NCBI RefSeq assembly: GCF_024521635.1
Contig: NW_026250422.1
Coordinates: 372,001-436,000 of the forward strand
Direction: 5' to 3'
DNA from: Tricharina praecox
Lineage: Eukaryota
Length of the DNA stretch: 64,000 bases
Shown: positions 1 through 64,000 of the stretch, in pieces
How positions within the stretch are numbered: the stretch's first letter is position 1
Layout: the number at the start of each line of letters is the position of its first letter
Program-made: the position numbers and the translations under genes
Notes under the pieces: model-generated
Seen by the model: only the letters and a program-made list of their open reading frames with translations
What the model was told of the DNA's origin: nothing
Database searches by the model: none

Positions 1-2230
1 CCGAAGCTACTGACGAACGGGAAAGGAGAATCATACACTATAATAGAGAAAGTTTCGCCAAACTCCTTCGGCTGTTGAAGGCAGGCACACCTGATACAGA
101 TTGGAAGACGACGATGGAGTCATTTGATGACCTTGTGCAAAGTGACAAGGTACTAATCACTGGCATGGAACACTATCAGGACCTTTGCCATCACCTTCAT
201 CTGGCCCAAGTGTTCACCTTGCCGATTCTCTATTCAAAACCAACGGTGGCTTGCCGTAATGTACTTCCACCAAGTGCTGGAAACGAAGGCCTCATCTTCC
301 ATGGCTGGAAGTGGGAGGAAATACCGAAATCCATTTATGTAGTAGTCGTGGTTCCACGGTACCTACTGAAGGATTTAGCCAACATCAGCAAATGGGAAAC
401 GCCCATCATTCAGGCCGAGATCTTCACGAGAGTCGGCTACAATATATTTTCCTCAGTACACGCGGTCTTTGCGAAAATATCGATAATGGGGAAAGCTGCC
501 AACGCCAGAATCACACTTACAGACGACCCCGAAGGATGGGCAGGAACCTCTCCGCTTGTCGCAATTCTTCGAGTGCCTACCTGGAAATTATTGATCAATC
601 CTGAAGATATTGTTATACGCCTAAAGAGTGTACCCAATTGTGGGGAGATGGCTGGCTTTTTAGGGTATGGCTCTGTCATTTTCTCAGTCAAACTTTTCAG
701 CCCGATGCATGTCATGTTGTGCCGGAATCTCCCTAATTCAAAAGGACCGGTCGGCCTCGTGGAAGTCCCCTCCGTTTCGCCTCCAATGCCGCGGGGTCCA
801 ATTACACCGGTGAAGGTACTCATGGATATCGGTGCAACTTTTGTGTTAAGTCTCACCATCCGAGTGGACATTGAAGAGGAAAATGCAAAGCGAAGCCTTC
901 TACGTGGCATGGTGGTTACCGCTCGGCAAACTTTCCCCCACATCATGGAGGTCACGTCTTCCAATGGGAGTTTCGTCAAGGAGGTGGTGTTTCCGTTCCC
1001 GGTCGATGGCAGAAGTTTAAGGACCCACACAGACCGAAGGAATGCGTACATCGAGGTAAGGACCTGCTTGCAGAAAATCTCAAACAATTTAGTCATCCAC
1101 TCATGCGTACTTAGATCGTCGTTACTCCGTTCAAACCTCTAAGAGAAGGCGCCGACTTCTCGATGTACCAGCTCCCGGTAATTACCAACGGCGACTCCCC
1201 GAACCCGACTTTATGGAACATCCATTCTCTCCGTGGCCTCAACAAACTACCAATCCTCAACACTATCGGTCGCCTCTCCTGGGAATGGTACGTCCCTCAC
1301 TTTTCACTGCAATTCTCAGATCGGGAATGGCTCATCCGTGAGAGATGCCGCCGTGGAAAGTGGGTGTCGGAAACGAAGGGTCCTCTGATCGATGTAAAAG
1401 ACTCATTGTTTTCATTATTCACCGGGCGTGTAGGCGCACAAGGTAACCGACCAGGAACGAAAGTTTTCGGCTTCGTAAATGTGGAACACGGCGCAATGTT
1501 TCCAGGATTTGACTTCGTCATTTTTGTGGCCGATATTCGGATGGATCTTGCATCTCATACGGCCGTCACTGATGCCTGTGTGCTGTTTTTGACGTCCGAG
1601 GTTCCGGAGAAACTTCGGCGCGATCTCCTGGTACTGGGAACGTACAAATCATCAGCGTTTTCGACATTGATGACGGTCGAAATATCTCCGGAAGAGAAAA
1701 GACTATGGAGCCGACTTCTCCCAGCCTACGTCGAGCGCTGTCGGGAGTGGAAACACGATCCCGCCACTTGCAAGTACCGTCGCGGAAAAGCCAGATTTCA
1801 ACTCGCGCCGGAGCCTTTCCCGGAGTCTTTACCGGGGGGGAACTCGTGGAAGACTCTCCTGGATCTCGCATCAGAGTCTTTTATCTGCGATTGCGGCCTA
1901 GGGAAGGATCTACCGGAAACCTTCACCAACAACAGAGAGTTTCGGCCGTTTGCACCGTGGGTCACTCGCGTGGCGCTTTCGCCGCTGTTTGGAGTCTCGT
2001 ATATGGAGCCTGTGGGAGTCGTCCACGGAGGTAAGGATATGGATGAAATTATAGAGCTCTGTAACCTCATCTGTTGGAACCCGGACTGCCACAAGGGGGA
2101 GCTGGACGGCGTGAAGCAGTTTAAGTGTCCGAAGTGTGGCGTGGCGACTTATTGCTCGGCTGCCTGTCAGAGGAAACATTATAAGGTTCATAAGAAGCTT
2201 TGTGAGAATAATAAGAGGTATCCTTATTAA
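1..2230 (+). CDS. MYND-type zinc-finger protein, 5'-partial; exons <3..1055 and 1115..2230
   Basis: Frame open from the window start. A GTAAGG...TTAG intron (1056-1114) joins ORFs 75..1142 and 1163..2230 in phase 0. C-terminal CxxxxC...CxxC...YCSxxCQxxHxxxHKxxC MYND motif. Confidence 0.85.
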
Positions 2231-2734
2231 GGCGAGACAGCGGATTGTCCCGCAGATATGCGTGGGTTTTGTTTTTGTTTCTTGGATTTTGGTCGAGTGA
2301 TTCGATTAGGGGATTCTGCTTATGTTGTGTTTATAGGGTGTTTGGTCAGATTGTACCGATAGAAGGAGCCCCTGGGTAATTGCTGTGTGTGTTTTTTTTT
2401 TGAGACAGCTGTTTGATGCTGTTTGATGCTGCTTGTAGGTAGCCCCATCGAGGATTTCCTTTTCTTTCCCTTCATGAGTGGCCCGGGGCGATGTGATGCA
2501 TCATGCCCGTCACACCGTCAAGATTCCCTACATTAGGTACCTGGATTTCCAGTCGACGATAATGAAACTCTGAACCTACATACCGCCGGGTCCCCAGTGA
2601 AGCAAACTCTACAGAGTCCCTTGGAATCCTCTGATTCCCCAGCCGTCCCACAGGTTATGTACCAGACTTCGCAGCCGCTTCAGATGTGTGCGTTACGGGG
2701 GAAATGAAGGGAAAGAAGATGGAAAAGAAAATAC

Positions 2735-2791
2735 AGTAACCAACGTTGGGGGGATTTACTAAAAGTAAACCCGCCCTAAACGGCGATTACT
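2735..2791 (-). other. Conserved 57-nt 3' stem-loop, copy A
   Basis: Imperfect inverted repeat 16 nt after the stop codon; homologous to 4046-4102, 15248-15304 and 39843-39899. Confidence 0.75.
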
Positions 2792-2807
2792 GCTAAAACT
2801 TTTTTTT

Positions 2808-3279
2808 CTACGTAACGATACAGCTAAGGCGACTGCTGTTGCCCGCCTGTTCCTCCCCCTCTTTCTTCGCTTCCTTCTCCGGATGCTGCTCTGGTAGCTG
2901 CTGCTCCAGCTTCTTCTCATGCTCCGCCTTCTGACGCACCTCCGCCCCCTCCTGCACCTCCGCCCCCTCCTGCACCTCCGCCTAGTGCTACAACTCCTCG
3001 CGGCGCACCTCCACGTGGCGCATCTCATCCTACATCTCCTCCCGTCCCTCCCCTCCCCACCGACCTCATCCTGTCCCTCCCCCTCCACGCAGGTCTCCCT
3101 ACAAATCCATCTCCTCAGGCCTTCCTCAACGCCAGGATGCTGGGCTTGAGGGCGTAGTAGATGTAGATCGGCTTGGGGGCGGCGCGCGCGGTCTTGGAGA
3201 TGCCGCCGCTGCCGCTGCCGCTTCTAGCGGGCTTGGGCACGCGCTTGCACAGGTTGTAGTTGTGCTTGTGAGGAGACAT
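2808..3279 (-). pseudogene. CaaX-family copy A (internal deletion, stops); tail reads QAGNSSRLSCIVT*
   Basis: Starts MSPHKHNYNL like the other copies. Core largely deleted, intron 2 absent, premature stops. Homologous to 4118..4790. Confidence 0.8.
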
Positions 3280-3539
3280 CTCTGGTATCTCCATCGCCCC
3301 TTTCTTCTTTTTCTCCATGATGCGCTTCGCATTGTTGAACGACTCCTGTATGTATCTCTGGTTGGTATCCTATCCGAGTTAGCATTCGTTATTTGCGAGT
3401 GAGGTTGTGTGATAGGACGGATATAGGTAGTACTTACTTGCGATTGGGGATAAAGTCGGGGAAAAGTTCGATATTCAAATCTGGCGTTGAAGTTGTCACA
3501 GAGAGTCGTGTGAGCGTGTGATTTGTATGATGAAGAGAA

Positions 3540-3748
3540 TGTTGGAGGGATCGATGGTGGAGATCACTGGAACGATCGTGATAGGGAGAAGTGTTGTGTT
3601 CTTGTCTAGGAGCTACAGCTACGAGAGAGGGAGGAAGAGAGAAAGAAATACAGAGCTTCGAACCGCTACCCACCAAATGTCGCTAGCACCTACCACCAGT
3701 CCACCGACTGACTAGTGGGCTACTCACAGGAACTCACTAGTTCCCACA
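3540..3748. mobile_element. Solo LTR (209 bp) inserted upstream of copy A
   Basis: Begins TGTTGGA and ends TCCCACA (TG...CA). Flanked by GAGAA at 3535-3539 and 3749-3753. Absent from the homologous position in copies B and E. Confidence 0.85.
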
Positions 3749-4045
3749 GAGAAGAAGAGAAGACAAGAGAAGAGAATAGAAGTGAGTGGGCCTGAGTGTG
3801 GGGGTTTTGTAGACCTATGGTCGGATCTTTCCACGGATTGCACAGGACTAAATAGAGGGCCACCATGACGGAGTAAACATCTCCTTCCCCAGCAGGAATC
3901 AGTGGAATATCCTACTATAGATGAAGCCTGATCAGTGTATAAAATCTGCTTGTCAATACTGTAGACCAATTCAACCACACTCTTCGGATGCGGAGTCGAG
4001 AGAAGCAAAAAAACGGAAAGAAGATGGAAAAGAAAGGAAATAAGA

Positions 4046-4102
4046 AGTAAACACCGTTGGGGGAATGTACTAAAAGTAAACCAGCCCTAAACGGTGGTTA
4101 CT
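4046..4102 (-). other. Conserved 57-nt 3' stem-loop, copy B
   Basis: Inverted repeat AGTAAACACCGTT...AACGGTGGTTACT, 15 nt after the stop. Confidence 0.75.
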
Positions 4103-4117
4103 GCTAAAACTTTTATT

Positions 4118-4790
4118 TTACATAACGATGCAGCTGAGGCCGCTGTTATTGGCCGCCTGTTCCGCCTCCTCTTGCTCCGCTTCCTCCTCCGCGTTCTCCT
4201 CCTGCTGCTCCTGCAGCTGTTCCTTCTGCAGCTGTTGCTCGAGCTGTTGCTCCTGCTCCTCCTCCTCTTGATGCTGCTCCTTCTGCAGCTGCTGCTCAAG
4301 CTGCTGCTCAAGTTCCTGCTCCTGCACCTCCTCTTGTCCCACCTCCTCTTCCTCCTCTCCGCTGATCGCCTCCAATTCCATCTCGTCAGGCCACTCCCCG
4401 CCCTCAACGCCCGCGGGAATGGAGATCTTCAAGGCCACCACGCCGCGTGGGGCGCGCTTCCCGCCGCAACTCAGGCGGTGGAAGCGCTCACCCTCGACGA
4501 GCGTGGTGTCCTTGGTGATCTCCATCTCCGTGAGGCGCGCCATCGCGCTGAACTTGAGGGCGTAGTAGATCGTCTTTGGGGCGGCCCGCGCGGTCTTGGA
4601 GATACTGCTGCGGCTGGCGGCGGTCTTGGAGGTCTGCAAGCGCGGTGTTGGCAGGTGGATTGCGGTAGGAGTGTAGGGGTGCGGAGAGTGCTTAGCTACG
4701 TACCTTGCAGGCCTTGCGGCGTGGCGGCGTGGCGGCAGCGGCCCTTTCGGCGCGCTTTCGGAGGTTGTAGTTATGCTTGTGGGGAGACAT
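4118..4790 (-). CDS. CaaX-family copy B, apparently intact ~200 aa; exons 4790..4704 and 4633..4118; ends LSCIVM
   Basis: ATG directly after a 5'-leader intron (4791-4862). Phase-0 GTACGT...TTGCAG intron 4634-4703. Uninterrupted frame to the CaaX box and stop. Confidence 0.75.
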
Positions 4791-6190
4791 CTGGTAGGTA
4801 TTCGAATTAGCAGTCGTTATTTGCGAGTGAGTTTGTGTGATATCACGGATTTACCTACTTACTTGCGCTTGTTGGCGGAGTCGTCGAAGTCCGAATTTCG
4901 AATTTTGGCGTTCGAGTCGACTTTCAGAGTCGTTTGAGCGTGGGATTTGTATGATGAATAGAAGAGAAGAAGAGAAGTGGGTGGGCGTGGAGGTTTTTAT
5001 GTGTGTTGGTGCCGCAGGCTTGAGAATGAGCTTCAATAGGCAGCTGAGGCTGGCGAGACTCAATCGCAGATGGTGAGAGATGGTGAGAGATTGTCTAGTA
5101 ATGGCCTCGCGGGGCTATTGAAGCTCACCGAGTAGCGATACTTATTAGATCTTCCCACAGATTGCGTAGGACTAGAGGGCCTCCGCCGCCGTATGTGTGG
5201 ATATTGCCATAGTCGTTAGTGTGTATATATAAAATAGCCACCGAGAAAAGTTCTCGTCGTCGTGGGGGGGATCTACGCCGTACAGTACCTCTCGTAGTGA
5301 CGTAGGTACTAGAAGCTGTCGGATAGGGGCCTGCACATATCGTTAGCATATGAAATATCATGGGACGAAACAATAGACGAACGAAGAACAGACGTTCCCC
5401 AGGGCTGCATGGTCTTCAAGTCCGTCCTAGTCGACTTATTCGTAGTGCTGAGTAACGCCCCGTCGGGCTGTCACACCAGGCGGCCGAGATGGGCGCCGTC
5501 CACCTGGGATATCTTCGTCCGGCTTCCGCAAGGAATTTGGGAAGGCTATGGAAGCGGGAATCGTCGGGGAACACTGCCTTCGTCGACGACAATTTCGGGT
5601 GTAGTAGGCATGGTTTGGAATGGAGACTCTGAAAAGTAGCTGAAGAAAGTGGAGTTCCCCCCTCACAGGTGAAGCCATTGAACTGGAAATCTTCATCTGG
5701 ATTCGTCAGAAGGCCGAACATTGGCCCGAGCTCGAGCTCCGGTCCGTCCTCTCGACGAACGAGCTGGAGCTCGGGCTCGATGTCCACTTGCAGGGTCCCG
5801 ATGGTAGCTCCGTGCTAGGCCTGTCCAATCACCCGTGGCAATTGGCCGCGTGCTTGCAGGGGTGCTGTCCCGCACTTGACCCGCACTTATATAGAGCACT
5901 TCCGCATCAGACCTCGTCGAACTCAATTCAGACGACGACAGACAGACAGACAGACAGCAACGTCCCGAGCAAAGAAACAGCTCTCACCCAGAAACTTCCA
6001 TTCAACAGGTTCGTCCCATCCATAGCAATCGATAGCCTCACCTCATCCTCCCTTCACACCTCTTCCCATCCTAATTGCCCTCCATACTACTACCATCACA
6101 ATGAAAAAGCTCACAGCCCTCTTCTGCAACGTTAATCTAGCCCCGGACTTTCACTTTCGGCTCCCCACGTCATCTCGCACAATCCGCAAA

Positions 6191-7300
6191 ATGGCCGAGT
6201 CCGTGAACCACCAGGAGGTGCATGATCTCCTCGTCGAGGTCGCTCGCAAGGCGGGTGACATGATCGCTACTGCTCAGCCGCATATCAATACCAGCTCGTC
6301 CAAGAAGAACTGTAGGTTGTTGGGATCATGGGATGTGAAGCGTGGCACTGACGGTTCGGTTTTCTACAGCGGCCGATTTGGTCACCGAGACGGATAAGGC
6401 TGTTGAGAAGTTCGTCATCGGAGCTCTCAGGGAGCGTTATCCTGACTACGAGTACGTCCCACATCTCTACGTCCTTCGCTGTATATCTCTCTTTGCTGAC
6501 TTAGACGGTGTACAGCTTCCTCGGCGAGGAGACCTACGTCCCCGGCAAGCAGCTCACGGACAAGCCCACGTTCATCTGCGACCCTATCGATGGCACAACC
6601 AACTTCATCCACGCGTTCCCGAACGTCTGCATCTCGCTAGCCCTGTGCGTCATGCGCATGCCGGTCGTGGGAGTGATTTACAATCCATGTTCGCACTCTT
6701 CCCCCGCCCCACTTCTAACCAACGAGTCGTGGCTGATATGGGGGTGCAGACACGACGCACATGTACACCGCCATCAAAAACCAAGGTTCATTCCTCACGA
6801 TGCCAGTGCGCACCGACTCCCCTACGTCCCCGGCGCCCATCGCACCCCGAAAAATCCGTCTCCCCCGCAAGCAGCACCCTGAGCCGCTCACGGGCCTCCA
6901 GAATGCCCTCTGCGCCGTAGAATGGGGCTCCGACCGTTCCGGCCACAACTTCGAAGTGAAGCACCGCACCTTCACCAAGCTCGCTGGCGCCATAGAGGAA
7001 GGTGGAAAGATGGTCCACTCTCTACGCAGCATGGGCAGCGCCGCGTTGAATCTGTGCGCTGTTGCTGCGGGCCAGGTCGATCTGTACTGGGAGGGTGGAT
7101 GCTGGGCCTGGGATGTGGCCGCGGGCTGGCTGATTCTTACTGAGGCGGGCGGGATTATGGTGGATGGAAACCCCGGCGGTTGGACGCCTGCTGTGGATTG
7201 CAGACGCTATCTGGCTATTAGGGCCGCCCCGAGTGGCCAGAAGGAGCTCGTGGAGGAGTTCTGGAGCGCCATCGAGGGAAGGATGGAGTACTCTTCTTAA
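6191..7300 (+). CDS. Inositol monophosphatase family protein; introns 6312-6369, 6452-6515, 6689-6749
   Basis: DLVTETD, GEE, DPIDGTTNF, RSMGSAAL and WDVAAG motifs; the introns restore frame. An upstream in-frame ATG exists at 6101. Confidence 0.93.
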
Positions 7301-8014
7301 GGGGACGACAAGAAGCCACAGAAGGGCGTAATCGATCCGTGATGACTGTCATTATAGTGGTAATAGGAGTGATATGCATGTTGTAGAATGAACAGTAACG
7401 ACAGAGTGCAATTGCGGTACGAGTCCAGGTGCAGATGTGCGGAAACGGGAGTAACTGTCGGCGATTTGTCGGTGAGTCTTTGAACAGTTGATGACGTCGT
7501 TTGACGACACTAATTCATGTGATATATATCTCCAAACCTCTGACCTCCATATCACCTGTAACCTCCGGGTCATGATCCAGGTACCAATGTATCTTCCGTC
7601 TTACCTGATGAAGTCATGAGATGTGGCGTAAGATACGGGATATCACTCGCGTATTCCGTTTTTGGCAGGGTTCGAGAAAGGTGCTATTTCCGGACAGGGC
7701 AGCCCCCGCTCAGAGATCAGACTTCAGACCTACCGAGGATTAATTACATGAAGTCTCCAGTGTTTGGCTCCCGCTACAAACATTCCATCCAAGCAACATA
7801 TCTCGAGAAATCGGCACGGGAGTGGAACATTTGGTCACCAAGCATCGTTCTCACGCTCGCCAAGCGTGCACCCCCCCATCGCGTCTGGTGAGGCGCAGCG
7901 CAGCTCGCAACAAAAAGAGTCACATCCCGCCGAGTTCTCGTCCATCCACCTTCCCTCGCAACCCCCACCCGCACCCGCAAAGCACCCACCACACAGTCGC
8001 CCGAAGTCTCGCGA

Positions 8015-9013
8015 ATGCCATCGAAAATTGCAACATCAATAGACCCCTTCCTCAGCCTCCTCCCGCCAGAACTGTTCCTCCTGATAGCTACCAAGCTCAA
8101 GCCCGAAGACCTCGCCTCCTTCGTCGTCTCGTCGCCGCTACTGAGCAGAACCTATGTTCCTCTCCTCATCACCTACACCTCACCGCAGGGGGAGACACTC
8201 CTCACCGGCGCCGTAATCCGGCGCCACCACGGCCTAGTGCACTCACTGCTACAACACGGGGCCGACCCGAACGTACACGACCACACCGAGCGGGCCACGC
8301 CTTTGCACCACGCCAGCATATCGGCGGACCTCTCCTCAGTGCGGCTCCTGCTACGCTTCTCCGCGCACCCCAACGCTTCCGCCCTCGGTGATATAACACC
8401 ACTGCACTTCGCGGCGACCGCCGCCGACGGACACACCATAATCCCCCTGCTGATCCGCGGCGGCGCCTCGATAAACCGCGCGAACGACACGGGCTGCACG
8501 GCGATCTGGTGGGCCGCGTCGAAAGGTCGGGAGCTCAACGTGCGTGCGCTGCTAGAGCTGGGCGCGGACGGCGCGCGCGCCGACGCCGACGGATGGTCGC
8601 CGCTACATTGTGCCGCGGCCAAGGGCTACGCGGGGATCGTGGGCGCGCTGGTGGACGCGGGCATGGGGATGGGCGCAAGGGATAATGCCGGGCTCACGCC
8701 GCTGATATACGCGGCGATGAAGGGCCATGTGGACGCGGTGAAAATCCTACTGGCGAAGGGGGCGGATGTGGATGCGGGCGATGGAATGGGCGGCACCACG
8801 GAGTTGACGGCGATTTGCTGCGCGGCCTGTGCCGGACATGAGGAGGTCGTGAGGCTGCTGCTGGAGGCGGGCGCGAGTGTGGGCCTTAGGGATGCGGTGA
8901 TCTCAGCGGGCGCTGCCGGGAAGAGAGGCGTTATGGAGATGCTGCTGAAGTGTGGAAGGGAGGAGGTCAGGGATCGCGGGGGAGAGCTCATGGCGTATTT
9001 TCGCGAGATTTAG
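8015..9013 (+). CDS. F-box-like plus ankyrin-repeat protein
   Basis: N-terminal LLPPELFLLIA F-box-like motif; repeated TPLH/TPL..AA..G ankyrin units. Confidence 0.88.
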   Translation: MPSKIATSIDPFLSLLPPELFLLIATKLKPEDLASFVVSSPLLSRTYVPLLITYTSPQGETLLTGAVIRRHHGLVHSLLQHGADPNVHDHTERATPLHHASISADLSSVRLLLRFSAHPNASALGDITPLHFAATAADGHTIIPLLIRGGASINRANDTGCTAIWWAASKGRELNVRALLELGADGARADADGWSPLHCAAAKGYAGIVGALVDAGMGMGARDNAGLTPLIYAAMKGHVDAVKILLAKGADVDAGDGMGGTTELTAICCAACAGHEEVVRLLLEAGASVGLRDAVISAGAAGKRGVMEMLLKCGREEVRDRGGELMAYFREI

Positions 9014-9742
9014 GGTGCTCTGGCCGATGGCCGATGGGTTGCTTGCGGGGGTGTTTAAAAGCGCTACATTGCCTTTGGTTCTGGTTCAATGTCTATCTCT
9101 TCTTCTTTTTCTTTTTCTGTCAGCTGACGATATGTTTATGGTCTCGGGCTTCTTGTGGTTTTCATTTCTTTGCTGTTGCTTTTTGCGTCTACTTAGCATG
9201 CGTTTGTTTTGTTTTTTCCTCGGAGTTCGCTTGATTTTGTTTATATAGCGTGCGTTTCGTTTATTCGGCCTGGGGCTTTACTTTTCGACAGAGGAGGGCT
9301 TTCGTTTGGTGGCCTTTTGGTCACGATTGCTGAGGATTTGGGATTGGGTTGCTGGATGTTCTGATGGAGAGTACCTAGGGGAAAGACTGCGGAGGGAGGA
9401 GGTTTCAAGAAACAGGAGGGCGGATGGGGAAGGAATGGAGTCAGTCTGGTGATGGGGATACGAGCATCTGTGATGAGTGGTTGGAAACCGAGCAAACCAT
9501 CACTGCCATCTCGACGTCCGCCGTCGACGCCGACACCGGCAAAGATCCCTCCAGCCCTGGAAATGGCGACTATCGAAACGGTATAAAGCTGTAGAGTACA
9601 CGCCGCCTCCAAGAGACGACCGAGACCAAAAGGAGAGAGAAAACGCCGTCTATGTAAAACCGTGGAAGAAAAAAAAAACCCTCCAGAAAAAAAAGCCACA
9701 GCCATCTCTTCTCTGCAGCCACTATCCCCATCCAACCTCCTC

Positions 9743-10237
9743 CTACAGCCCAGCAATATCAAAACTAGTCCCACACCCACAACTACTTGTGGCAAGCGGG
9801 TTCTTGACCACAAACTGACTCCCAATCAGCTCCTGGGTGTAATCCACCGTGGACCCCTTGAGCAACTCCAAACTCGGCTCGTCAAGCACAACCCTGGCGC
9901 CAGTCTCCTCATCGGTAAACAACGAATCCTCGGCGGGATTCACCTTGTCTGACAGCGAGATCGTGTACTGGAAGCCGTGGCACCCGCCGGACTCCACCGT
10001 TACTCGCAGCGCCAGAAGGGGATTCGAGTCTCTCGTCTGGATCGCTTGTAGTCGTGAGGATGCTCGTGGGGTCAGCACGATCGACATCGTCGCTGAAGGG
10101 TCGGTGGGGTCGGCGCGCGGGTTCGTAATCTGTAGGCCGAGGAGCCGCGGGGTGAGGCTGAGGGCGCGGTGGGATGTGATGCGGTAGGCTGGGAGGACCC
10201 GGGGGCGTATTCGTAGGAGAGGGCGGAAGGGGTTCAT
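9743..10237 (-). CDS. ISA2: Mitochondrial A-type Fe-S cluster assembly protein Isa2
   Basis: Basic presequence; VESGGCHGFQY and SSCGCGTSF motifs. Confidence 0.93.
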   Translation of the reverse strand: MNPFRPLLRIRPRVLPAYRITSHRALSLTPRLLGLQITNPRADPTDPSATMSIVLTPRASSRLQAIQTRDSNPLLALRVTVESGGCHGFQYTISLSDKVNPAEDSLFTDEETGARVVLDEPSLELLKGSTVDYTQELIGSQFVVKNPLATSSCGCGTSFDIAGL

Positions 10238-10568
10238 GCTTGCGGTGGACGGTGGGTGGTGGAAGATGCGGTGAGGTCGAGTGGTTCGCGGCGCGGCAAC
10301 GGGTGATTATGTTGAAGTTGTGCTCGGCGGGAGAGAGATGAAGCCGATGGATCCACAATGCACATCGCCGGCGGCGAATGACGCCACTGTGGTCGGACTT
10401 GGCACCACACCACACCCACCCACCCTACATCCCCGCCATCCGACGATAAGCGATATCCACCCCGCCATACCTCAGCCCACTCTACACTACTTCTTTAAAA
10501 GTGACGCAGTCGAGCTGGAGCTTTCTCTCAAGAGTCTACTATATACATACAAAGCTACACACCACGCA

Positions 10569-12172
10569 ATGGACTCGACGCAATTCGACAGCTTTCTTCG
10601 TGGTGATCGTATATCCCTAGCGGATTCCAAGTCGACGTCACTGGAGTACGCGCAGCATCTCGACAGTATCGATCCCCTGCGACGCTTCCGTGACGAGTTC
10701 CTAATTCCCTCGAAGTCGGACTTGAAGGACCCGCACCCGGAGGCGAAGCCTGTCTTGGAGCAGAATGGTTCGTCTTTTGTACACCGAAAGCAAGAGGTGG
10801 AGTGAGAATCGCTGATGGAGTGTGAGAGAAGACGCCTCGGATCCATGTATTTACCTCTGCGGAAACTCACTCGGGCTGCAACCCCGCCGCACACGCACCC
10901 TCCTCAACGAGGAGCTGAGTATCTGGGCCACCCGCGGGGTAACCGGTCACTTCAACCATCCACAATCCATGCCGTGGGTCTCGGCCTCGGAGACGGTCAG
11001 CGTGTCCATGGCGAAAATCGTCGGCGCCCTGCCAAGCGAGGTGGCAGTGATGGGCTCGCTCACCGAGAACATCCACCTGCTGCTTGCGAGTTTCTACAAG
11101 CCTTCAGGATCGCGGACAAAAATCGTCATCGAGGGCAAAGCCTTCCCATCCGACCACTACGCAGTAGAGTCGCAAATATCCTGGCACGGGCTGGATCCGG
11201 CAAAGCACCTCGTGTGCATCCACCCCAAAGCCGGCGACGGCGAGTACACCATCTCAACAGCGCACATCCTCCGCACGATCGACGAGCACCACGACACGGC
11301 GGCACTCCTCTTCCTCAGCGGCGTGCAGTACTACACCGGGCAGGCGTTCGACATCAAGACGATCACGGCGCACGCACAGGCGCGGGGCATAACCGTCGGC
11401 TGGGATTTTGCCCACGCCGTTGGCAACATCCCGCTCGAGCTGCACGAGTGGGGCATCGACTTTGCCGCCTGGTGCACGTACAAATACCTCTCGTCTGGTC
11501 CCGGCGGCATGGCAGGGATCTTCGTACACGACAAGCACGCCGCCGGCGGACGACACAGGCTCGCCGGCTGGTGGGGCCATAATCCGGAAAGCAGATTCAA
11601 GATGGACAACAGTATGTAGCTCTTCCCTGCCCACCTGCTCCATCCACGGCTTGTGTGTGCATACATACATTACTAACGACCAGCTAGACTTCGTCCCGAC
11701 GCCGGGCGCAGCGGGCTACCAAGTCTCAAACCCCAGCATAATGTCGCTCACCGCGCTCCGCGCCTCACTATCAGTGTTCACAGAGACGTCGATGAGCAGT
11801 CTGCGCACGAAATCTGTGCACCTAACCAACTACCTCGAGCACCTTCTACAGACCACCTTCTCCTCCCCCACCACACCCAGCCCATTCAAGATTATCACGC
11901 CCGGCGACCCGCAGCAGCGCGGCGCACAGCTCAGCCTGCTGTTCGGAGAGGGCCTCATGCTGCCGGTTTATGAGCTTCTGCATAGCCAGGGCATCGTCGT
12001 CGACGAAAGGAAGCCGAACGTTATCCGTGTAGCCCCGCTGCCGATGTACAATACGTTCGAGGAGTGCTGGAGGTTCGTGCAGGCGCTGAAGAGCGCGTTG
12101 GAGTCGGTGGGGGAACCGAAGGTCGGTGCAGAGGAGAGGGACGCCGCAGAGAAGGGGCCGACTAGTCCGTAG
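10569..12172 (+). CDS. BNA5: Kynureninase; introns 10768-~10828/10831 and 11612-11687
   Basis: YLCGNSLGLQP, AFPSDHYA, WCTYKYL (PLP lysine), RGAQLS and IRVAP motifs. The first acceptor position is uncertain. Confidence 0.95.
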
Positions 12173-13226
12173 GATACTTTGATGATCGAGTGCTGGAATC
12201 GCGGGTTTTAATGCTTTGTCGTGAGTGGGTGAGTGAGTGCTATGACATGTGGTTTTCGGTCGTGGTTGAACTCCAGGTTACACATTGAACCAGAGACCTC
12301 GACTGTATGTAGACAGGAAACGGAGATAAAAGTGTATGTCGCCATAGTCTAGGTATATCGATTGAGAGAGAGATCTTCAATTTATTTCGCAGTATATCAA
12401 TTATGTACGGGTATTGAAATAAAAAAGTAAACTGCAGGTAATAACTACTATCTCCGGCAATATTCCAACCCCCTCAACCTCCCCCTCAATCGATGAGATT
12501 ACCACCTATCGAAACTGACTCTCGACTTACTAGTACTCCAAATAAATGCGGTCTGCCAACACCAGACAACGGGCTCGCCACCAGATCACACCTAGAGTGG
12601 TTCTCGGCGGCGCATTTGGCTGGATGTTTTATAAACCGATCGAGTTTTTATCTATAGCAGGAGACATAGTCCACTAATTGCTGCTGGGGGAGGAGATGTT
12701 TACTCCGTCAGGGTGGCCCTGATTGTGGACTGTAGTCCTGTGCAATCCGTGGGAAGATCTTATCAGAGGTCCGGACGGCGCACGGTATCGCCGCTCGGTG
12801 AGGTTCAATAGCCCCGCGAGGCAATTACTAGACCTTCCTTCACCATCTACGAGTGAATCTCGCCAGCCTCAAGCCCTTATATACCTATTGAAGCTTATCC
12901 TCAAGCCTGGGGCACCAACACGCCTATCAAAACCCCCACGCCCACCCACTTCTCTTCTCCCCTTTTCTTCGTCCCTTCATCATACAGATCTCACGCTCAC
13001 AAGAATCTCGACGTCAAATTCAATACAAAATTTGATTATCAAACGTTGACGAGTACCATCTCAGGTAAGTACCAGGAACAGCCAATACGTTGTGCCTCAC
13101 CACTATTTCGAATCATAAGCACAAGGTGAGGCACCACATACCCTTAGTTACACCCGAGTACTATATCCGTCTTATCACAAATACTCACTCGCAAATAATG
13201 AATGCTAACCCAGACACCTACCAGCG

Positions 13227-13705
13227 ATGTCCCCTCAGAAACACAACTACAACCTCCGCAAGCGCGCTGCAAAGGCCGCTGCCGCCACGCCGCAAGGCCG
13301 CAAGGCCCGCAAAGTACATAATTACAATCTGCACTCCTGGTTATCACGTTACATCAACCAACACCGGGCGTACAGACCTCCAAGGCCACTGGCAACGGCA
13401 TTTCCAAAACCGCCCGCACCGCCCCAAAGACCATCTACTACACCGTCAAGACCAGCACGATGGCCCGCCTTGCGGAGATGGAGTTCGCCGTGAACACCAC
13501 GCTCGTCGAGGGTGTGCGCTTCTACCGCCTGCCTGACGGCTCGAAACGCGCCCCACGCGGCGTGGTGGTCATGAAGATCTCCATCCCCGCTGGCGTTGAG
13601 GGCGGCGAGTGGCCTGATGAGATAGACTTTGAGGAGATCCGCGGGGAGGAGGAGGTGGAGCGCCAGGCGGAGGCGGAAGCGGAGGAGAGTGATTGTCAGA
13701 GCTAG
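13227..13705 (+). CDS. CaaX-family copy C, open ~138 aa but 3'-truncated (no CaaX, no hairpin); exons 13227..13313 and 13376..13705
   Basis: MSPQKHNYNLRKR start; phase-0 intron GTACAT...TACAG; core homologous to copy B; ends EESDCQS*. Confidence 0.65.
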
Positions 13706-14589
13706 AAAATCCGCATTTTAAGGATACATTGACCGAAAACGAGCTACGGTCCAAGGAACACACCGATCAGGTTGCATCTGTAGTAGGATAGTCCACTAAT
13801 TCCTGCTGGGGAGATGTTTACTCCGCCATGATGGCCCTAGATCTATGTAGTCCTGTGCAATCTGTATGCATAGGAAGATTTAATCAGAGTTCCGGACGGC
13901 GCGAGCGGTATGTATCGCTGCCCGGTGAGATTCATCCGTTCTCGGTTCCTATATTGCTTGGTCCTATGATATATCATATGCTAATGATATGTGCAGGCCC
14001 CCATCCGACAGCTTCTATTACGGTACGTCACTACGAGAGCTATTTTCGGTGGGTGTTTTATACAGCAATAACTACTTCAATATTCAGATATGACGGCGGC
14101 GGCCCTCTAGTCCTGTGCAATCCGTGGGAAGATCTTATCAGAGGTCCGGATGGCGCGAGCGGCATGCATCGCCGGTCGGTGAGACTCAATAGCCCGCGCG
14201 ACGCCATTACTAGACCATCTCTCACCATCTGTCATTGAGTCTCGCCAGCCTCAGATACCTATTGAAGCTTATCTCAAGCCTGAGGCACCAACACACCCAT
14301 CAAAACCCCCACACCCACCCACTTCTCTTCTTCTCTTGTATTCACCACACACTTCCGACGCTCAAACAACTCTCAGCTCCAAATCCAACGCCAAATTGAT
14401 ATCGAACGTTGACAAGCACCATCTGAAGTAAGTACTAGGAACAGCCAATAAGTCACGCTTCACCACCGTCACGAATTATAAGCGCAAGGTGAGGCACCAC
14501 TTACCCTTAGTTATACCCGAGGATTATATCCGTCTTATCACATAAACTCACTCGCAAATAACGAGTGCTAACTCGAGTACCTACCATAG

Positions 14590-15231
14590 ATGTCTCCTCA
14601 GAAGCACAATTACAACCTCCTCAAGCGCGCCGCAAAGGCCGCTACTACCATGCCCCCAAGGTACATAATCACAATCCGCACTCCTAGTTATCACATTACA
14701 TCAACCAACACCGGGCGTACAGACCTCCAAGGCCACTGGCAACGGCATCTCCAAGACTGCCCGCACCGCCCTCAAGCTGACCAACATCTACTACGCCGCC
14801 AAGCCCAGCACGATGGCACGCCTTGCGGAGATGGAGTTCTCCGTGCACACCACGCTCGTCGAGGTTGTGCGCTTCTACCGCCTGCCTGGAGGCTCGAAAC
14901 GCGCCCCAAACGGCGTGATGGTCTTGAAGATCTCCATTTCCGCGGACGTTGAGGGCGGTGAGTGGCCCGAGGAGATGGATTTGCTGGAGGTCGGTGGGGA
15001 GGAGAAGATCGGTGGGGAGGGGGGGGAGGAGGACAGGGGGAGGGACAGGAGGAGGTGGAGGTGTGCCAGGAGGCGGAGCATGAGAAGAAGCTGGAACAGC
15101 AGCTACCAGAGCAGCGGCTAGAGAAAGAACAGCAGGAGGAGGAGGAAGCCGAGAAAGCGGAGGAAGCGGAGGAGAAGCAGGAGGAGGGACAAGCGGGAAA
15201 CACCAGCCGCCTCAGCTGCATCAATATGTAG
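14590..15231 (+). pseudogene. CaaX-family copy D, frameshifted; tail QAGNTSRLSCINM*
   Basis: Exon 1 is 71 nt (out of phase with exon 2 at 14723). A second frameshift lies in the G-rich tract near 15010-15050. Confidence 0.78.
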
Positions 15232-15247
15232 AAAAAACAGTTTTAGT

Positions 15248-15304
15248 AGTAACCACCGTTTGGGGCGGGTTTACTTTTAGTAAATCCCTGCAATGGTAGT
15301 TACT
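15248..15304 (+). other. Conserved 57-nt 3' stem-loop, copy D
   Basis: AGTAACCACCGTT...AATGGTAGTTACT with inner TTTACT-TTT-AGTAAA, 16 nt after the stop. Confidence 0.75.
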
Positions 15305-16100
15305 TCTTATTTACTTTCTTTTCCATCTTCTTTCCTTTCCTTTTTTGCTTCTCGCGACTCCGCATCCGAAGCTGCTGCGGCGTGTGGTTGAATTGGTATA
15401 CGAGTGATGGCGAGACATACACAGTACCTGTAGTATGTACCAACCTGCCATAACTCCAACGCTTTGGTTTGGATCACACTTGTAGTTGTAGACTTGTTCC
15501 CACTGCCTCAGTCTGACTCCAGCCATCCAGCATCTACACATTCCACCCCTTTGACACATTCCGGCCAGTGGCGTACCGGTACCTATCACATAACCCAGCC
15601 TGCATGGCAGCAGCACACATTCGAACCGTCAGAAGTGAGTGAAACGGCCCATGCCGAAGCAGCGAAGCTCTCCTCCTCAGTTCGTCGCTTAAGTGTGTTT
15701 GTTAGCCCGCTGCCCGACGAGAGCAAGCCGTGACTTGTGGAACGAGGCGGTTGGCTGATGTGGAGGAATCGTGGGGAGGGGGAGCCTGCTGTAGCCTGAG
15801 GTAGTGCAGCATTCCGGGGTGCGCATTGACAGAAGCCTGGTTCACGGGCCATGTAGCGATAACTAACGCAGGTTTGGAAGTTGGAACGAGTTAACGCTCT
15901 ATGAGTCTATGTGCACAAAGGCCTAATTAAGCCTTAACATGTCATTATCAACTTGGAGACCACGGCTGCGTCCTCGCCCCACATCCTAACCCCCACCTCA
16001 CAATCCCTCACGGCCAAAGCTCCTCAGCACCCGCCATCCATCAAAACAAAAGCGAACACGGCATTTGCAAAACAAATGACAAAAGAAAATCTTGATCAGA

Positions 16101-16192
16101 TGATTCAGCCGGGATTTGAACCCGGGTCGGGCGCAGAATGCTAATGCAAGATGCAATGGCAAGCGCCCATGATACCCCTACACTACTGAATC
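16101..16192 (-). tRNA. tRNA with GCC (Gly) anticodon, 21-nt intron 16136-16156, atypical acceptor stem
   Basis: Cloverleaf: GATTCAG/CTGAATC, GGCGC-TTGCCA[intron]T-GCGCC, CCGGG-TTCAAAT-CCCGG, A73; T-runs downstream. Confidence 0.9.
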
Positions 16193-16545
16193 GAGTGATG
16201 TTCTTTGGTTTTATCTTTTGAACATGATGACTGTAGCTTACCTCCGCTCGTAATCCTGTGATGGAAATCATAAATATTCCGTATCCGACCTCGTGGGTGA
16301 TGGGAGTCATGGCTTCTAAGTTCTGAGGCGTAATTGTGGAACCTTCGAGAAAGAAGGATACCTACGGCACTCTCATCGTCCTCTGCTAGGTATCTCCACA
16401 TCTGCAGGCTTGCCAATACCGGTAATGAACAGTGGTTCTATATTGTATTCTGGGGCAAACCTTGTGACTCGCCTCGGTATCTAACTATCAATTTCCCACC
16501 GAAATTCAATCGGTACATCGGGAACGGGTGTCCGCCAGTCGAGCA

Positions 16546-18218
16546 TTACAGGAAAGAGAAAAAGCGCAGAGCAGTAAGACCCTCATATTTCCTTGTACAG
16601 AAAGAACCGGAGATCAAAACACCAGGTAACTGAACCCCAACGCCCACAACACGAGAATTCAGAACCGTGTCTGAAACTCTCGCACAATAGAAATATGATC
16701 TTGTACCCCAGCAGTAACTTGTAAGCAACTACTGTCCAGCGGCAGGGATGATCATAAAGTCGGGTACCTCATTCTCAATCGCAACATCGGTCTTCTTCCA
16801 AGTTCTCCTGGCCTTGGTTGGCTTCGCCGGCATCAGAACATAAGCCGAATACAGAGAATCATCCTTGAGACCATCGGCAGCAGCAACCTTCATGATACGA
16901 TCAAGGGCCACGCTGCGAGGGAAGTTCGAGGGAAGTTCAAAGGATCTTCATTGCTCTTGTGGAGGAATCTAGATAATGGTCAATTTAACATCATCACCGT
17001 TGCTGGACTGGTAATACTGACACCATAGTCCAAGTGAAAATTTTCCTGTTAGTCTTGCGTTAACCTTTTACAAGATTCCCCATTGCTCCGCTAGGTAGTG
17101 CTCCACAATAATTGATTATTCATTCTTGTCGAAGAATGTGGAAATAGTGTGAATGGTGTAGTCGTTGACTCCCAGACTGCACTCAATTTTGGTGAGGGTG
17201 AAAATTACGACAAGAAAATTGGCGGTAGTTGTTGGGGTTTGTGGCTGTGAGTCTGGAAGTAAACCGGCCGTAAAGTGTCATGTTCCGGTAGTTGAGGAAG
17301 TGCGGCGTTGCGGTTCGGGCACTTCGCGGTGATCTCCATACGGCCCGGCCAAGCATCCTCACAAACTTCCATATCTAACTAAAGCAGCTAGGTCTCTTCA
17401 AGCCGTCGGGCCTCCCCATATGTACAAGGAAGATCATGTGGGTCCTCGGCATTCTTGTATTTGGAAGGGGAGTCGGGGAACTGTTCGGGCCCATTCGATA
17501 TGGTATTCATTCTCGTCTCGAGCAAGTTTCAGAGCTGCTGACCCGAATTGACGAGGATGAGTACAATTGTCAGCTGGTCGCCCAGAGCGGGGATTGCTTG
17601 GTCGTTGAGCTGTCGATCGGCTTGGTCCATATCGCGCTTCCGTCGCCCTGAGCTGTGCGATGTTTTCCTTGATGGGATCGGGGTCGGAACAACCCACTTG
17701 ACCAACCGATGGAATGGCGGTGTCGGCGGCAAACAAGTACCGTACCAGGATGGTAGGTCAGTGGTGCTTCACCTTGCGCTCATAATTTATAAAGGTGGTG
17801 AGGCACGACTTATTGGCTGTTCCTGGTACATAAGCCACTGAATATTGGCAACTAAGAGGGTCTGTCGTAACTGGATGTTGTCGGCCCGCTCGGCGACGAC
17901 AAGATCCATCGCCGATCCCGAATCCCGAATCCACAGTCCATGCGGACAAACTACGCCTCTGTAATAGGTATCGAAGACAACAGAGGAGGTAGTCAACTTT
18001 CTCGCGAGTCGGTTTGAACTGTTCTCCGCCTTCAGAAGGAATGTACCGACCGACAGGGTAGTTGGTCTCAACGTAAATAGCTGGCGAGATCCGCCGGCGG
18101 TATTCGGCAGCGTGCTCGTCAAGCGGTTTTCGGTCGGTCATCTTCTGGATGCGAATCAAGTCCGTAAGTCCTTGCGCTTCTTCTTTATGCTCATCTCATC
18201 GAGCTTGCAGTGTTGTCA
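16546..18218 (-). pseudogene. Degenerate coding region of unknown family
   Basis: ORFs 17758..18159 and 17434..17736 share a frame split by one stop. ORFs 16729..16911 and 16546..16728 abut in one frame. A further coding-like stretch with a stop lies at ~17070-17340. Boundaries approximate. Confidence 0.45.
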
Positions 18219-19516
18219 TCCTTGTCGTCGTCTTCGGCTTATGCTCTGGATAGTTCGAGAGTGGCTGTGGCAAGGCTTAATGAGGAAAGAGTGCTGCGGG
18301 TATGTATGGCTGGCCACAGTGGGCTGGTAGGTAAGTGCGTATGTGTGGAGAGAAGGAGGGGATTATTCAGGAGGACGAACGCGGGTTTTATAGTGGAGAG
18401 GAAGGCACCGGCGATAAGAGGTTTTAAATTCATTCCAAAGTATTCCAGCATGTTCTTTCCATTGTGGCCCTGCTACTCTACGCGTCCGCAAGCACCGCGC
18501 GAGTAGGATGGAATGAACCCGCCATAGAAAGGAAGAATACCCCCGTATGGCTCCCGAATACGATACTCCCGCCGCCGAGAAGTCGATCAACTGGGTTCCC
18601 GCACCTTCCGCGCTGATCCGCCGAGAACTGTGCCAGTACCGTAAGCCAATAACGTCGAGGAACCCATAAAGGCTCCAACTTCCGCCCACTCAAAAGGCTG
18701 TTTGCTTGGAAGTTGGGAATTGCCGTCACAAACATCGGCAACTACCTATTCCTTGGAACCACCAGTTGATTGGTATGTGAGAGCATAATACAAGCCCCAA
18801 AGCTGTCTTCGATGCACAGACATGCATCATCTGCACCCTGGTTCACAAGCCACAATCCATGATCGCAGCCCGCAGCCACATGTATCTACCACCACCAGAA
18901 ACCAAAATACGAAGGTGTCAAAAACATATAGAGTGAGACATGGGGATGGATAGATAGGCGACAACACTGTTGGCTGTTCTATATATTTCTCGTCGGGCGG
19001 AAAAGCCCCTCTTTATACACATATGCTCACTCGATTCGAGCCAGAATTCTCTTGCGATCCAAGGCTTCCGATGCGCAAACGGTCCATCGGTGTTCATAGC
19101 CAGCTCCGCCGATATCATAAAAAGTATAGAACCTTCAGGATCGATAGATTTCGAGAACGCCGAGGTCTGGAATTCTTGCGAAGACGCGAGCGGAGTGCGC
19201 CAAAGACTTCTCCATTTCGACCTAGCCTGCTGGACTTTGATGTGACTTGCGTCTAGGCTTGAAGCTCCCAGACGCCGGCTGCGCTCGTGGGGCCGAGTGA
19301 TAAACCCTAACATAGAATATCACTTGCCATCGCAAACTCGGCAGCTAGTATCGCGACTGCGAAGCTCAGTTCGACCCTCAGTGCTGCCAACAATTTATCC
19401 TCTCCCTCCCTCCTCGTTCCTCCCTCCTCCTTAAGTCCTCCCGCATCTTCTTCCACCATCCACCATTCTTATCACCATCCACCAATCTTATCGCCGCAAA
19501 AACCACCACCCGCACC

Positions 19517-20071
19517 ATGTTGCCCTACAACCAACCATACAACTATCCGCAGCAGCCGCAGGCGTTGAGGCCTTTGGGCGTCAACCAGCAGCAGGAGCAG
19601 CCGTTGCTCAGCACGCTTCTCGCGGAGCTTGAAACGTCACAGGCGCAACAGAAACAGGTGAGTGCGAGCGTATTTCGGCAGGCGAGTGCACGAATCCAGC
19701 AGCTAAAGGAAGCGGCAGCAGCAGCAGCCGGCACCGGTGGCGCTCCAGCCATGGCAGCAACGGGTGAAGGAACGGGAGCAGAATAATGCGGCGCAGCAGA
19801 ATGCGTACCGGCAGAAGCAACAGTCGTTTCCCAATGCGTTCGTCCAGCAGCAGCGGTTTGGACAACAGCAGAAGCAGTATGGACAGCAGCAGCAGCTTGG
19901 ACAACAGCAGCAGACTGGACATCTTCAGCAGGTGTATCAACAGCGTATGGACCTCAAGCGCAAGCAGCCGCACCATGGTCCACAGTCGCAGGTCGGAAAG
20001 ATCCAGCAGTTCGGTCAGCAGCAGAAGCTTCAGCATCACCAGCGGCCGTATTACCAGCAGAAGATGAAGCC

Positions 20072-20125
<54 letters not shown>

Positions 20126-20922
20126 GCAGCTGAAGCGTGACGCACCACAGACATCGATAGACACCACCTACCTAGACTCCGAGGTCAACCGCCTCAACAA
20201 GCTCATCGAACTCTGCACAAAGCTGTACATGTCCACGCTGCCGCTCCTCCCGCAGCAGCGCCGGCCGCAGCACCAGGTTATGTGCAACAACCTGGCAGCC
20301 TTTGGGCGTCTGTGCATCCCCAACAAGGACGACCCCGCGCTGCCGTTGCGGCAGCAGGTGTATGCAACGCTGAAGGAGGCGGCGGTTATGGGAAAGGTTG
20401 CTGATATTATTCACATCCTTTGTAAGTAACGCTCTATCCCCCTTCCGACAGCGGGAAGGCTGACCGAGTGATGTGCAGTGGAAATCAACAGATACCGCAA
20501 CCGCCAGCGGACCGACGAGGCGATGGCTGTGCTCCGAGAGGCCGGGCACATGCTCACTATCCCCGCGATCACCTCGGTGATCACTGCGGCTGATAATCCC
20601 AATCTGAAGTGGTGAGCATCCCCCATTCCCATCTCTAAGCCGATGACTGACACCCCGTAGTCCGCAATTCGATCGCGCGACGAATTCTATGCGCTTCCAT
20701 ATCGTCTGCGGACTAGTGGAGACTTATGTCGCTGTACTCGGTATTAACGAGGCGATTTGGCGGTGGAAGCAGATGTATTTGGAGTCGATGGGGGAGGAGC
20801 AGCTGCTGATGACTTATGGCGGTTGTGTTCGTGCGGGTCCCAAGAAGGAAGAGAAGAGAGAGACGGATGGTTATGTCCAGGCCAGGGATGATGATGAGGA
20901 TGGTTATGAACCCAATCTCTAA
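19517..20922 (+). CDS. Glutamine-rich hypothetical protein, 4 exons
   Basis: Introns from 19658 (GTGAGT), 20422 (GTAAGT) and ~20612 (GTGAGC) join ORFs 19517, 19737 and 20689 in frame. Confidence 0.7.
20073..20123 (+). repeat. (CAG)17 coding poly-Gln tract
   Basis: Perfect trinucleotide run in frame. Confidence 0.95.
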
Positions 20923-21266
20923 ACTTTCACAGAAAGTGCATAACCGCCTGGCAATTGTCAGGTTTACTATGATAGCTGTAGAGTAGTGCGAGCAGCAAAT
21001 GATAGTGAGTGAATTGAGTTGATTGGTCCAACTGGAAGTCGAAGTGTATATAAAGCAGCAGCAGGGCATGTGTGCTGGAGTTCTGATCTGCGAGGCCTCC
21101 ACTATGCATATCAATCGCCATACTTCTTATCAGATCTTTGCTTACGTCTTCTTTATTCTACCCTTCAATGCACCATGGAGTCCCAGACACAGTGGCCCCG
21201 CTCTTGAGGCTGCCTTTCACGGCCCATCCACCATGGCACGCTCAGCGACCAGTCATTGTACATCGT

Positions 21267-22035
21267 TCAGGTTCTCATCTGTCCTCTATTGAACACCTCC
21301 GCGCTCGAGTCCTTGATATGGTACAGTACCTCCCTCTCCCCACCAGCACCGGCACCCGTGACCCTCAAAACCCCGCTAACGTCGTTTGCCATCCCCGTGT
21401 CCAGCATCCTCAGACTCGTCACGTTAGTCGCCTGGTGCGCAAGCGTCGTCACGAACGCAGCGTTCTCTTTCTCCAATCTGCAAGCATTCCTGGAGACGAG
21501 TGCGGAGTCGGCATTCACCAGTATCGCTGTCGCAAATACGAGCTAGCCTAATCGTCAGCAAACGCAAGGACTGGGAGAGAGGGGGGATGCGAACCTGATG
21601 CCACTCCAGTATCTCAGCCACCAACTCCATAGCCCCTACACCTCCCGCAGCAAGAAGCACATCCGGGCTCTCGAGTACGAGTATCACCCTTCCCTTTGCC
21701 TCGCCACCGATGCTCTCCACCACATCCTCAATCCTGTGACGCACCTCTTCCGCCCATCCCTTCACACCCAGCACGCCCTTCTTGGGTCGAAACAACCCCG
21801 TGAGCCCATCGACGAAGACGTAACGTGCATCCTCGCGCGGAAGCGCCTTGCGGTGGAATGTAGCGTCGTGGAGGAATGAGATGTGGACGACGGTGGTGCT
21901 GGTGGGACGTAAGAGGAGGTGAGAAATGAGGGATTGGGTGTACCAGCTTCCTGAGGCGCCGAGAATGCTGGTGATGAGGCTGAGCGAGGAGGGGCTGGTG
22001 AGTTGGGGCGTGAGGAGGTCGGCGAGGAGCGACAT
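21267..22035 (-). CDS. ELP6: Elongator complex subunit Elp6; intron 21543-21594
   Basis: LITSILGASGSW, FVDGLTGLF, LDTGMANDVSGVLRVT and EVLYHI motifs typical of fungal Elp6. Confidence 0.85.
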
Positions 22036-23803
22036 TGCGGCGGACGCGTGCGGCGTGGCGACGTGAGCGGACACTTGCGGCGTGAGCGGACACTTGAGAC
22101 GTGGGGCTAAGTTTAGTATGCTAGACTTTAGTGGTGGGGTAGATGACGCACGTGGGAACCAGCCTCAGCCTTCCCACCGCCCACGCAAGCATCCGCGCGG
22201 CTACCGGGGGCGTCTGCAAGTCGAAACTGGCGATTCGATGTTGAAATTTGCCGCGCCCATGGTTGCTAACTATAACAAGGCTACCTCGAGACATTCCAAC
22301 TATAGCATAGTAGCGTCGGAGGGCTACCTACCTTTAATGTCATAGGTCTACCGTACTCCAGTTGGTACATATCGTATTACCATTCTTACTACCAACAACT
22401 ACCGTAATCACCTGGTCCAGACTCTCGTCGACGTCCTAGAACCGGCTATTGTCACGGTTGAGGAATGCCGGCAATTGCGCGGGCGAACTTAGAACACTAG
22501 ACTCCACAGCCTTCGCCCGGTGGTCCACAGCCTTGCGGCGGTAACCACGCAAACCCCACGAACCGGACCCGAAAGCCAAGTTTAGAGTAGATGGTACATA
22601 CATTATACACCCACTCTCCGCCCACCCGGCACGCCAACACTGCGGAGGCTGACGTGATATCGGTACCCGCGGCCATGACCTAACACACGCCCGGTGTGCA
22701 TCCTGACGCAACCGGCGACAACAACGCGGGCGGCAGCAGCAGCAGCAGTTCAGATTGGAGGATTTTCTCGGTAGTGGCTGGAGCTGCCTTTTGTTTCGGG
22801 GGAAGGGGGAAACAAAATAATGAATAGTGAATAATATGCTCACACACAACTAACTACCGGTGGACCGCATCGACGATCGAAGGGGGGCGGAAACTTATTC
22901 GAACGGATAGTTACGGTCCACCGAGCTGAGCGCAGTAAGGTCGAAGGAACGACCTCAACCTCAACTTTTTTTACCTACATCACACTTGGTTACTTCCGAC
23001 TCGCCGGCGTCGGTCCGGATCCAACTTTGCAAGGCCGAAGGAAATCACTTTTAGTGGTAGGTATGGAATAAAGTTACCTACATACATCGATACCGTGTCC
23101 ACTCTTGCATGCAATGTGCATCCATCCACATGGCTGGTTTCACAAGCTGTCACTTAAATAGCATATCTCGGTACAGAGTGCTCTCACTCTCACTCTCATC
23201 CTCGATCACCTCGGCTCCAAACCGGTCATGCACGCACGTACGCACGCACAAACACGGCCGATTATTCTTCCTCTCGCTCGCTCGCTCGGTACCGTCGAAT
23301 CAATCATCATAGCCGAGCTTCCGGCTGATTCGCATCTCCCCATGATGTTGCACGAAGAAAATCCTCGCTGCAATCACCTATTGCACGGATGAGGCACAGG
23401 CAAGCAGGCTTGAGCGAGGGAGCGGTGAGCACGCGGTGAGGTAATCGGTGCATATGGAACAGATTTAAGTACATAGCTGTCCTTTGAAGTTTGAAGTCGT
23501 TCCTCCCCCCCCCCCCCCTACGTTGTGACCGGTACACATGGCGATGACCTGATACACGGGGTGCAGCCTTGTTTAGAGAGGAGACCTCTGCCTCCACTTC
23601 GAAACCGCCATGTGGCGCGGCGTGGTGAGATCCCTCCCCCACAGTCCCAGTCTCAGTCCCGACTCCCAGTGCCAGTACGTAACCACGGATGGTTTCCAGA
23701 AGCCTGAAAGAAGTGGAGTTCACACATAGCTACCGTACCTGGCCTGTATGTATGCACCCCTGATCGTGTTGGTAACCAAGTACATATCCCAACTTCCCTG
23801 GTA

Positions 23804-24779
23804 TGGTTGGGGACATCTAGTGCTGGAGTAAGTGGACATTCGGATCAGGGGAATTAAAATCCAAATGCGGTAATACATTAGCATTTATTAAGTTTATTTA
23901 ATCTTTTTTTTCCCAGGCGTCCGCAGCCAACTGGCCCCGCCGGGAACGAAAATCAAAATATTGCGGCCAGTTATTGCTCGTTTTCTTCAATAAAACACAC
24001 CTCTGAACTGCACTGTTGCGCTTGTTCCATCAGTTGGATTGTTCCACCGGTCTGTCGCCGCTGACCAGGCGGCCGCAGCTAACTCCAGAGCTCCATGGCC
24101 CCGCCGGGACCGAAAATCACAATATCTCCGCCAGTTCTTGCCCGTTTTCTTCGATAAAACACTCCTCTGGATCGCACGAGCACGCTCATTCCATCGATTC
24201 CATTCTCCACAGGTCTGTCACCATTAACCGCGCTTCTGCAGCCCACTCCACAGCTTCAGAAGTTCAGCGCTCCACAGCCCCACCGAGACCGAAAATCACA
24301 ATTTCTCGGCCAGTTCTTGTCGATTTTCCAAGGCGCAGATATACAAAGCTCATCAACAGGTTAGCGATCAACTGGAATAGTATCAAATTTGTAGGTAATT
24401 GTTTTCTATTTATGTACATAATATTCTTTGTCACAACAATTAGTGACCATATTGTGCTGCCAAGATGTCCAGATCGGGTAATCAGGCGTGCCAAGACTGC
24501 CTAATGGGGAACTCAGCCGTGCTAAGACTGGGCTGTGGCAGCCTTGCCCCTGGACATTCCCGGGGCCTCCCCATACTAAATCATTTTTCGTCTATTTATT
24601 TTGGATTTTGGTTGCCACTCAACCACAACGCTTAAAAAAATCGGGCTCTTTGAAAATTACCTCCTTCCTCTTCTCTATCGCTGTAAGAGCTCTTTTTTTA
24701 TTAATTAGGTTGTTGTTGTGAGCTAACCGAACGTCAAAAGTGGGGGTGCTTTCATTCCGGAACTAGATGTCCCCAACCA
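23804..24779. mobile_element. Non-autonomous TIR DNA element with TA target duplication (Tc1/mariner-type)
   Basis: TA|TGGTTGGGGACATCTAGT...ACTAGATGTCCCCAACCA|TA; 18-bp perfect TIR extending imperfectly; three internal direct repeats at ~23940, 24105 and 24285. Confidence 0.85.
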
Positions 24780-27700
24780 TAGTTACATGCTAGTTACATG
24801 CTACATCCCGCCCCAGCAGCAGCACCAGCAGCAGCCTGCAGCTACCTACATACAGATGCAGCATGCAGGAACAACCCATTTCTTTCTAGAAGGATTTTCC
24901 GATGTTATGACGGAAGTTTGGTTGGTTACAGAACTACACTGCGCTGCATGTTCCACTTACTTGGTACTTGCGTGCGTGTGTGGGGCACGATACAATGATA
25001 CAATACGAAACGAAACGCCCCATATCATACCGTCGGTACCGCGGCAGAATACCTATCCCACGGCGGAATTCGGGGCTGGACGGAAACAACCCCCATCATC
25101 CATCCATCAATCAAACATTTGATCTTGCTGATGTTTGTCGTGTCGTCTCGTGTCATACCTACTTTGCGAATTAGCCGTCCTTGAAGACACGTGTATGAGC
25201 CGACTGATACCGGTAGCTACAAGCACCATGCCTACTCTAGAGTCTAGGTACTCTAGGTAAAATATGAGGACCGAGAATAATATGCAACAAAAAAAATAGT
25301 CGGCTGTCACGGCCAGAACCAAGGGATCGGGATTTTTGTTTCGTTTCGTTTCTCTCCCCCCACCCCGGGGCCCACCGCTGTTTCAGAAGACGGGTTTCTC
25401 AGCTGATGTGGGTTGTGGGTTGTGGGTTGTTATGAGGAAAGCCATGGGTATGGAAGGACGTGGGGGTATCCATGCCCCACAATGGGAAGATGCGAAGAGA
25501 GAGAGGACGGCGACGGCGGCGGCAGAAAACAGGGCTGGGGGGCTGGCTACATAGCAGGCTGATCTGGCTGATCTGGTAGGCTGATCTGAGTGATCAGAGT
25601 GAGTGCGCGGATGTGATCACGATAGTTAGCACCACCGCGTGCTCTCCTGTGGCGCATACGTAGGAAACAAAGGTTCTCCACGGCCGGCTGGAGCCTGGCA
25701 GCGTAACACAAGCCCGGCCGTGGTCACTGGTGTTTATCTAGATAGCCGTTAGGACTCGCACTGCGCACAACGCCAGCGCTAGTCCGGCAGATAGATTCCG
25801 TGGATATGGAGTCGCCTCGTTATTGCAGTGTCGTCGCGGTGGTTACACCCGTTGGTGGTGGTGGTGGTGGTGGTGGTGGTGGTGAATATTGATGTTGATG
25901 TTTTGAGTGAGGTTAGGGACTATCCGCTATCATACTACCAGTGAGTGTATGTAATCTATAGTACTCTGGAGCACATCAATCCGCCGCAACTCACAATATC
26001 CAAAACAATCAGGGCTGACAAGCTGACAACGAGTATGCACTGTATTTACACTGCATACATACTCTGGGATGTGAAACCTGAACCTGAACCTCAACCTGAA
26101 CCTGAACCCCAACCTCAACCCGGCCCACCAGATCGCCACGGCACGGCATCGCATGCAGGCTGCAGCTTGGAAAAACCTCCAACCGTAGAACACTGCATGC
26201 ATCGACAGCTGGTGCAGCACCCTCCGACCTCCGCCCTCCGCCCGCCCGGCCGCTCGCCCTGTTTGCTGCCCCAGCCCCAGCCCGTAAGCAACCCGTAACC
26301 TTGCACGGCACGGCCCGGACGGCTGTCCCTATGGAGTGAGACATGACCAGACAAGACCTGACCCATCGACTCGTGTACTCGGCACCGTACGTACCATACG
26401 TACGTGCCGTGCCGGGCCAGCCGTGCGGTGGATCACCAACTACACTGAACTACACTACTACACGACAAGGCTACACTGTTGGCAGCGAAAAGCGCCTCGA
26501 TCGCGAGCGGCTACTCTACCCAGGTCAGTTGGTTGGTTGGTCGGTTACTTGGTTATCAATGCGAACCCGAACCCGGAGCCTGAATTGTTTACTCGTTCGT
26601 CTACGTATGCTGATTCGCCCGGAAGCAAATTTGTTTCCCTCCTTCATCCGGCATCCATCCATCGATAGGTGTCGGACCGGACAGTCCGTATACATCATAT
26701 ACTAGGTGGGTAGCCCGCGGCCAGTGTTTCAATATAGTACAGATTGCGTGGTTCCGTCCACCTACCTACAATACCTACAGTACCAATGTGTAGGCAAGAA
26801 AAAAAAACGGCCGTCGATGAAACGCCGAACCTTGTTCCTGAATATAGGGCAGCCTTACATACCCTACTCCATGTTATAATGTACAGTACGAGCATCATCG
26901 CCGATGCGCTCCACCAGACATGCATGCTAGTATTGTAGGTAGGGCTTGACGACGCAACTACGGTATCGTATAGGTAGAGTACTCTAGGTAGTACGTCATA
27001 ACTACCCTCGATGCACTCATTTCTCATTCCGCACCCGCCGCTGCCACGGCTCCACTCTCACGGAATTCATCTCCCCTCGGGTTCGCTGGCATGGCATCAA
27101 TATAATATCCCCCCCGGTCCCCTATAATCACGTGACGAGACGGGTCCCTGATTTCCCGCAACCCAACCGTCACGCCTGCCCCATCCACCCTGCCCATTAC
27201 GTGATCAGCTAACTAGTTATCACTGACCTCTTCATCTTCATCTTCACCATCTTCGTCCACTTCCAGACTTCCAGTCATCTCCTTCGATCGGCTAGGTAGG
27301 TAGGTAGATAACCACTGCTAACTAGCATCATCAATCAAATCTACCAATCAATCCAATCAAATCAATCACCCCCCCCCCCCACGCGAGATAGTTAGGTAGA
27401 GTACCGATCGACCCAGTCGCTCGCTCGCCCTCGCCCTCGTCCTCGCCCCTAACTTATCCGGGAAGACTACCGGTACCTAGGGCCGACAGCGTCGCTACCG
27501 AGATGAGCGAGCGAGCGTCGCCCAGCTGAGCTGAACTGTGCTGGGCTGGGCTGGGCTTCTCCCGGAGTCCGGATAATAGGGAGAACGAATCTTGTGTGTG
27601 TAGGATTCGGTGGCCGGGGGGGGGGGGGGGGCTCATGACGTGGACCGTGGAGGGGAAGGGGGGTGGGCACTGCGGGACTCTCTGCCCTGGATGTCGATGT

Positions 27701-29920
27701 CAAAGTCGATCCGATCTCGGTGCGGAACATCAACCTACCGCCCACTGCCTTCGCCTTTGTGCCCCAGACCCAGAGGATGGATTTAATTATCGGGCTGACG
27801 AGGACGAGGACGCCGCAGGCGTCGACACAGGTCTGCGGCCGGTGGTATGTACTCGGGGTGGTAGGGATGGAGCACTCAGCAAGCAATCCGGGAGAAAGGT
27901 TATTGATAATTTGATATGCCACGCACGTGGGCATATGTAGTCATGTATGTACGTACAGGGTGCCGGACCGGGCTGGACAGGTAGTACAAGCACCCTCCCA
28001 CCTTCCCCCCCCACCCCACGCTTCCCCTACGCTCCCCGGCTATCACGATTCACCAGGACCACCGCCCACCGACGACCTACAACGGCCGACGACCGACGAC
28101 CACCGACGAACGACCGACGACCGACCACACCAACCACACCCAGAATAGCCGGGTGTGCTTGCATTCCACTCCAGCCATGATGGTTGTTGGTTGGTGGTTG
28201 TTGGTTGTGGTTGGCAGTTACATAGAACCTAGCGGTATCACCTGAAACAGCAAAAAACGTGTTTTATGCCAGACCGTTGGATGGGCCGCAGGCCGCAGGT
28301 GGCAGGCCGTTAATTCGTTACACCCACTCACTCCCTGCCATGGTACCAGGCTACCAGGCTACCAGCGCAAAAACGCAGCACCACCTTCCGGTATCGAAGC
28401 CGCCTACATACATGCAATAACCAACCAATTCAACCAGGGATCTACCTATCATCTCTGGCAAAGCACAATCCGCCCAAAACGAAATGGAAAGCAAAGGATG
28501 CGGACAGCTGTGGCATGGAAAAAGATATCACCAGGGCTACTATTCTGTTAAGATCGACACCGCAGCAAGCAGGACGCTTCTTATTCTTCTTCTTAATCTT
28601 CTTCTTCTTCATGGAGTTATTATGCGCACGTGCATCTCCTCCTCCTCCTCCTCCTCTTCCTCCTCCTCCTCCTTAGACTCCGCTTTACTACATAAAAATG
28701 ATATATGCCCCCATCCCTTCCCGTCTCGAGCATCAACTTTAGTCAAGGATAAAAGAAACGGAAAGGAAAAAGGAAATAAAGAAAAGGAAACAAACGGTAC
28801 GATAAAAAAAGTCTAAAAGCCCATCCGCCGTTCCCGTGCAATCAAATCAAAAAACCACCCCTTCCAGTCCAGTCCGTCCGGTCCCGTAAGCAAAAGTGAA
28901 AACGAAAAAGAAAAGAAAAACAAAGAAACCAAAAAAAAAGAAGACACCAAAAAAACTGTCTAAATACATTTGTCCTCCAAAGAAAGAAAGAAAAAACGCC
29001 CCAACCCAGTCCGATACCCACACGCACACACGCACACACGCGCACACACAGCCGCCTTGCTGAATGGAGTCTACAATAGAAGAAGAAAAAGGAAAAAGGA
29101 AAGAAGAAAGGAAAGATAAGTAAGAAGTAGGGAAGAAAACGTGCATATCCACATGCAAGCGGCGTCCGAACCGTCACGGTCGAAAACAGAACAATCAATT
29201 CATCACTCATGTCCGGATCCGGTAGAAGAATAGCAGCAGATGGCAAACGGACGGACCGATGAACGCCTGAAGATGTCGGATGAGGAATCGGTCGAGGACG
29301 AGACGGCGGGATTAGGAGGTTGGTTGAGCATGTGTCGTGTGTGGTGTCGTGTGTCGTGTGTGGCTGCTGGCTGCTGCTTGCTGGTTGCCATGAACGTGCA
29401 TCCCTCGGCAGACCGACCAACTCGAACCGCATCACAACTGTCCGAAAAAATCAATCTCATCCCACCCTCTTCCTCCTCCTCCTCCTCCTCTTCCCCCCAC
29501 CCCCGCTTGTTCGCGAACCCATGCAGTTCGTGCATTGCATTCCACCCGCCCCGCTCAACCCTATGCGGTATGCGCGCAAGGCCTGCACGTCTTCAGTTTG
29601 CAGTACTTGCACTCGAAGATGAACCAGTGGGGCCCTGAGCCGCACATGCCACAGTTCCACAGGAGCAGTGTTGTTTCCGACTTGATGATCTTAAACGAGT
29701 GGTGGCAGTAGCCTGGGATTGCCATTGCGTCGGAGGTATACGGGGGACGAGTTGCCGCGGCCGTGAGAATTGCTTGTGACTTGGGCTGTCTGCGGCTCGG
29801 AGGATCGGTACCGGTGGCTGTTCCTCGGTAGAATCCTTACAAGGCGGCGGGCGGCGGGAGTGTTGATGGGTCGGAGCCTAGGTTGCACGGGGATATGGAG
29901 GTTGTCGGTGGAAGGAGCGT

Positions 29921-29998
29921 GGAGCTTGGAGCTTGGAGTTTTGAGCTTGGAGCTTAGAACCTTGAGCTTGGAGCTTGGAACCTTGAGCTTGGAGCTTG
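29921..29998 (+). repeat. Degenerate GAGCTTG heptamer tandem array
   Basis: Visible tandem repetition. Confidence 0.8.
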
Positions 29999-32900
29999 AT
30001 TGGGAGATATCGTGTCAGAGTGATGAGCCGGTAGGATCGGAGCGGTAGGCGTAGGCAGTTTCCTTTTGCACGGCAAACGGAATCCTTATAGGATCGTGTA
30101 TGAGTATAAGCAGGAGGAGGATGGTGATGAGAGACGAGGAGACAGTTGCTGCGAGTTGTGACGTTCCAGCAGAAAAGAAGGGATGGGTCCAAGGTGCCCT
30201 TTTATGTTAGTAGAGCAAATCAGCTATATGCGGCTCGAGCTCAAGAGAGCTCTGCCATAATTTTTGATACCCCCCCTCCCTCCCTCCCCCTCACCCCTCC
30301 CTTCCGCCGTCTCCATCCTACCCTCAATCCGGAAACACTTAGACTCAGACTCAGACTCAGACTCACGGCGCTCACACACACCCACACACACACCACATAC
30401 CACACACACCACACACACTCAGACTCTCTCTCTCTCCCTCTCTCTCGCACCCGCCCACTCATCGATACCTACGTCAACCGGCGCGGGTGGAAACATCTTA
30501 CGGCACCAGCCCACTGCTATTCGTTGTGCTCCGTCTCCCTTGACCTGGAAGCCCTGGGGAGCTCCTGCAGCGCACCGCCCCGTACCGTTCCGCGATGCCT
30601 CAATAGCCGTACACCGTATACCACGACAACCCACTATCGCGATCGGTCCATCGCATGCCTGTGGCCTCCTGATCCTCGTATCGTCTAAAGTACAGCCCGC
30701 GGCTGGGTGCTCCGTAACGTGCATGTGCCTTAACTACATACCTGGAAAACCCATATTCGCTTTGCCGGAGGAGTGTTTCTCCAAAGCCCAAACAACAATA
30801 GCAGCAACAATAGCAACAACAGCAACAATAGCTGCAAAACAACAACTGCAAAACAACAACACCAACTACAAAACATCTTGGCCCGGCGTCTGCTGCTGGA
30901 TCGATCATAGTCCCAGCTCGAGTAGAGCGAAACAAATATCCTGACGAGTTACATACCCAGCACCCAGCCGCAGGGGAAAAAAGGACTTGCAGCTAGCCAC
31001 TACGAGCCCCGGTGCGGTGAGCATCTGGCTTATTTGAAAAGAAGGGATCGAGCGCACCCAATCTGCCGGGAAAACAGCTGGTTGCTCCCAGCAAGCATAT
31101 TTGGAAAGCAGAAAATAAGGCGTCCAGCGAGAAAAAAGAGAGAGCGAGAGGCACGCTAGTGTGTTGGGTGGAACATCCAACAGCTGGGACCTGGGACATC
31201 TGGGTGGTCTCCCCACCGACGCGTCCGCCCGCCCGCCAGCTCGCTGGTTGGCTGCCCTTCGCTTTGGTTGAGTTTTAGTGTTCGGTCGTCCAAGCCCCAT
31301 CACGGTTTTCCCAGTCCCCCGGTCGTCTGAAGCCATGTCTCGTAGGATTTATCCCGGCAGAAAACAAATCAAAGGGGCGTAGCGCTGGAACGCGCTTGGC
31401 GAGTGAAAATCACGAGAGCGAAGTCGAGACATCGAGAGTGCTTTCTCTGGGCCCCGGACCGAGCATGGAATGTTCCCTGTGAGGCAGGGGTGCGCTACCC
31501 TAGAGCATGTCCTACTCCTCGGGGCACGTACTTTGTCTGCCTTTCTCGTGATGAGGAGGAGGAGGAGGAGGCGGAAGAGGTGCAGTAGGAGAATGTGGAG
31601 GAGGTGCAGAAGGAGGAGGTGCAGTAGGAGCACGAGGATGTGAAGGAGGAGGAGGCCAATGCCTGGGCGCGGCCAGCCATGGAAGGGATGCCGAACCTCA
31701 CGGACGGACGGACGATCAAAAGACGGAGATGCACGCCTCCAAAAGCAGGACGTAAAAAAGCAGCCAGCGAGAGTGGAGGGGAATACAGAAGCAGCCTTCC
31801 TATCGCATTATGACCACGCAGGTGTAAAACCATTTTGAGCGCAGCGAAGAATCAGAGACCACTGGGTGCCTCATCTCCGCAAAGAAAGATGGTGGGATGC
31901 CAGGGCGCCGGCTCATATTCTTTCTCGTGAGCGTCATATTTTTCCCACGCCTCAGACTTTCGTGAAGAATACCATAATCCGTCACTTTCGACGGAGCTAA
32001 GCCGGTTCTTCTCTTTTCCGCATGTTCCCTTTCGCCGGCAGCCCACACCTCAGCCTTGATTGCTTTTGTTTTCCTTCCTGCAGCTTGTCAAGGAAACAGA
32101 AGACGTGGGGGAGGGGGTGGAGGGGGGAGGGAGACGGGGAGAAGGCGATATCCGACGGTGCGGATTCAACACCGTCAGCAACTACGACCCCCAATTCCCA
32201 ATTCAGACCTCAAGTCTGTCTAACGATACGAACTCCGCTTCGCCGGCGACTCCTCACGCAAGCTCAAGTCGCGGGGGGTCCCTGCGCTCCTCACGGTATC
32301 AGGGAGGTGGGTAAGTAGGTGAGTAGGTGGTTATCCATCCGCCCCCTCCCCCACCCAAACTACCCCCCAAACCCACCTCCCTCCCCACCGGCCAACCTGC
32401 ACTCCGAAGGAAAGGGGACGTGGACGCCGCAGATTTCGGCGATTCCTCGCTTTACGTCCTCCTCCTCCTCTCTCTCCCGCGACAGGGGTGCACGTGTATA
32501 TGTGCGTGTATCCGCGGATGCTGAAGTATGCTCATACAAGAGCCGCAGCGCATGCGCTGGGCTCTGAGGTGGTCGGCGTCGTCCGTTCGTTTCCCATGTA
32601 TGTAGTGTGATGGCATCGCATCGCGGGTTGTCGCATGCAGCTCACACTGCAGAACCCGATCGCTCGGTAAAAATCGTGTTTAACCGCATCCAGCATCCTG
32701 GCTGGCGTCGACTCTCTCCTCGCGCGCCCTCTCTCTCTCTCGTGTCTCTCTCTCTCTTGTCTCTTTCCCCTTTCCTCTGGTTCTCTGTCTTCCTACCCTC
32801 CAACTAATCTACTACGGATCAAACAACCGCGTGGACGGATGGGGAAGAGATAGAGTACATGGCAGAGCCAGTCATCCGGCGTATAGAGTGGATTTCAACT

Positions 32901-33027
32901 TGAAACAATTCGACGAAGAAACAAACCTAGGTGAGGGGTGGAAATTTTCGGACAACAAAGTTGGTTGGCTGGCTGTGAGGAAGGGGGAAATTTTTCGGAC
33001 AAGAAAGTTAGTTGGCTTTCCATGAGG

Positions 33028-33073
33028 GAAGGGGAGCGAAGGGGAGCGAAGGGGAGCGAAGGGGAGCGAAGGG
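33028..33073 (+). repeat. (GAAGGGGAGC)4 tandem repeat
   Basis: Visible decamer repetition. Confidence 0.85.
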
Positions 33074-36000
33074 AAGGTCAATTCGAGATGACAGACGGAG
33101 GCGCGAGGACCGCTGCGGGAAAGTGAGAATTCGAATTGGCAAGCCCGTATGTACGGCAGATACACAGGTAACCCTACGCCGCAGCAGTCTGGCCAGCAAC
33201 GAGTACTGCTCCACACAGATGGCAATCACCGACCCAGCCTACCTGTGCACTCTACCTACCTACCTACCTACCTGGGTAGGCATGTAGAGTATCTACCGGT
33301 ACCAACGAGAGTCGCACTGTGCAGTGGGAGGGACCGGCCGGGGTGGCACCACTCCTTGCTTTCCTTTCCATGCCTGCTGTCTGTCTCGGGCTTCTTGAGA
33401 CGTTCTGGAAGGCGATTCGGGTCCACATCCGATGATTTCTTTCCGCTTTCGATTTTCTTTCTTTCCAGATCGCATTACAGGTGAGTGTGGGCCGCCGTTT
33501 CGTCAGCGTACATAGAAATATGTACAACACAGGATTCCGAGGCACTGGGAATATCTACATATGAAGGATTGGCTTCGCTCCCGCCGTCCCGTCATTGGGC
33601 TGCAGATGCAGCTGCAGCTACATACATCCCTATCTACATAGTACATGGAACCGTATGTACGTGCTCACTCACCTCACTGCCTCGGCAAGGAGGACGGTGC
33701 AGCTACCTAATACATGCTATAAAGGCGAAGTCGACCATGTATGCGGTATGCGGTATGCGGTGGGCCTGAGAGGGTGATGGACTGCGCGTGCATGGCCACG
33801 GCGATGATCCGAATAGAATGCATGGAGTACCGCCAGCCTCCAGGAGCACCTCCAGGAGACACTTTTGCCTGTGGATCGAGTCCTGACCGTTGCCGTTCGC
33901 GCGGGTTGTAGGGAGTGATCGTCCATGAAGTGCCAGGCCAACCGTGACGAGTTGGACTTTGATGATTGATAGATGATCCTGTGACGGCATACCGGTATGG
34001 TAAACCGGTTTGCATGGAGACGGACGTAGTAATTAGGACAAGGCAAATTTCCACACGCCCTCCCAAGGTGGTCACTGGTCACTGGTCAGCGACGCCCGTC
34101 CGTCGACGGAACTTCGGAGACTTTGCCGTGAGCGACCCAAGCACACAACATGTTGCCCCCACCGACCGACACCCACACGTCTGCGTAACAGTGCTCCACC
34201 ATAGGTATGTACATACTTGGGTAGGTAGGTAGGTGAATATGTCATGCCCTACCCCCAAAATCCCCCAGTCGGAAGTGACTCGGAAGTGACTCGGAAGTTG
34301 GAACTTTACTCTACTTAGGGCTGCCGCGTTGGAGGCGTATGCCAGTGGTCAGTAGACCAGTGGTCATGAATGATGAAACCGGTCGTTGGGGCTTGGGAAG
34401 GGCTGCGAAGGGCTGCGAAGAGGCAGAAGTTCAGCGCTACACGGTTGGATTGGGCTCTCGTTCTCGCTCTTACTATGTACATACAATACACTTTTGATAT
34501 TCCATTTCGCTCTCACTACGCTTTGGATAGGTATGTATTCCATTCCGCGTGGCGGAAATCGTCTACCTTTCCGTACCGTATCCGACCTAAAGAAGTCATA
34601 AACCACCTGGTTCGGTGACAGAGTCCCTTCCACGCATATCGCGGGAGTTAGAACCACATGCCATTATGCCGGCCAGCCGACCGATGCGATATGGCTGGGC
34701 GGGCTGGCTGGCTGGCAGGTTTACGCGCGTGCGGCGTGTCCACCTTATGTTTTTTTCTTCACTTTCACTTTTGAGTCTTAAGTCTTGAGACTCGACGGTA
34801 GACACAGCCGCAGATGAACTTGAAACTCAAAACACGCGGGCGGCGGAAGCGATTCCCGCGTGTTCGGCGTACGGTACTCTAGAGTAGATACATGTTATAC
34901 AACGACAGAACTATTGTCTGGACTCTGCTAGCCGTTACCGGCGATGTATCTATTAGGTACTCTAGATACCCCGTCCAAAGTTTGCGGGAATGTCAAGGAG
35001 CCAACTCCACGTTCCAACACCGGCCCCGCCCGCGGTCCGCAGTTCGGGGTTCAGTTTTCGCCTCTACTCACTCGCGGCTTTCTGCGAGACTGCGACGATG
35101 TCTGAAATATGCACTTGTCATTCAAATCTGACGCTTTCTTTTGCTGCTGTGGAGTGTGCATTTCTCGCCCACCTCAGGGGAGGAGGGGCGTGAATTTCCA
35201 TGTGGATTGCTTGACAAGATTCCCTGTGCATAGGCTGACAGTTAGGTATGTAGTTGTCGAAATTCGATCCAGCTGCCTACTACTACTACTACTACTACTA
35301 CTAATAGGCTAATATTAGACGATGTCTCTGATGCGCAGAAGCACTCGGCGGACGTCGCGATCGGGGCGACGTCAACGACGGGTTTGTGTAGTTGCAATTG
35401 GCCGGCTGGGCGAAAGAAAGAAAAAGGAACCCCACGACACGAGTGTTGCAGTGTCGCAGTGGACTTTGGGTCAAAGCATTCTTCGTCGTCGTCGTGGTCG
35501 TCGGGCGGTGAAACCTGCAGTGGCGAAAGTGTAGAATACGGGTTGCATACCACCACATGACCGGGGGGGAGGGCTTGACGGGCTTGACACACCACTGCTC
35601 ACTCGCACCCCTGTGGTGGAGTATCATAATTCATCCTGTATTTTCTCGTCCGACGTCGACCTCATCACATCACATTTGGACCAAAGGACGAGTCTTTCTT
35701 TTTTTCTTTTTTCCCCAGCTGAAACGTCGGCGTCGAGATCGAGGTCGGCGGTGGGGGTTGGGTTGGGTTGGAGATTGGGTTGCGTCGGCGATGATCGATC
35801 CGTGGACGGAAATCTTGCTTAGAGTTCTGCGCAGTGCGACTGGGGAATGCCTTTGAAGACAAGAATAACCATCTTAAAAGCCTTAGTTACCTTGTTCTTA
35901 TTTCCGGCCTCTCCAAAGAAAGATACGGAGCAGATACCCTTATCCCCCCCATCCCTCATCCCTCACCCCCACCTACGCCTCGATGGCGTGTGGATTTTGT

Positions 36001-37402
36001 ATGTATGAACGATAACTTCCCACATATCATACATGCATACGGTGCATGCATGACGGATCCAGACCTGGAGGCTGGATGCTGGAGATGCTGGAGATGCATG
36101 ATGCGCGATACCCAGACACCGATATGTTCGAGCCCCCCGATCTCACGTCCAAGACATACATGCAGTAGCAGTAACTAGAGTATTCATCCCTCTGCTTCCC
36201 ATAACCGAGGTGGTGGGATCAAGAGCCAATGAATGCCATTCCTTGACTCCGTTGGGATGAACGGCGGACGGACTCGGTAACACCAACACCGTATGTGGAT
36301 GTAGATGTGGAGATGGGATGGGATGGGATGGGGCGGGGAATATGGCTGATGGACGGAAAGACGGAGAAGACGTCCGATGGATACTGCCACTTTTGGAGTT
36401 TCTTTTGCTGTGCCTCTGCTGTGGGGGGCTGTTGTTACTTGTTCCCACCTATCATCTGGTCTCCGTCATGGTCATCATGTGGTGCTACATGGAGTTCAGC
36501 TACAGGCAAGCCCTTCGGACGGTGATGAGCCCAGCCAGCCCCTCTTTTGGGGGTGAAACATAGAAGATCTCTGATCTCCAATACGATGGATAAAAAAATG
36601 GATTCGGTTTGCTGGGATACGTGTCATAGTATATCACTCGTGTCGGGTTTCTCACGATGAGAGATGGATGGATGGATGTGTCGGGGCTACAGAAGGATAA
36701 AGCACCCTTCACTATCTATCTAGGCCATACCGGAGGGGCTGTGTGAGAGCTGGTGGGTATAGATGGGTTAGAACGAGTGGGAGGGTGGGGAGGGTGGGGG
36801 TGGAAAAGGGCGACGCAAGAATAGCCACAGTCATTGTTTCCGGGCTTTGGGTTATTCCTGTGTTCTTTCGTATGATATGTCCTTTCCTTGCGCGCGATCT
36901 TCTCTTGGTAGCCCGGGCGGCGGGTCGCTGCCAGCGAGCTGGTTAACTACCCAGACGGCAGACATGATACCGGAACGATCTAGATACCGGTAAACAGGTC
37001 GAATGCATCAAGAAAGGGTTACGAATGCTCATTTACTTATGTACCTACCTTACTCGCTCCATCTTTCCGGAGAAGCAGAAGCAACTCTTATTCGATCTCT
37101 GGATGCAGGTCAATGGAACCGGCAAAACTACCAGATCCTCTCGATATCTCGGTATCTCTATTGCGCGCGGTAAACTCAACCTCAACTTCGGCCGTGAGAA
37201 CCTAATATGCATGTGCCGAATGCTGCGATCAACCATAACGCTTTTCACGCTCGTCAAAGTTGACCTCAACTTGACGGTCCAGCCCAAATCGAAGGCCTTC
37301 CGCAGGTGAAAGAAGGCGCAATGTCGTGATCCATAGACACCGGCGCCCGTATAAAGCGCACCCCGATATCAACAATGTCTGCCCCGTACACCTACCGCAG
37401 CG

Positions 37403-39241
37403 ATGCTCCTCTCCTCACTCCAGCCGCTCCTCTTTCTCGCCCGCAGCTACGACTACATAATCGTGGGCGGAGGCACAGCGGGGCTCACCCTAGCGGGAAG
37501 ACTCTGCTCTGACCCCAGCGTAACCGTCGGCGTTCTCGAAGCCGGCCCAGACGCGCACAACGACCCACTGGTCTACATCCCGGGCTTCTACGGGTACCCG
37601 CAGCGGTCGTCGGGCTACGGCCCCGACGACTCCCCGCTGGACTGGGGCTTCAGGACGGAGCCGCAGCCGCACGTCGACAACCGCCGCATGCCCTGGTCGC
37701 GCGGGAAGATGCTCGGCGGCTCCAGCGCGCTCAACTACATGATCTGGGACGTCCCGTCGGCGCCAGAGTACGATGCGTATGCCACCCACGGTAACGCCCC
37801 CGGCTGGAACTGGTGCACCGTCTCCGCCGCTGTGAATAAGGCGTGGAGGGCGATCCAGCCCGGCGTCCTCACCGGGCAAGCGGGAGAGTTGTCGGTGCAG
37901 AAGTTCGTCACCCCCGGGACAGAGCTGTTTGCGCCTACCCTCAAGAAGCTTGGCGTCAAGGTCAATCCGAACCCGCTGAGCGGTGATGCAATCGGCACAT
38001 ATGATTCTCCGGCGTCCATCCTGAATGGCGCCAGTACGAGGTCGTACAGTGTCTCGGCGTATCTCCTGCCGAACGCGCACCGTGATAATCTGGTAGTGTT
38101 GCCCGGGGCGACGGGTGCTCGTGTGGTGCTGGATGCGAGCAACAGGGCGATTGGGATGGAGTTTCTGGACTGCAGTGGGCGGAACCACACGGCGTTCCTC
38201 AATCCTGACGGAGAGGTGGTGTTGTCGGCAGGAAGCACGCAGACGCCGCAGCTGCTAGAGCTCTCCGGCATCGGGAAGAAGAGTGTGCTCGATGCCGTGG
38301 GGATTCCCGTCCGCGTGCGCAACGACAACGTCGGTGAAGATCTGCAGGATCACCTATGTAGGCTCTCCCCCACTTCTCCCCAGTATATCCCGCGATACGT
38401 CTAACAGCCAGCCACAGTCGCCCCCCTCGTCTACGAAATTACGCCGGGCATCCCCACGCGCGACCTGCTCCTGACCTCGCTGCCCTTCCTCGCCACAGCG
38501 GAGGCGAACTACACCAACCACCGTGACGGCATCCTCTCCTCGGGCATTTCAGCGCTGTCCTTCGTCCCTCTCACGAACGTCATGGACCCACCCGCTCTCT
38601 CACGTCTAATCGCGGAAACCAAGCTCTCCAAACCATCGGTGGACCCGTTCTCAACCTTCACACTCCCCTACTCCCCGCAGCACCGCGACGCCAACAAAGT
38701 AGCCCAACTCGAGTTCCTCTTCGGCAACTACAAAGTGACTCCCGGCCCACGGGAAGTGGGGAAGTCGTACATTTCGATCTGGGCGTGCCTGTTGCACCCG
38801 TTGTCACGCGGGAGCATCCACATCTCGTCACGCGACCCGCTGGTGCCGCCCGTTATCGACCCACAGTATTACAGCGAGGCGGTGGACCGCGCGGTCATGC
38901 TCGCGGGTGTGAAGTTCGCGGATAAGATTGCGAATACCGCGCCGCTGAGCGGGATTATAAAGCGGAGGGTCGACCTGCCGCCAGGGAGGTTGACGGATCA
39001 GCAGCTGTGGGCGTATACGAAGAAGGTTACGCAGAGTATTTGGCATCCGGTCGCGAGTGCCGCGATGGGGAAGGTCGTCGATGACAGGCTACGCGTGTTT
39101 GGCGTTAAGGGGCTGAGGGTTGTCGATGCGAGTATCGCCCCCCTCCTTATCTCAGCGCATAGTCAGGCTACCGTCTATGGCATTGCTGAGTTGGCAGCTG
39201 AGATTATGAAGGAGGATAGGAGGAGGAAGACGTGCTTCTGA
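37403..39241 (+). CDS. GMC oxidoreductase (AA3-type flavoprotein); intron 38358-38417
   Basis: DYIIVGGGTAG, RGKMLGGSSALN, TPQLLELSGIG, VGEDLQDH, WHPV and GLRVVDAS motifs. Confidence 0.95.
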
Positions 39242-39842
39242 TTTCGGTCGCTTTGGGTGGTTGGTGGGGGGTTTCCAAGTTACTCAATTATCACTGTTTT
39301 TGCTGTTTAGTGTTCCTGTATTTATATTTTGTCCGCCATTGGTTTGTCCTTCCGAAGTTGCTATGTATTAGTTACAAGTATCAATCCCGTGCCGATACTC
39401 CCACGTGCAAGTGGGACCATGTCCGATACCTACTGTACTCGTACAGTTACATATCTGCCGTTTCACTCATTTTTCACTCAATTCTGATGGTTAGATGCAG
39501 GTCGGAATATGTCGACGGGGAGTGGAATTTGTCGATGCTGGACATTTCTACAGCTACAATTACAAGTAGGATCCGAACCAAGGCGTTGGGGTTGTGGCAG
39601 GTTTGTACTGCAGGTACTGTGTAGGTACATACCTACGTCTCGCCATCACTCGTATAGAAGGTGGGGGGATTGTGTCCCAACCCATTTGCTTTCATTCCGT
39701 GCGCTGCCGAGAATCACTGTAGGTGGATATTCGCTATTTACAATACTAATAGATCAGTTCAACTACTCACATGCAGCCGCTTCGGATGGGTGCGTCGCGA
39801 GAAGCAAAAAGAAAGGCAAGATGGAAAAGAAAGTAAATAAGA

Positions 39843-39899
39843 AGTAACCACCGTTGGGGGGATTTACTAAAAGTAAACCCGCTCCAAACGGTGGTTACT
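39843..39899 (-). other. Conserved 57-nt 3' stem-loop, copy E
   Basis: Perfect 13-bp outer stem AGTAACCACCGTT/AACGGTGGTTACT, 19 nt after the stop. Confidence 0.8.
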
Positions 39900-39918
39900 G
39901 CTAAAATTGTTTTTTTTT

Positions 39919-40305
39919 CTACATAACGATGCAGTTGAGGCGGCTGCTATTGGCCGTCTGTCTCTCCCCCTCTTTCTTCCCTTCCTTCACCTCCTCCTTC
40001 TGCTGTTTCTTCTCCTTCTGTTGCTCTGATAGCTGCTGTTCCAGCTTCTTCTCATGCTCCGCCTCCTGGCGCACCTCCACCTCCTCCTGCGCCTCCACCT
40101 GGTGCTGCATCTCATCGTGGCGCACCTCCCCCTGTCCCTACTCCTGTCCCTACTCCTATCCCTCCTCCTCCCCGCGGACCTCCTCAAAATCCATCTCCTG
40201 GGGCCACTCACCGCCCTCAACGCGAGCGGGGACGGAGATCTTCATGACCACCACGCCGCGTGGGGCGCGCTTGCGGAGGTTGTAGTTGTGCTTCTGAGGA
40301 GACAT
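39919..40305 (-). pseudogene. CaaX-family copy E: in-frame deletion and three in-frame TAG; tail ANSSRLNCIVM*
   Basis: MSPQKHNYNLRKRAPRGVVVMKIS fusion; TAG at 40156-40158, 40150-40152 and 40138-40140. Confidence 0.8.
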
Positions 40306-40850
40306 CTATGGTAGGTACTCGAGTTAGCACTCGTTATTTGCGAGTGAGTTTATGTGAAAAGACGGATATAGAGTTGTACTCGGTGTAAGGGTAAGTGATG
40401 CCTCACCTTGCGCTCATGATTCGTAATGCTGGTGCGGTACGACTTATTGGCTGTTCCTGGTACTTACTTGAGAGAGTATTCGTCAAAGTTCGATATTCAA
40501 ATTTTATATTGAATTTGGCGTCGAGAGTCTTGTGAGCGTGAGATCTGTATGATGAAAAGGAGAAGAGAAGAAGAGAAGAGAAGTGGGTGGGCGTGGGGGG
40601 GTTTTTGATAGGCGTGTTGATGCCTCAGGCTTGAGATAAGCTTCAATAGGTATCTGAGGCTGGTGAGACTCAATTGCAGATGGTGAGGGAAGGCCTACTA
40701 TAGTAATGGCCTCGCGGGGGCTATTCAATCTCACCGAGCGGCGATACATACCGCTCGCGCCGTCCGGACGTCTGATAAGATCTTCTCACGGATTTCACAG
40801 GACTACCGTACATAGAGGGCCACCATAACGGAGTAAACATCTCCTCCCCA

Positions 40851-40912
40851 AACGGTGGTTACTGCTAAAACTGTTTTTTCTACATAATGATACAACTGCT
40901 GCGGCTGGTGTT
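40851..40912 (-). pseudogene. CaaX-family relic F: tail NTSRSSCIIM* plus half of the hairpin
   Basis: Last 10 codons and stop (40880-40912) followed by one hairpin arm, joined to the upstream region of copy E. Confidence 0.75.
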
Positions 40913-42267
40913 AAACGTAACTAGCCATCGCATCACCCCCTCCCCCTGTCCTTTTCCGCTTCACGGTCAATGCATCCTTGCCCCACCCACCCAAATCTGA
41001 CGGCAAACATCACTGGCGGTGGCAGAGTTCACACACGATCACTCGCACTCGTCGGCCCCCGGTGGAATCCCTAACAATAAGTTGGGTTGGACAGTGGCGT
41101 GGAAACGGGGGGACGCACGGGTAGATTATATTGCCATAATCTAGATAGGTAGCACACAATCAATAAATAAACAAAAAAAGAACAAGTATTGTATTGTTAA
41201 GAGTTCAAAAGCCTCGAGAGAATACAGAAAAAAGAGGTGGTAGGCGGCCAGTGCTTCCCGCCGTGACCGCGTAAGCGACTAAGCAACGAGTGAGATATTA
41301 CAACACCCTCTCCGACGATCGATACGGGACCTACTCCGGAGCCCGGCTCTCCACCCCGACCTCGCCCCGACCGGACCTCGACCTCAACCACGACCAGGCT
41401 TACCCCGGAGTCCGAACTTCGACCTCCTCCGGACCTCGACTTCGACTTCGACTTCGACCTCGCCCGAGACCTACCCCGGAGTCCGGGCCCCGCCAAACAC
41501 CGACCCAGACTGGACCGGGCCCCGATCGACCCCGGCCCGACCGCGCCCGGACCGAGCCCCGCACGCACCGGACCGACTCTGACCGGACTGGATCGCGCCC
41601 GGACCGGCAAACACCGACTCGCCGAGCGAGCGAGCAAACGACTGCTCATGGACCGACAGTCGGGATACGAGTTTACGTGGCCGGATTCGGAGATTGCCCT
41701 CCTGTGCTCACCCGCTTGCCAGCGATGCCGGATGGCTACCGTTTCAACTTCACTTCAGCTTCACGGCGGTAAACAAACAAACACACGCACATACACACAT
41801 ACACACATACACGCACAGCCGAATACGAGTCGGCGAGTTTCGCGGGCAAGCACATCAGACATCAGACATTCCATCACTATCACCATCACATTTTCATCCG
41901 CATCCACATCATTCCTATACATAACCTACACACAGTATACATACAAACAAAACGTAACGTAACAGCCATCATAAAGGATCCTCAAAAAGGGTAGGTAGAA
42001 AAAACATTAGATATTTGCATGCATCATTAACAGTCAACAGTTTACCATGCCGTAACAGTAGGTCAAGTTCAAGCTTGTCAAGTTGAATGTCGCTAAACAA
42101 ATAAACAAATAAAAAGAGTAAAAAAGGTAAAAAGGTAAAAGAAAAGAACAAGCCCCCCGCCACACCCCCCCCCCTCCTCCCCAAACCCCTGGGGTTTTTT
42201 TTAGTCATGCAAGCATACATAATCCATTTCCATTTCCATTTCCATCTATTGCTCCTACTACGGAAGA

Positions 42268-43996
42268 TTACAATTCCCCATGGGGAACCGGGGTAATCAA
42301 TCCCGCAGCCGGCTCCTGTACCGAGCCACCTGGCGCACCAGCTGCGCCTGCAGCGCCAAAGAGGGACTTTAGGAGCTCTCCCCACGCGACGTCGAATCGT
42401 GCGCCCATCAGCCATGCCGCCAAGAACTATTAGGTCGAAGCGTTAGAAACATGAGGTAGTAGGCAGGAATAGAAGAGGATGCGTGCGAACTAACCATCAG
42501 GCCCGAGATGCAGAACAGTGTTGTGACGACCGCGGCCGTGAGCAACATGATCTCCTTCCGCGCTAATGCCTGCTCTTCCGGTGACTCTCCCGGCTGCGGG
42601 GGCTCGGCCACCTTCTGCGGGAAGACATGCTCGATCCATTGTTCCACCTGTAGACGGCGGATTAGTACGATACACGCGGCAGTGAGGGGTGAACACATAA
42701 CGAACCTTTGCGCAAGCGACGCTGATCTTGAGGAAGTTGGGATCCTTGGGGGTATTCTTCTCTTTGATTACCCGCAGGTACTTCCTGAAAATGGCGCACA
42801 CACTTCTAAGATTGCCGACCTCGAGCATAAGCTGGCACGCCTCTCCCTTCGTGATCTTGACGTTCTTCTGGAAGACGTTCTTGTTGCGGAAGACGAGCGC
42901 CAGCGTCGCGATGGCCATGACCTGCGGGATAGCCGCAAAGTTGAATACGCTTCGCTCCTTGATACCGGCAAGGTAGAAGAGACAGTCGTCGGCGTGTCTT
43001 AGGGCGTCGAGGACCATCTCGCTGATGCAGTTGAGCGCCGCCTCCTCGTTCTCGACCTTCGCAAAGTCCGAGAACTTGTCCAGATGCTTCGACCAGATCT
43101 CCTTGGGCCAGAACGCGCGCCCGTCGTTGAGATCCTCGCGGTAGTCGCGGATGATGTTGGTCTTCTGCAGGAACAGGCCCATTGAGTTGGAGAGGTCGCC
43201 CTTCTCCAGCAGCACCGGGTTCGCCTTGTCCGACGACACGAACAGCCGCGTCAAACCCTCGCCCACGAGTCCCGCGACGTAGTGGCAGTACAGGTCGTAA
43301 TCGGCAATCGTCTTGACGCCGTTGACATTGTGCTCCTCGTCGCCGGCATAGTCTGCCATTCCATTGCCCATCTTCTTCGTGATATCCCTGATGATGTCCT
43401 TGTGGACGTCTGGGATCTTTGCGAACTCGGCGATGACGACATTGAACTCTACGAGGAGGGGGCGATCCTTCTCGTTGGGGCCGTTGCCATTGAAGGTCCA
43501 GCCCTCCTGGTCAAGCACCTTATCGAAGTCGCGTAGCAGCGGCTCCTTGACCGCGAACGGAATCGTCATGTCGTCCTCGATGGTGTCGAGCCCCCGCAGG
43601 ATCAGGTAGAACAGCGACACTGACACGCACAGCTCCGGACACAACTCTTGGATCACCGCGCTGAACGACCGGGACGTCATGTCCAGGAAATCGAAGCAGC
43701 GACGCAGCTCGGGGGTCTCGTTCGCCGGATTCCGCTCGTGAAGTGGGTTGTGCCATACTTTCCTGGTCACAGCGAAACAGGCGCGTTAGCAGGCGCTCAA
43801 CTCACACGTTCGGGAGGGGGGATGTGAGGGGGTAGTCTTTGTTTCGTTTGTTTGAGTTTGGGAAACGACGTGTCGTTGCACCGTCGCCACTGGGTTTGGA
43901 AAAGGGGGATGGGAAGGAACAGGAGTGGTACCATTGTATGATCGACCTCAATTGACTCGGGTGGAAGGTGTAGTAGACGAGATCGGTGGCCTTCAT
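42268..43996 (-). CDS. ERG9: Squalene synthase; introns 43763-43931, 42648-42705, 42427-42494
   Basis: [37 protein letters not shown] and FAAIPQVMA motifs; C-terminal TM segment; ends HGEL. Confidence 0.97.
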
Positions 43997-44827
43997 GATT
44001 GCGGAGGAGGATGTTGTTGGTGGTTGGAGATCTCGGGAGAAGGAGAGGGTTGGGTGCGTATAAGAAGAGGTTGTCGAGGATGTGAGGACGGAAAGTTGAA
44101 GAAGCGTATGTAGCTCATTTCTTTGCTTCGTAAAGGAGCGACGCGAATCAGGTAAGGCGGCAGCGCTAGATAGCCCCCACGGCTCGGACTATTCCCAGTA
44201 AGCTGTGGAGTACTTGGTTACTGTACTTAGGCAAATTGTAGACCTTGCGAGATGTATGTAACCAAGTACCTAGCAGTGAGAGCTGGACACCGTGGAAACA
44301 AAGTGGGTAGTTACGGTATTTGTTTACTTGGTTATCGCACGGCGAGGTAATGAAGCCAAAGTGTGAAGAAGCCTTCAGATTTCGGCGGAGAACTGGGCTT
44401 TGATTACTACAGAAGGGATGGAGAGGCGTCTCCGGAGTAGGTTAAGAGCATCTTGCTGAGATGGAGGCTATGTACTCCAGGTAATACCCGGATTCCATGC
44501 AGCTCAGTGGGAAAGCCAAAGCATCACGCCCACCGGTACACCGGTACATAGGCGCCATGCACACCACCATGGAATCTCTACATCTACCCGGATCCCCCAC
44601 AAATTCAAAAAGAGTGTGAGTACTTGCTATGTAGATAACCAAGTACTTGGGTGGGTATCGGTACGAGGGAATCAACCCCATAGGACAGCCAGTACAAAAG
44701 CCAAGCGAGTTGACAGGTGACTACACAAAAAACACAGTGGTATCAAATATTATACAGTCGGCAAAAACAATACCCGCTAACATGAATCATCACAAGACAG
44801 ACAAGTAGTCATCCGAAATAATCGGCC

Positions 44828-46158
44828 CTATGCAGCTGTCGGCCAACCCTCAATCTGAAACTCGACCACAATGTCTTGATCCTTCGCATCGAGCGGCCGT
44901 GCCTCACGGTTGTACAGCGTTCTCTCGACATATTTAAGCCGGCCACTGTTGTCGACCAAGATCACCGTCTGCTGTGCGGTTCCATAAAGCCGTGGGGATT
45001 TCCTCCATTTCGTGAGGTCCTCCTCGCTCATCGATGGAACCAGTGGCGTCACCGGCGATTCACAGCAGAGATGGTCCAACCGCGTGGACCCAGCACCCGT
45101 GTCGACGACCGTGCTTCGGAGATTTTCCGGCCGGCCGGAAGCGATATCTTCGGGGTGGGGTGGTAGCTGTTCTTCCGGTATATCCGGGGTCTGTGCTCGG
45201 TGTCCGTGGGGAGTGGTGGCATGTTCCGCTGCGGCGTCGAAAGGTGGGATGAAAATCGAGAGCTCGAGGGCATTCATCTCGATTTCGTACGTGTCGTCAT
45301 TGCTGATCAGCGGTAAGGTGTTGTGGCTCAGAACGGCGAAGCATCTCTTGAGGAACTCATCCTCCGACACGCCCCCCTCCTCCTCCACCGACACCTGTAT
45401 CGTTTCCTCGAGTAGCTGCTCCCCGAGCTTCACCTTCTGCCATGGGCTGTCGAACAGAGAATTGCTCAGGCCTCTGGTCTCACCCTTCTTCTCGCCGATC
45501 CAATGGGCCGTGGACTCGACTCCGTCGTCACGGTAAGGTGTCCGATTGGAGATGATGGCCAGCCCTTCCAGGTTCTCGCCCTTCGGTCTCAGCAAGCCGC
45601 ACATCATCGAGAATCCACCGACGCCCTTCATCTCGCCGGTGTCGAGAACCTTCCGGAGCCAGACACTCGTTGGGGTATCGACGGGATCCGGCGAGGCCAA
45701 GAACGACGTGATCATTGCCCCCCGCGACTTCTCGCCAATCGCCAGTGCCGACGATGCTTCACGGTAGTTGGTCAAGATCGCCAGACGGCCCTCCTTGGAG
45801 ACTCCTAGCCAGGTGCCTATGTTGAGAACAATCAACGGTCAGTGCTTCGCTCCTCCGGAGAAGTGTACGGCGAGTTCAATCGGGGGGAGGGGGGCTCACC
45901 TTTCTCGGGTCTGGCAAGGTCTCGTCCGGAGAATAGGTTCTCGTGTGGAGGATCCCAGAACGCGGCGCGCAGAGTTGGCCGGTGCAGGAACTCCTACATT
46001 ACAGGTTCGCGTCAGCAACTCGAACAACGAGGCTCATGCAAGCTGCGTGGCCATTATCCCCCGAGAAAAGGCAGGGAAGAAGAAGAACTTACATCTCTGT
46101 TGGAGAGGAGGATGAGAGGATAGTCGGGATGAGCGGTAGAGACTAGAAATATACACAT
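44828..46158 (-). CDS. NRDE/TANGO2 family protein; introns 45994-46092 and 45817-45899
   Basis: Spliced N-terminus MCIFLVSTAHPDYPLILLSNRDEFLHRPT; GTWLG, LTNYRE, SRG, GLSNS and YGT motifs. Confidence 0.92.
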
Positions 46159-48366
46159 TGCGTTTGTTGATAGTTGGCGCTTTTGATGGGAGATCGGTAG
46201 GGTGTATGGGTAGGTAGGTGGCAGGTAGGCGTGACGGAGTGTAGGTATAGGTATAGGCAGTTAGTAGGATGCGCGGGATCAATCAGCATCTCAGGCTCCA
46301 ATTGCACTTAAATACTTCCCCTCTATGGAATGCAGCAAGCAGCAGCTGCGGCCAACGCACCGCCAGCCCCAAGCTCGGGTCATAGACCTGGCTTCATCGG
46401 CAGCTGCTGCTGGGAGAGGGAGCAGCAAGCCACTGACTCGAGTATCGGCGGTATTCGCCGCTCCTGTTTCTACCACCGGAACACCCGATGCCGTATGTGT
46501 AGGCAAGAAAGTGGTACGTTGTGAATGTTTCCGTTCCTTCGTATGCTCTCCCCGCCACCGAGAGCGGCGCATCGGCCATCCATGGCTGACGGGTGGGGTG
46601 AGGTGGTTTAAGGCTCGAAGATCCATGATCGACGCCTCTCTTGCTGCGGTAACCAACCTCGGTTCGCTAGCAGTTGCCAAATTTCAAAAAGGAAACAAGC
46701 GGGGAAAAAGAAAATTGTAATAGCCCCACGGACCAAAGACACGTCCCACGACATGCGCAATATCCCATGGGTGGGCACGGGTCAGGACAGGGACCGCGAT
46801 CTATTTGGTTTCTTCTCCGGAATCGGGCCGGCAGATCTTGAAGAACTCTGTTTATCGAGATGGCCCGTGCCTGTGTTTCTGCCAGCTGTCTAGCTACCGG
46901 TAGATATGTACATATTTGCTGTCGACCGTTGGGATGTTTTTGGATGGCCGAGGCCAGTTCCCCATTACGATTATCAAGAGGAACCATTATGGCTGAGGAT
47001 GTGCCTGTCACTACTGGTTTCAGAAACGGGGGTAGGTGGGGGCGTGACCGTGGGGAGAGGCATATGTATGTCGGGTATGTAGGAAGAGGAGGTGTCGTTC
47101 GAGATGCAGCGGCGAGGGGAAGAAAAGATTGCGGCTTCAGGCTGTCTCCGAAACGATCTTGGCCTGGACCCATGACAGCCATCGATCGGAAACGGGGTTC
47201 ACGACGCTGCCTTCCTCCTGTCTGCAGAACGATTGCATCGTGGTCTTGGTCGTGGTGGTCGTGGTGGTCGTGGTCATGGTCGTCCTCGAGCTCGAGCCCA
47301 AGCCCAAGCTCCTGCTCGGACGAGTGCTTAGGAGAACGGCTTTACACGGTTTGGCCGCGTGTGCCGGCGATTATCCACCGGGCGGGGCACCACCCACCGC
47401 AGCAGCAGAATGGAGTCTGATGCGTCCATGGCCAACCATCCAGGGGCCAACCAGTGAAGCCCAGGACGCAAGCGGGGCAAACAACAGCAGCAACGACAAC
47501 AGCATTAACAACAACGCAACGGCGGTGGCGGCTGTCGACGTCTGTGCCAGTGCCATGTGGGTCACTTGAGAAGGAGTGGGGCTTATTTGGCCCACGTCAC
47601 GGGTGCTCACTGCTGCCGTACGAGTAAGCGTGAAGTATGTCGGTTGTGGGTGAGGAAGTATCCACAGCAACTAAGGGCCTCGATGGTCCTCTGAAGTCAT
47701 CAGTCGATGCTGGCCCGTCGTTACGACCGACCGACCATCCCGCTTTCTAGAGTAGACGTGCATCATGCAAGTGAGCGTAGATTTGTAGCGTGCCCCTCCG
47801 CAGAAACGATGGAAAAGAAAAGAAAAAATGTAACGAAGCACAAACTCACAATCGAGAGCTTGAGCCCCTCCCACCACCCCGCTCAACGTTGGCAGGGACA
47901 CGCACATTATACATCTAGAGCTTGAGCGGGAATAGGTAGTCCTTGCGTGAGAGACTTTCCTCCTCCTCCTCTTCTTGTCCTTATTTCCTCTTCCTTTGCT
48001 TCCTCTCCTCCTCACCTCCTCTCCTTCCTTTCTTCATCTCCCCTTTCCATCTCAATCCATCATCAGTAGCTATCCTTCGCGGGAACTCCTACCATACACT
48101 CTACCCTACACCTGACAGCCGGACAGAGACAACCTTCTAGATCTCACTCCCCCCCCAGTCACCTGCGCCACTACCCCCCCACCCCGCCTTAAAACCATAA
48201 GCTCCACCGCAACAAAGCTCCCAGCTCTACCTCAGTAGCTCCTTCCTTCCGCCTTATCAGCCACCTCGCCCCCTCGTAGCATCATACCGAACTCCCCTCA
48301 GTAATCGGACTCGCCGAATCACTCCACTCTCCATCAAAATCCCATCACTCCATCATCGTCATCACC

Positions 48367-49500
48367 ATGTTCGATCTGTTCGCTAAGCTCCTCTGGTAAG
48401 CCCATTCTCAGTCGTCGTGGAGCGCGCACACACGCGGTTTGCTCTTTTCCGGAGCTTCAGCGTCGGTGACCGAGAGAGAAATTCTAACACTGCCCGTCTA
48501 CACAGTTCCGTCGCGACCTTTGCATTCCCCATCTTTGCGTCCTACAAAGCCCTCAAAGCGAACGACCCGGCCCAGCTGACGCCATGGCTGATGTACTGGG
48601 TGGTGCTCGCCTGCGTTCTCTGCGTTGAGTCGTGGGTAGGCTGGGCCATCTCTTGGTTCGTCCTCTCTCTCTCTCTCCCCTCTTCCCTGAACTCACCGTA
48701 TCTCGCGTTTCCACAGGTTTCCCTTCTACCAAGACGTCCGCGCCTGCTTCATGCTTTGGCTCGTCCTGCCGCAGACCCAGGGCGCGACTAAGCTCTACTT
48801 CGAATACGTGCACCCGACCCTGACCAAGCACGAAGGCGATATCGAAGAGTTCATCTCGCGCGTGCACGACCAAGCGAAGGCCGTCGGCGCCGAATACATC
48901 CAGCGGATGATCGAAGTCGCGAAGCAGGTCATCTTCGGTGGGCTCCCCCACGCCGAGGCGATGGACCAGCGCCCATCCACCCCGATGCCGCACGACGCGG
49001 CCGGCTACGCTCAGGCCCTCTTCTCCCGCTGGCGCGTGCCGCCCCTTACCCCCTACGCCCCGCAGATGGCCACGGACTTCTACGCGTTCCTCTCTACTGC
49101 GCTGCAGCAGGCGCCCGGTACCTCGGGCCCCGGCGGCAGACCGGGCAATGGCAATTTGATCCCGCCGCATGTCAAGGGCACCGCTGAGAAGGCGCGGTTC
49201 ATCGAGCTGCAGAGGCAGCGCCTCAAGACGGTGATGGCCGCGCTGGAGAGCGAGATGGATACCCTGCAGGCCTCGCAGACGAGTGCCGCCGGAGGCGTTG
49301 ACACTGCTGCTGCCAGTGCTGACGGTGGCTTGCACAAGAGCTACAGCATGGGACATCTTTCCGCCTACGAGGGAGACTTCGATCATGTCGACAGGGAGGA
49401 CGCCGCGGTCCCGCCTATCAATCCCGCTGGCGGTTGGTTGTTTGGTTGGGGCACGAAGCCTCAAGATCAGGAGCAACAGGAGAAGGCGCACTCCGAGTAG
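48367..49500 (+). CDS. HVA22/TB2-DP1 (REEP-like) membrane-shaping protein; introns 48396-48505 and 48656-48716
   Basis: FPIFASYKALK, WLMYWVV, WFPFY and LWLVLPQTQGA motifs. Confidence 0.92.
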
Positions 49501-51066
49501 AGCTTCGGAAGTGATGCCTCGTCTGAGGAGCGTGATGGGGTCGCAGTCGGGGTTGGGATTTCATGATAACAGTGGCAGTGCTAGTGAACTTTGTTTTTTG
49601 TTTGTTTTCATTATTCTTTCTTAGACAGGCGAAGGGAGGGTATTCGGACTGGCAGGAACGCTAAAAGAAGGTATTGAGACAGATGATGCTCCTCCCTCCC
49701 GCATGCATGCATTGCGAGGCTGAGCGAGCGTTGTTTCGCGCTCCTTTCTTAATGTTTCCGATCAGTTGTCGTTTTTACTTTCCGTTCCTTTCTGTCAAGT
49801 CCGGTTTACTTCAGTGGGGGAGATGGGTGGTTTCACTCAGCGTTGTAGGTAGTTGAATGAGCGGTCATTTGAGGATTTGAGGATTAAAAATTGGAGGCGA
49901 TATATATCTCGTGGCTCGTGTTCGTAAGAACCGTAAGAACCCGTGTGCTGTGTGCAAACTAGTGTGCAGAGAACTCACTCGTGAGTCGTGAGGGGCATGT
50001 GTAATGCAGGGCCCCAACCCCCTGCCTGGATGTTGATACCTGCTGTAGGAGGCATGTATGTAGGGGGAATGAAATGAGGGGCATCAAAGGAGGGGCAAGT
50101 TGCGAGTTGAGGATGCTGACCAATGACGTCGGCGTCGACGGAGAGGGACGGGGTTGCAGTTGCGGTTAAGATCTCGTGTTACCGCGTGAGCTGGAGCCGG
50201 GGGGAAGGGAGGGGGGTGATGGGGGGCGAGGGGGTGGGGAGTGGGTGGGGAGTGGGGCACGTGTAGCGGGGGTTGTAGGCGGATCGCGGATGGAGAGGAG
50301 CAGGTGAGGAGCGGGTGTTTCACTGCGGATCCGAGGAGCGAACGGGGAGGAAAGGAGGGGGGGCGGCGAGTGACGAGCGTGAAGTGTGGTCATGGATCTC
50401 ACTCGGCGGACACCACCCACCCGCCGGAAACTCTCTGCTAACTTGCTAAGTACTTGGACCCCCGCCAAAGACAAAGACAAAGACCGCCCCCGGTGGGCAA
50501 GTACGTACTTACCGGTACTTGTTGCCCGAAAACCCCCATCATCGAACCGCCGCCGTCCCACCTCCACCCCCGGATGTACGCTGGTAGTCAGTTAGCGAGC
50601 CATGGCGGCAGCGGCGATTAATAGCGCCTGCAGGCTGCTCGCACCGCTCACGAGTCACGACATCCGCAGCCCGTAGGCCGTGGCTAGGGAACTAGTGGTT
50701 TTCGCTCTCGGTGAGAGAGGCCCCACGCTCCGGAGGCAGCTGCAAGTCCCGGTAGTGGCTACGGGGTCGGTGCTCCGGGTCCGATCCATCATCCCGCCAA
50801 AGAAGCCGTGGATCGGACTCTTCCCGCGGGGGACCACGGTGTGGGAATACTCGGAGCCCGAGGTGTCTTACATAGTCCCCCGACCCGGCCGGGGAGGACG
50901 GGGCCAACGACTTTCACCAACCTTCGGCCTACCGGTATAGACAACCGTTCCGATTTTCGGTATTCGGGCCCGTGACTCTCCCCTCCCGCACATCTCCCTT
51001 TTCCTCCTCCCCACAACCCTCAAAAAAAAAGAAGCAACAATGCCAACAACAAAACAAAAAATTGAA

Positions 51067-51158
51067 TGATTCAGCCGGGATTTGAACCCGGGTCGGGCGC
51101 AGAATGCTCATGCTAGATGCAATGGCAAGCGCCCATGATACCCCTACACTACTGAGTC
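51067..51158 (-). tRNA. tRNA with GCC (Gly) anticodon, 21-nt intron, atypical acceptor stem
   Basis: Same cloverleaf as 16101-16192; acceptor GACTCAG/CTGAATC. Confidence 0.9.
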
Positions 51159-51230
51159 GATTGATGAAATATGATTCCCCGCGGCGCCTATGTTAGACTA
51201 GATTACACTCGGAGCAGAGGTGTCTTGACC

Positions 51231-51808
51231 CAGTGCCTCCGATAATCCAGTCTAGTCCAGTTCGTTTTTCATCAAAAGTCAGATTGGACTGGGCAATCTG
51301 CGCAACCGGTATCATAGGGCTGGACGGACTGCAGTCGACTGAATGGACTGGTACCTACTTTGAATGGAAAATGTTCGAAATCAGTAATGAACTTTTTGTA
51401 CACGTCTATACCTAGTTCAGCCATTGCAGATCCTTCTCGCACTGTGCGTTGAGCATAACTAGTCTCCATCTTTTCGATATCGCCATTTGTAGCAGCTGCA
51501 AGACCATCGGGTTGCTGTTGTATGTAAGTGACTTTGATGCCGAAGTTGATACCTAGGCGCACTCGAAGGAAGGATACCGGAACAGGAGGGTTGTCTGGCT
51601 CTGCAACGTGGGTGGAGGGATGTGTTGAAACCATAGTGAAGTAAGGTAAGAAAGTTCAGAGAGTGGCAGTCTGTCAGTCGACTGTAATCCGAGGTAGCAA
51701 AATTTTGGGACGGATCGTTCTCCAATTTTATGGACTACATAGACTACCTAGACTAATGCAGTCCGTCCAGTCCGGAGGGCAGTCTGGACTGCGCTATCAG
51801 GAGCACTG
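51231..51808. mobile_element. Degenerate TIR element (CAGTG ends, GGACTG/CAGTCC subterminal repeats)
   Basis: CAGTGCCTCCGATA versus TATCAGGAGCACTG; internal 14-bp inverted pair CTGGACGGACTGCA/TGCAGTCCGTCCAG; no TSD seen. Confidence 0.55.
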
Positions 51809-52129
51809 CCCACGACCGCTGGGCACCATTAGGGAGGTTCTGTAGATGAAGTGCGCACTTGAGCTGCACTTCAGCCCGTTCTGAATGAGGATTAGTGGGT
51901 GCAGCGTGAAAGGGAGGTTTTGCTGACTGCCATGATCTTGCACCCGGGTTAGTCATGTCGCGCAACACCATCACCAAGATTGTTCGACTCGACCTTGCCC
52001 CGCCGCCGATGCCGTGTCGCTCAACCCCATCACCATGGAACCGAGTTACACCTCCACGAAAAAGAAGCAACAATGAGATCAGAGCTAACAAGGAGAACGG
52101 CAAAAGAAAAGGCAAAACAAAATGACAAG

Positions 52130-52221
52130 TGATTCAGCCGGGATTTGAACCCGGGTCGGGCGCAGAATGCTAATGCTAAATGCAATGGCAAGCGCCCATG
52201 ATACCCCTACACTACTGAGTC
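52130..52221 (-). tRNA. tRNA with GCC (Gly) anticodon, 21-nt intron, atypical acceptor stem
   Basis: Mature sequence identical to 51067-51158; intron differs. Confidence 0.9.
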
Positions 52222-52494
52222 GGTTGATGTATTTTCAAGTGCTAGGATTAATATATTACGATGTAAATATTAATAGTTATGCTGTTCTTTCTGTTTTCTG
52301 ACGGCTGTCTGGCCTTATTAGGTGTCTGCCGCCATCTTCAGTTCATTCATGAGACGGGCGGACAGCAGTAGTCAGTTATTAATGAAACCCTAAGACGGAC
52401 AGACCGCCGGACAATAGAGAACCCTTCGCCACATGTTGCAGCGAGAATCTGACATTGATTATACAGTATTCATACATCCATCCATCGCATCCCA

Positions 52495-55400
52495 TCACCT
52501 CCCCCTCTTCCCCCACTCCAAATCCGGCGTCGTAAGCGCCCTCCTCATGCCCATCCTCAACCTACTCGGCGCGGGCAGCGGCGGCGGCAACTGTCCAACG
52601 GCATCCATCTCCTCCTCATCCTTCGCGCCGCCAATCCCCTCCTCCAGCACGACGACCTCCTGCACCTCACTCGTAGTCGTAGCGGACAGCGCACGCTCCT
52701 CGACATCGATATCATCCTCTTCGTAATCCGTGCCCTCACTGTCACTAACCTCGTCCTCGCCTGCCGCGTGCAAGCTCTCATCGATGACCTGGTAGAACTC
52801 AGATTTTGGGGGCAGACGCGGTCCCGCGGCACCGAGCTGGAGGCTGGCGCTGGCTACTTTGCTGGTAGATTTTCGCGCGGCGGAGGAGGTGACGGGCGCC
52901 ACGATGCTGGGGAAGTACGATGAGTACTGGCACAGGATGACGAACGGCTGCTTGAACCGCTGGAGGAGGGCTTCGCCGGCGGTGACTTTGCGGCGCGGTG
53001 TTTTGATGGCGCGTACCGTGTAGACCGAGGTCCCGGTGGGGTTGAAGTTCGGGTCTGGGTTCGGGTGGAATAGCGAGGCGACGCTGAGGGTGCCTGGTCG
53101 CAGCTCGTTCGGCGTCCACCCTACTATCCAGCCGGTGAAGAGGACCAAAAGTACGTACGCTGCGCCGACGAGCGCTAGATCGAATGGTAGAAAGGCGATC
53201 CGGAATGGCACCAGCACGAGGTTCCAGATCCATCTTCCGCCGTGGAAGCTCGCCGCTGTCGCTTGGAAGAGTGTAATCAGCCCGCCCAGTTGTCGTAGTT
53301 CCGAGGCCGGGAAGACGATGAAGAAGCGCACGCAACAGAACCATACAAAGTAGAGGACCGCTGGAACTTGCTTCCCGCGCTCACGCTCGAGAACCCGCCA
53401 CGCCTCGTTCATTTCCTTTAGGTCCGAAGACCGCTTGCTCCACGCTCCGGGGAACTTCTCCATGGACTTCTGCATGTGATAGGATAGTTTTCGGGTTCCG
53501 GTTGAGAAGAGGGTTATCACCGAACCCATGCCGAGTCCGAGGAAGGAGGTGAAGATGAATACTAGGCCTAATATTATACCGAATGTTTTCATGTTTTGGG
53601 ACGCCGCAGGAAGGGCTTCCATTCCAAATAACTAGAGAGGGTTAGCAAGCCATAGTCTGGAGGGATCTGGTTAATGACTCACTCCAATCACCAGCGATGC
53701 AGGGAGGTATATCAGGGTGAGAACTGTAAGGACTTGGACCGTCTCCGCCTTACTGGGTCAGCATTGATTGGGCCCGGGCAAGAAGCGGTACTGACCTGGC
53801 TAACAGCCACCCTCGACTCCATAACGCCCGAAGTACTCACCAGCGCATCCCTCTAAAATCCCCACTGTAAGCATCCGCAGGCAGAACGAGTGAGATATCA
53901 ACCCACCAAATCCTTCAACTCATTATACTTGGCCTCGATCCTCGTATTGACCTGTTTGACCCTCTGCAGCTTACTCCTAAACGCGGTCTCAGAGATCAAG
54001 TTCCGGCCATTCTTGACGCCACTACGAGCTCGGATTCGGTGGTCCCTCGCGGCGTCTTTCAGCACGTCTAGTTTGGTCTTCTCGAAGTCTTCCACCTGGA
54101 TCAGGAGGTTGTAGATGCTCCGTTGCATCCGCCGAAGTAGTTGCAGTGACCATTGGAGGTTCTTGGTTTTGGAGAAGGTTTGGTTGTCGAATAGGAGCTT
54201 TTCTGCGTCTTTCTGGGAGAGCTGGGAGATGGTTGGTTATCAGGACGGCCTGGATATAGTGAAGGCACTTACAATACTGTCGCCATCGAGCTCATATTCG
54301 AGCGTCTTCAATACTGCTGACATTCCTTTGTCGACTGCAAAGTCGATGATCCGTGCTGTGCACGTCAGCTGCATGATCGCTAGAGAGAAGCTGACACGCC
54401 CACCTACCTAGCTTGTCCAAGAACACCTCCTGTGGTGAGGTATATGTCCCCTGTTTCGCTTGATCCAGCCACTTGAGGGCCAATGCCTCTTCATAGTCCC
54501 CAATCGAATGAATAGTCCAATACGTCCCACTCCTCATCTCCAGGGTATCAAACACGATCGAAGCGGTGGACTCCCGGACGCCAATATCCGTGCCATTCCC
54601 TGAATCCGGCGAGGCAAGAAACGAGGCACGGAGTTTTGCGCCGAACGCAACTTTCGGCTTGGATGTCTTGGATTTTATGTAACTGATTGGATTCCGTCTC
54701 TCGGACTTGTCACCACTCGAATGCTCCATGAATGACGCGGAGAAGAGGAAAGTCTGGTGCTTGAAGTTTATGTTGACGGCTTGAAGGGTGATGGGCTCGC
54801 GGCTGAGCGTGTTGTCGATTACTGTGGAGAGACTGGAGATGGGCTCGGTGTCTACGCTTTTTTGGAACGCTACACTCTTGAGAATCAACACTGTGTTTGG
54901 GGTGATTTCTTTGACGGAGCTTGGGATCAAGTTAGCTGAGGATTGTTATGTATCTCCACATGGACATATATGGGGACATACAGATCTCGTCCGAGCGCTT
55001 CGTACTCAAAAGGAACAGGCGGTCTCTCCTCTTCTTCCGAAGTCGGCGCTTCCGTCTCTTCTGGGGGTATGACATGCACTTTCATTCCCCACCGGGCCGT
55101 GACTGTAAGCGGATCAATCTTGCTCGAAACTTCTGCCGTCATATTGGCTCTCTGACCATATCTTTAGTTCAACATCTTCCTACTAGTTCAGATCAACAAC
55201 CTCCAACCTACCGGCATTGCAAGGAAATTCCAAAGCACCTCATCTCCCTCTCTTATATCGTGCTGGATGAGCTTATCTGACCTTGCGGAATAATAGTCTC
55301 TGATCCTCACGTGCACAGGCTTATTCGCCGGACCAACTAGCGCAAGAAATGCAGACACTGGGTCTTCTTCGTCGTTAACATCCACATAATCCGACTTCAT

Positions 55401-55778
55401 GAACTGGCGCATCGAAATCCGTTGGCTCGCCAGCGGCAGCTGGAAGAACCTATCACGTGCCTCCTTGAACGTCTCGAGCTGCAGGCGAGACTCCAAGTCA
55501 TCAACGATCGGGCTGTCGAGATTATTCTGACCATCTTGCGAAAATGGGAAGTCGGCCGCGAGCGTGGTTTGGATCGATCTGAGGATCGGTCTCTGTTGTT
55601 TGGTCGGTGTATCCGCTACCACCGTCGCCGTGGCAGCAGCAGTTGTTTGCCCCGCCAGGAAAGCGCTAAAAAGCTGGAATTGCTGCTGCTGCGTTTGGTG
55701 GATTCCCGCCAGGAGCTCCTTGAGGGCGTCAACATCTTCCTGGAGCCTGCGAACGTGCGCGGTGGAATCTGTCTCCAT
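52495..55778 (-). CDS. Multi-exon hypothetical protein with C-terminal hydrophobic (TM-like) segments
   Basis: Chain of minus-strand ORFs (55188-55778, 54927-55142, 54292-54930, 53898-54128, 52495-53622) separated by intron-sized gaps; family not recognised; internal junctions not all resolved. Confidence 0.65.
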
Positions 55779-56247
55779 CTTTGCTATGTCGACATGAAGA
55801 GATGCTGTTATGCTGTTATGCTAGGCGCCAATAATCATGTCTTCCTGCCACTTGAGGCGATTCTGTCCTTTATAACAGGAGGTACGCCCACCTTCCGGCG
55901 ACAGCGGAGAAGCCCACTAACACCCCTGCTACCTGCGATGGTGCATGATCCGAGGAAAGAGTGGCGTAGGTAACTACCTGTCGTGGAAGGAATCTTCATC
56001 CGTACCTATCGTCCCAAGATCTATATCTCATCGCTTCCGACGGTTCGCCTCGAGCGATCTGTGGGACATACCGGTATTTGATTGGGATCGCTGGATGCGC
56101 TGTATGTAACTAGCAGACGACGCAACATCGCTCCCGAAACACTGCATGTCTTCCCTTGGCTTCAACGTGATGCAATACGTAAAGATACTTATCTGGGCTT
56201 CCTCGGTATCATTCTCAGCTCAACGACTGAACGCATTTCGCACACTC

Positions 56248-56339
56248 TCTTCTTCTTCTTCTTCTTCTTCTTCTTCTTCTTCTTCTTCTTCTTCTTCTTC
56301 TTCTTCTTCTTCTTCTTCTTCTTCTTCTTCTTCTTCTTG
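56248..56339 (+). repeat. (CTT)~30 microsatellite
   Basis: Perfect trinucleotide run. Confidence 0.97.
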
Positions 56340-56915
56340 CCTTTATTTGCATTTCGGCGGGACAACCTCCGTCCTCAGAAGCCCGGTAGCTTCGTCTCGA
56401 AAGAAACAACCAAGACAGGTATCGTGGACCAAACAACCTTGATTGGCGATGACCAGCGAGCTTCTTTCCTTGAACTTGCTGGCTAGTCCAATTTCTCCGA
56501 TGATTGGTTCGGGCCGCTCGAACCACAAGGTGCTGGGTTCGGGCCGGACCAATCATATCGGCTTTGGCGGATTGCCATCATACAGAATCGAAATCCGATT
56601 TTGACGGAGCGGGGCGCACCGACAGGTTTAGTGGCTTTCCAGAATGCAATACACAGGCGGGGACTGCAGCCTGAATGATTGGGGCGGTTGCTTGTGTGTG
56701 TTGTTGCCGTTAACTATGATGAGGCGAACGGTATTGATAGACAAGTACCAAGACTTCACTGAGCAGGGTTCAGGGTCTGGTTATGTCTGCCAAAAAAAAC
56801 TCTAAATTTGAGATTACCGTCAACCCCAAACAATCTACCACGACCACGGCCTCAATCTCTCACTCCCACACCGCCGCCACCTCGGCCTCCTCCTCCAGCT
56901 CTTTCGTTCGCCACC

Positions 56916-58799
56916 ATGCTGAAATGTCAGAGCTGCCTGCGGAGTAACCTCACCATATTCCTCTCCATCCACACACCGCTTCCACCCCACCGCGGGGGAG
57001 TGCGTGCTAAATCCACCGTCACAAAATCGGCCACCGCCTACCGCCCACGGTCCAACGAACCCCGCCACCGGTCCAACGAGCCGGTACGCAACACAGCAAG
57101 ATCAATTCTCAACCGTCCGCCGGACCGGCGGGTGCTGCTGCTCTATGACCAGGGACGCAAACTCGAGACGCGGGATCCGCGCGAGGTGATGGGGCATGTC
57201 GAACGTTTTCTGGCGCATGAAGACGTCGCCAGGGCGCATCGGATTCTGGAACAGGCGTCCGGGAGGATTGGCACTGTGGCGGCGTGGAACACACTCATAC
57301 GACACTCGATGGAGAAGCAACAGCCTGCCAGGGCACTGAGGTTCTACAATGATATGAAGAAGCGGGGTGTGAAGCCGGATTCCTATACCTATAGTCACCT
57401 CCTCAGCGGGTTTGCGTGGCAGAAGGAGCCAAAGCCTGTATACGCCACTGAAGCGCTCAAGATTTACGACCACCTTTGCAATAAGAATGATGAGATCAAG
57501 CCGGCTATTATTCACACGAACGCTTTACTTTCGGTATGTCTCAAGTGCGGCGACATGGACAAAGCCTGGAAGATTATCTCCCAACTGCCCGACGCAGGAC
57601 CAGGCTCTCCCGACGTGACAACCTACACCATCTTCATCCGGGGCCTCTCCGGAAAGGGTGATGAGTCGATCGCTGACGGAAAGCGAGCGTGGGCCGGTAT
57701 TCTGAGTCGCTGGGCCAACGGAGATCTCAAGGTCGACGAGTACCTGGTGAACGCATATCTGGAAATGCTCTGCTCGGCTACATCTCCTTCGCACTGGCGG
57801 GAAGTCTTCGTCATCGCTAACCAGATGTACGGCATCCAACTCCCGGCCGATTTCATCGAGAAAAACCCTCTCCTGCCATTGATCTCGCGGAAACACGACT
57901 TCGATGATGAGCGGCCCATTCCCGACGACTTCTCACTGGGTATTCTCCTCAGAGCCGCCGAAAAGATAAAAAACTTCCCATTGGCGGTCCACATCTGGAA
58001 AGAGATCACCACCACGCACAGAGTCACCCCAGGGCCGATCCCCACGCACCTCTACCTCCGCTGTGCCTCCATCTGCCACGCCGGCGCCGCAGCCGCGGAC
58101 ATGATCGAGAACCCGCCGCGCCGTGTTGAACTCACCGAGTGGAACTACGTACTGGCACTCCGGGCGTGCATTACCTCTGGCGGGCCGCAACAATCCTACC
58201 TCAGCGGCGACCGAATCCTGACGGTAGCCGAGAACAACGGCAAAGCCGGACTCCTGGTCGCGCGAACATTCCTGCTGGTCGCGCTGACGTCCATGGACGC
58301 AAAAATCATCAAGCGCGCCGTGCTCCGCATCGAGAAGTTCACCAAACCGTCGAACCTCGACAGCTGGCGCGAAAGCTCGCTGGACCTCCCGCGCGACCGC
58401 GCCGAGGCCGCGAAGCTGTTCGTTGCTACACTCAAAAAGGCCGTCTTCTGGGATTGCATCGTTTGGGGCCGCTTCGAGGAGTCTAGATGGATGGATAAAT
58501 TCCGCGATGTCAAGAGGACACTGCGTGCCTGGGACGAGCTGGCGCAGGAGAAGGAGTTGCTCGAGGAGGAGGACGAGGACGAGGCGGACGAAAGGGAGAA
58601 CTTCGGGATCTTTGCTGCTGCCGCCGCCGGCGCAAGGCCGAAGGAGAGGAAGGTGCACGTTCGATACATAGCCGAGAAGAAGGTGGAGGTGATGACGGAA
58701 GCAGAGAAGAAGAATCCTGAGGTCAGACTGCCAAAGGTCATGGCGGAGCTCAAGAGGTTCTCGTCGAGGCAGAGGCAGAGCTATATCAACAGCTTGTAG
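56916..58799 (+). CDS. Pentatricopeptide-repeat protein, probably mitochondrial
   Basis: AWNTLI...FYNDMKKRGVKPDSYTY, IIHTNALL and PDVTTYT PPR motifs; basic N-terminus; first ATG at 56916. Confidence 0.9.
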   Translation: MLKCQSCLRSNLTIFLSIHTPLPPHRGGVRAKSTVTKSATAYRPRSNEPRHRSNEPVRNTARSILNRPPDRRVLLLYDQGRKLETRDPREVMGHVERFLAHEDVARAHRILEQASGRIGTVAAWNTLIRHSMEKQQPARALRFYNDMKKRGVKPDSYTYSHLLSGFAWQKEPKPVYATEALKIYDHLCNKNDEIKPAIIHTNALLSVCLKCGDMDKAWKIISQLPDAGPGSPDVTTYTIFIRGLSGKGDESIADGKRAWAGILSRWANGDLKVDEYLVNAYLEMLCSATSPSHWREVFVIANQMYGIQLPADFIEKNPLLPLISRKHDFDDERPIPDDFSLGILLRAAEKIKNFPLAVHIWKEITTTHRVTPGPIPTHLYLRCASICHAGAAAADMIENPPRRVELTEWNYVLALRACITSGGPQQSYLSGDRILTVAENNGKAGLLVARTFLLVALTSMDAKIIKRAVLRIEKFTKPSNLDSWRESSLDLPRDRAEAAKLFVATLKKAVFWDCIVWGRFEESRWMDKFRDVKRTLRAWDELAQEKELLEEEDEDEADERENFGIFAAAAAGARPKERKVHVRYIAEKKVEVMTEAEKKNPEVRLPKVMAELKRFSSRQRQSYINSL

Positions 58800-61289
58800 G
58801 CGGGGGGAATTCGGGGTGAATGTGTTGTGTAGGGGTGTACTATATTGCGGTGTTTTGCGCGTGTTTTGCTACATATGAACGTATGTAGAGCGGGGAGAAG
58901 AATGCCTGCCTGTTGCGAGAATAGATGCTTCGCCGCGGGACTCGGGAGTAGGGCTGGGCTTTCTTGATCGTTGAAAGCGGTCCAGCAGAAATGTTGCTGT
59001 CCTCCAATGAAAGTTAAGCCACATCAAAGCAACCCCCAGAGCGGTCCACGACCGTAGACATTGTCATACGGACCCAAATGTTGCCGTAACCGGCCGCTCA
59101 ATCGGCCCTTCCAGTGACTGCATTGTACATACGGCGACCCGGTCGAGCTCAACCTTTAGGCCGATCTTGTGACATGCGAAATGGCGAGACGGGTCCGGAT
59201 CGAGAGCAATGTTGGCCTCTGCTAGGTATAACCCGATGCCGATCTTCTGTAATCGATCACTCGTAATGTCTTTGTCACTTGAATCCCCCGGACTCCGTTC
59301 CCACTCACACAACGTGGAGCTGGCAGGAAAGGATGTTATGTGTGTGCAGTCTCTATAGTCTGGCAAGGCCGAAGGTATGCGATAATAAATCGATATTCTC
59401 TCCCTCCCTCTCTCCCTCTCTCTCTCCACTCACACAACCACCGTCCACGTGCCATCCTCTCCGCTTCACTTCAATATAAGCAGATCTCTATCATTAGCTG
59501 GTAGCTCAAACTGAGGCAATTAGTGCGAAGAGGGTGGAGATGACAATATGTATGAATCTATCCAATATCGCAAAAGCAATTATGCTACACATGTACCTAA
59601 GTGCTTCCCCGCACCGGACGGGGATCCATCATCATCATCATTAGCATCATAATATGTAGCGGATTCGTGCGATGTGCGGCTGCGACATGTGTAAGCTTTA
59701 AAGTAGGTGTTCGATGGGCGATAAATACGATCGAATAACTTGTGGATGTAGTGTCGGTTGCCGCATCGCCGTTCTAGACAGTACCGGTATGTACTCTAAT
59801 CGAGTAAACGGAGGTATGATATGTACCCACTTGACCTTCACTGAACCTCTCCTCTTTTACATACAGATCTCGAAAAGGTGAGAGGTAGAATATCAATCTA
59901 TCGTCGCATACGGCCTATCTAGACTATGCCTACAGCTCTCGAAATCTCCAGCACACCTTGACCACGAGTGACCGTCCATGAGCAAATGAATGTCGTTATC
60001 TACCTAGTAGATACCGGTAACCATTAGAAATGACTTGCATTGCGTATAAAATCGCCGCTTGCGATTACCATCGTAGGACACCCTCGATGGCGATAGAGTG
60101 CTCACCTGTAACCACCCACGGCTGTCTGCTGTGCGACCCAATAGAGTACCCAGAGTACCGATCTTTTCTTGGCATCGCCAAATCCCCCTTCCCCCAATTT
60201 CCTCAACGCCATTCTTGAGCTCGAGGAAGTCGTCTTTCCAGCTCAAGATGATTTGCCTTTTCCACTCGGACAAGATTTGGGCATTCCCTCCCTGAATCTC
60301 GAAACCCCTCACGCTCGCATCAGCCAACCGAGAACATGCTTCATTGGTTCACTGCAGCAGCCTGCACTGTGCAGTAGCCCCTGTGAAATGAGTGCATGGA
60401 CCATATCTACTCTGGTTCTAGATACATACCGACCGCATACATATCACCACCAGAATCATCACCTTTATTTGTGCCAGCTCACGCTGCTCACCCTTCCTCG
60501 CTGCGACGAATTTTTTTCACTTTTTTCGGTGGACTTCTTCCGCAGCAGCGTCCAAACCCCTCCCCCCGTCCCCCAGCGTTCGTTGACCGCCCCACCGACC
60601 GAGGAGCGAGCCATACAGATCCCAGGACCAACCAGGGCGCGCATAGAGTAGTGAGATCCTCGCGGTTCGGTTCGCTACGAGGATATACCAACCGTATCGT
60701 ACTCCACCCTGCTCTACCGCACTCGACGTGCCTTCGATTCTTCGAGGCCTCGCCAGGCCAGGTGACTATCGCGTGTAGGGACATACCCACATACCCACAT
60801 ACCCACATTTGCTAGGTAGCGACGGATTGCCTGCTGCATACTGGAGTACCTACGGTACATCCATACTCGTGGATAGCTAATCGGCCAGCGAGCGAGCACT
60901 CCCAACCAAACCAAACCGTCGAGTCCTGTCCTGCGTGCGCGATTCTCTATCGCCGAAACGGAAGCATATACCTCGCACCCCCGTACGCACCTACATACAC
61001 ACATACCGCCGACCGACCGAACCATCTCCACATACATACATTAGATCATACACACATACACCGCAATCGCGAGCCATTCGTTCGTTCGTTCTCCAACGCC
61101 CACGCCAACGCCAAAAAAAACCCCCATATCGTACCGTACCGCACACACTCTACCAAACGGCCTGCAGCACCCCCCACAGAACCCGTTTCTAGAACGCGCC
61201 ATTCACCTGCTGCACCCACTCCGCAGCCACCACGTCTCGACTCTCACCGGCCCTCCTTTCGGCGGAGGCGTCGGACCAGGGAATGCGCC

Positions 61290-61338
61290 GTGGCCACCAG
61301 CGGGACCGCACACTACACGGAGCCCGCGGGCGTGCGTG

Positions 61339-61375
<37 letters not shown>

Positions 61376-64000
61376 GAGGAAAAGCGTACCTGTACCTGTA
61401 CCTGGAGAGGCAGAGGGAGGGGGGGCGGCGGTGGTGGGTGACGGGGGGCTCGCTGTCGCGCTTCCGAAGCTACTGCGCAAGCTCATCGGTGCGGTGGCAC
61501 CATTAAGAAACATCAATTGGGAAGCCTGGTTCCACGACGCCGACGTCGACGAGCACGGCTACGGCTACAGTAGTGATTCCGACGAGGACGAGGACGTGCG
61601 TGGCCGCTCTACCGCCGCAGCGCCGAAGAACAACGACGACAATAACAACAACAGCTGGCTTTTTCTACAGGACTATACTAGTAGACTCCTCCTGAGAAAC
61701 CTGCCTGATCTCGCACGCTTCACGACGGACGACTACAACGATCTCGACGATCACGATCACGATCACGGCTACGGCGAGTATCTCTCTACCCAAGAATTAG
61801 AAGAAGAAGCAGAGGCAGAAGGAAAAGAAGGAAAAGAAGAACAAGCAAGAGGAAGAACCCGGATGCGCAAAATGCTCACGGCACGCGACATGATCGAGCC
61901 TTCGTCTCGGAAGAGGTCAAAGTCCAAGGGCGAGAAGTCTTCGCAGGCTCGGGCCAAGGACGAGACCCCGGAAGAGAAGGAGGCGCGTCGTGAAGAGCGG
62001 CGCGCAAAGAAGGCGGATCGGCAGGCCCGGCAGGAAGCAGAGGCTCTGGCTCTCCTGGGTCTACCCAGGATGAGGCGCCACAGGGTCGGCGGCAAAGACA
62101 AGAAAAAGGATAAGGATAAGGGCAAGGACGAATCGAAGGGAAAAGAGATACTCGCCGCCGTCGCCGCCGAACCGTCACCACTACCACCACCTCCCAAAGA
62201 ATCGAAAGCGGAATCGAAAGCGGAATCGAAAGCGGAAAAGAAGACGAAGGTGTCGGTCAAAGATGTCATTAGCAGCGGGTTTACGGGAAAGTATGGGTCA
62301 TCCCTGGAAATGTCACGATATGTCACGATATATGCCCTTGTCGGCGAGGGGGGAGGGCGGGGGGGGGAGTTATCAATTTGCTGACGAGCTTTGTTTGTCC
62401 CAGCAGGAAATCCATAGTGACGGTCAAAAGGACAGGGTCTCCGAAACGAGAGGTTCGATCGAAACATCTTGCACGTGGTGCACATAGTAGAGACACCAGC
62501 CTAAATAATGTTAAAGACAGTTCGGCCCAGCCTCGCCAACACGGACAAGAACATCGTCATCACCGTCATCATGAGCACGCGTCCGCTGAGTCTGAACTTT
62601 CGTGTGGACGTTGTGTGAAGCGGGCGCGGAAGCGCGCGCAGGAGGCGACGGACGCCGCGGCGAAGGCGGATTTGGCGGAGAGGTTGGAGAGACCCGAGGG
62701 GGAGAGGGATCAGGCCGCGGCGAGGGACTTACGGCGCAGGAGGGAACATGATGAGCAGTTGGAGAGGGCCAAGGGGGTACAGGTGGCACCAGCACCTGTA
62801 GAAGTACCAAGAACAGAGAGGAGATCAAGATCACGAACAGTCACTTCGCGCGGTGCTTCGCCGCCACGACTGGTGGCGCCAACACAACGGGATCCGAGAC
62901 AGGTTGAGTTGATGAGAGCCAGGGATATCCAACGGGCCCAGGCGGCCACAGCAGCGGTTCGCCAGATGGCGGCAGTTCCGCCGAGACCAGCGTTAGTAAG
63001 ATCAAACTCGGAGAGGGCGCCGGCACGACATGTCGAAATCGTCACGCCAAGGCAGCAACCCGTGAGACAGCAACTCGTGAGACAGCAGCCCGTGAGACAG
63101 CCAGCCAGGACGGCAGAAAGAACGGCACAAAGAAATGTCGAGAGACCACAACCACAGCCGCCACCAGCACCGCCACCAGCGCGGCCGGCAGAGAGGACCA
63201 CGCGCGAGCGAGTTGTAGAGAGAATGCAGATAAGGCCTGCCAGGAGACAGCACATGCGAACGCAATCCGAACAACTGGATCGGACGAGACAAGTGGACGT
63301 CATACCAGAAGCACGGAGACAAAGCTTGAGGGCGCCGGTTCTACCTGCACCGGTTCTGAGAGCACTACAACCGCAGCCACAACCGCAACCACAAGCAGGG
63401 AGGCTAATATTGGAATTCGAACTTGGGACCAAACCACCAAAACTGTTTGTTGCGATGATTGTTACTGTTTTGGACCACACACTGATGATTGTTGACAGAA
63501 TCGTATGCGTTACCTGCATGGATGACGAAACCCCATCGACGGAAGCGGCGAAGGTAATCAGTCAAATTATAAATATGTTCCTTCAAATGTTTGCTTATTG
63601 GAATCTGTCTGTAGTTGGCTTGTGGGCACTGGTTTTGCAACGAGTGCTTAAAGCGACTCTTTATTCTTTCCCTGACGGATCCTGCTCACATGCCACCGAA
63701 ATGCTGCACACCAGACCATATCCCTCTGAAGCACGTCCAGAATCTCCTGTCGTACCAGAATAAGAAACTGTGGAATACCAAGTACCTCGAGTTTACGACA
63801 GCGAATCGGATATACTGCCCGAGTATCAACTGCGGTGAATGGATCCAGCCGAAGCATGTCCAGGACAACGTCGGGCATTGCCAGAAGTGCGCATTCGCTG
63901 TCTGTGTGACGTGTAATGGTAGGGCACATGGTGATGAGGATTGCCCGCAAGATCCGGAAATGCTCAAGTTCTTCGAGACTGCCGAGAAGCATAAGTTTCA
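61290..64000 (+). CDS. RBR (RING1-IBR) E3 ubiquitin ligase, 3'-partial; introns 62291-62406, 63445-63498, 63554-63614; start uncertain
   Basis: Spliced CVTCMDD...LACGHWFCNECL...PPKCC, then YCP..C...C..C...C..C...H....C IBR pattern open to the window end. Confidence 0.85.

Follow-up and report, generated by a model that had tools for sequence, protein, structure and literature searches.

Proteins that combine an NLS with a C-terminal CaaX box act on nuclear membranes, and the excerpt available of one study describes this for GFP-NLS-CaaX, for Kugelkern (Kuk), which deforms yeast nuclei, and for NLS-CaaX proteins even in lamina-free yeast (PMC2947476). Plant NMCP1/CRWN proteins carry an NLS-linked R/Q/H-YNLR-R/H motif, according to the section at hand of PMC3935212, and the chromatin-binding site of foamy-virus Gag comprises the acidic-patch anchor Y537-x-L539-R540, as stated in an extract of PMC9040877. 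The wtf genes of S. pombe are multicopy, rich in pseudogenes and shaped by non-allelic conversion (PMC9562144, in part). Template switching, in turn, can produce a long stem by a one-step inverted copy, and later switches can keep its arms matched, as the available part of PMC10710096 reports for primate miRNAs.

Here, we analyzed a stretch of 64,000 nt from Tricharina praecox (GCF_024521635.1, contig NW_026250422.1, positions 372,001-436,000, forward strand), referred to as the window. T. praecox is a post-fire fungus. An earlier interpretation of the same DNA (the sequence-only reading) had described six related copies, A to F, and all of them were found where it had placed them (Table 1). 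F is a tail of 81 bp, which extends over 40832-40912 and not 40880-40912. The leader intron is indeed common to the five long copies, with a 25-nt leader-intron motif occurring five times in the window versus 0.00 expected, and B, whose product has 200 aa once its 70-nt intron is spliced out, is the sole complete copy within the window. Copy C had to be corrected, since it is not interrupted by stops. The claim that copies always lie in pairs is only loosely true: a seventh remnant consists of a promoter only (13760-13934), so C-D was formerly a triplet, and three gene models follow each other on another contig. Our best overall explanation, to which we give an even chance, is a young, lineage-restricted protein-coding family with birth-and-death turnover and a farnesylated product.

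Table 1. Features of the gene family within the window (positions counted from its first nucleotide).
Feature	Position	Strand	Remarks
3'-UTR hairpin of A	2735..2791	-	z -6.6
Copy A, pseudogene	2808..3279	-	frame stops after 54 codons; ends CIVT; CDS-intron region and entire core stem-loop deleted
Leader exon and leader intron homology of A	3371..3539	-	
Shared upstream block of A	3812..3944	-	16-nt motif including GTAAACA; links 3' flank of B to A
3'-UTR hairpin of B	4046..4102	-	z -2.7
Copy B, coding exon 2	4118..4633	-	K/A linker, core, acidic helix, CaaX, TAA
CIVM box of B	4121-4132	-	
Coding fold-back of B	4409..4536	-	spans core codons 23-65; no stronger fold in the window
CDS intron of B	4634..4703	-	70 nt, GT-AG; joint 4633/4704 in RNA run X3
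Copy B, coding exon 1	4704..4790	-	MSPHKHNYNLRKR basic N-terminus
Leader intron of B	4791..4858	-	68 nt; ends exactly at ATG; joint 4790/4859 in X2 and X3
5' leader of B	4859..5779	-	5' end undefined; introns 5050-5128 and 5331-5382
Upstream block, leader exon and leader intron of C	12627..13226	+	includes leader insert of ~90 bp from 13069
Copy C, open 138-aa frame	13227..13705	+	intron 13314-13375; cut off before acidic tail; no CaaX
Fold-back of C	13467-13594	+	
Seventh remnant	13760..13934	+	limited to the upstream block; lies between C and D
B-type leader of D	13935..14589	+	leader insert from 14432
Copy D, pseudogene	14590..15231	+	16-nt deletion in exon 1; second frame change past core; ends CINM
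Fold-back of D	14820-14947	+	decayed
3'-UTR hairpin of D	15248..15304	+	z -3.7
Solo leader insert	17745..17829	-	short terminal inverted repeats, MITE-like
3'-UTR hairpin of E	39843..39899	-	z -6.8
Copy E, pseudogene	39919..40305	-	three in-frame TAG; ends CIVM
In-frame deletion in E	about 40272		removes left hairpin arm, CDS intron and linker; flanked by short direct repeats
Leader and upstream block of E	40306..40849	-	
Copy F	40832..40912	-	last 10 codons (CIIM), stop, left half of 3' hairpin; fused to upstream block of E

Five further gene models (P0006, P0007, P0008, P0009, P0012) lie on two other contigs, and P0006 and P0007 are distant paralogues of B with ~55% core identity. A phmmer search of 1.84 billion representatives and two profile searches recovered solely T. 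praecox models and one near-copy, with no match outside T. praecox. Pfam assigned no family to B or to exon 2 of C (44 of 264 frames scanned) and gave weak composition matches alone with nine aligned members, while PDB sequence searches yielded 0 matches; the expectation that no described family would match is in line with these results. ESM Atlas held no usable match for B, and for P0007 the top feature score (0.82) and the top TM (0.50) were both under the thresholds. The core has no confident structure in either AlphaFold model (pLDDT ~40-60), and with these low-confidence core models Foldseek found nothing at E <= 0.001 and the VIA structure comparison reached a best Z of 4.5. Among metagenome contigs, the leader motif had 0 matches and 0/98 pattern matches were confirmed, viral contigs gave 0/53, and a single match in phage records (E 0.7) was dismissed as chance. 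A literature search, whose reach did not include the T. praecox genome paper and its supplements, returned no paper describing the family.

B is a transcribed and spliced gene. The RNA evidence comes from runs X2 and X3 of two studies. None of the runs listed as containing the sequence was registered as RNA, and these two were taken as such on the strength of GT-AG joints in neighbouring genes. Splicing at predicted junctions was recovered, with four intron joints among those listed for X2 and X3 together: 4790/4859 and 5329/5382 in both runs, 4633/4704 in X3 alone and 5049/5129 in X2 alone. RNA contigs identical to B (0 differences) cover 4139-4602 in X2 and 4156-4633 in X3, although assembled contigs drop rare variants, for example from A-to-I editing; the contigs listed reach only as far as 4139 and 4156 and thus leave out the codons of the CaaX box.

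Family proteins measure 160-200 aa. B contains a single helix of ~70 residues in its AlphaFold model, and its net charge changes from +13 in residues 1-50 to -27 in residues 119-190. The C-terminal boxes reported for A, B, D, E and F are all present. Cys, two aliphatic residues, Met and a stop end B, E, P0006 and P0007 (all CIVM) as well as F, whereas a2 is Asn in D and the last residue of A is Thr; P0008, P0009, P0012 and C, which ends DCQS, carry no CaaX box. B, P0006 and P0007 share CIVM despite core-to-end stretches of 91, 76 and 59 aa, respectively, and the preferential retention of Cys proposed earlier is seen in 7/7 tail-bearing copies. A Cys-Ile-x-(Met/Thr)-stop pattern occurs six times in the window (0.06 expected), five times in family copies; the sixth, CICM-stop at 24846, was rejected as a copy, as no other family sequence surrounds it. 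At the N-terminus, an N/R/S-YNLRKR motif stands beside basic residues. Y-x-(L/I)-R-K-R is kept in four of the five models on other contigs (P0007 has HNLQKR), and the Y-x-L-R spacing is found in B, C, E, P0006, P0008 and P0009, with the Arg gone in the broken copies A and D. Acidic stretches ahead of a CaaX box point to an endomembrane location. Provided that B is translated, against which the six upstream ATGs of its spliced leader weigh, Cys197 of CIVM is likely to be farnesylated and, given an acidic rather than basic stretch, to direct the protein to endomembranes.

Outside the hairpin, the sequences bear the mark of purifying selection on the protein. Comparing B with C over exon 1 and the core flanks (66 codons, hairpin excluded), dN/dS is 0.28 (0.10-0.67; Fisher p 0.001), and changes in the first 13 codons of A-E are distributed 1/1/8 over codon positions 1/2/3. 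The departure of dN/dS from 1 that the sequence-only reading called for is seen outside the hairpin, but not for the entire core (B-C 0.74, 0.36-1.55; B-D 1.07); this split is drawn from three related sequences that include a pseudogene, and B and C served to define the hairpin span. What the sequence-only reading described as a core of ~70 aa is a DNA fold-back, which it overlooked.

Codons 23-65 of the core form a fold-back of ~128 nt, which has the top score of 2555 windows scanned (Z -8.1; -7.7 in B and -6.7 in C). Inside it, dS is 0.08-0.13 versus 0.37-0.40 outside, and 5/43 third positions vary versus 14/37 (p 0.008). Measured against the structure of B itself, third positions of the stem show no significant excess of conservation (p 0.07-0.09). 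Double compensatory changes affect 2/54 predicted stem pairs, and in proteins from other loci roughly half of the pairs that involve changed codons must be mismatched. Further hairpins lie in the 5' leader and the 3' UTR, and the unit contains several inverted repeats; compensatory change was absent from 3' hairpins (0/25 pairs) and 5' hairpins (0/31 pairs). The synonymous sites of the newly recognised fold-back are constrained in the aligned copies, and its shape seems to be maintained as a structure. A has lost the stem-loop whole, and E the left arm alone.

B-type lamins and Dictyostelium NE81 likewise combine a basic motif with a CaaX box, and the lamin B tail has an acidic stretch ahead of this box, as in the family. 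Unlike these proteins, the family has no long intermediate-filament rod, no filament family in Pfam and only 160-200 aa; a lamin-tail domain had no Pfam match, and the core model is too poor to judge an Ig-like fold. Kugelkern of Drosophila and NLS-CaaX lamin tail constructs resemble the family in a coiled or helical segment, a basic NLS-like motif and a C-terminal CaaX box (PMC2947476, excerpt). They differ in that phmmer and profile searches gave no sequence similarity, and in that the T. praecox family has its motif N-terminal and its helix C-terminal, is multicopy and mostly decayed, and has a location predicted from sequence. NYNLRK and RYNLRK come close to the NMCP1/CRWN motif as given in the part of PMC3935212 available, yet they have K, not R/H, at the last place, and this six-residue look-alike is too short to establish kinship; no NMCP rod or homology was seen. 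The likeness to foamy-virus Gag concerns the Y-x-L-R spacing at motif level only, with no Gag homology and with both Tyr and Arg missing from P0007, and nucleosome binding is a prediction from this motif (PMC9040877, in extract). Because of the basic YNLRKR N-terminus, the CaaX box and the Kugelkern-like plan, the product is most likely a farnesylated protein of endomembranes, with the nuclear envelope as its probable site. More tentatively, and with somewhat less than an even chance, YNLRKR may import it into the nucleus, making it an inner-nuclear-membrane protein that works as Kugelkern and NLS-CaaX lamin tails do, with the mRNA stem adding RNA-level control.

The copies were duplicated as DNA, and their identities are mosaic, in that the closest partner shifts by segment (C-D intron 94%, D-E leader 98%, C-E 5' exon 90%, B-D 3' flank 94%). 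Retrocopies were rejected, as the leader intron is present in 5/5 long copies and the CDS intron in B, C and D; from A and E it has gone together with flanking exon, which is not a precise loss. RIP was rejected as well, with 36 transitions at CpA, 49 at CpC, 46 at CpG and 43 at CpT over five copy pairs. The reported absence of TIR and TSD was confirmed at five end pairs, set by homology limits and not by empty sites, which showed merely 6-8-nt repeats at chance level. C's core positions in DNA run X1 are covered by 2-4 other contigs, which together with the five other models suggests about a dozen copies. The lack of TIR or TSD for the unit, the low copy number, the kept introns and the mosaic identities argue for DNA duplication with ectopic exchange and not for a transposon. 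Of the two options considered earlier, a non-autonomous element comprising the whole unit finds no backing here, while rapid birth and death of a real gene agrees with the splicing of B, purifying selection, Cys retention and the missing described family.

It is likely that tandem duplication, short-range rearrangement and ectopic exchange multiply and spread the copies, that fold-back-driven deletions help to kill them, and that the core was born as an inverted duplication, an origin that would account for the missing homologue and the missing confident fold. In template-switch hairpins, as far as the excerpt of PMC10710096 goes, the setting is different: the family stem sits within a spliced coding exon under protein-level selection. 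Farnesylated Cys197 would anchor the protein in endomembranes, the basic N-terminus would carry it to the nucleus and hence the inner nuclear membrane, where it may shape the envelope or tether chromatin, and the mRNA stem may contribute RNA-level regulation. A more far-reaching version, a de novo farnesylated tether between chromatin and nuclear membrane (Y-x-L-R nucleosome anchor, CaaX) built on an inverted duplication whose stem is still selected in the mRNA and drives the deletions by which copies die, appears unlikely.

A farnesylated protein with a non-nuclear site of action (ER, Golgi, vesicles), serving as acidic adaptor or prenylation decoy and having an N-terminus that is no NLS, would also fit the CaaX box retained in distant paralogues, the acidic tail, which favours endomembranes, and the motif variation in P0007. 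We consider it unlikely, since synonymous bias is strongest in the basic N-terminal motif (1/1/8), which persists in 4/5 models on other contigs and is close to the NLS-linked motif of NMCP1 (PMC3935212, in part). Alternatively, the main product could be RNA, the stem serving as a Dicer substrate or regulatory structure of hairpin-RNA or milRNA-like type and the protein being secondary. Such a role would agree with the synonymous constraint in the stem, the fold-back z in B and C, the extra hairpins, six upstream ATGs in B's leader, which has 790 nt when fully spliced, and an uncorrected divergence of non-coding segments (0.02-0.18) not above that of the core (0.13-0.19); it is made quite improbable by the dN/dS of 0.28 outside the stem, a leader intron ending at the ATG in B, frame and CaaX maintained in distant paralogues and 3' and 5' hairpins free of compensatory change.

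Several copies, many decayed and with mosaic identities, recall wtf genes, which, as far as the available part of PMC9562144 shows, are likewise multicopy, pseudogene-rich and subject to non-allelic conversion, with a forkhead-type site nearby. The family could hence be a selfish meiotic driver or toxin-antidote system in which full-length and tail-less forms act as poison and antidote; members with and without CaaX do occur. The upstream blocks of A, C, E and the seventh remnant do contain a GTAAACA forkhead-type site, but intact B has no such block, and the 7-mer GTAAAYA has 7.7 chance matches expected per window. Neither homology to wtf nor dual poison/antidote isoforms nor a flanking LTR or 5S rDNA was seen (tRNA was the sole Rfam match in the window), Pfam, profile and structure searches gave no toxin-like domain or homologue, and about a dozen copies are few, so that a driver is very unlikely. 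Least probable is that the unit is mobile but non-autonomous (a fold-back, MITE composite or Helitron-type element) and its reading frame incidental. Head-to-tail copies at three places and in two orientations within 40 kb, the inverted repeats of the unit and the MITE-like piece in the leaders of C, D and E, also present as a solo copy at 17745-17829, would be expected of such an element. Set against this, the tested ends had no TIR or TSD, unit ends differ between clusters with no common ends definable, few other contigs cover the core, the protein is under purifying selection and, as the sequence-only reading had noted, there is no transposase, here among the 44 frames scanned (of 264).

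Species-restricted gene families are common in fungi. The coding family proposed here combines a readable origin with two constraints, one at the protein level on the flanks and one at the nucleotide level on the 128-nt stem, which makes up most of the core, and it may serve as a compact test case for a coding domain from an inverted duplication whose structure also shapes gene death. If the nuclear-envelope reading is true, a lamin-free lineage would possess an NLS-CaaX protein; to our knowledge, fungi are a kingdom without lamins.

The family is not entirely unrecognised, as had been assumed: three NCBI models cover copies, all with doubtful structure, of which one fuses B to A, thereby losing the CaaX box, and another fuses C to D. 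RNA depth over the coding bin of A (0.56 and 0 in the two RNA runs) is a weak hint against the annotated B-to-A fusion, which we disfavour. Three public gene models are corrected by this analysis, including the one that drops the CaaX box. The leader of B heads towards a divergent inositol monophosphatase gene.

Comparison of the window with itself recovered all six copies (A–F) at the positions proposed by the sequence-only reading, 72–83% identical across several hundred bases, and translation reproduced the protein plan. As that reading had also claimed, B is the sole complete copy. The leader-intron motif occurs five times in the window (0.00 expected). In a scan of 44 frames out of 264, the surrounding genes proved ordinary (MYND finger, inositol monophosphatase, ankyrin repeat, Fe-S assembly, kynureninase, GMC oxidoreductase). 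At 38358–38408, the in-frame stop splitting the GMC oxidoreductase frame falls within a GT-AG intron and is likewise ordinary.

Coordinates of family copies, related remnants and tRNA genes in the window
Feature	Position	Strand	Remarks
Copy A	2808–3279		broken
Copy B	4118–4790		ATG 4790 to TAA 4118; 70-nt intron; 200 aa; C-terminus CIVM
Copy C	13227–13705		138-aa open frame, stop ahead of acidic tail
Copy D	14590–15231		broken
Copy E	39919–40305		broken
Copy F	40832–40912		81-bp tail only
Promoter-only remnant	13760–13934		window profile search
Leader insert in C	from 13069
Leader insert in D	from 14432
Leader insert in E	from 40463
Solo leader insert	17745–17829 (17756–17832 by profile search)	-	~85 bp, MITE-like; TA-flanked short terminal inverted repeats, inner hairpin
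Intron-containing tRNA gene	16101–16192	-	ARAGORN, without identity
Intron-containing tRNA gene	51067–51158	-	ARAGORN, without identity
Intron-containing tRNA gene	52129–52221	-	ARAGORN, without identity

In order to follow expression, four sequencing runs were compared with positions 1000–16500 at 80% likeness. Two of them, X2 and X3 from separate studies, are RNA because they contain GT-AG joints in neighbouring genes, and both carry spliced joints of B: 4633/4704 (X3), 4790/4859 (X2 and X3), 5049/5129 (X2) and 5329/5382 (X2 and X3). The ATG follows directly on the leader intron; once fully spliced, the leader is 790 nt or longer and carries six upstream ATGs. The B contigs listed show no difference from the window and stop at 4139 and 4156, short of the CaaX codons. 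A joint from B to A is absent among the 15 joints listed, 30 further joints lying outside this list. A contig with a C-like core and a B-like tail, present in the DNA run X1 and in X2, suggests that a paralogue at another locus is transcribed too. The far leader of B contains a strong hairpin (5651–5830, Z -4.8) next to where the divergent inositol monophosphatase gene begins; B may share a two-way promoter with that gene.

Based on database searches, the family is restricted to T. praecox, a pezizalean fungus. Among 10 candidates of 94–300 aa, the B core matched a single model of this species, BZA05DRAFT_446805, which joins B to A via an intron that removes the CaaX box. Phmmer against 1.84 billion representatives gave eight matches (seven T. 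praecox models and one Logan protein), and two profile searches, with 7 and 8 matches each within the 8000 best candidates, added only P0012; no other family match appeared in these searches, though remote relatives may lie beyond their reach. Metagenome, viral and phage collections yielded no member. Three models cover the window (B+A, C+D and E). Another five sit on two other contigs, P0008 on one and P0006, P0009, P0007 (accessions that follow one another) and P0012 on the other. Window copies and other members form two clades (support 100/100); across the aligned core, P0009 and the Logan protein do not differ. A CaaX box with terminal Met is a farnesylation signal; B, P0006 and P0007 end in CIVM, and P0008, P0009 and P0012 lack such a tail. 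Residues 1–9 of P0008 and P0012, predicted extensions, resemble the translated branch point and acceptor of the family leader intron; in both models the true start probably lies further downstream and this intron is probably shared. A literature search by listings, among which the species' genome paper did not appear, found no description of the family. In public annotation it appears solely as doubtful hypothetical models.

The copies are DNA duplicates, since their introns are kept. The sequence-only reading had considered a non-autonomous element or rapid birth and death. It had itself reported no terminal inverted repeats or target-site duplications, and none was found at the five end pairs examined, which speaks against a transposon. 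The nearest partner switches along the unit (C–D in the intron, 94%; D–E in the leader, 98%, and acidic part, 98%; C–E in the 5' exon, 90%; B–D in the 3' flank, 94%), as ectopic exchange predicts. Several copies are broken: the core stem-loop is gone entirely from A, E lost the left arm by an in-frame deletion between short direct repeats, and F is severed mid 3' hairpin and fused to the upstream block of E. Fold-backs are prone to deletion, and such deletion may contribute to copy loss here. RIP was ruled out, as the copies show no RIP bias. Two to four other X1 contigs on C core positions and the five models beyond the window suggest about a dozen copies. Taken together, this is a real, expressed, species-restricted birth-and-death family, neither a described family nor a transposon. 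In the X1 rows listed for 12800–15250, positions 13121, 13471, 14071 and 14455 of C/D carry only other letters between near-identical flanks; the X1 strain may carry a different C–D arrangement.

The most unusual feature is a hairpin-coded core under double constraint. An inverted-repeat search located the arms within the coding core, and folding gave z of -7.7 (B), -6.7 (C) and -3.6 (broken D), with 0/200 equally stable shuffles each. Across 2555 windows of 130 nt, the B core ranks first in fold strength (Z -8.1) and the 3' hairpin of E second (-5.7). B and C have 45 common pairs, all except three in core codons 23–65, mostly joining third with third and first with second codon positions. At the core, a DNA profile of the unit also hits the reverse strand of the unit itself (E 1.6e-10 to 4.6e-8), and the family protein profile weakly matches the B antisense frame (E 0.023). 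Six other proteins are stem-compatible (16–17 forced pairs, 3–5 forced mismatches; shuffles ~13 mismatches), a compatibility due largely to shared residues, about half of the pairs at changed codons being mismatches.

Whole-core dN/dS was ambiguous (B–C 0.74, 0.36–1.55; B–D 1.07; C–D 0.67), which was resolved by dividing the coding sequence at the hairpin: outside it, B versus C gave 0.28 (0.10–0.67; 66 codons; p 0.001), a sign of purifying selection there. In this split, based on three related sequences with the span picked from B and C, dS is 0.08–0.13 within the hairpin versus 0.37–0.40 outside at equal GC3 (0.87 vs 0.85), and variable third positions number 5/43 versus 14/37 (p 0.008). A per-site test was significant with the C structure (p 0.003–0.006), not with that of B (p 0.07–0.09). 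Changes at codon positions 1, 2 and 3 number 1, 1 and 8 in the first 13 codons of A–E, and 3, 6 and 6 in the last 11. In 2 of 54 predicted pairs, both partners differ between B and C in a compensatory way. Arm-to-arm template switching (PMC10710096) could yield such changes without selection, not the third-position preference; with moderate confidence, we infer that the stem itself is under selection.

CaaX proteins without a polybasic second signal remain on endomembranes. The predicted B product runs from a basic N-terminus (+13) through a neutral core to an acidic helix (-27) ahead of CIVM. Near its N-terminus, YNLRKR is similar to R/Q/H-YNLR-R/H, an NLS-linked motif required by NMCP1 for the nuclear periphery (PMC3935212), and its Y-x-L-R residues are spaced as in the nucleosome anchor of foamy-virus Gag (PMC9040877). 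Combining an NLS with a CaaX box is reported as sufficient for action on nuclear membranes, and yeast nuclei become deformed by Kugelkern (PMC2947476). This likeness, the CaaX box and the precedent tentatively favour an inner-nuclear-membrane protein, Kugelkern-like in action, at slightly under even chances; a nuclear-envelope role would be the most interesting candidate reading of the family. Against it, the motif likenesses span just six residues, P0007 lacks the Tyr and Arg of the motif, and several members lack CaaX. By homology the family does not belong with lamins, Kugelkern or NMCP, and the suggested structure search gave neither a confident fold nor a match for the core (predicted models, sequence and structure searches).

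The ~90-bp leader insert, present in C, D and E and not in A and B, was either gained in the former or lost from the latter. It is more widespread than the core (14 X1 contigs, 8 per RNA run), and related sequence in X3 reaches a summed depth of about 1000. A different repeat breaks the upstream region of A (3540–3750), with related RNA contigs and, at 3579, eight X1 contigs with other letters. GTAAACA, a forkhead-type site, lies inside a 16-nt motif identical across four upstream blocks (3873, 12697, 13815, 40833); for GTAAAYA the window has 17 matches versus 7.7 expected, an excess due partly to these blocks. The three intron-containing tRNA genes are similar and probably Gly (GCC); Rfam matched one, and D has one of the three some 600 bp away. 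A hairpin at 56476–56605 (Z -5.2), upstream of a PPR gene, adjoins a 30-unit TCT repeat, and a degenerate direct repeat with a period of about 164 bp (73% identical) occupies 23932–24328.

Follow-up and report, generated by a model that had tools for sequence, protein, structure and literature searches.

The window, meaning the whole 64,000-nucleotide stretch of DNA that was analysed, contains three copies of a tRNA gene that are probably this lineage's standard, glycylated tRNA-Gly(GCC). The kept C35, C36, A73 and G1:C72 would serve for recognition by a GlyRS that is either tolerant of the altered acceptor stem or has co-evolved with it. The same RNA forms a conserved multi-copy family in related fungi and is, therefore, most likely the lineage's ordinary glycine tRNA. 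The acceptor type G1:C72, A2:U71, U3:A70 is no private oddity and most likely belongs to the lineage's standard GGC/GGU decoder. The three genes themselves most likely function as intron-containing nuclear genes, transcribed by Pol III, in a Pezizales-like ascomycete. The best named relatives of the proteins encoded in the window are from Pezizales fungi.

Anatomy of the three window genes

The three tRNA genes recognized in a first-pass annotation of this DNA are confirmed by ARAGORN and Rfam and lie on the minus strand, which had not been given (Table 1). Without intron mode, ARAGORN reports three tRNAs whose 4-base anticodon it leaves unassigned; with introns allowed, each of the three becomes a tRNA-Gly(gcc) interrupted after position 37 by an intron of 21 nt. 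The matches to Rfam RF00005 (gathering score 29 bits) span model positions 1–71, with E values of 1.1e-9 for copy 1 and 6.6e-8 for each of copies 2 and 3. A scan of the whole window with default filters reported copy 3 alone.

Table 1. Positions of the tRNA genes, their exons and introns, and the T-runs downstream of them.
Feature	Position	Strand	Basis
tRNA-Gly(GCC) copy 1	16101..16192	-	ARAGORN -i, tRNA-Gly (gcc) i(37,21); Rfam 49.5 bits; sequence parse
Copy 1 parts	5' exon 16192-16157, intron 16156-16136 (21 nt), 3' exon 16135-16101	-	
Pair of T4 runs (TTTTCTTTT, gene strand), 11 nt beyond the 3' end of copy 1	16081..16089	-	Pol III terminator-like, putative function
tRNA-Gly(GCC) copy 2	51067..51158	-	ARAGORN -i; sequence parse; Rfam 44.7 bits
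Copy 2 parts	5' exon 51158-51123, intron 51122-51102, 3' exon 51101-51067	-	
T6 run, 5 nt beyond the 3' end of copy 2	51056..51061	-	Pol III terminator-like, putative function
tRNA-Gly(GCC) copy 3	52130..52221	-	ARAGORN -i; sequence parse; Rfam 44.7 bits
Copy 3 parts	5' exon 52221-52186, intron 52185-52165, 3' exon 52164-52130	-	
T4 run, 7 nt beyond the 3' end of copy 3	52119..52122	-	Pol III terminator-like, putative function

Parsing of the sequence resolves each gene into a 71-nt mature RNA and a 21-nt intron at position 37/38; in copy 1, a T on either side leaves the intron boundary uncertain by 1 nt. All three copies have the anticodon loop TTGCCA-intron-T, a 4-nt variable loop (CGAC) and A73. 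The acceptor stem of copy 1 (GATTCAG/CTGAATC) has all of its pairs formed, including A2:U71 and U3:A70, and that of copies 2 and 3 (GACTCAG/CTGAATC) has A2:U71 followed by a C3xA70 mismatch. None of the universal tertiary positions is altered (U8, A14, G18, G19, A21, G15:C48, U33, G53:C61, U54, U55, C56 and A58). Position 3 is the sole difference among the mature RNAs, and any two of the introns differ at exactly two positions; of their 21 nt, 3 vary (variable positions in exons against introns of the window copies, Fisher p = 0.036). The first description of the anticodon, variable loop, discriminator, A2:U71 and C3xA70 letters, and of the numbers of exon and intron differences, was thus accurate.

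RNAfold pairs a GCA triplet of the intron with U33-G34-C35 in each of the three window pre-tRNAs, and this modeled pairing is the canonical anticodon-intron helix. Of 30 introns (27 from the metagenomes described below and the three of the window), 24 have this GCA 3–4 nt from their 3' end. CCA directly precedes the intron site in the window genes; the same is given for 448 of 466 tRNA-Gly genes in PMC2630981. The 37/38 intron, the anticodon-intron pairing and the T-run are those of eukaryotic nuclear intron-containing tRNA genes, and splicing is predicted.

Similarity among the three genes extends ∼20–35 nt into the 3' trailer and ∼9 nt upstream, and copies 2 and 3 have an additional 25-nt stretch in common downstream. 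These short common stretches indicate that the three genes arose by local duplication of a short unit. The flanks, at first considered not obviously related, are therefore partly related, with similarity near the gene that ends ∼35 nt beyond it. Pol III terminates at T-runs, and runs of T4–T6 are present 5–12 nt downstream of all three window genes and within 12 nt in most of the metagenome loci. The sequence between copies 2 and 3 is rich in repeats.

Conservation in related fungi and codon demand

Metagenomes were scanned with the 29-nt core from the D arm to the anticodon, leaving both acceptor strands free; the reach of the scan is genes with this same core, and a canonical gene with another body would be missed. 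The matches comprise 54 loci, contributed by two or more related genomes or genome groups, and all 54 have the acceptor GATTCAG...CTGAATC with A73. Comparison with related fungi, which the first-pass annotation had proposed, thus identifies A2:U71 as a fixed multi-copy form, which is one half of the counter-case that the annotation had set against its own reading; the other half was normal glycylation. At the 42 exon positions left free in the pattern, 50 of the 54 loci are identical to copy 1 and the other four are one T-loop base off. By their flanks, the loci reduce to 38 distinct ones with 27 distinct introns of 9–18 nt which, unlike the frozen exons, are unrelated to one another; between metagenome and window flanks, the match is confined to the tRNA and a T-rich trailer. 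Constant exons, set against diverged introns and flanks, point to purifying selection on the mature RNA, which had been suggested from the window copies and now extends over the 38 distinct loci. Only when read by the canonical 37/38 rule do all 54 loci have a GCC anticodon. The ARAGORN labels are 46 Gly, 7 Ser(gct) and 1 Thr(agt), the short intron being placed differently in those eight. Each of the five samples contains 8–13 distinct genes, which is the number of a major isoacceptor.

These data also bear on the possibility, raised at the outset, that the genes are unexpressed tRNA-derived repeats, either SINE-like or pseudogenes. The window copies are local duplicates with a common short 3' trailer, and repeat-rich sequence separates copies 2 and 3, as repeats might have it; however, a common SINE body is missing, with similarity ending ∼35 nt past the gene, and the T-run terminators are intact. 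The window exons are invariant except at position 3, and across the 38 distinct loci exons stay constant around unrelated introns that keep the anticodon-pairing GCA. We consider an origin as inert repeats extremely unlikely.

The codons of the window point to heavy use of such a tRNA. The glycine codons of six Pfam-supported ORFs are GGC (79), GGT (24), GGA (37) and GGG (39), so that GGC is the commonest, and GGC and GGT together form the majority. In squalene synthase, GGC or GGT is found at 8 of the 12 glycine columns that are invariant across 13 sequences. The use of these codons at invariant glycines indicates that GGY means glycine here and that the GCC tRNA would have to carry it.

Could the family instead be a specialised isoacceptor? 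The GAUUCAG tRNAs would then be glycylated beside a canonical bulk tRNA-Gly(GCC) and have a partly separate role, serving a tRNA-dependent transferase as donor or forming a regulated pool. Sequence-divergent, non-proteinogenic tRNA-Gly species reportedly exist in Staphylococcus (PMC7826273 and PMC4574755), and canonical genes with another body would lie outside the reach of a 29-nt core. A possible user is ErgS, which in Ascomycota diverts Gly-tRNA-Gly to ergosteryl-glycine synthesis (PMC8913301). Against such a role, 8–13 distinct genes per sample are many for a side function, the tertiary and T-loop positions needed in translation are all intact, GGC and GGT are the majority of glycine codons, and an ErgS-type gene was not among the matches of a general Pfam scan of 11 window ORFs. 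We regard a specialised role as quite improbable. The case would become considerably more interesting if a canonical copy does co-exist, or if the C3xA70 form is mischarged.

Glycine identity elements in an altered acceptor stem

To our knowledge, eukaryotic glycine identity has been mapped in yeast only. The review PMC9976931 gives no identity elements as known for tRNA-Gly of higher eukaryotes. C2-G71 appears there as a tested glycine determinant; the tRNA-Gly consensus in the same text keeps G1-C72 alone in the acceptor arm, together with C35, C36 and the (G10-Y25):G45 triple. The initial view of C2:G71 as a near-invariant GlyRS element was, therefore, overstated. The window tRNAs contain this whole consensus (G1:C72, C35, C36, G10, U25 and G45), the GCC anticodon providing C35 and C36 in all three genes. 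A73, the eukaryotic discriminator, and G1:C72 are present in all three window genes and in all 54 metagenome loci.

The two pairs that follow G1:C72 are both replaced. C2:G71 occurs in none of the three window genes and in none of the 54 loci; A2:U71 is found instead, and the original observation of glycine-anticodon tRNAs lacking C2:G71 stands. G3:C70 is likewise found in 0 of 3 genes and 0 of 54 loci, with U3:A70 in copy 1 and in all 54, and C3xA70 in copies 2 and 3. The first-pass annotation had seen the C3xA70 mismatch but had missed that U3:A70 is non-canonical too; both U:A and CxA replace the listed glycine determinant G3:C70. Tolerance of such changes is not automatic, since yeast glycylation is sensitive to the second and third pairs of the acceptor stem (PMC9976931) and a conserved arginine of α2 GlyRS reads C2-G71 (PMC10164559).

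In the mechanism that we favor, the pre-tRNA would be spliced at 37/38, helped by pairing of the intron GCA with U33-G34-C35, and the mature tRNA would be glycylated by the dimeric (α2) eukaryotic GlyRS. Recognition would proceed through the kept C35, C36, A73, G1:C72 and the (G10:U25):G45 triple, while the enzyme would read 2:71 and 3:70 less strictly or, through co-evolution, in a re-tuned way. In a stronger version, this Pezizales lineage would have acquired a new acceptor-stem "operational code" for cytoplasmic glycine, with both 2:71 and 3:70 replaced and the C2:G71-reading residue of GlyRS re-tuned; such co-evolution of GlyRS is possible, and we advance it tentatively. Among the explanations offered at first, only altered or relaxed GlyRS specificity fits these data, whereas mistranslation, editing and a non-ribosomal role gain no support from A2:U71 alone and are disfavored by the 8–13 genes per sample and by GGC and GGT at conserved glycines.

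The window tRNAs resemble the cytoplasmic tRNA-Gly(GCC) of yeast and human in GCC, A37, A73, G1:C72, (G10:Y25):G45, a 4-nt variable loop and a length of 71 nt without CCA. They differ in A2:U71 and in U3:A70 or C3xA70, where the canonical pairs are C2-G71 and G3-C70, and in their 37/38 intron, as the yeast and human Gly(GCC) genes are not known to have one. The best precedent for glycylation of such a tRNA is yeast mitochondrial tRNA-Gly, which also has A73; its first three acceptor pairs are wholly unlike those of the cytoplasmic tRNA, and the same dual-targeted α2 GlyRS (GRS1) charges both (PMC3990555). However, that tRNA is organelle-encoded, single-copy and intronless, whereas the window genes are predicted to be nuclear Pol III genes with many copies. 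The marsupial mitochondrial tRNA-Asp gene, whose GCC is edited to GUC, is similar in placing a GCC anticodon on a body of questionable identity, and G10:U25 is also among the Asp determinants given for yeast (Table 1 of PMC9976931). In contrast to tRNA-Asp, which has G73, the window tRNAs have A73 and the glycine consensus, and are nuclear and multi-copy.

A multi-copy fungal tRNA-Gly(GCC) without both yeast-critical acceptor pairs would be a natural experiment on the co-evolution of α2 GlyRS and its tRNA, and bears on the share of glycine identity that rests on the anticodon and A73. For annotation of Pezizales genomes, isotype models may mark such genes as unusual, even though they probably do most of the GGY decoding.

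The C3xA70 variant

The C3xA70 copies most likely still work as glycine tRNAs, if perhaps less well, and the variant may have spread by duplication or gene conversion. The C3 form is found at at least three of the four loci known for the window organism. Beyond copies 2 and 3, it occurs in contigs of runs X2 and X3 at a further locus, whose flank differs and whose intron is 10 nt long; the contig of run X2 matches 52130-52221 with 0 other letters once 11 intron letters are left out.

The alternative is that the duplicates at 51067-51158 and 52130-52221 are in decay or function poorly, so that good activity would be restricted to the copy 1 type with its complete stem. The mismatch costs 3.9 kcal/mol (RNAfold MFE of -28.1 versus -32.0), with no evident compensation, and the Rfam score is 44.7 bits with it, against 49.5 for copy 1; C3xA70 is found in 0 of the 54 metagenome loci. 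Such decay nevertheless appears unlikely, as the remaining exon is unchanged in both copies while each intron has its own change, and the terminators are intact. Presence of C3 at at least three of four loci is also unlike random decay of single copies.

A mispair at 3:70 beside A73 raises the question of alanine. Loss of C2:G71 and G3:C70, with CxA in two copies, could lead to charging with another amino acid at GGC and GGU, most obviously alanine via AlaRS. A C-A mispair at 3-70 of E. coli tRNA-Ala is functional, A73 is common to tRNA-Ala, and the C3 form occupies three or more loci of the organism. The C-C, C-U and G-A mispairs at 3-70 of E. coli tRNA-Ala keep substantial activity, as reported in PMC9976931. 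The same text, however, describes eukaryotic AlaRS as losing activity once G3.U70 is changed. The glycine determinants C35, C36, A73 and G1:C72 are all present, and heavy mistranslation would be costly because GGC and GGT fill 8 of the 12 invariant glycine columns of squalene synthase. We thus consider misacylation or ambiguous decoding very improbable, and hold equally little expectation that the C3xA70 tRNA has a dual identity, being partly alanylated by AlaRS with low-level Gly-to-Ala ambiguity at GGC and GGU. Copies 2 and 3 do resemble tRNA-Ala variants with non-G.U mispairs at 3:70 in being mispaired there beside A73; they differ from tRNA-Ala in lacking G2:C71 and G4:C69, and their anticodon arm and body are of the glycine type.

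Anatomy of the three window tRNA genes

ARAGORN finds all three tRNA genes in the window, each on the minus strand. In default mode they receive a 4-base anticodon and no isotype name; with introns allowed, each is called as tRNA-Gly(gcc), interrupted after position 37 by a 21-nt intron. Under the Rfam tRNA model (gathering score 29), copy 1 scores 49.5 bits and copies 2 and 3 score 44.7 bits each, and copy 3 alone got through the speed filters in the whole-window scan. A reading of the reverse complement agrees with the positions and GCC identity reported in the first-pass annotation, and with the absence of C2:G71. In copy 1, the second and third acceptor pairs are A2:U71 and U3:A70 (U3 form), and copies 2 and 3 start with GACTCAG, combining A2:U71 with a C3xA70 mismatch (C3 form). 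The original account of the atypical acceptor was correct for 2:71 and incomplete for 3:70, a pair that is likewise non-canonical for glycine.

Features of the window, with the parts of copy 1 taken from the reverse-complement reading, and named relatives of the squalene synthase
Feature	Position	Strand	Description
Copy 1, tRNA-Gly(GCC)	16101-16192	minus	
Copy 1 acceptor		minus	GATTCAG 5' strand, CTGAATC 3' strand, then A73
Copy 1 linker		minus	U8, A9; also G26
Copy 1 D arm		minus	G10:U25, U11:A24, G12:C23, mispair U13/U22
Copy 1 anticodon stem		minus	GGCGC/GCGCC
Copy 1 anticodon loop		minus	TTGCCA-[21-nt intron]-T
Copy 1 variable loop		minus	CGAC
Copy 1 T arm		minus	CCGGG-TTCAAAT-CCCGG
Copy 2, tRNA-Gly(GCC)	51067-51158	minus	
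Copy 3, tRNA-Gly(GCC)	52129/52130-52221	minus	
Copy 1 intron	16136-16156		
Copy 2 intron	51102-51122		
Copy 3 intron	52165-52185		
Region holding a possible MITE-like element	51230-51805		
Inverted repeats	51317-51340 and 51750-51773		
Squalene synthase ORF	42490-43770	minus	
Wilcoxina mikolae relative			84% identity
Geopyxis carbonaria relative			80% identity
Pyronema domesticum relative			77% identity
Tuber melanosporum relative			72% identity
First 355-aa ORF	75-1142	plus	no Pfam match
Second 355-aa ORF	1163-2230	plus	ends with MYND zinc finger
CT-rich stretch	48652-48715		64 nt
Long ORF overlapping it	48553-49491	minus	

Position 3 is the sole mature-RNA difference among the three copies, and their introns differ at 2 sites per pair, both as first described; the 3 variable intron sites are each private to one copy (Fisher p = 0.036 for variable sites, exon versus intron). 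Runs of 4-6 T lie 5-11 nt downstream of all three genes. The flanks, originally judged not obviously related, share 3'-trailer similarity over ~20-35 nt and ~9 nt of upstream sequence, and copies 2 and 3 have an additional 25-nt stretch in common further downstream. These shared stretches indicate that the three window genes are local duplicates.

Acceptor stem in related fungi and glycine identity

The window is eukaryotic, with 54% G+C, and contains ORFs of the ankyrin, MYND, GMC oxidoreductase, TANGO2, PPR and squalene synthase families. The best named relatives of the squalene synthase belong to the Pezizales (class Pezizomycetes, Ascomycota), and a metagenome protein is 91% identical to it. 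Glycine is encoded in six Pfam-supported window ORFs by 79 GGC, 24 GGT, 37 GGA and 39 GGG codons, and when the squalene synthase is aligned with 12 homologues, 8 of the 12 invariant glycine columns are coded GGC/GGT in the window. Thus, GGY means glycine in this organism and is its main glycine codon class; by the eukaryotic wobble rules it is read by a G34 tRNA. Misacylation of the window tRNAs is considered very improbable.

A metagenome scan with a 29-nt core (U8 to A37), in which both acceptor strands were left free, matched 54 loci, many of them on 50-500 kb contigs, across five samples. The acceptor reads GATTCAG...CTGAATC followed by A in all 54. At the 42 exon positions outside the search pattern, 50 loci are identical to window copy 1 and the remaining four differ by one T-loop base, which is the sole exon difference among the 54; these four (L026, L028, L039 and L047, representing two distinct genes) have G for A at position 57 (TTCGAAT). 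Flanking sequences sort the set into 38 distinct loci, among which 27 intron sequences (9-18 nt) occur; each sample contains 8-13 distinct genes, and the pattern of sharing among samples requires at least two genome groups. Matches between the window and these loci in blastn are limited to the tRNA and its T-rich trailer, with no flank synteny. The A2:U71/U3:A70 tRNA (GAUUCAG type) thus forms a multi-copy family that is frozen across related fungi, with introns and flanks diverged beyond alignment. A2:U71 is the fixed form at the loci matched in these relatives, which is one half of the circumstance that the first-pass annotation had said would undo its proposal, the other half being normal glycylation. 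The core had no match in prokaryote genome contigs, as expected of a fungal gene. Dead SINE-like copies are scarcely credible as an explanation, since the exons are conserved, the intron structure is kept, terminators are present and no body is shared.

Among the metagenome loci, C directly precedes the mature 5' end in 28 of 54 and the last two upstream bases are TC in 21 of 54, compared to TC, TC and CC in the window copies, a mild conserved 5'-leader preference at positions -2/-1.

According to PMC9976931, the eukaryotic glycine determinants are A/U73, G1-C72, C2-G71, G3-C70, (G10:Y25):G45, C35 and C36; the second and third acceptor pairs matter in yeast, and for higher eukaryotes no glycine identity elements are known. 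Of the acceptor arm, the tRNAs-Gly consensus given there keeps G1-C72 alone, to which it adds C35, C36 and the triple. The window tRNA has each of these consensus elements, plus A73. PMC3990555 describes a single yeast GlyRS that charges cytoplasmic and mitochondrial tRNA-Gly with completely different first three pairs, and PMC10164559 describes recognition of C2-G71 by a conserved arginine of α2 GlyRS. The consensus and the yeast example make "near-invariant", the term first applied to C2:G71, too strong. A cytoplasmic tRNA-Gly that has lost 2:71 as well as 3:70 is nonetheless a real departure from the sole tested eukaryotic identity set. No paper on an A2:U71 cytoplasmic tRNA-Gly was found in searches of literature text, and supplements and tRNA databases (GtRNAdb) may list such genes. 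As a text string, the 24-nt 5' end of the tRNA had no literature match, "A2-U71" together with tRNAGly, GlyRS and fungi occurred in a general identity review alone, and the Pezizomycete tRNA gene papers among the matches listed had nothing on tRNA-Gly acceptor stems.

We consider it likely that the window genes are ordinary translated tRNA-Gly(GCC) of the Pezizales lineage. The observed parts of this explanation are the gene anatomy, its conservation, the number of copies in relatives and the codon demand; under it, the tRNAs would also be spliced and charged with glycine. Identity would be carried by C35, C36, A73, G1:C72 and the core triple, and the GlyRS would either not need 2:71 and 3:70 or have changed together with the tRNA. 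The family offers a neat natural example for the study of glycine identity in eukaryotes and of GlyRS co-evolution, and is most probably normal biology for the lineage. We also considered derivation of the gene body from a UCC-type tRNA-Gly by anticodon shift, an idea based on the D arm, which we take to resemble that of yeast tRNA-Gly(UCC). A specialised second isoacceptor alongside a canonical tRNA-Gly(GCC) is improbable; in its favor, ErgS-type use of Gly-tRNA exists in Ascomycota, according to PMC8913301.

The C3xA70 variant

Contigs from several sequencing runs (X1, X2, X3 and X5) were matched to the window. One X2 contig reproduces copy 3 without other letters, except that 11 intron letters are missing, and its flank beyond the gene is unlike the window; an X3 contig carries the same non-window flank. 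The shared flank implies a further locus of the C3 form outside the window, the fourth tRNA-Gly(GCC) locus of the same or a near-identical organism, with a different upstream flank and a 10-nt intron; this short intron matches part of the 21-nt one with no mismatch. The contigs that contain the locus are long (1.8 and 3.5 kb) and come from runs covering mostly coding regions. The C3 form is present at at least 3 of the 4 loci known for this organism, and at none of the 54 metagenome loci.

The mismatch costs 4.8 bits in Rfam score and 3.9 kcal/mol in MFE. On a plain reading, duplication or gene conversion has spread the C3 form, which would be slightly weaker than the U3 form; that it is functionally impaired is the less likely case. 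Post-transcriptional repair of C3xA70, through C-to-U or A-to-I editing, is a conceivable alternative; the letters in the contigs are the genomic ones. Partial acceptance of alanine is highly unlikely, even though A73 is common to tRNA-Ala and 3-70 mispairs are reported (PMC9976931) to be able to serve E. coli AlaRS.

Between copies 2 and 3 lie imperfect 24-nt inverted repeats, 83% complementary and 409 nt apart. In the bins around them, summed X1 contig depth far exceeds that of single-copy neighbours, and loose ends and joints are numerous. The region has the look of a small MITE-like repeat that inserted on the upstream side of a tRNA gene.

Introns, splicing and neighbouring ORFs

Of 30 introns, 24 have a GCA that is complementary to U33-G34-C35 and is placed 3-4 nt ahead of the 3' splice site, and RNAfold forms the corresponding helix in all three window precursors. 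Anticodon-intron pairing is canonical in eukaryotic pre-tRNAs, and its conservation here argues that window-type genes are spliced and have a GCC anticodon. For 8 of the 54 metagenome loci ARAGORN positioned the short intron differently, which gave the label Ser(gct) seven times and Thr(agt) once; as the 54 loci have one and the same 5' exon, the 37/38 rule yields GCC for every one of them. Each contig that bears a tRNA retains an intron, and none has the 21-nt intron removed; contigs are uninformative on level, ends and absence, and hence on expression. X2 and X3 contigs cover flanking coding regions without intergenic DNA, from which we guess that these runs are RNA.

The window introns resemble three tandem ~7-nt units with GCAT, and those of relatives (9-18 nt) have a single GCA; the 21-nt intron probably arose by internal duplication.

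The two adjoining plus-strand ORFs, each exactly 355 aa, are possibly tandem paralogues. In X2, X3 and X5 contigs, 3 letters stand in place of the CT-rich stretch, which on the plus strand has GT near its start and AG at its end; a gene on that strand may have a spliceosomal intron here.
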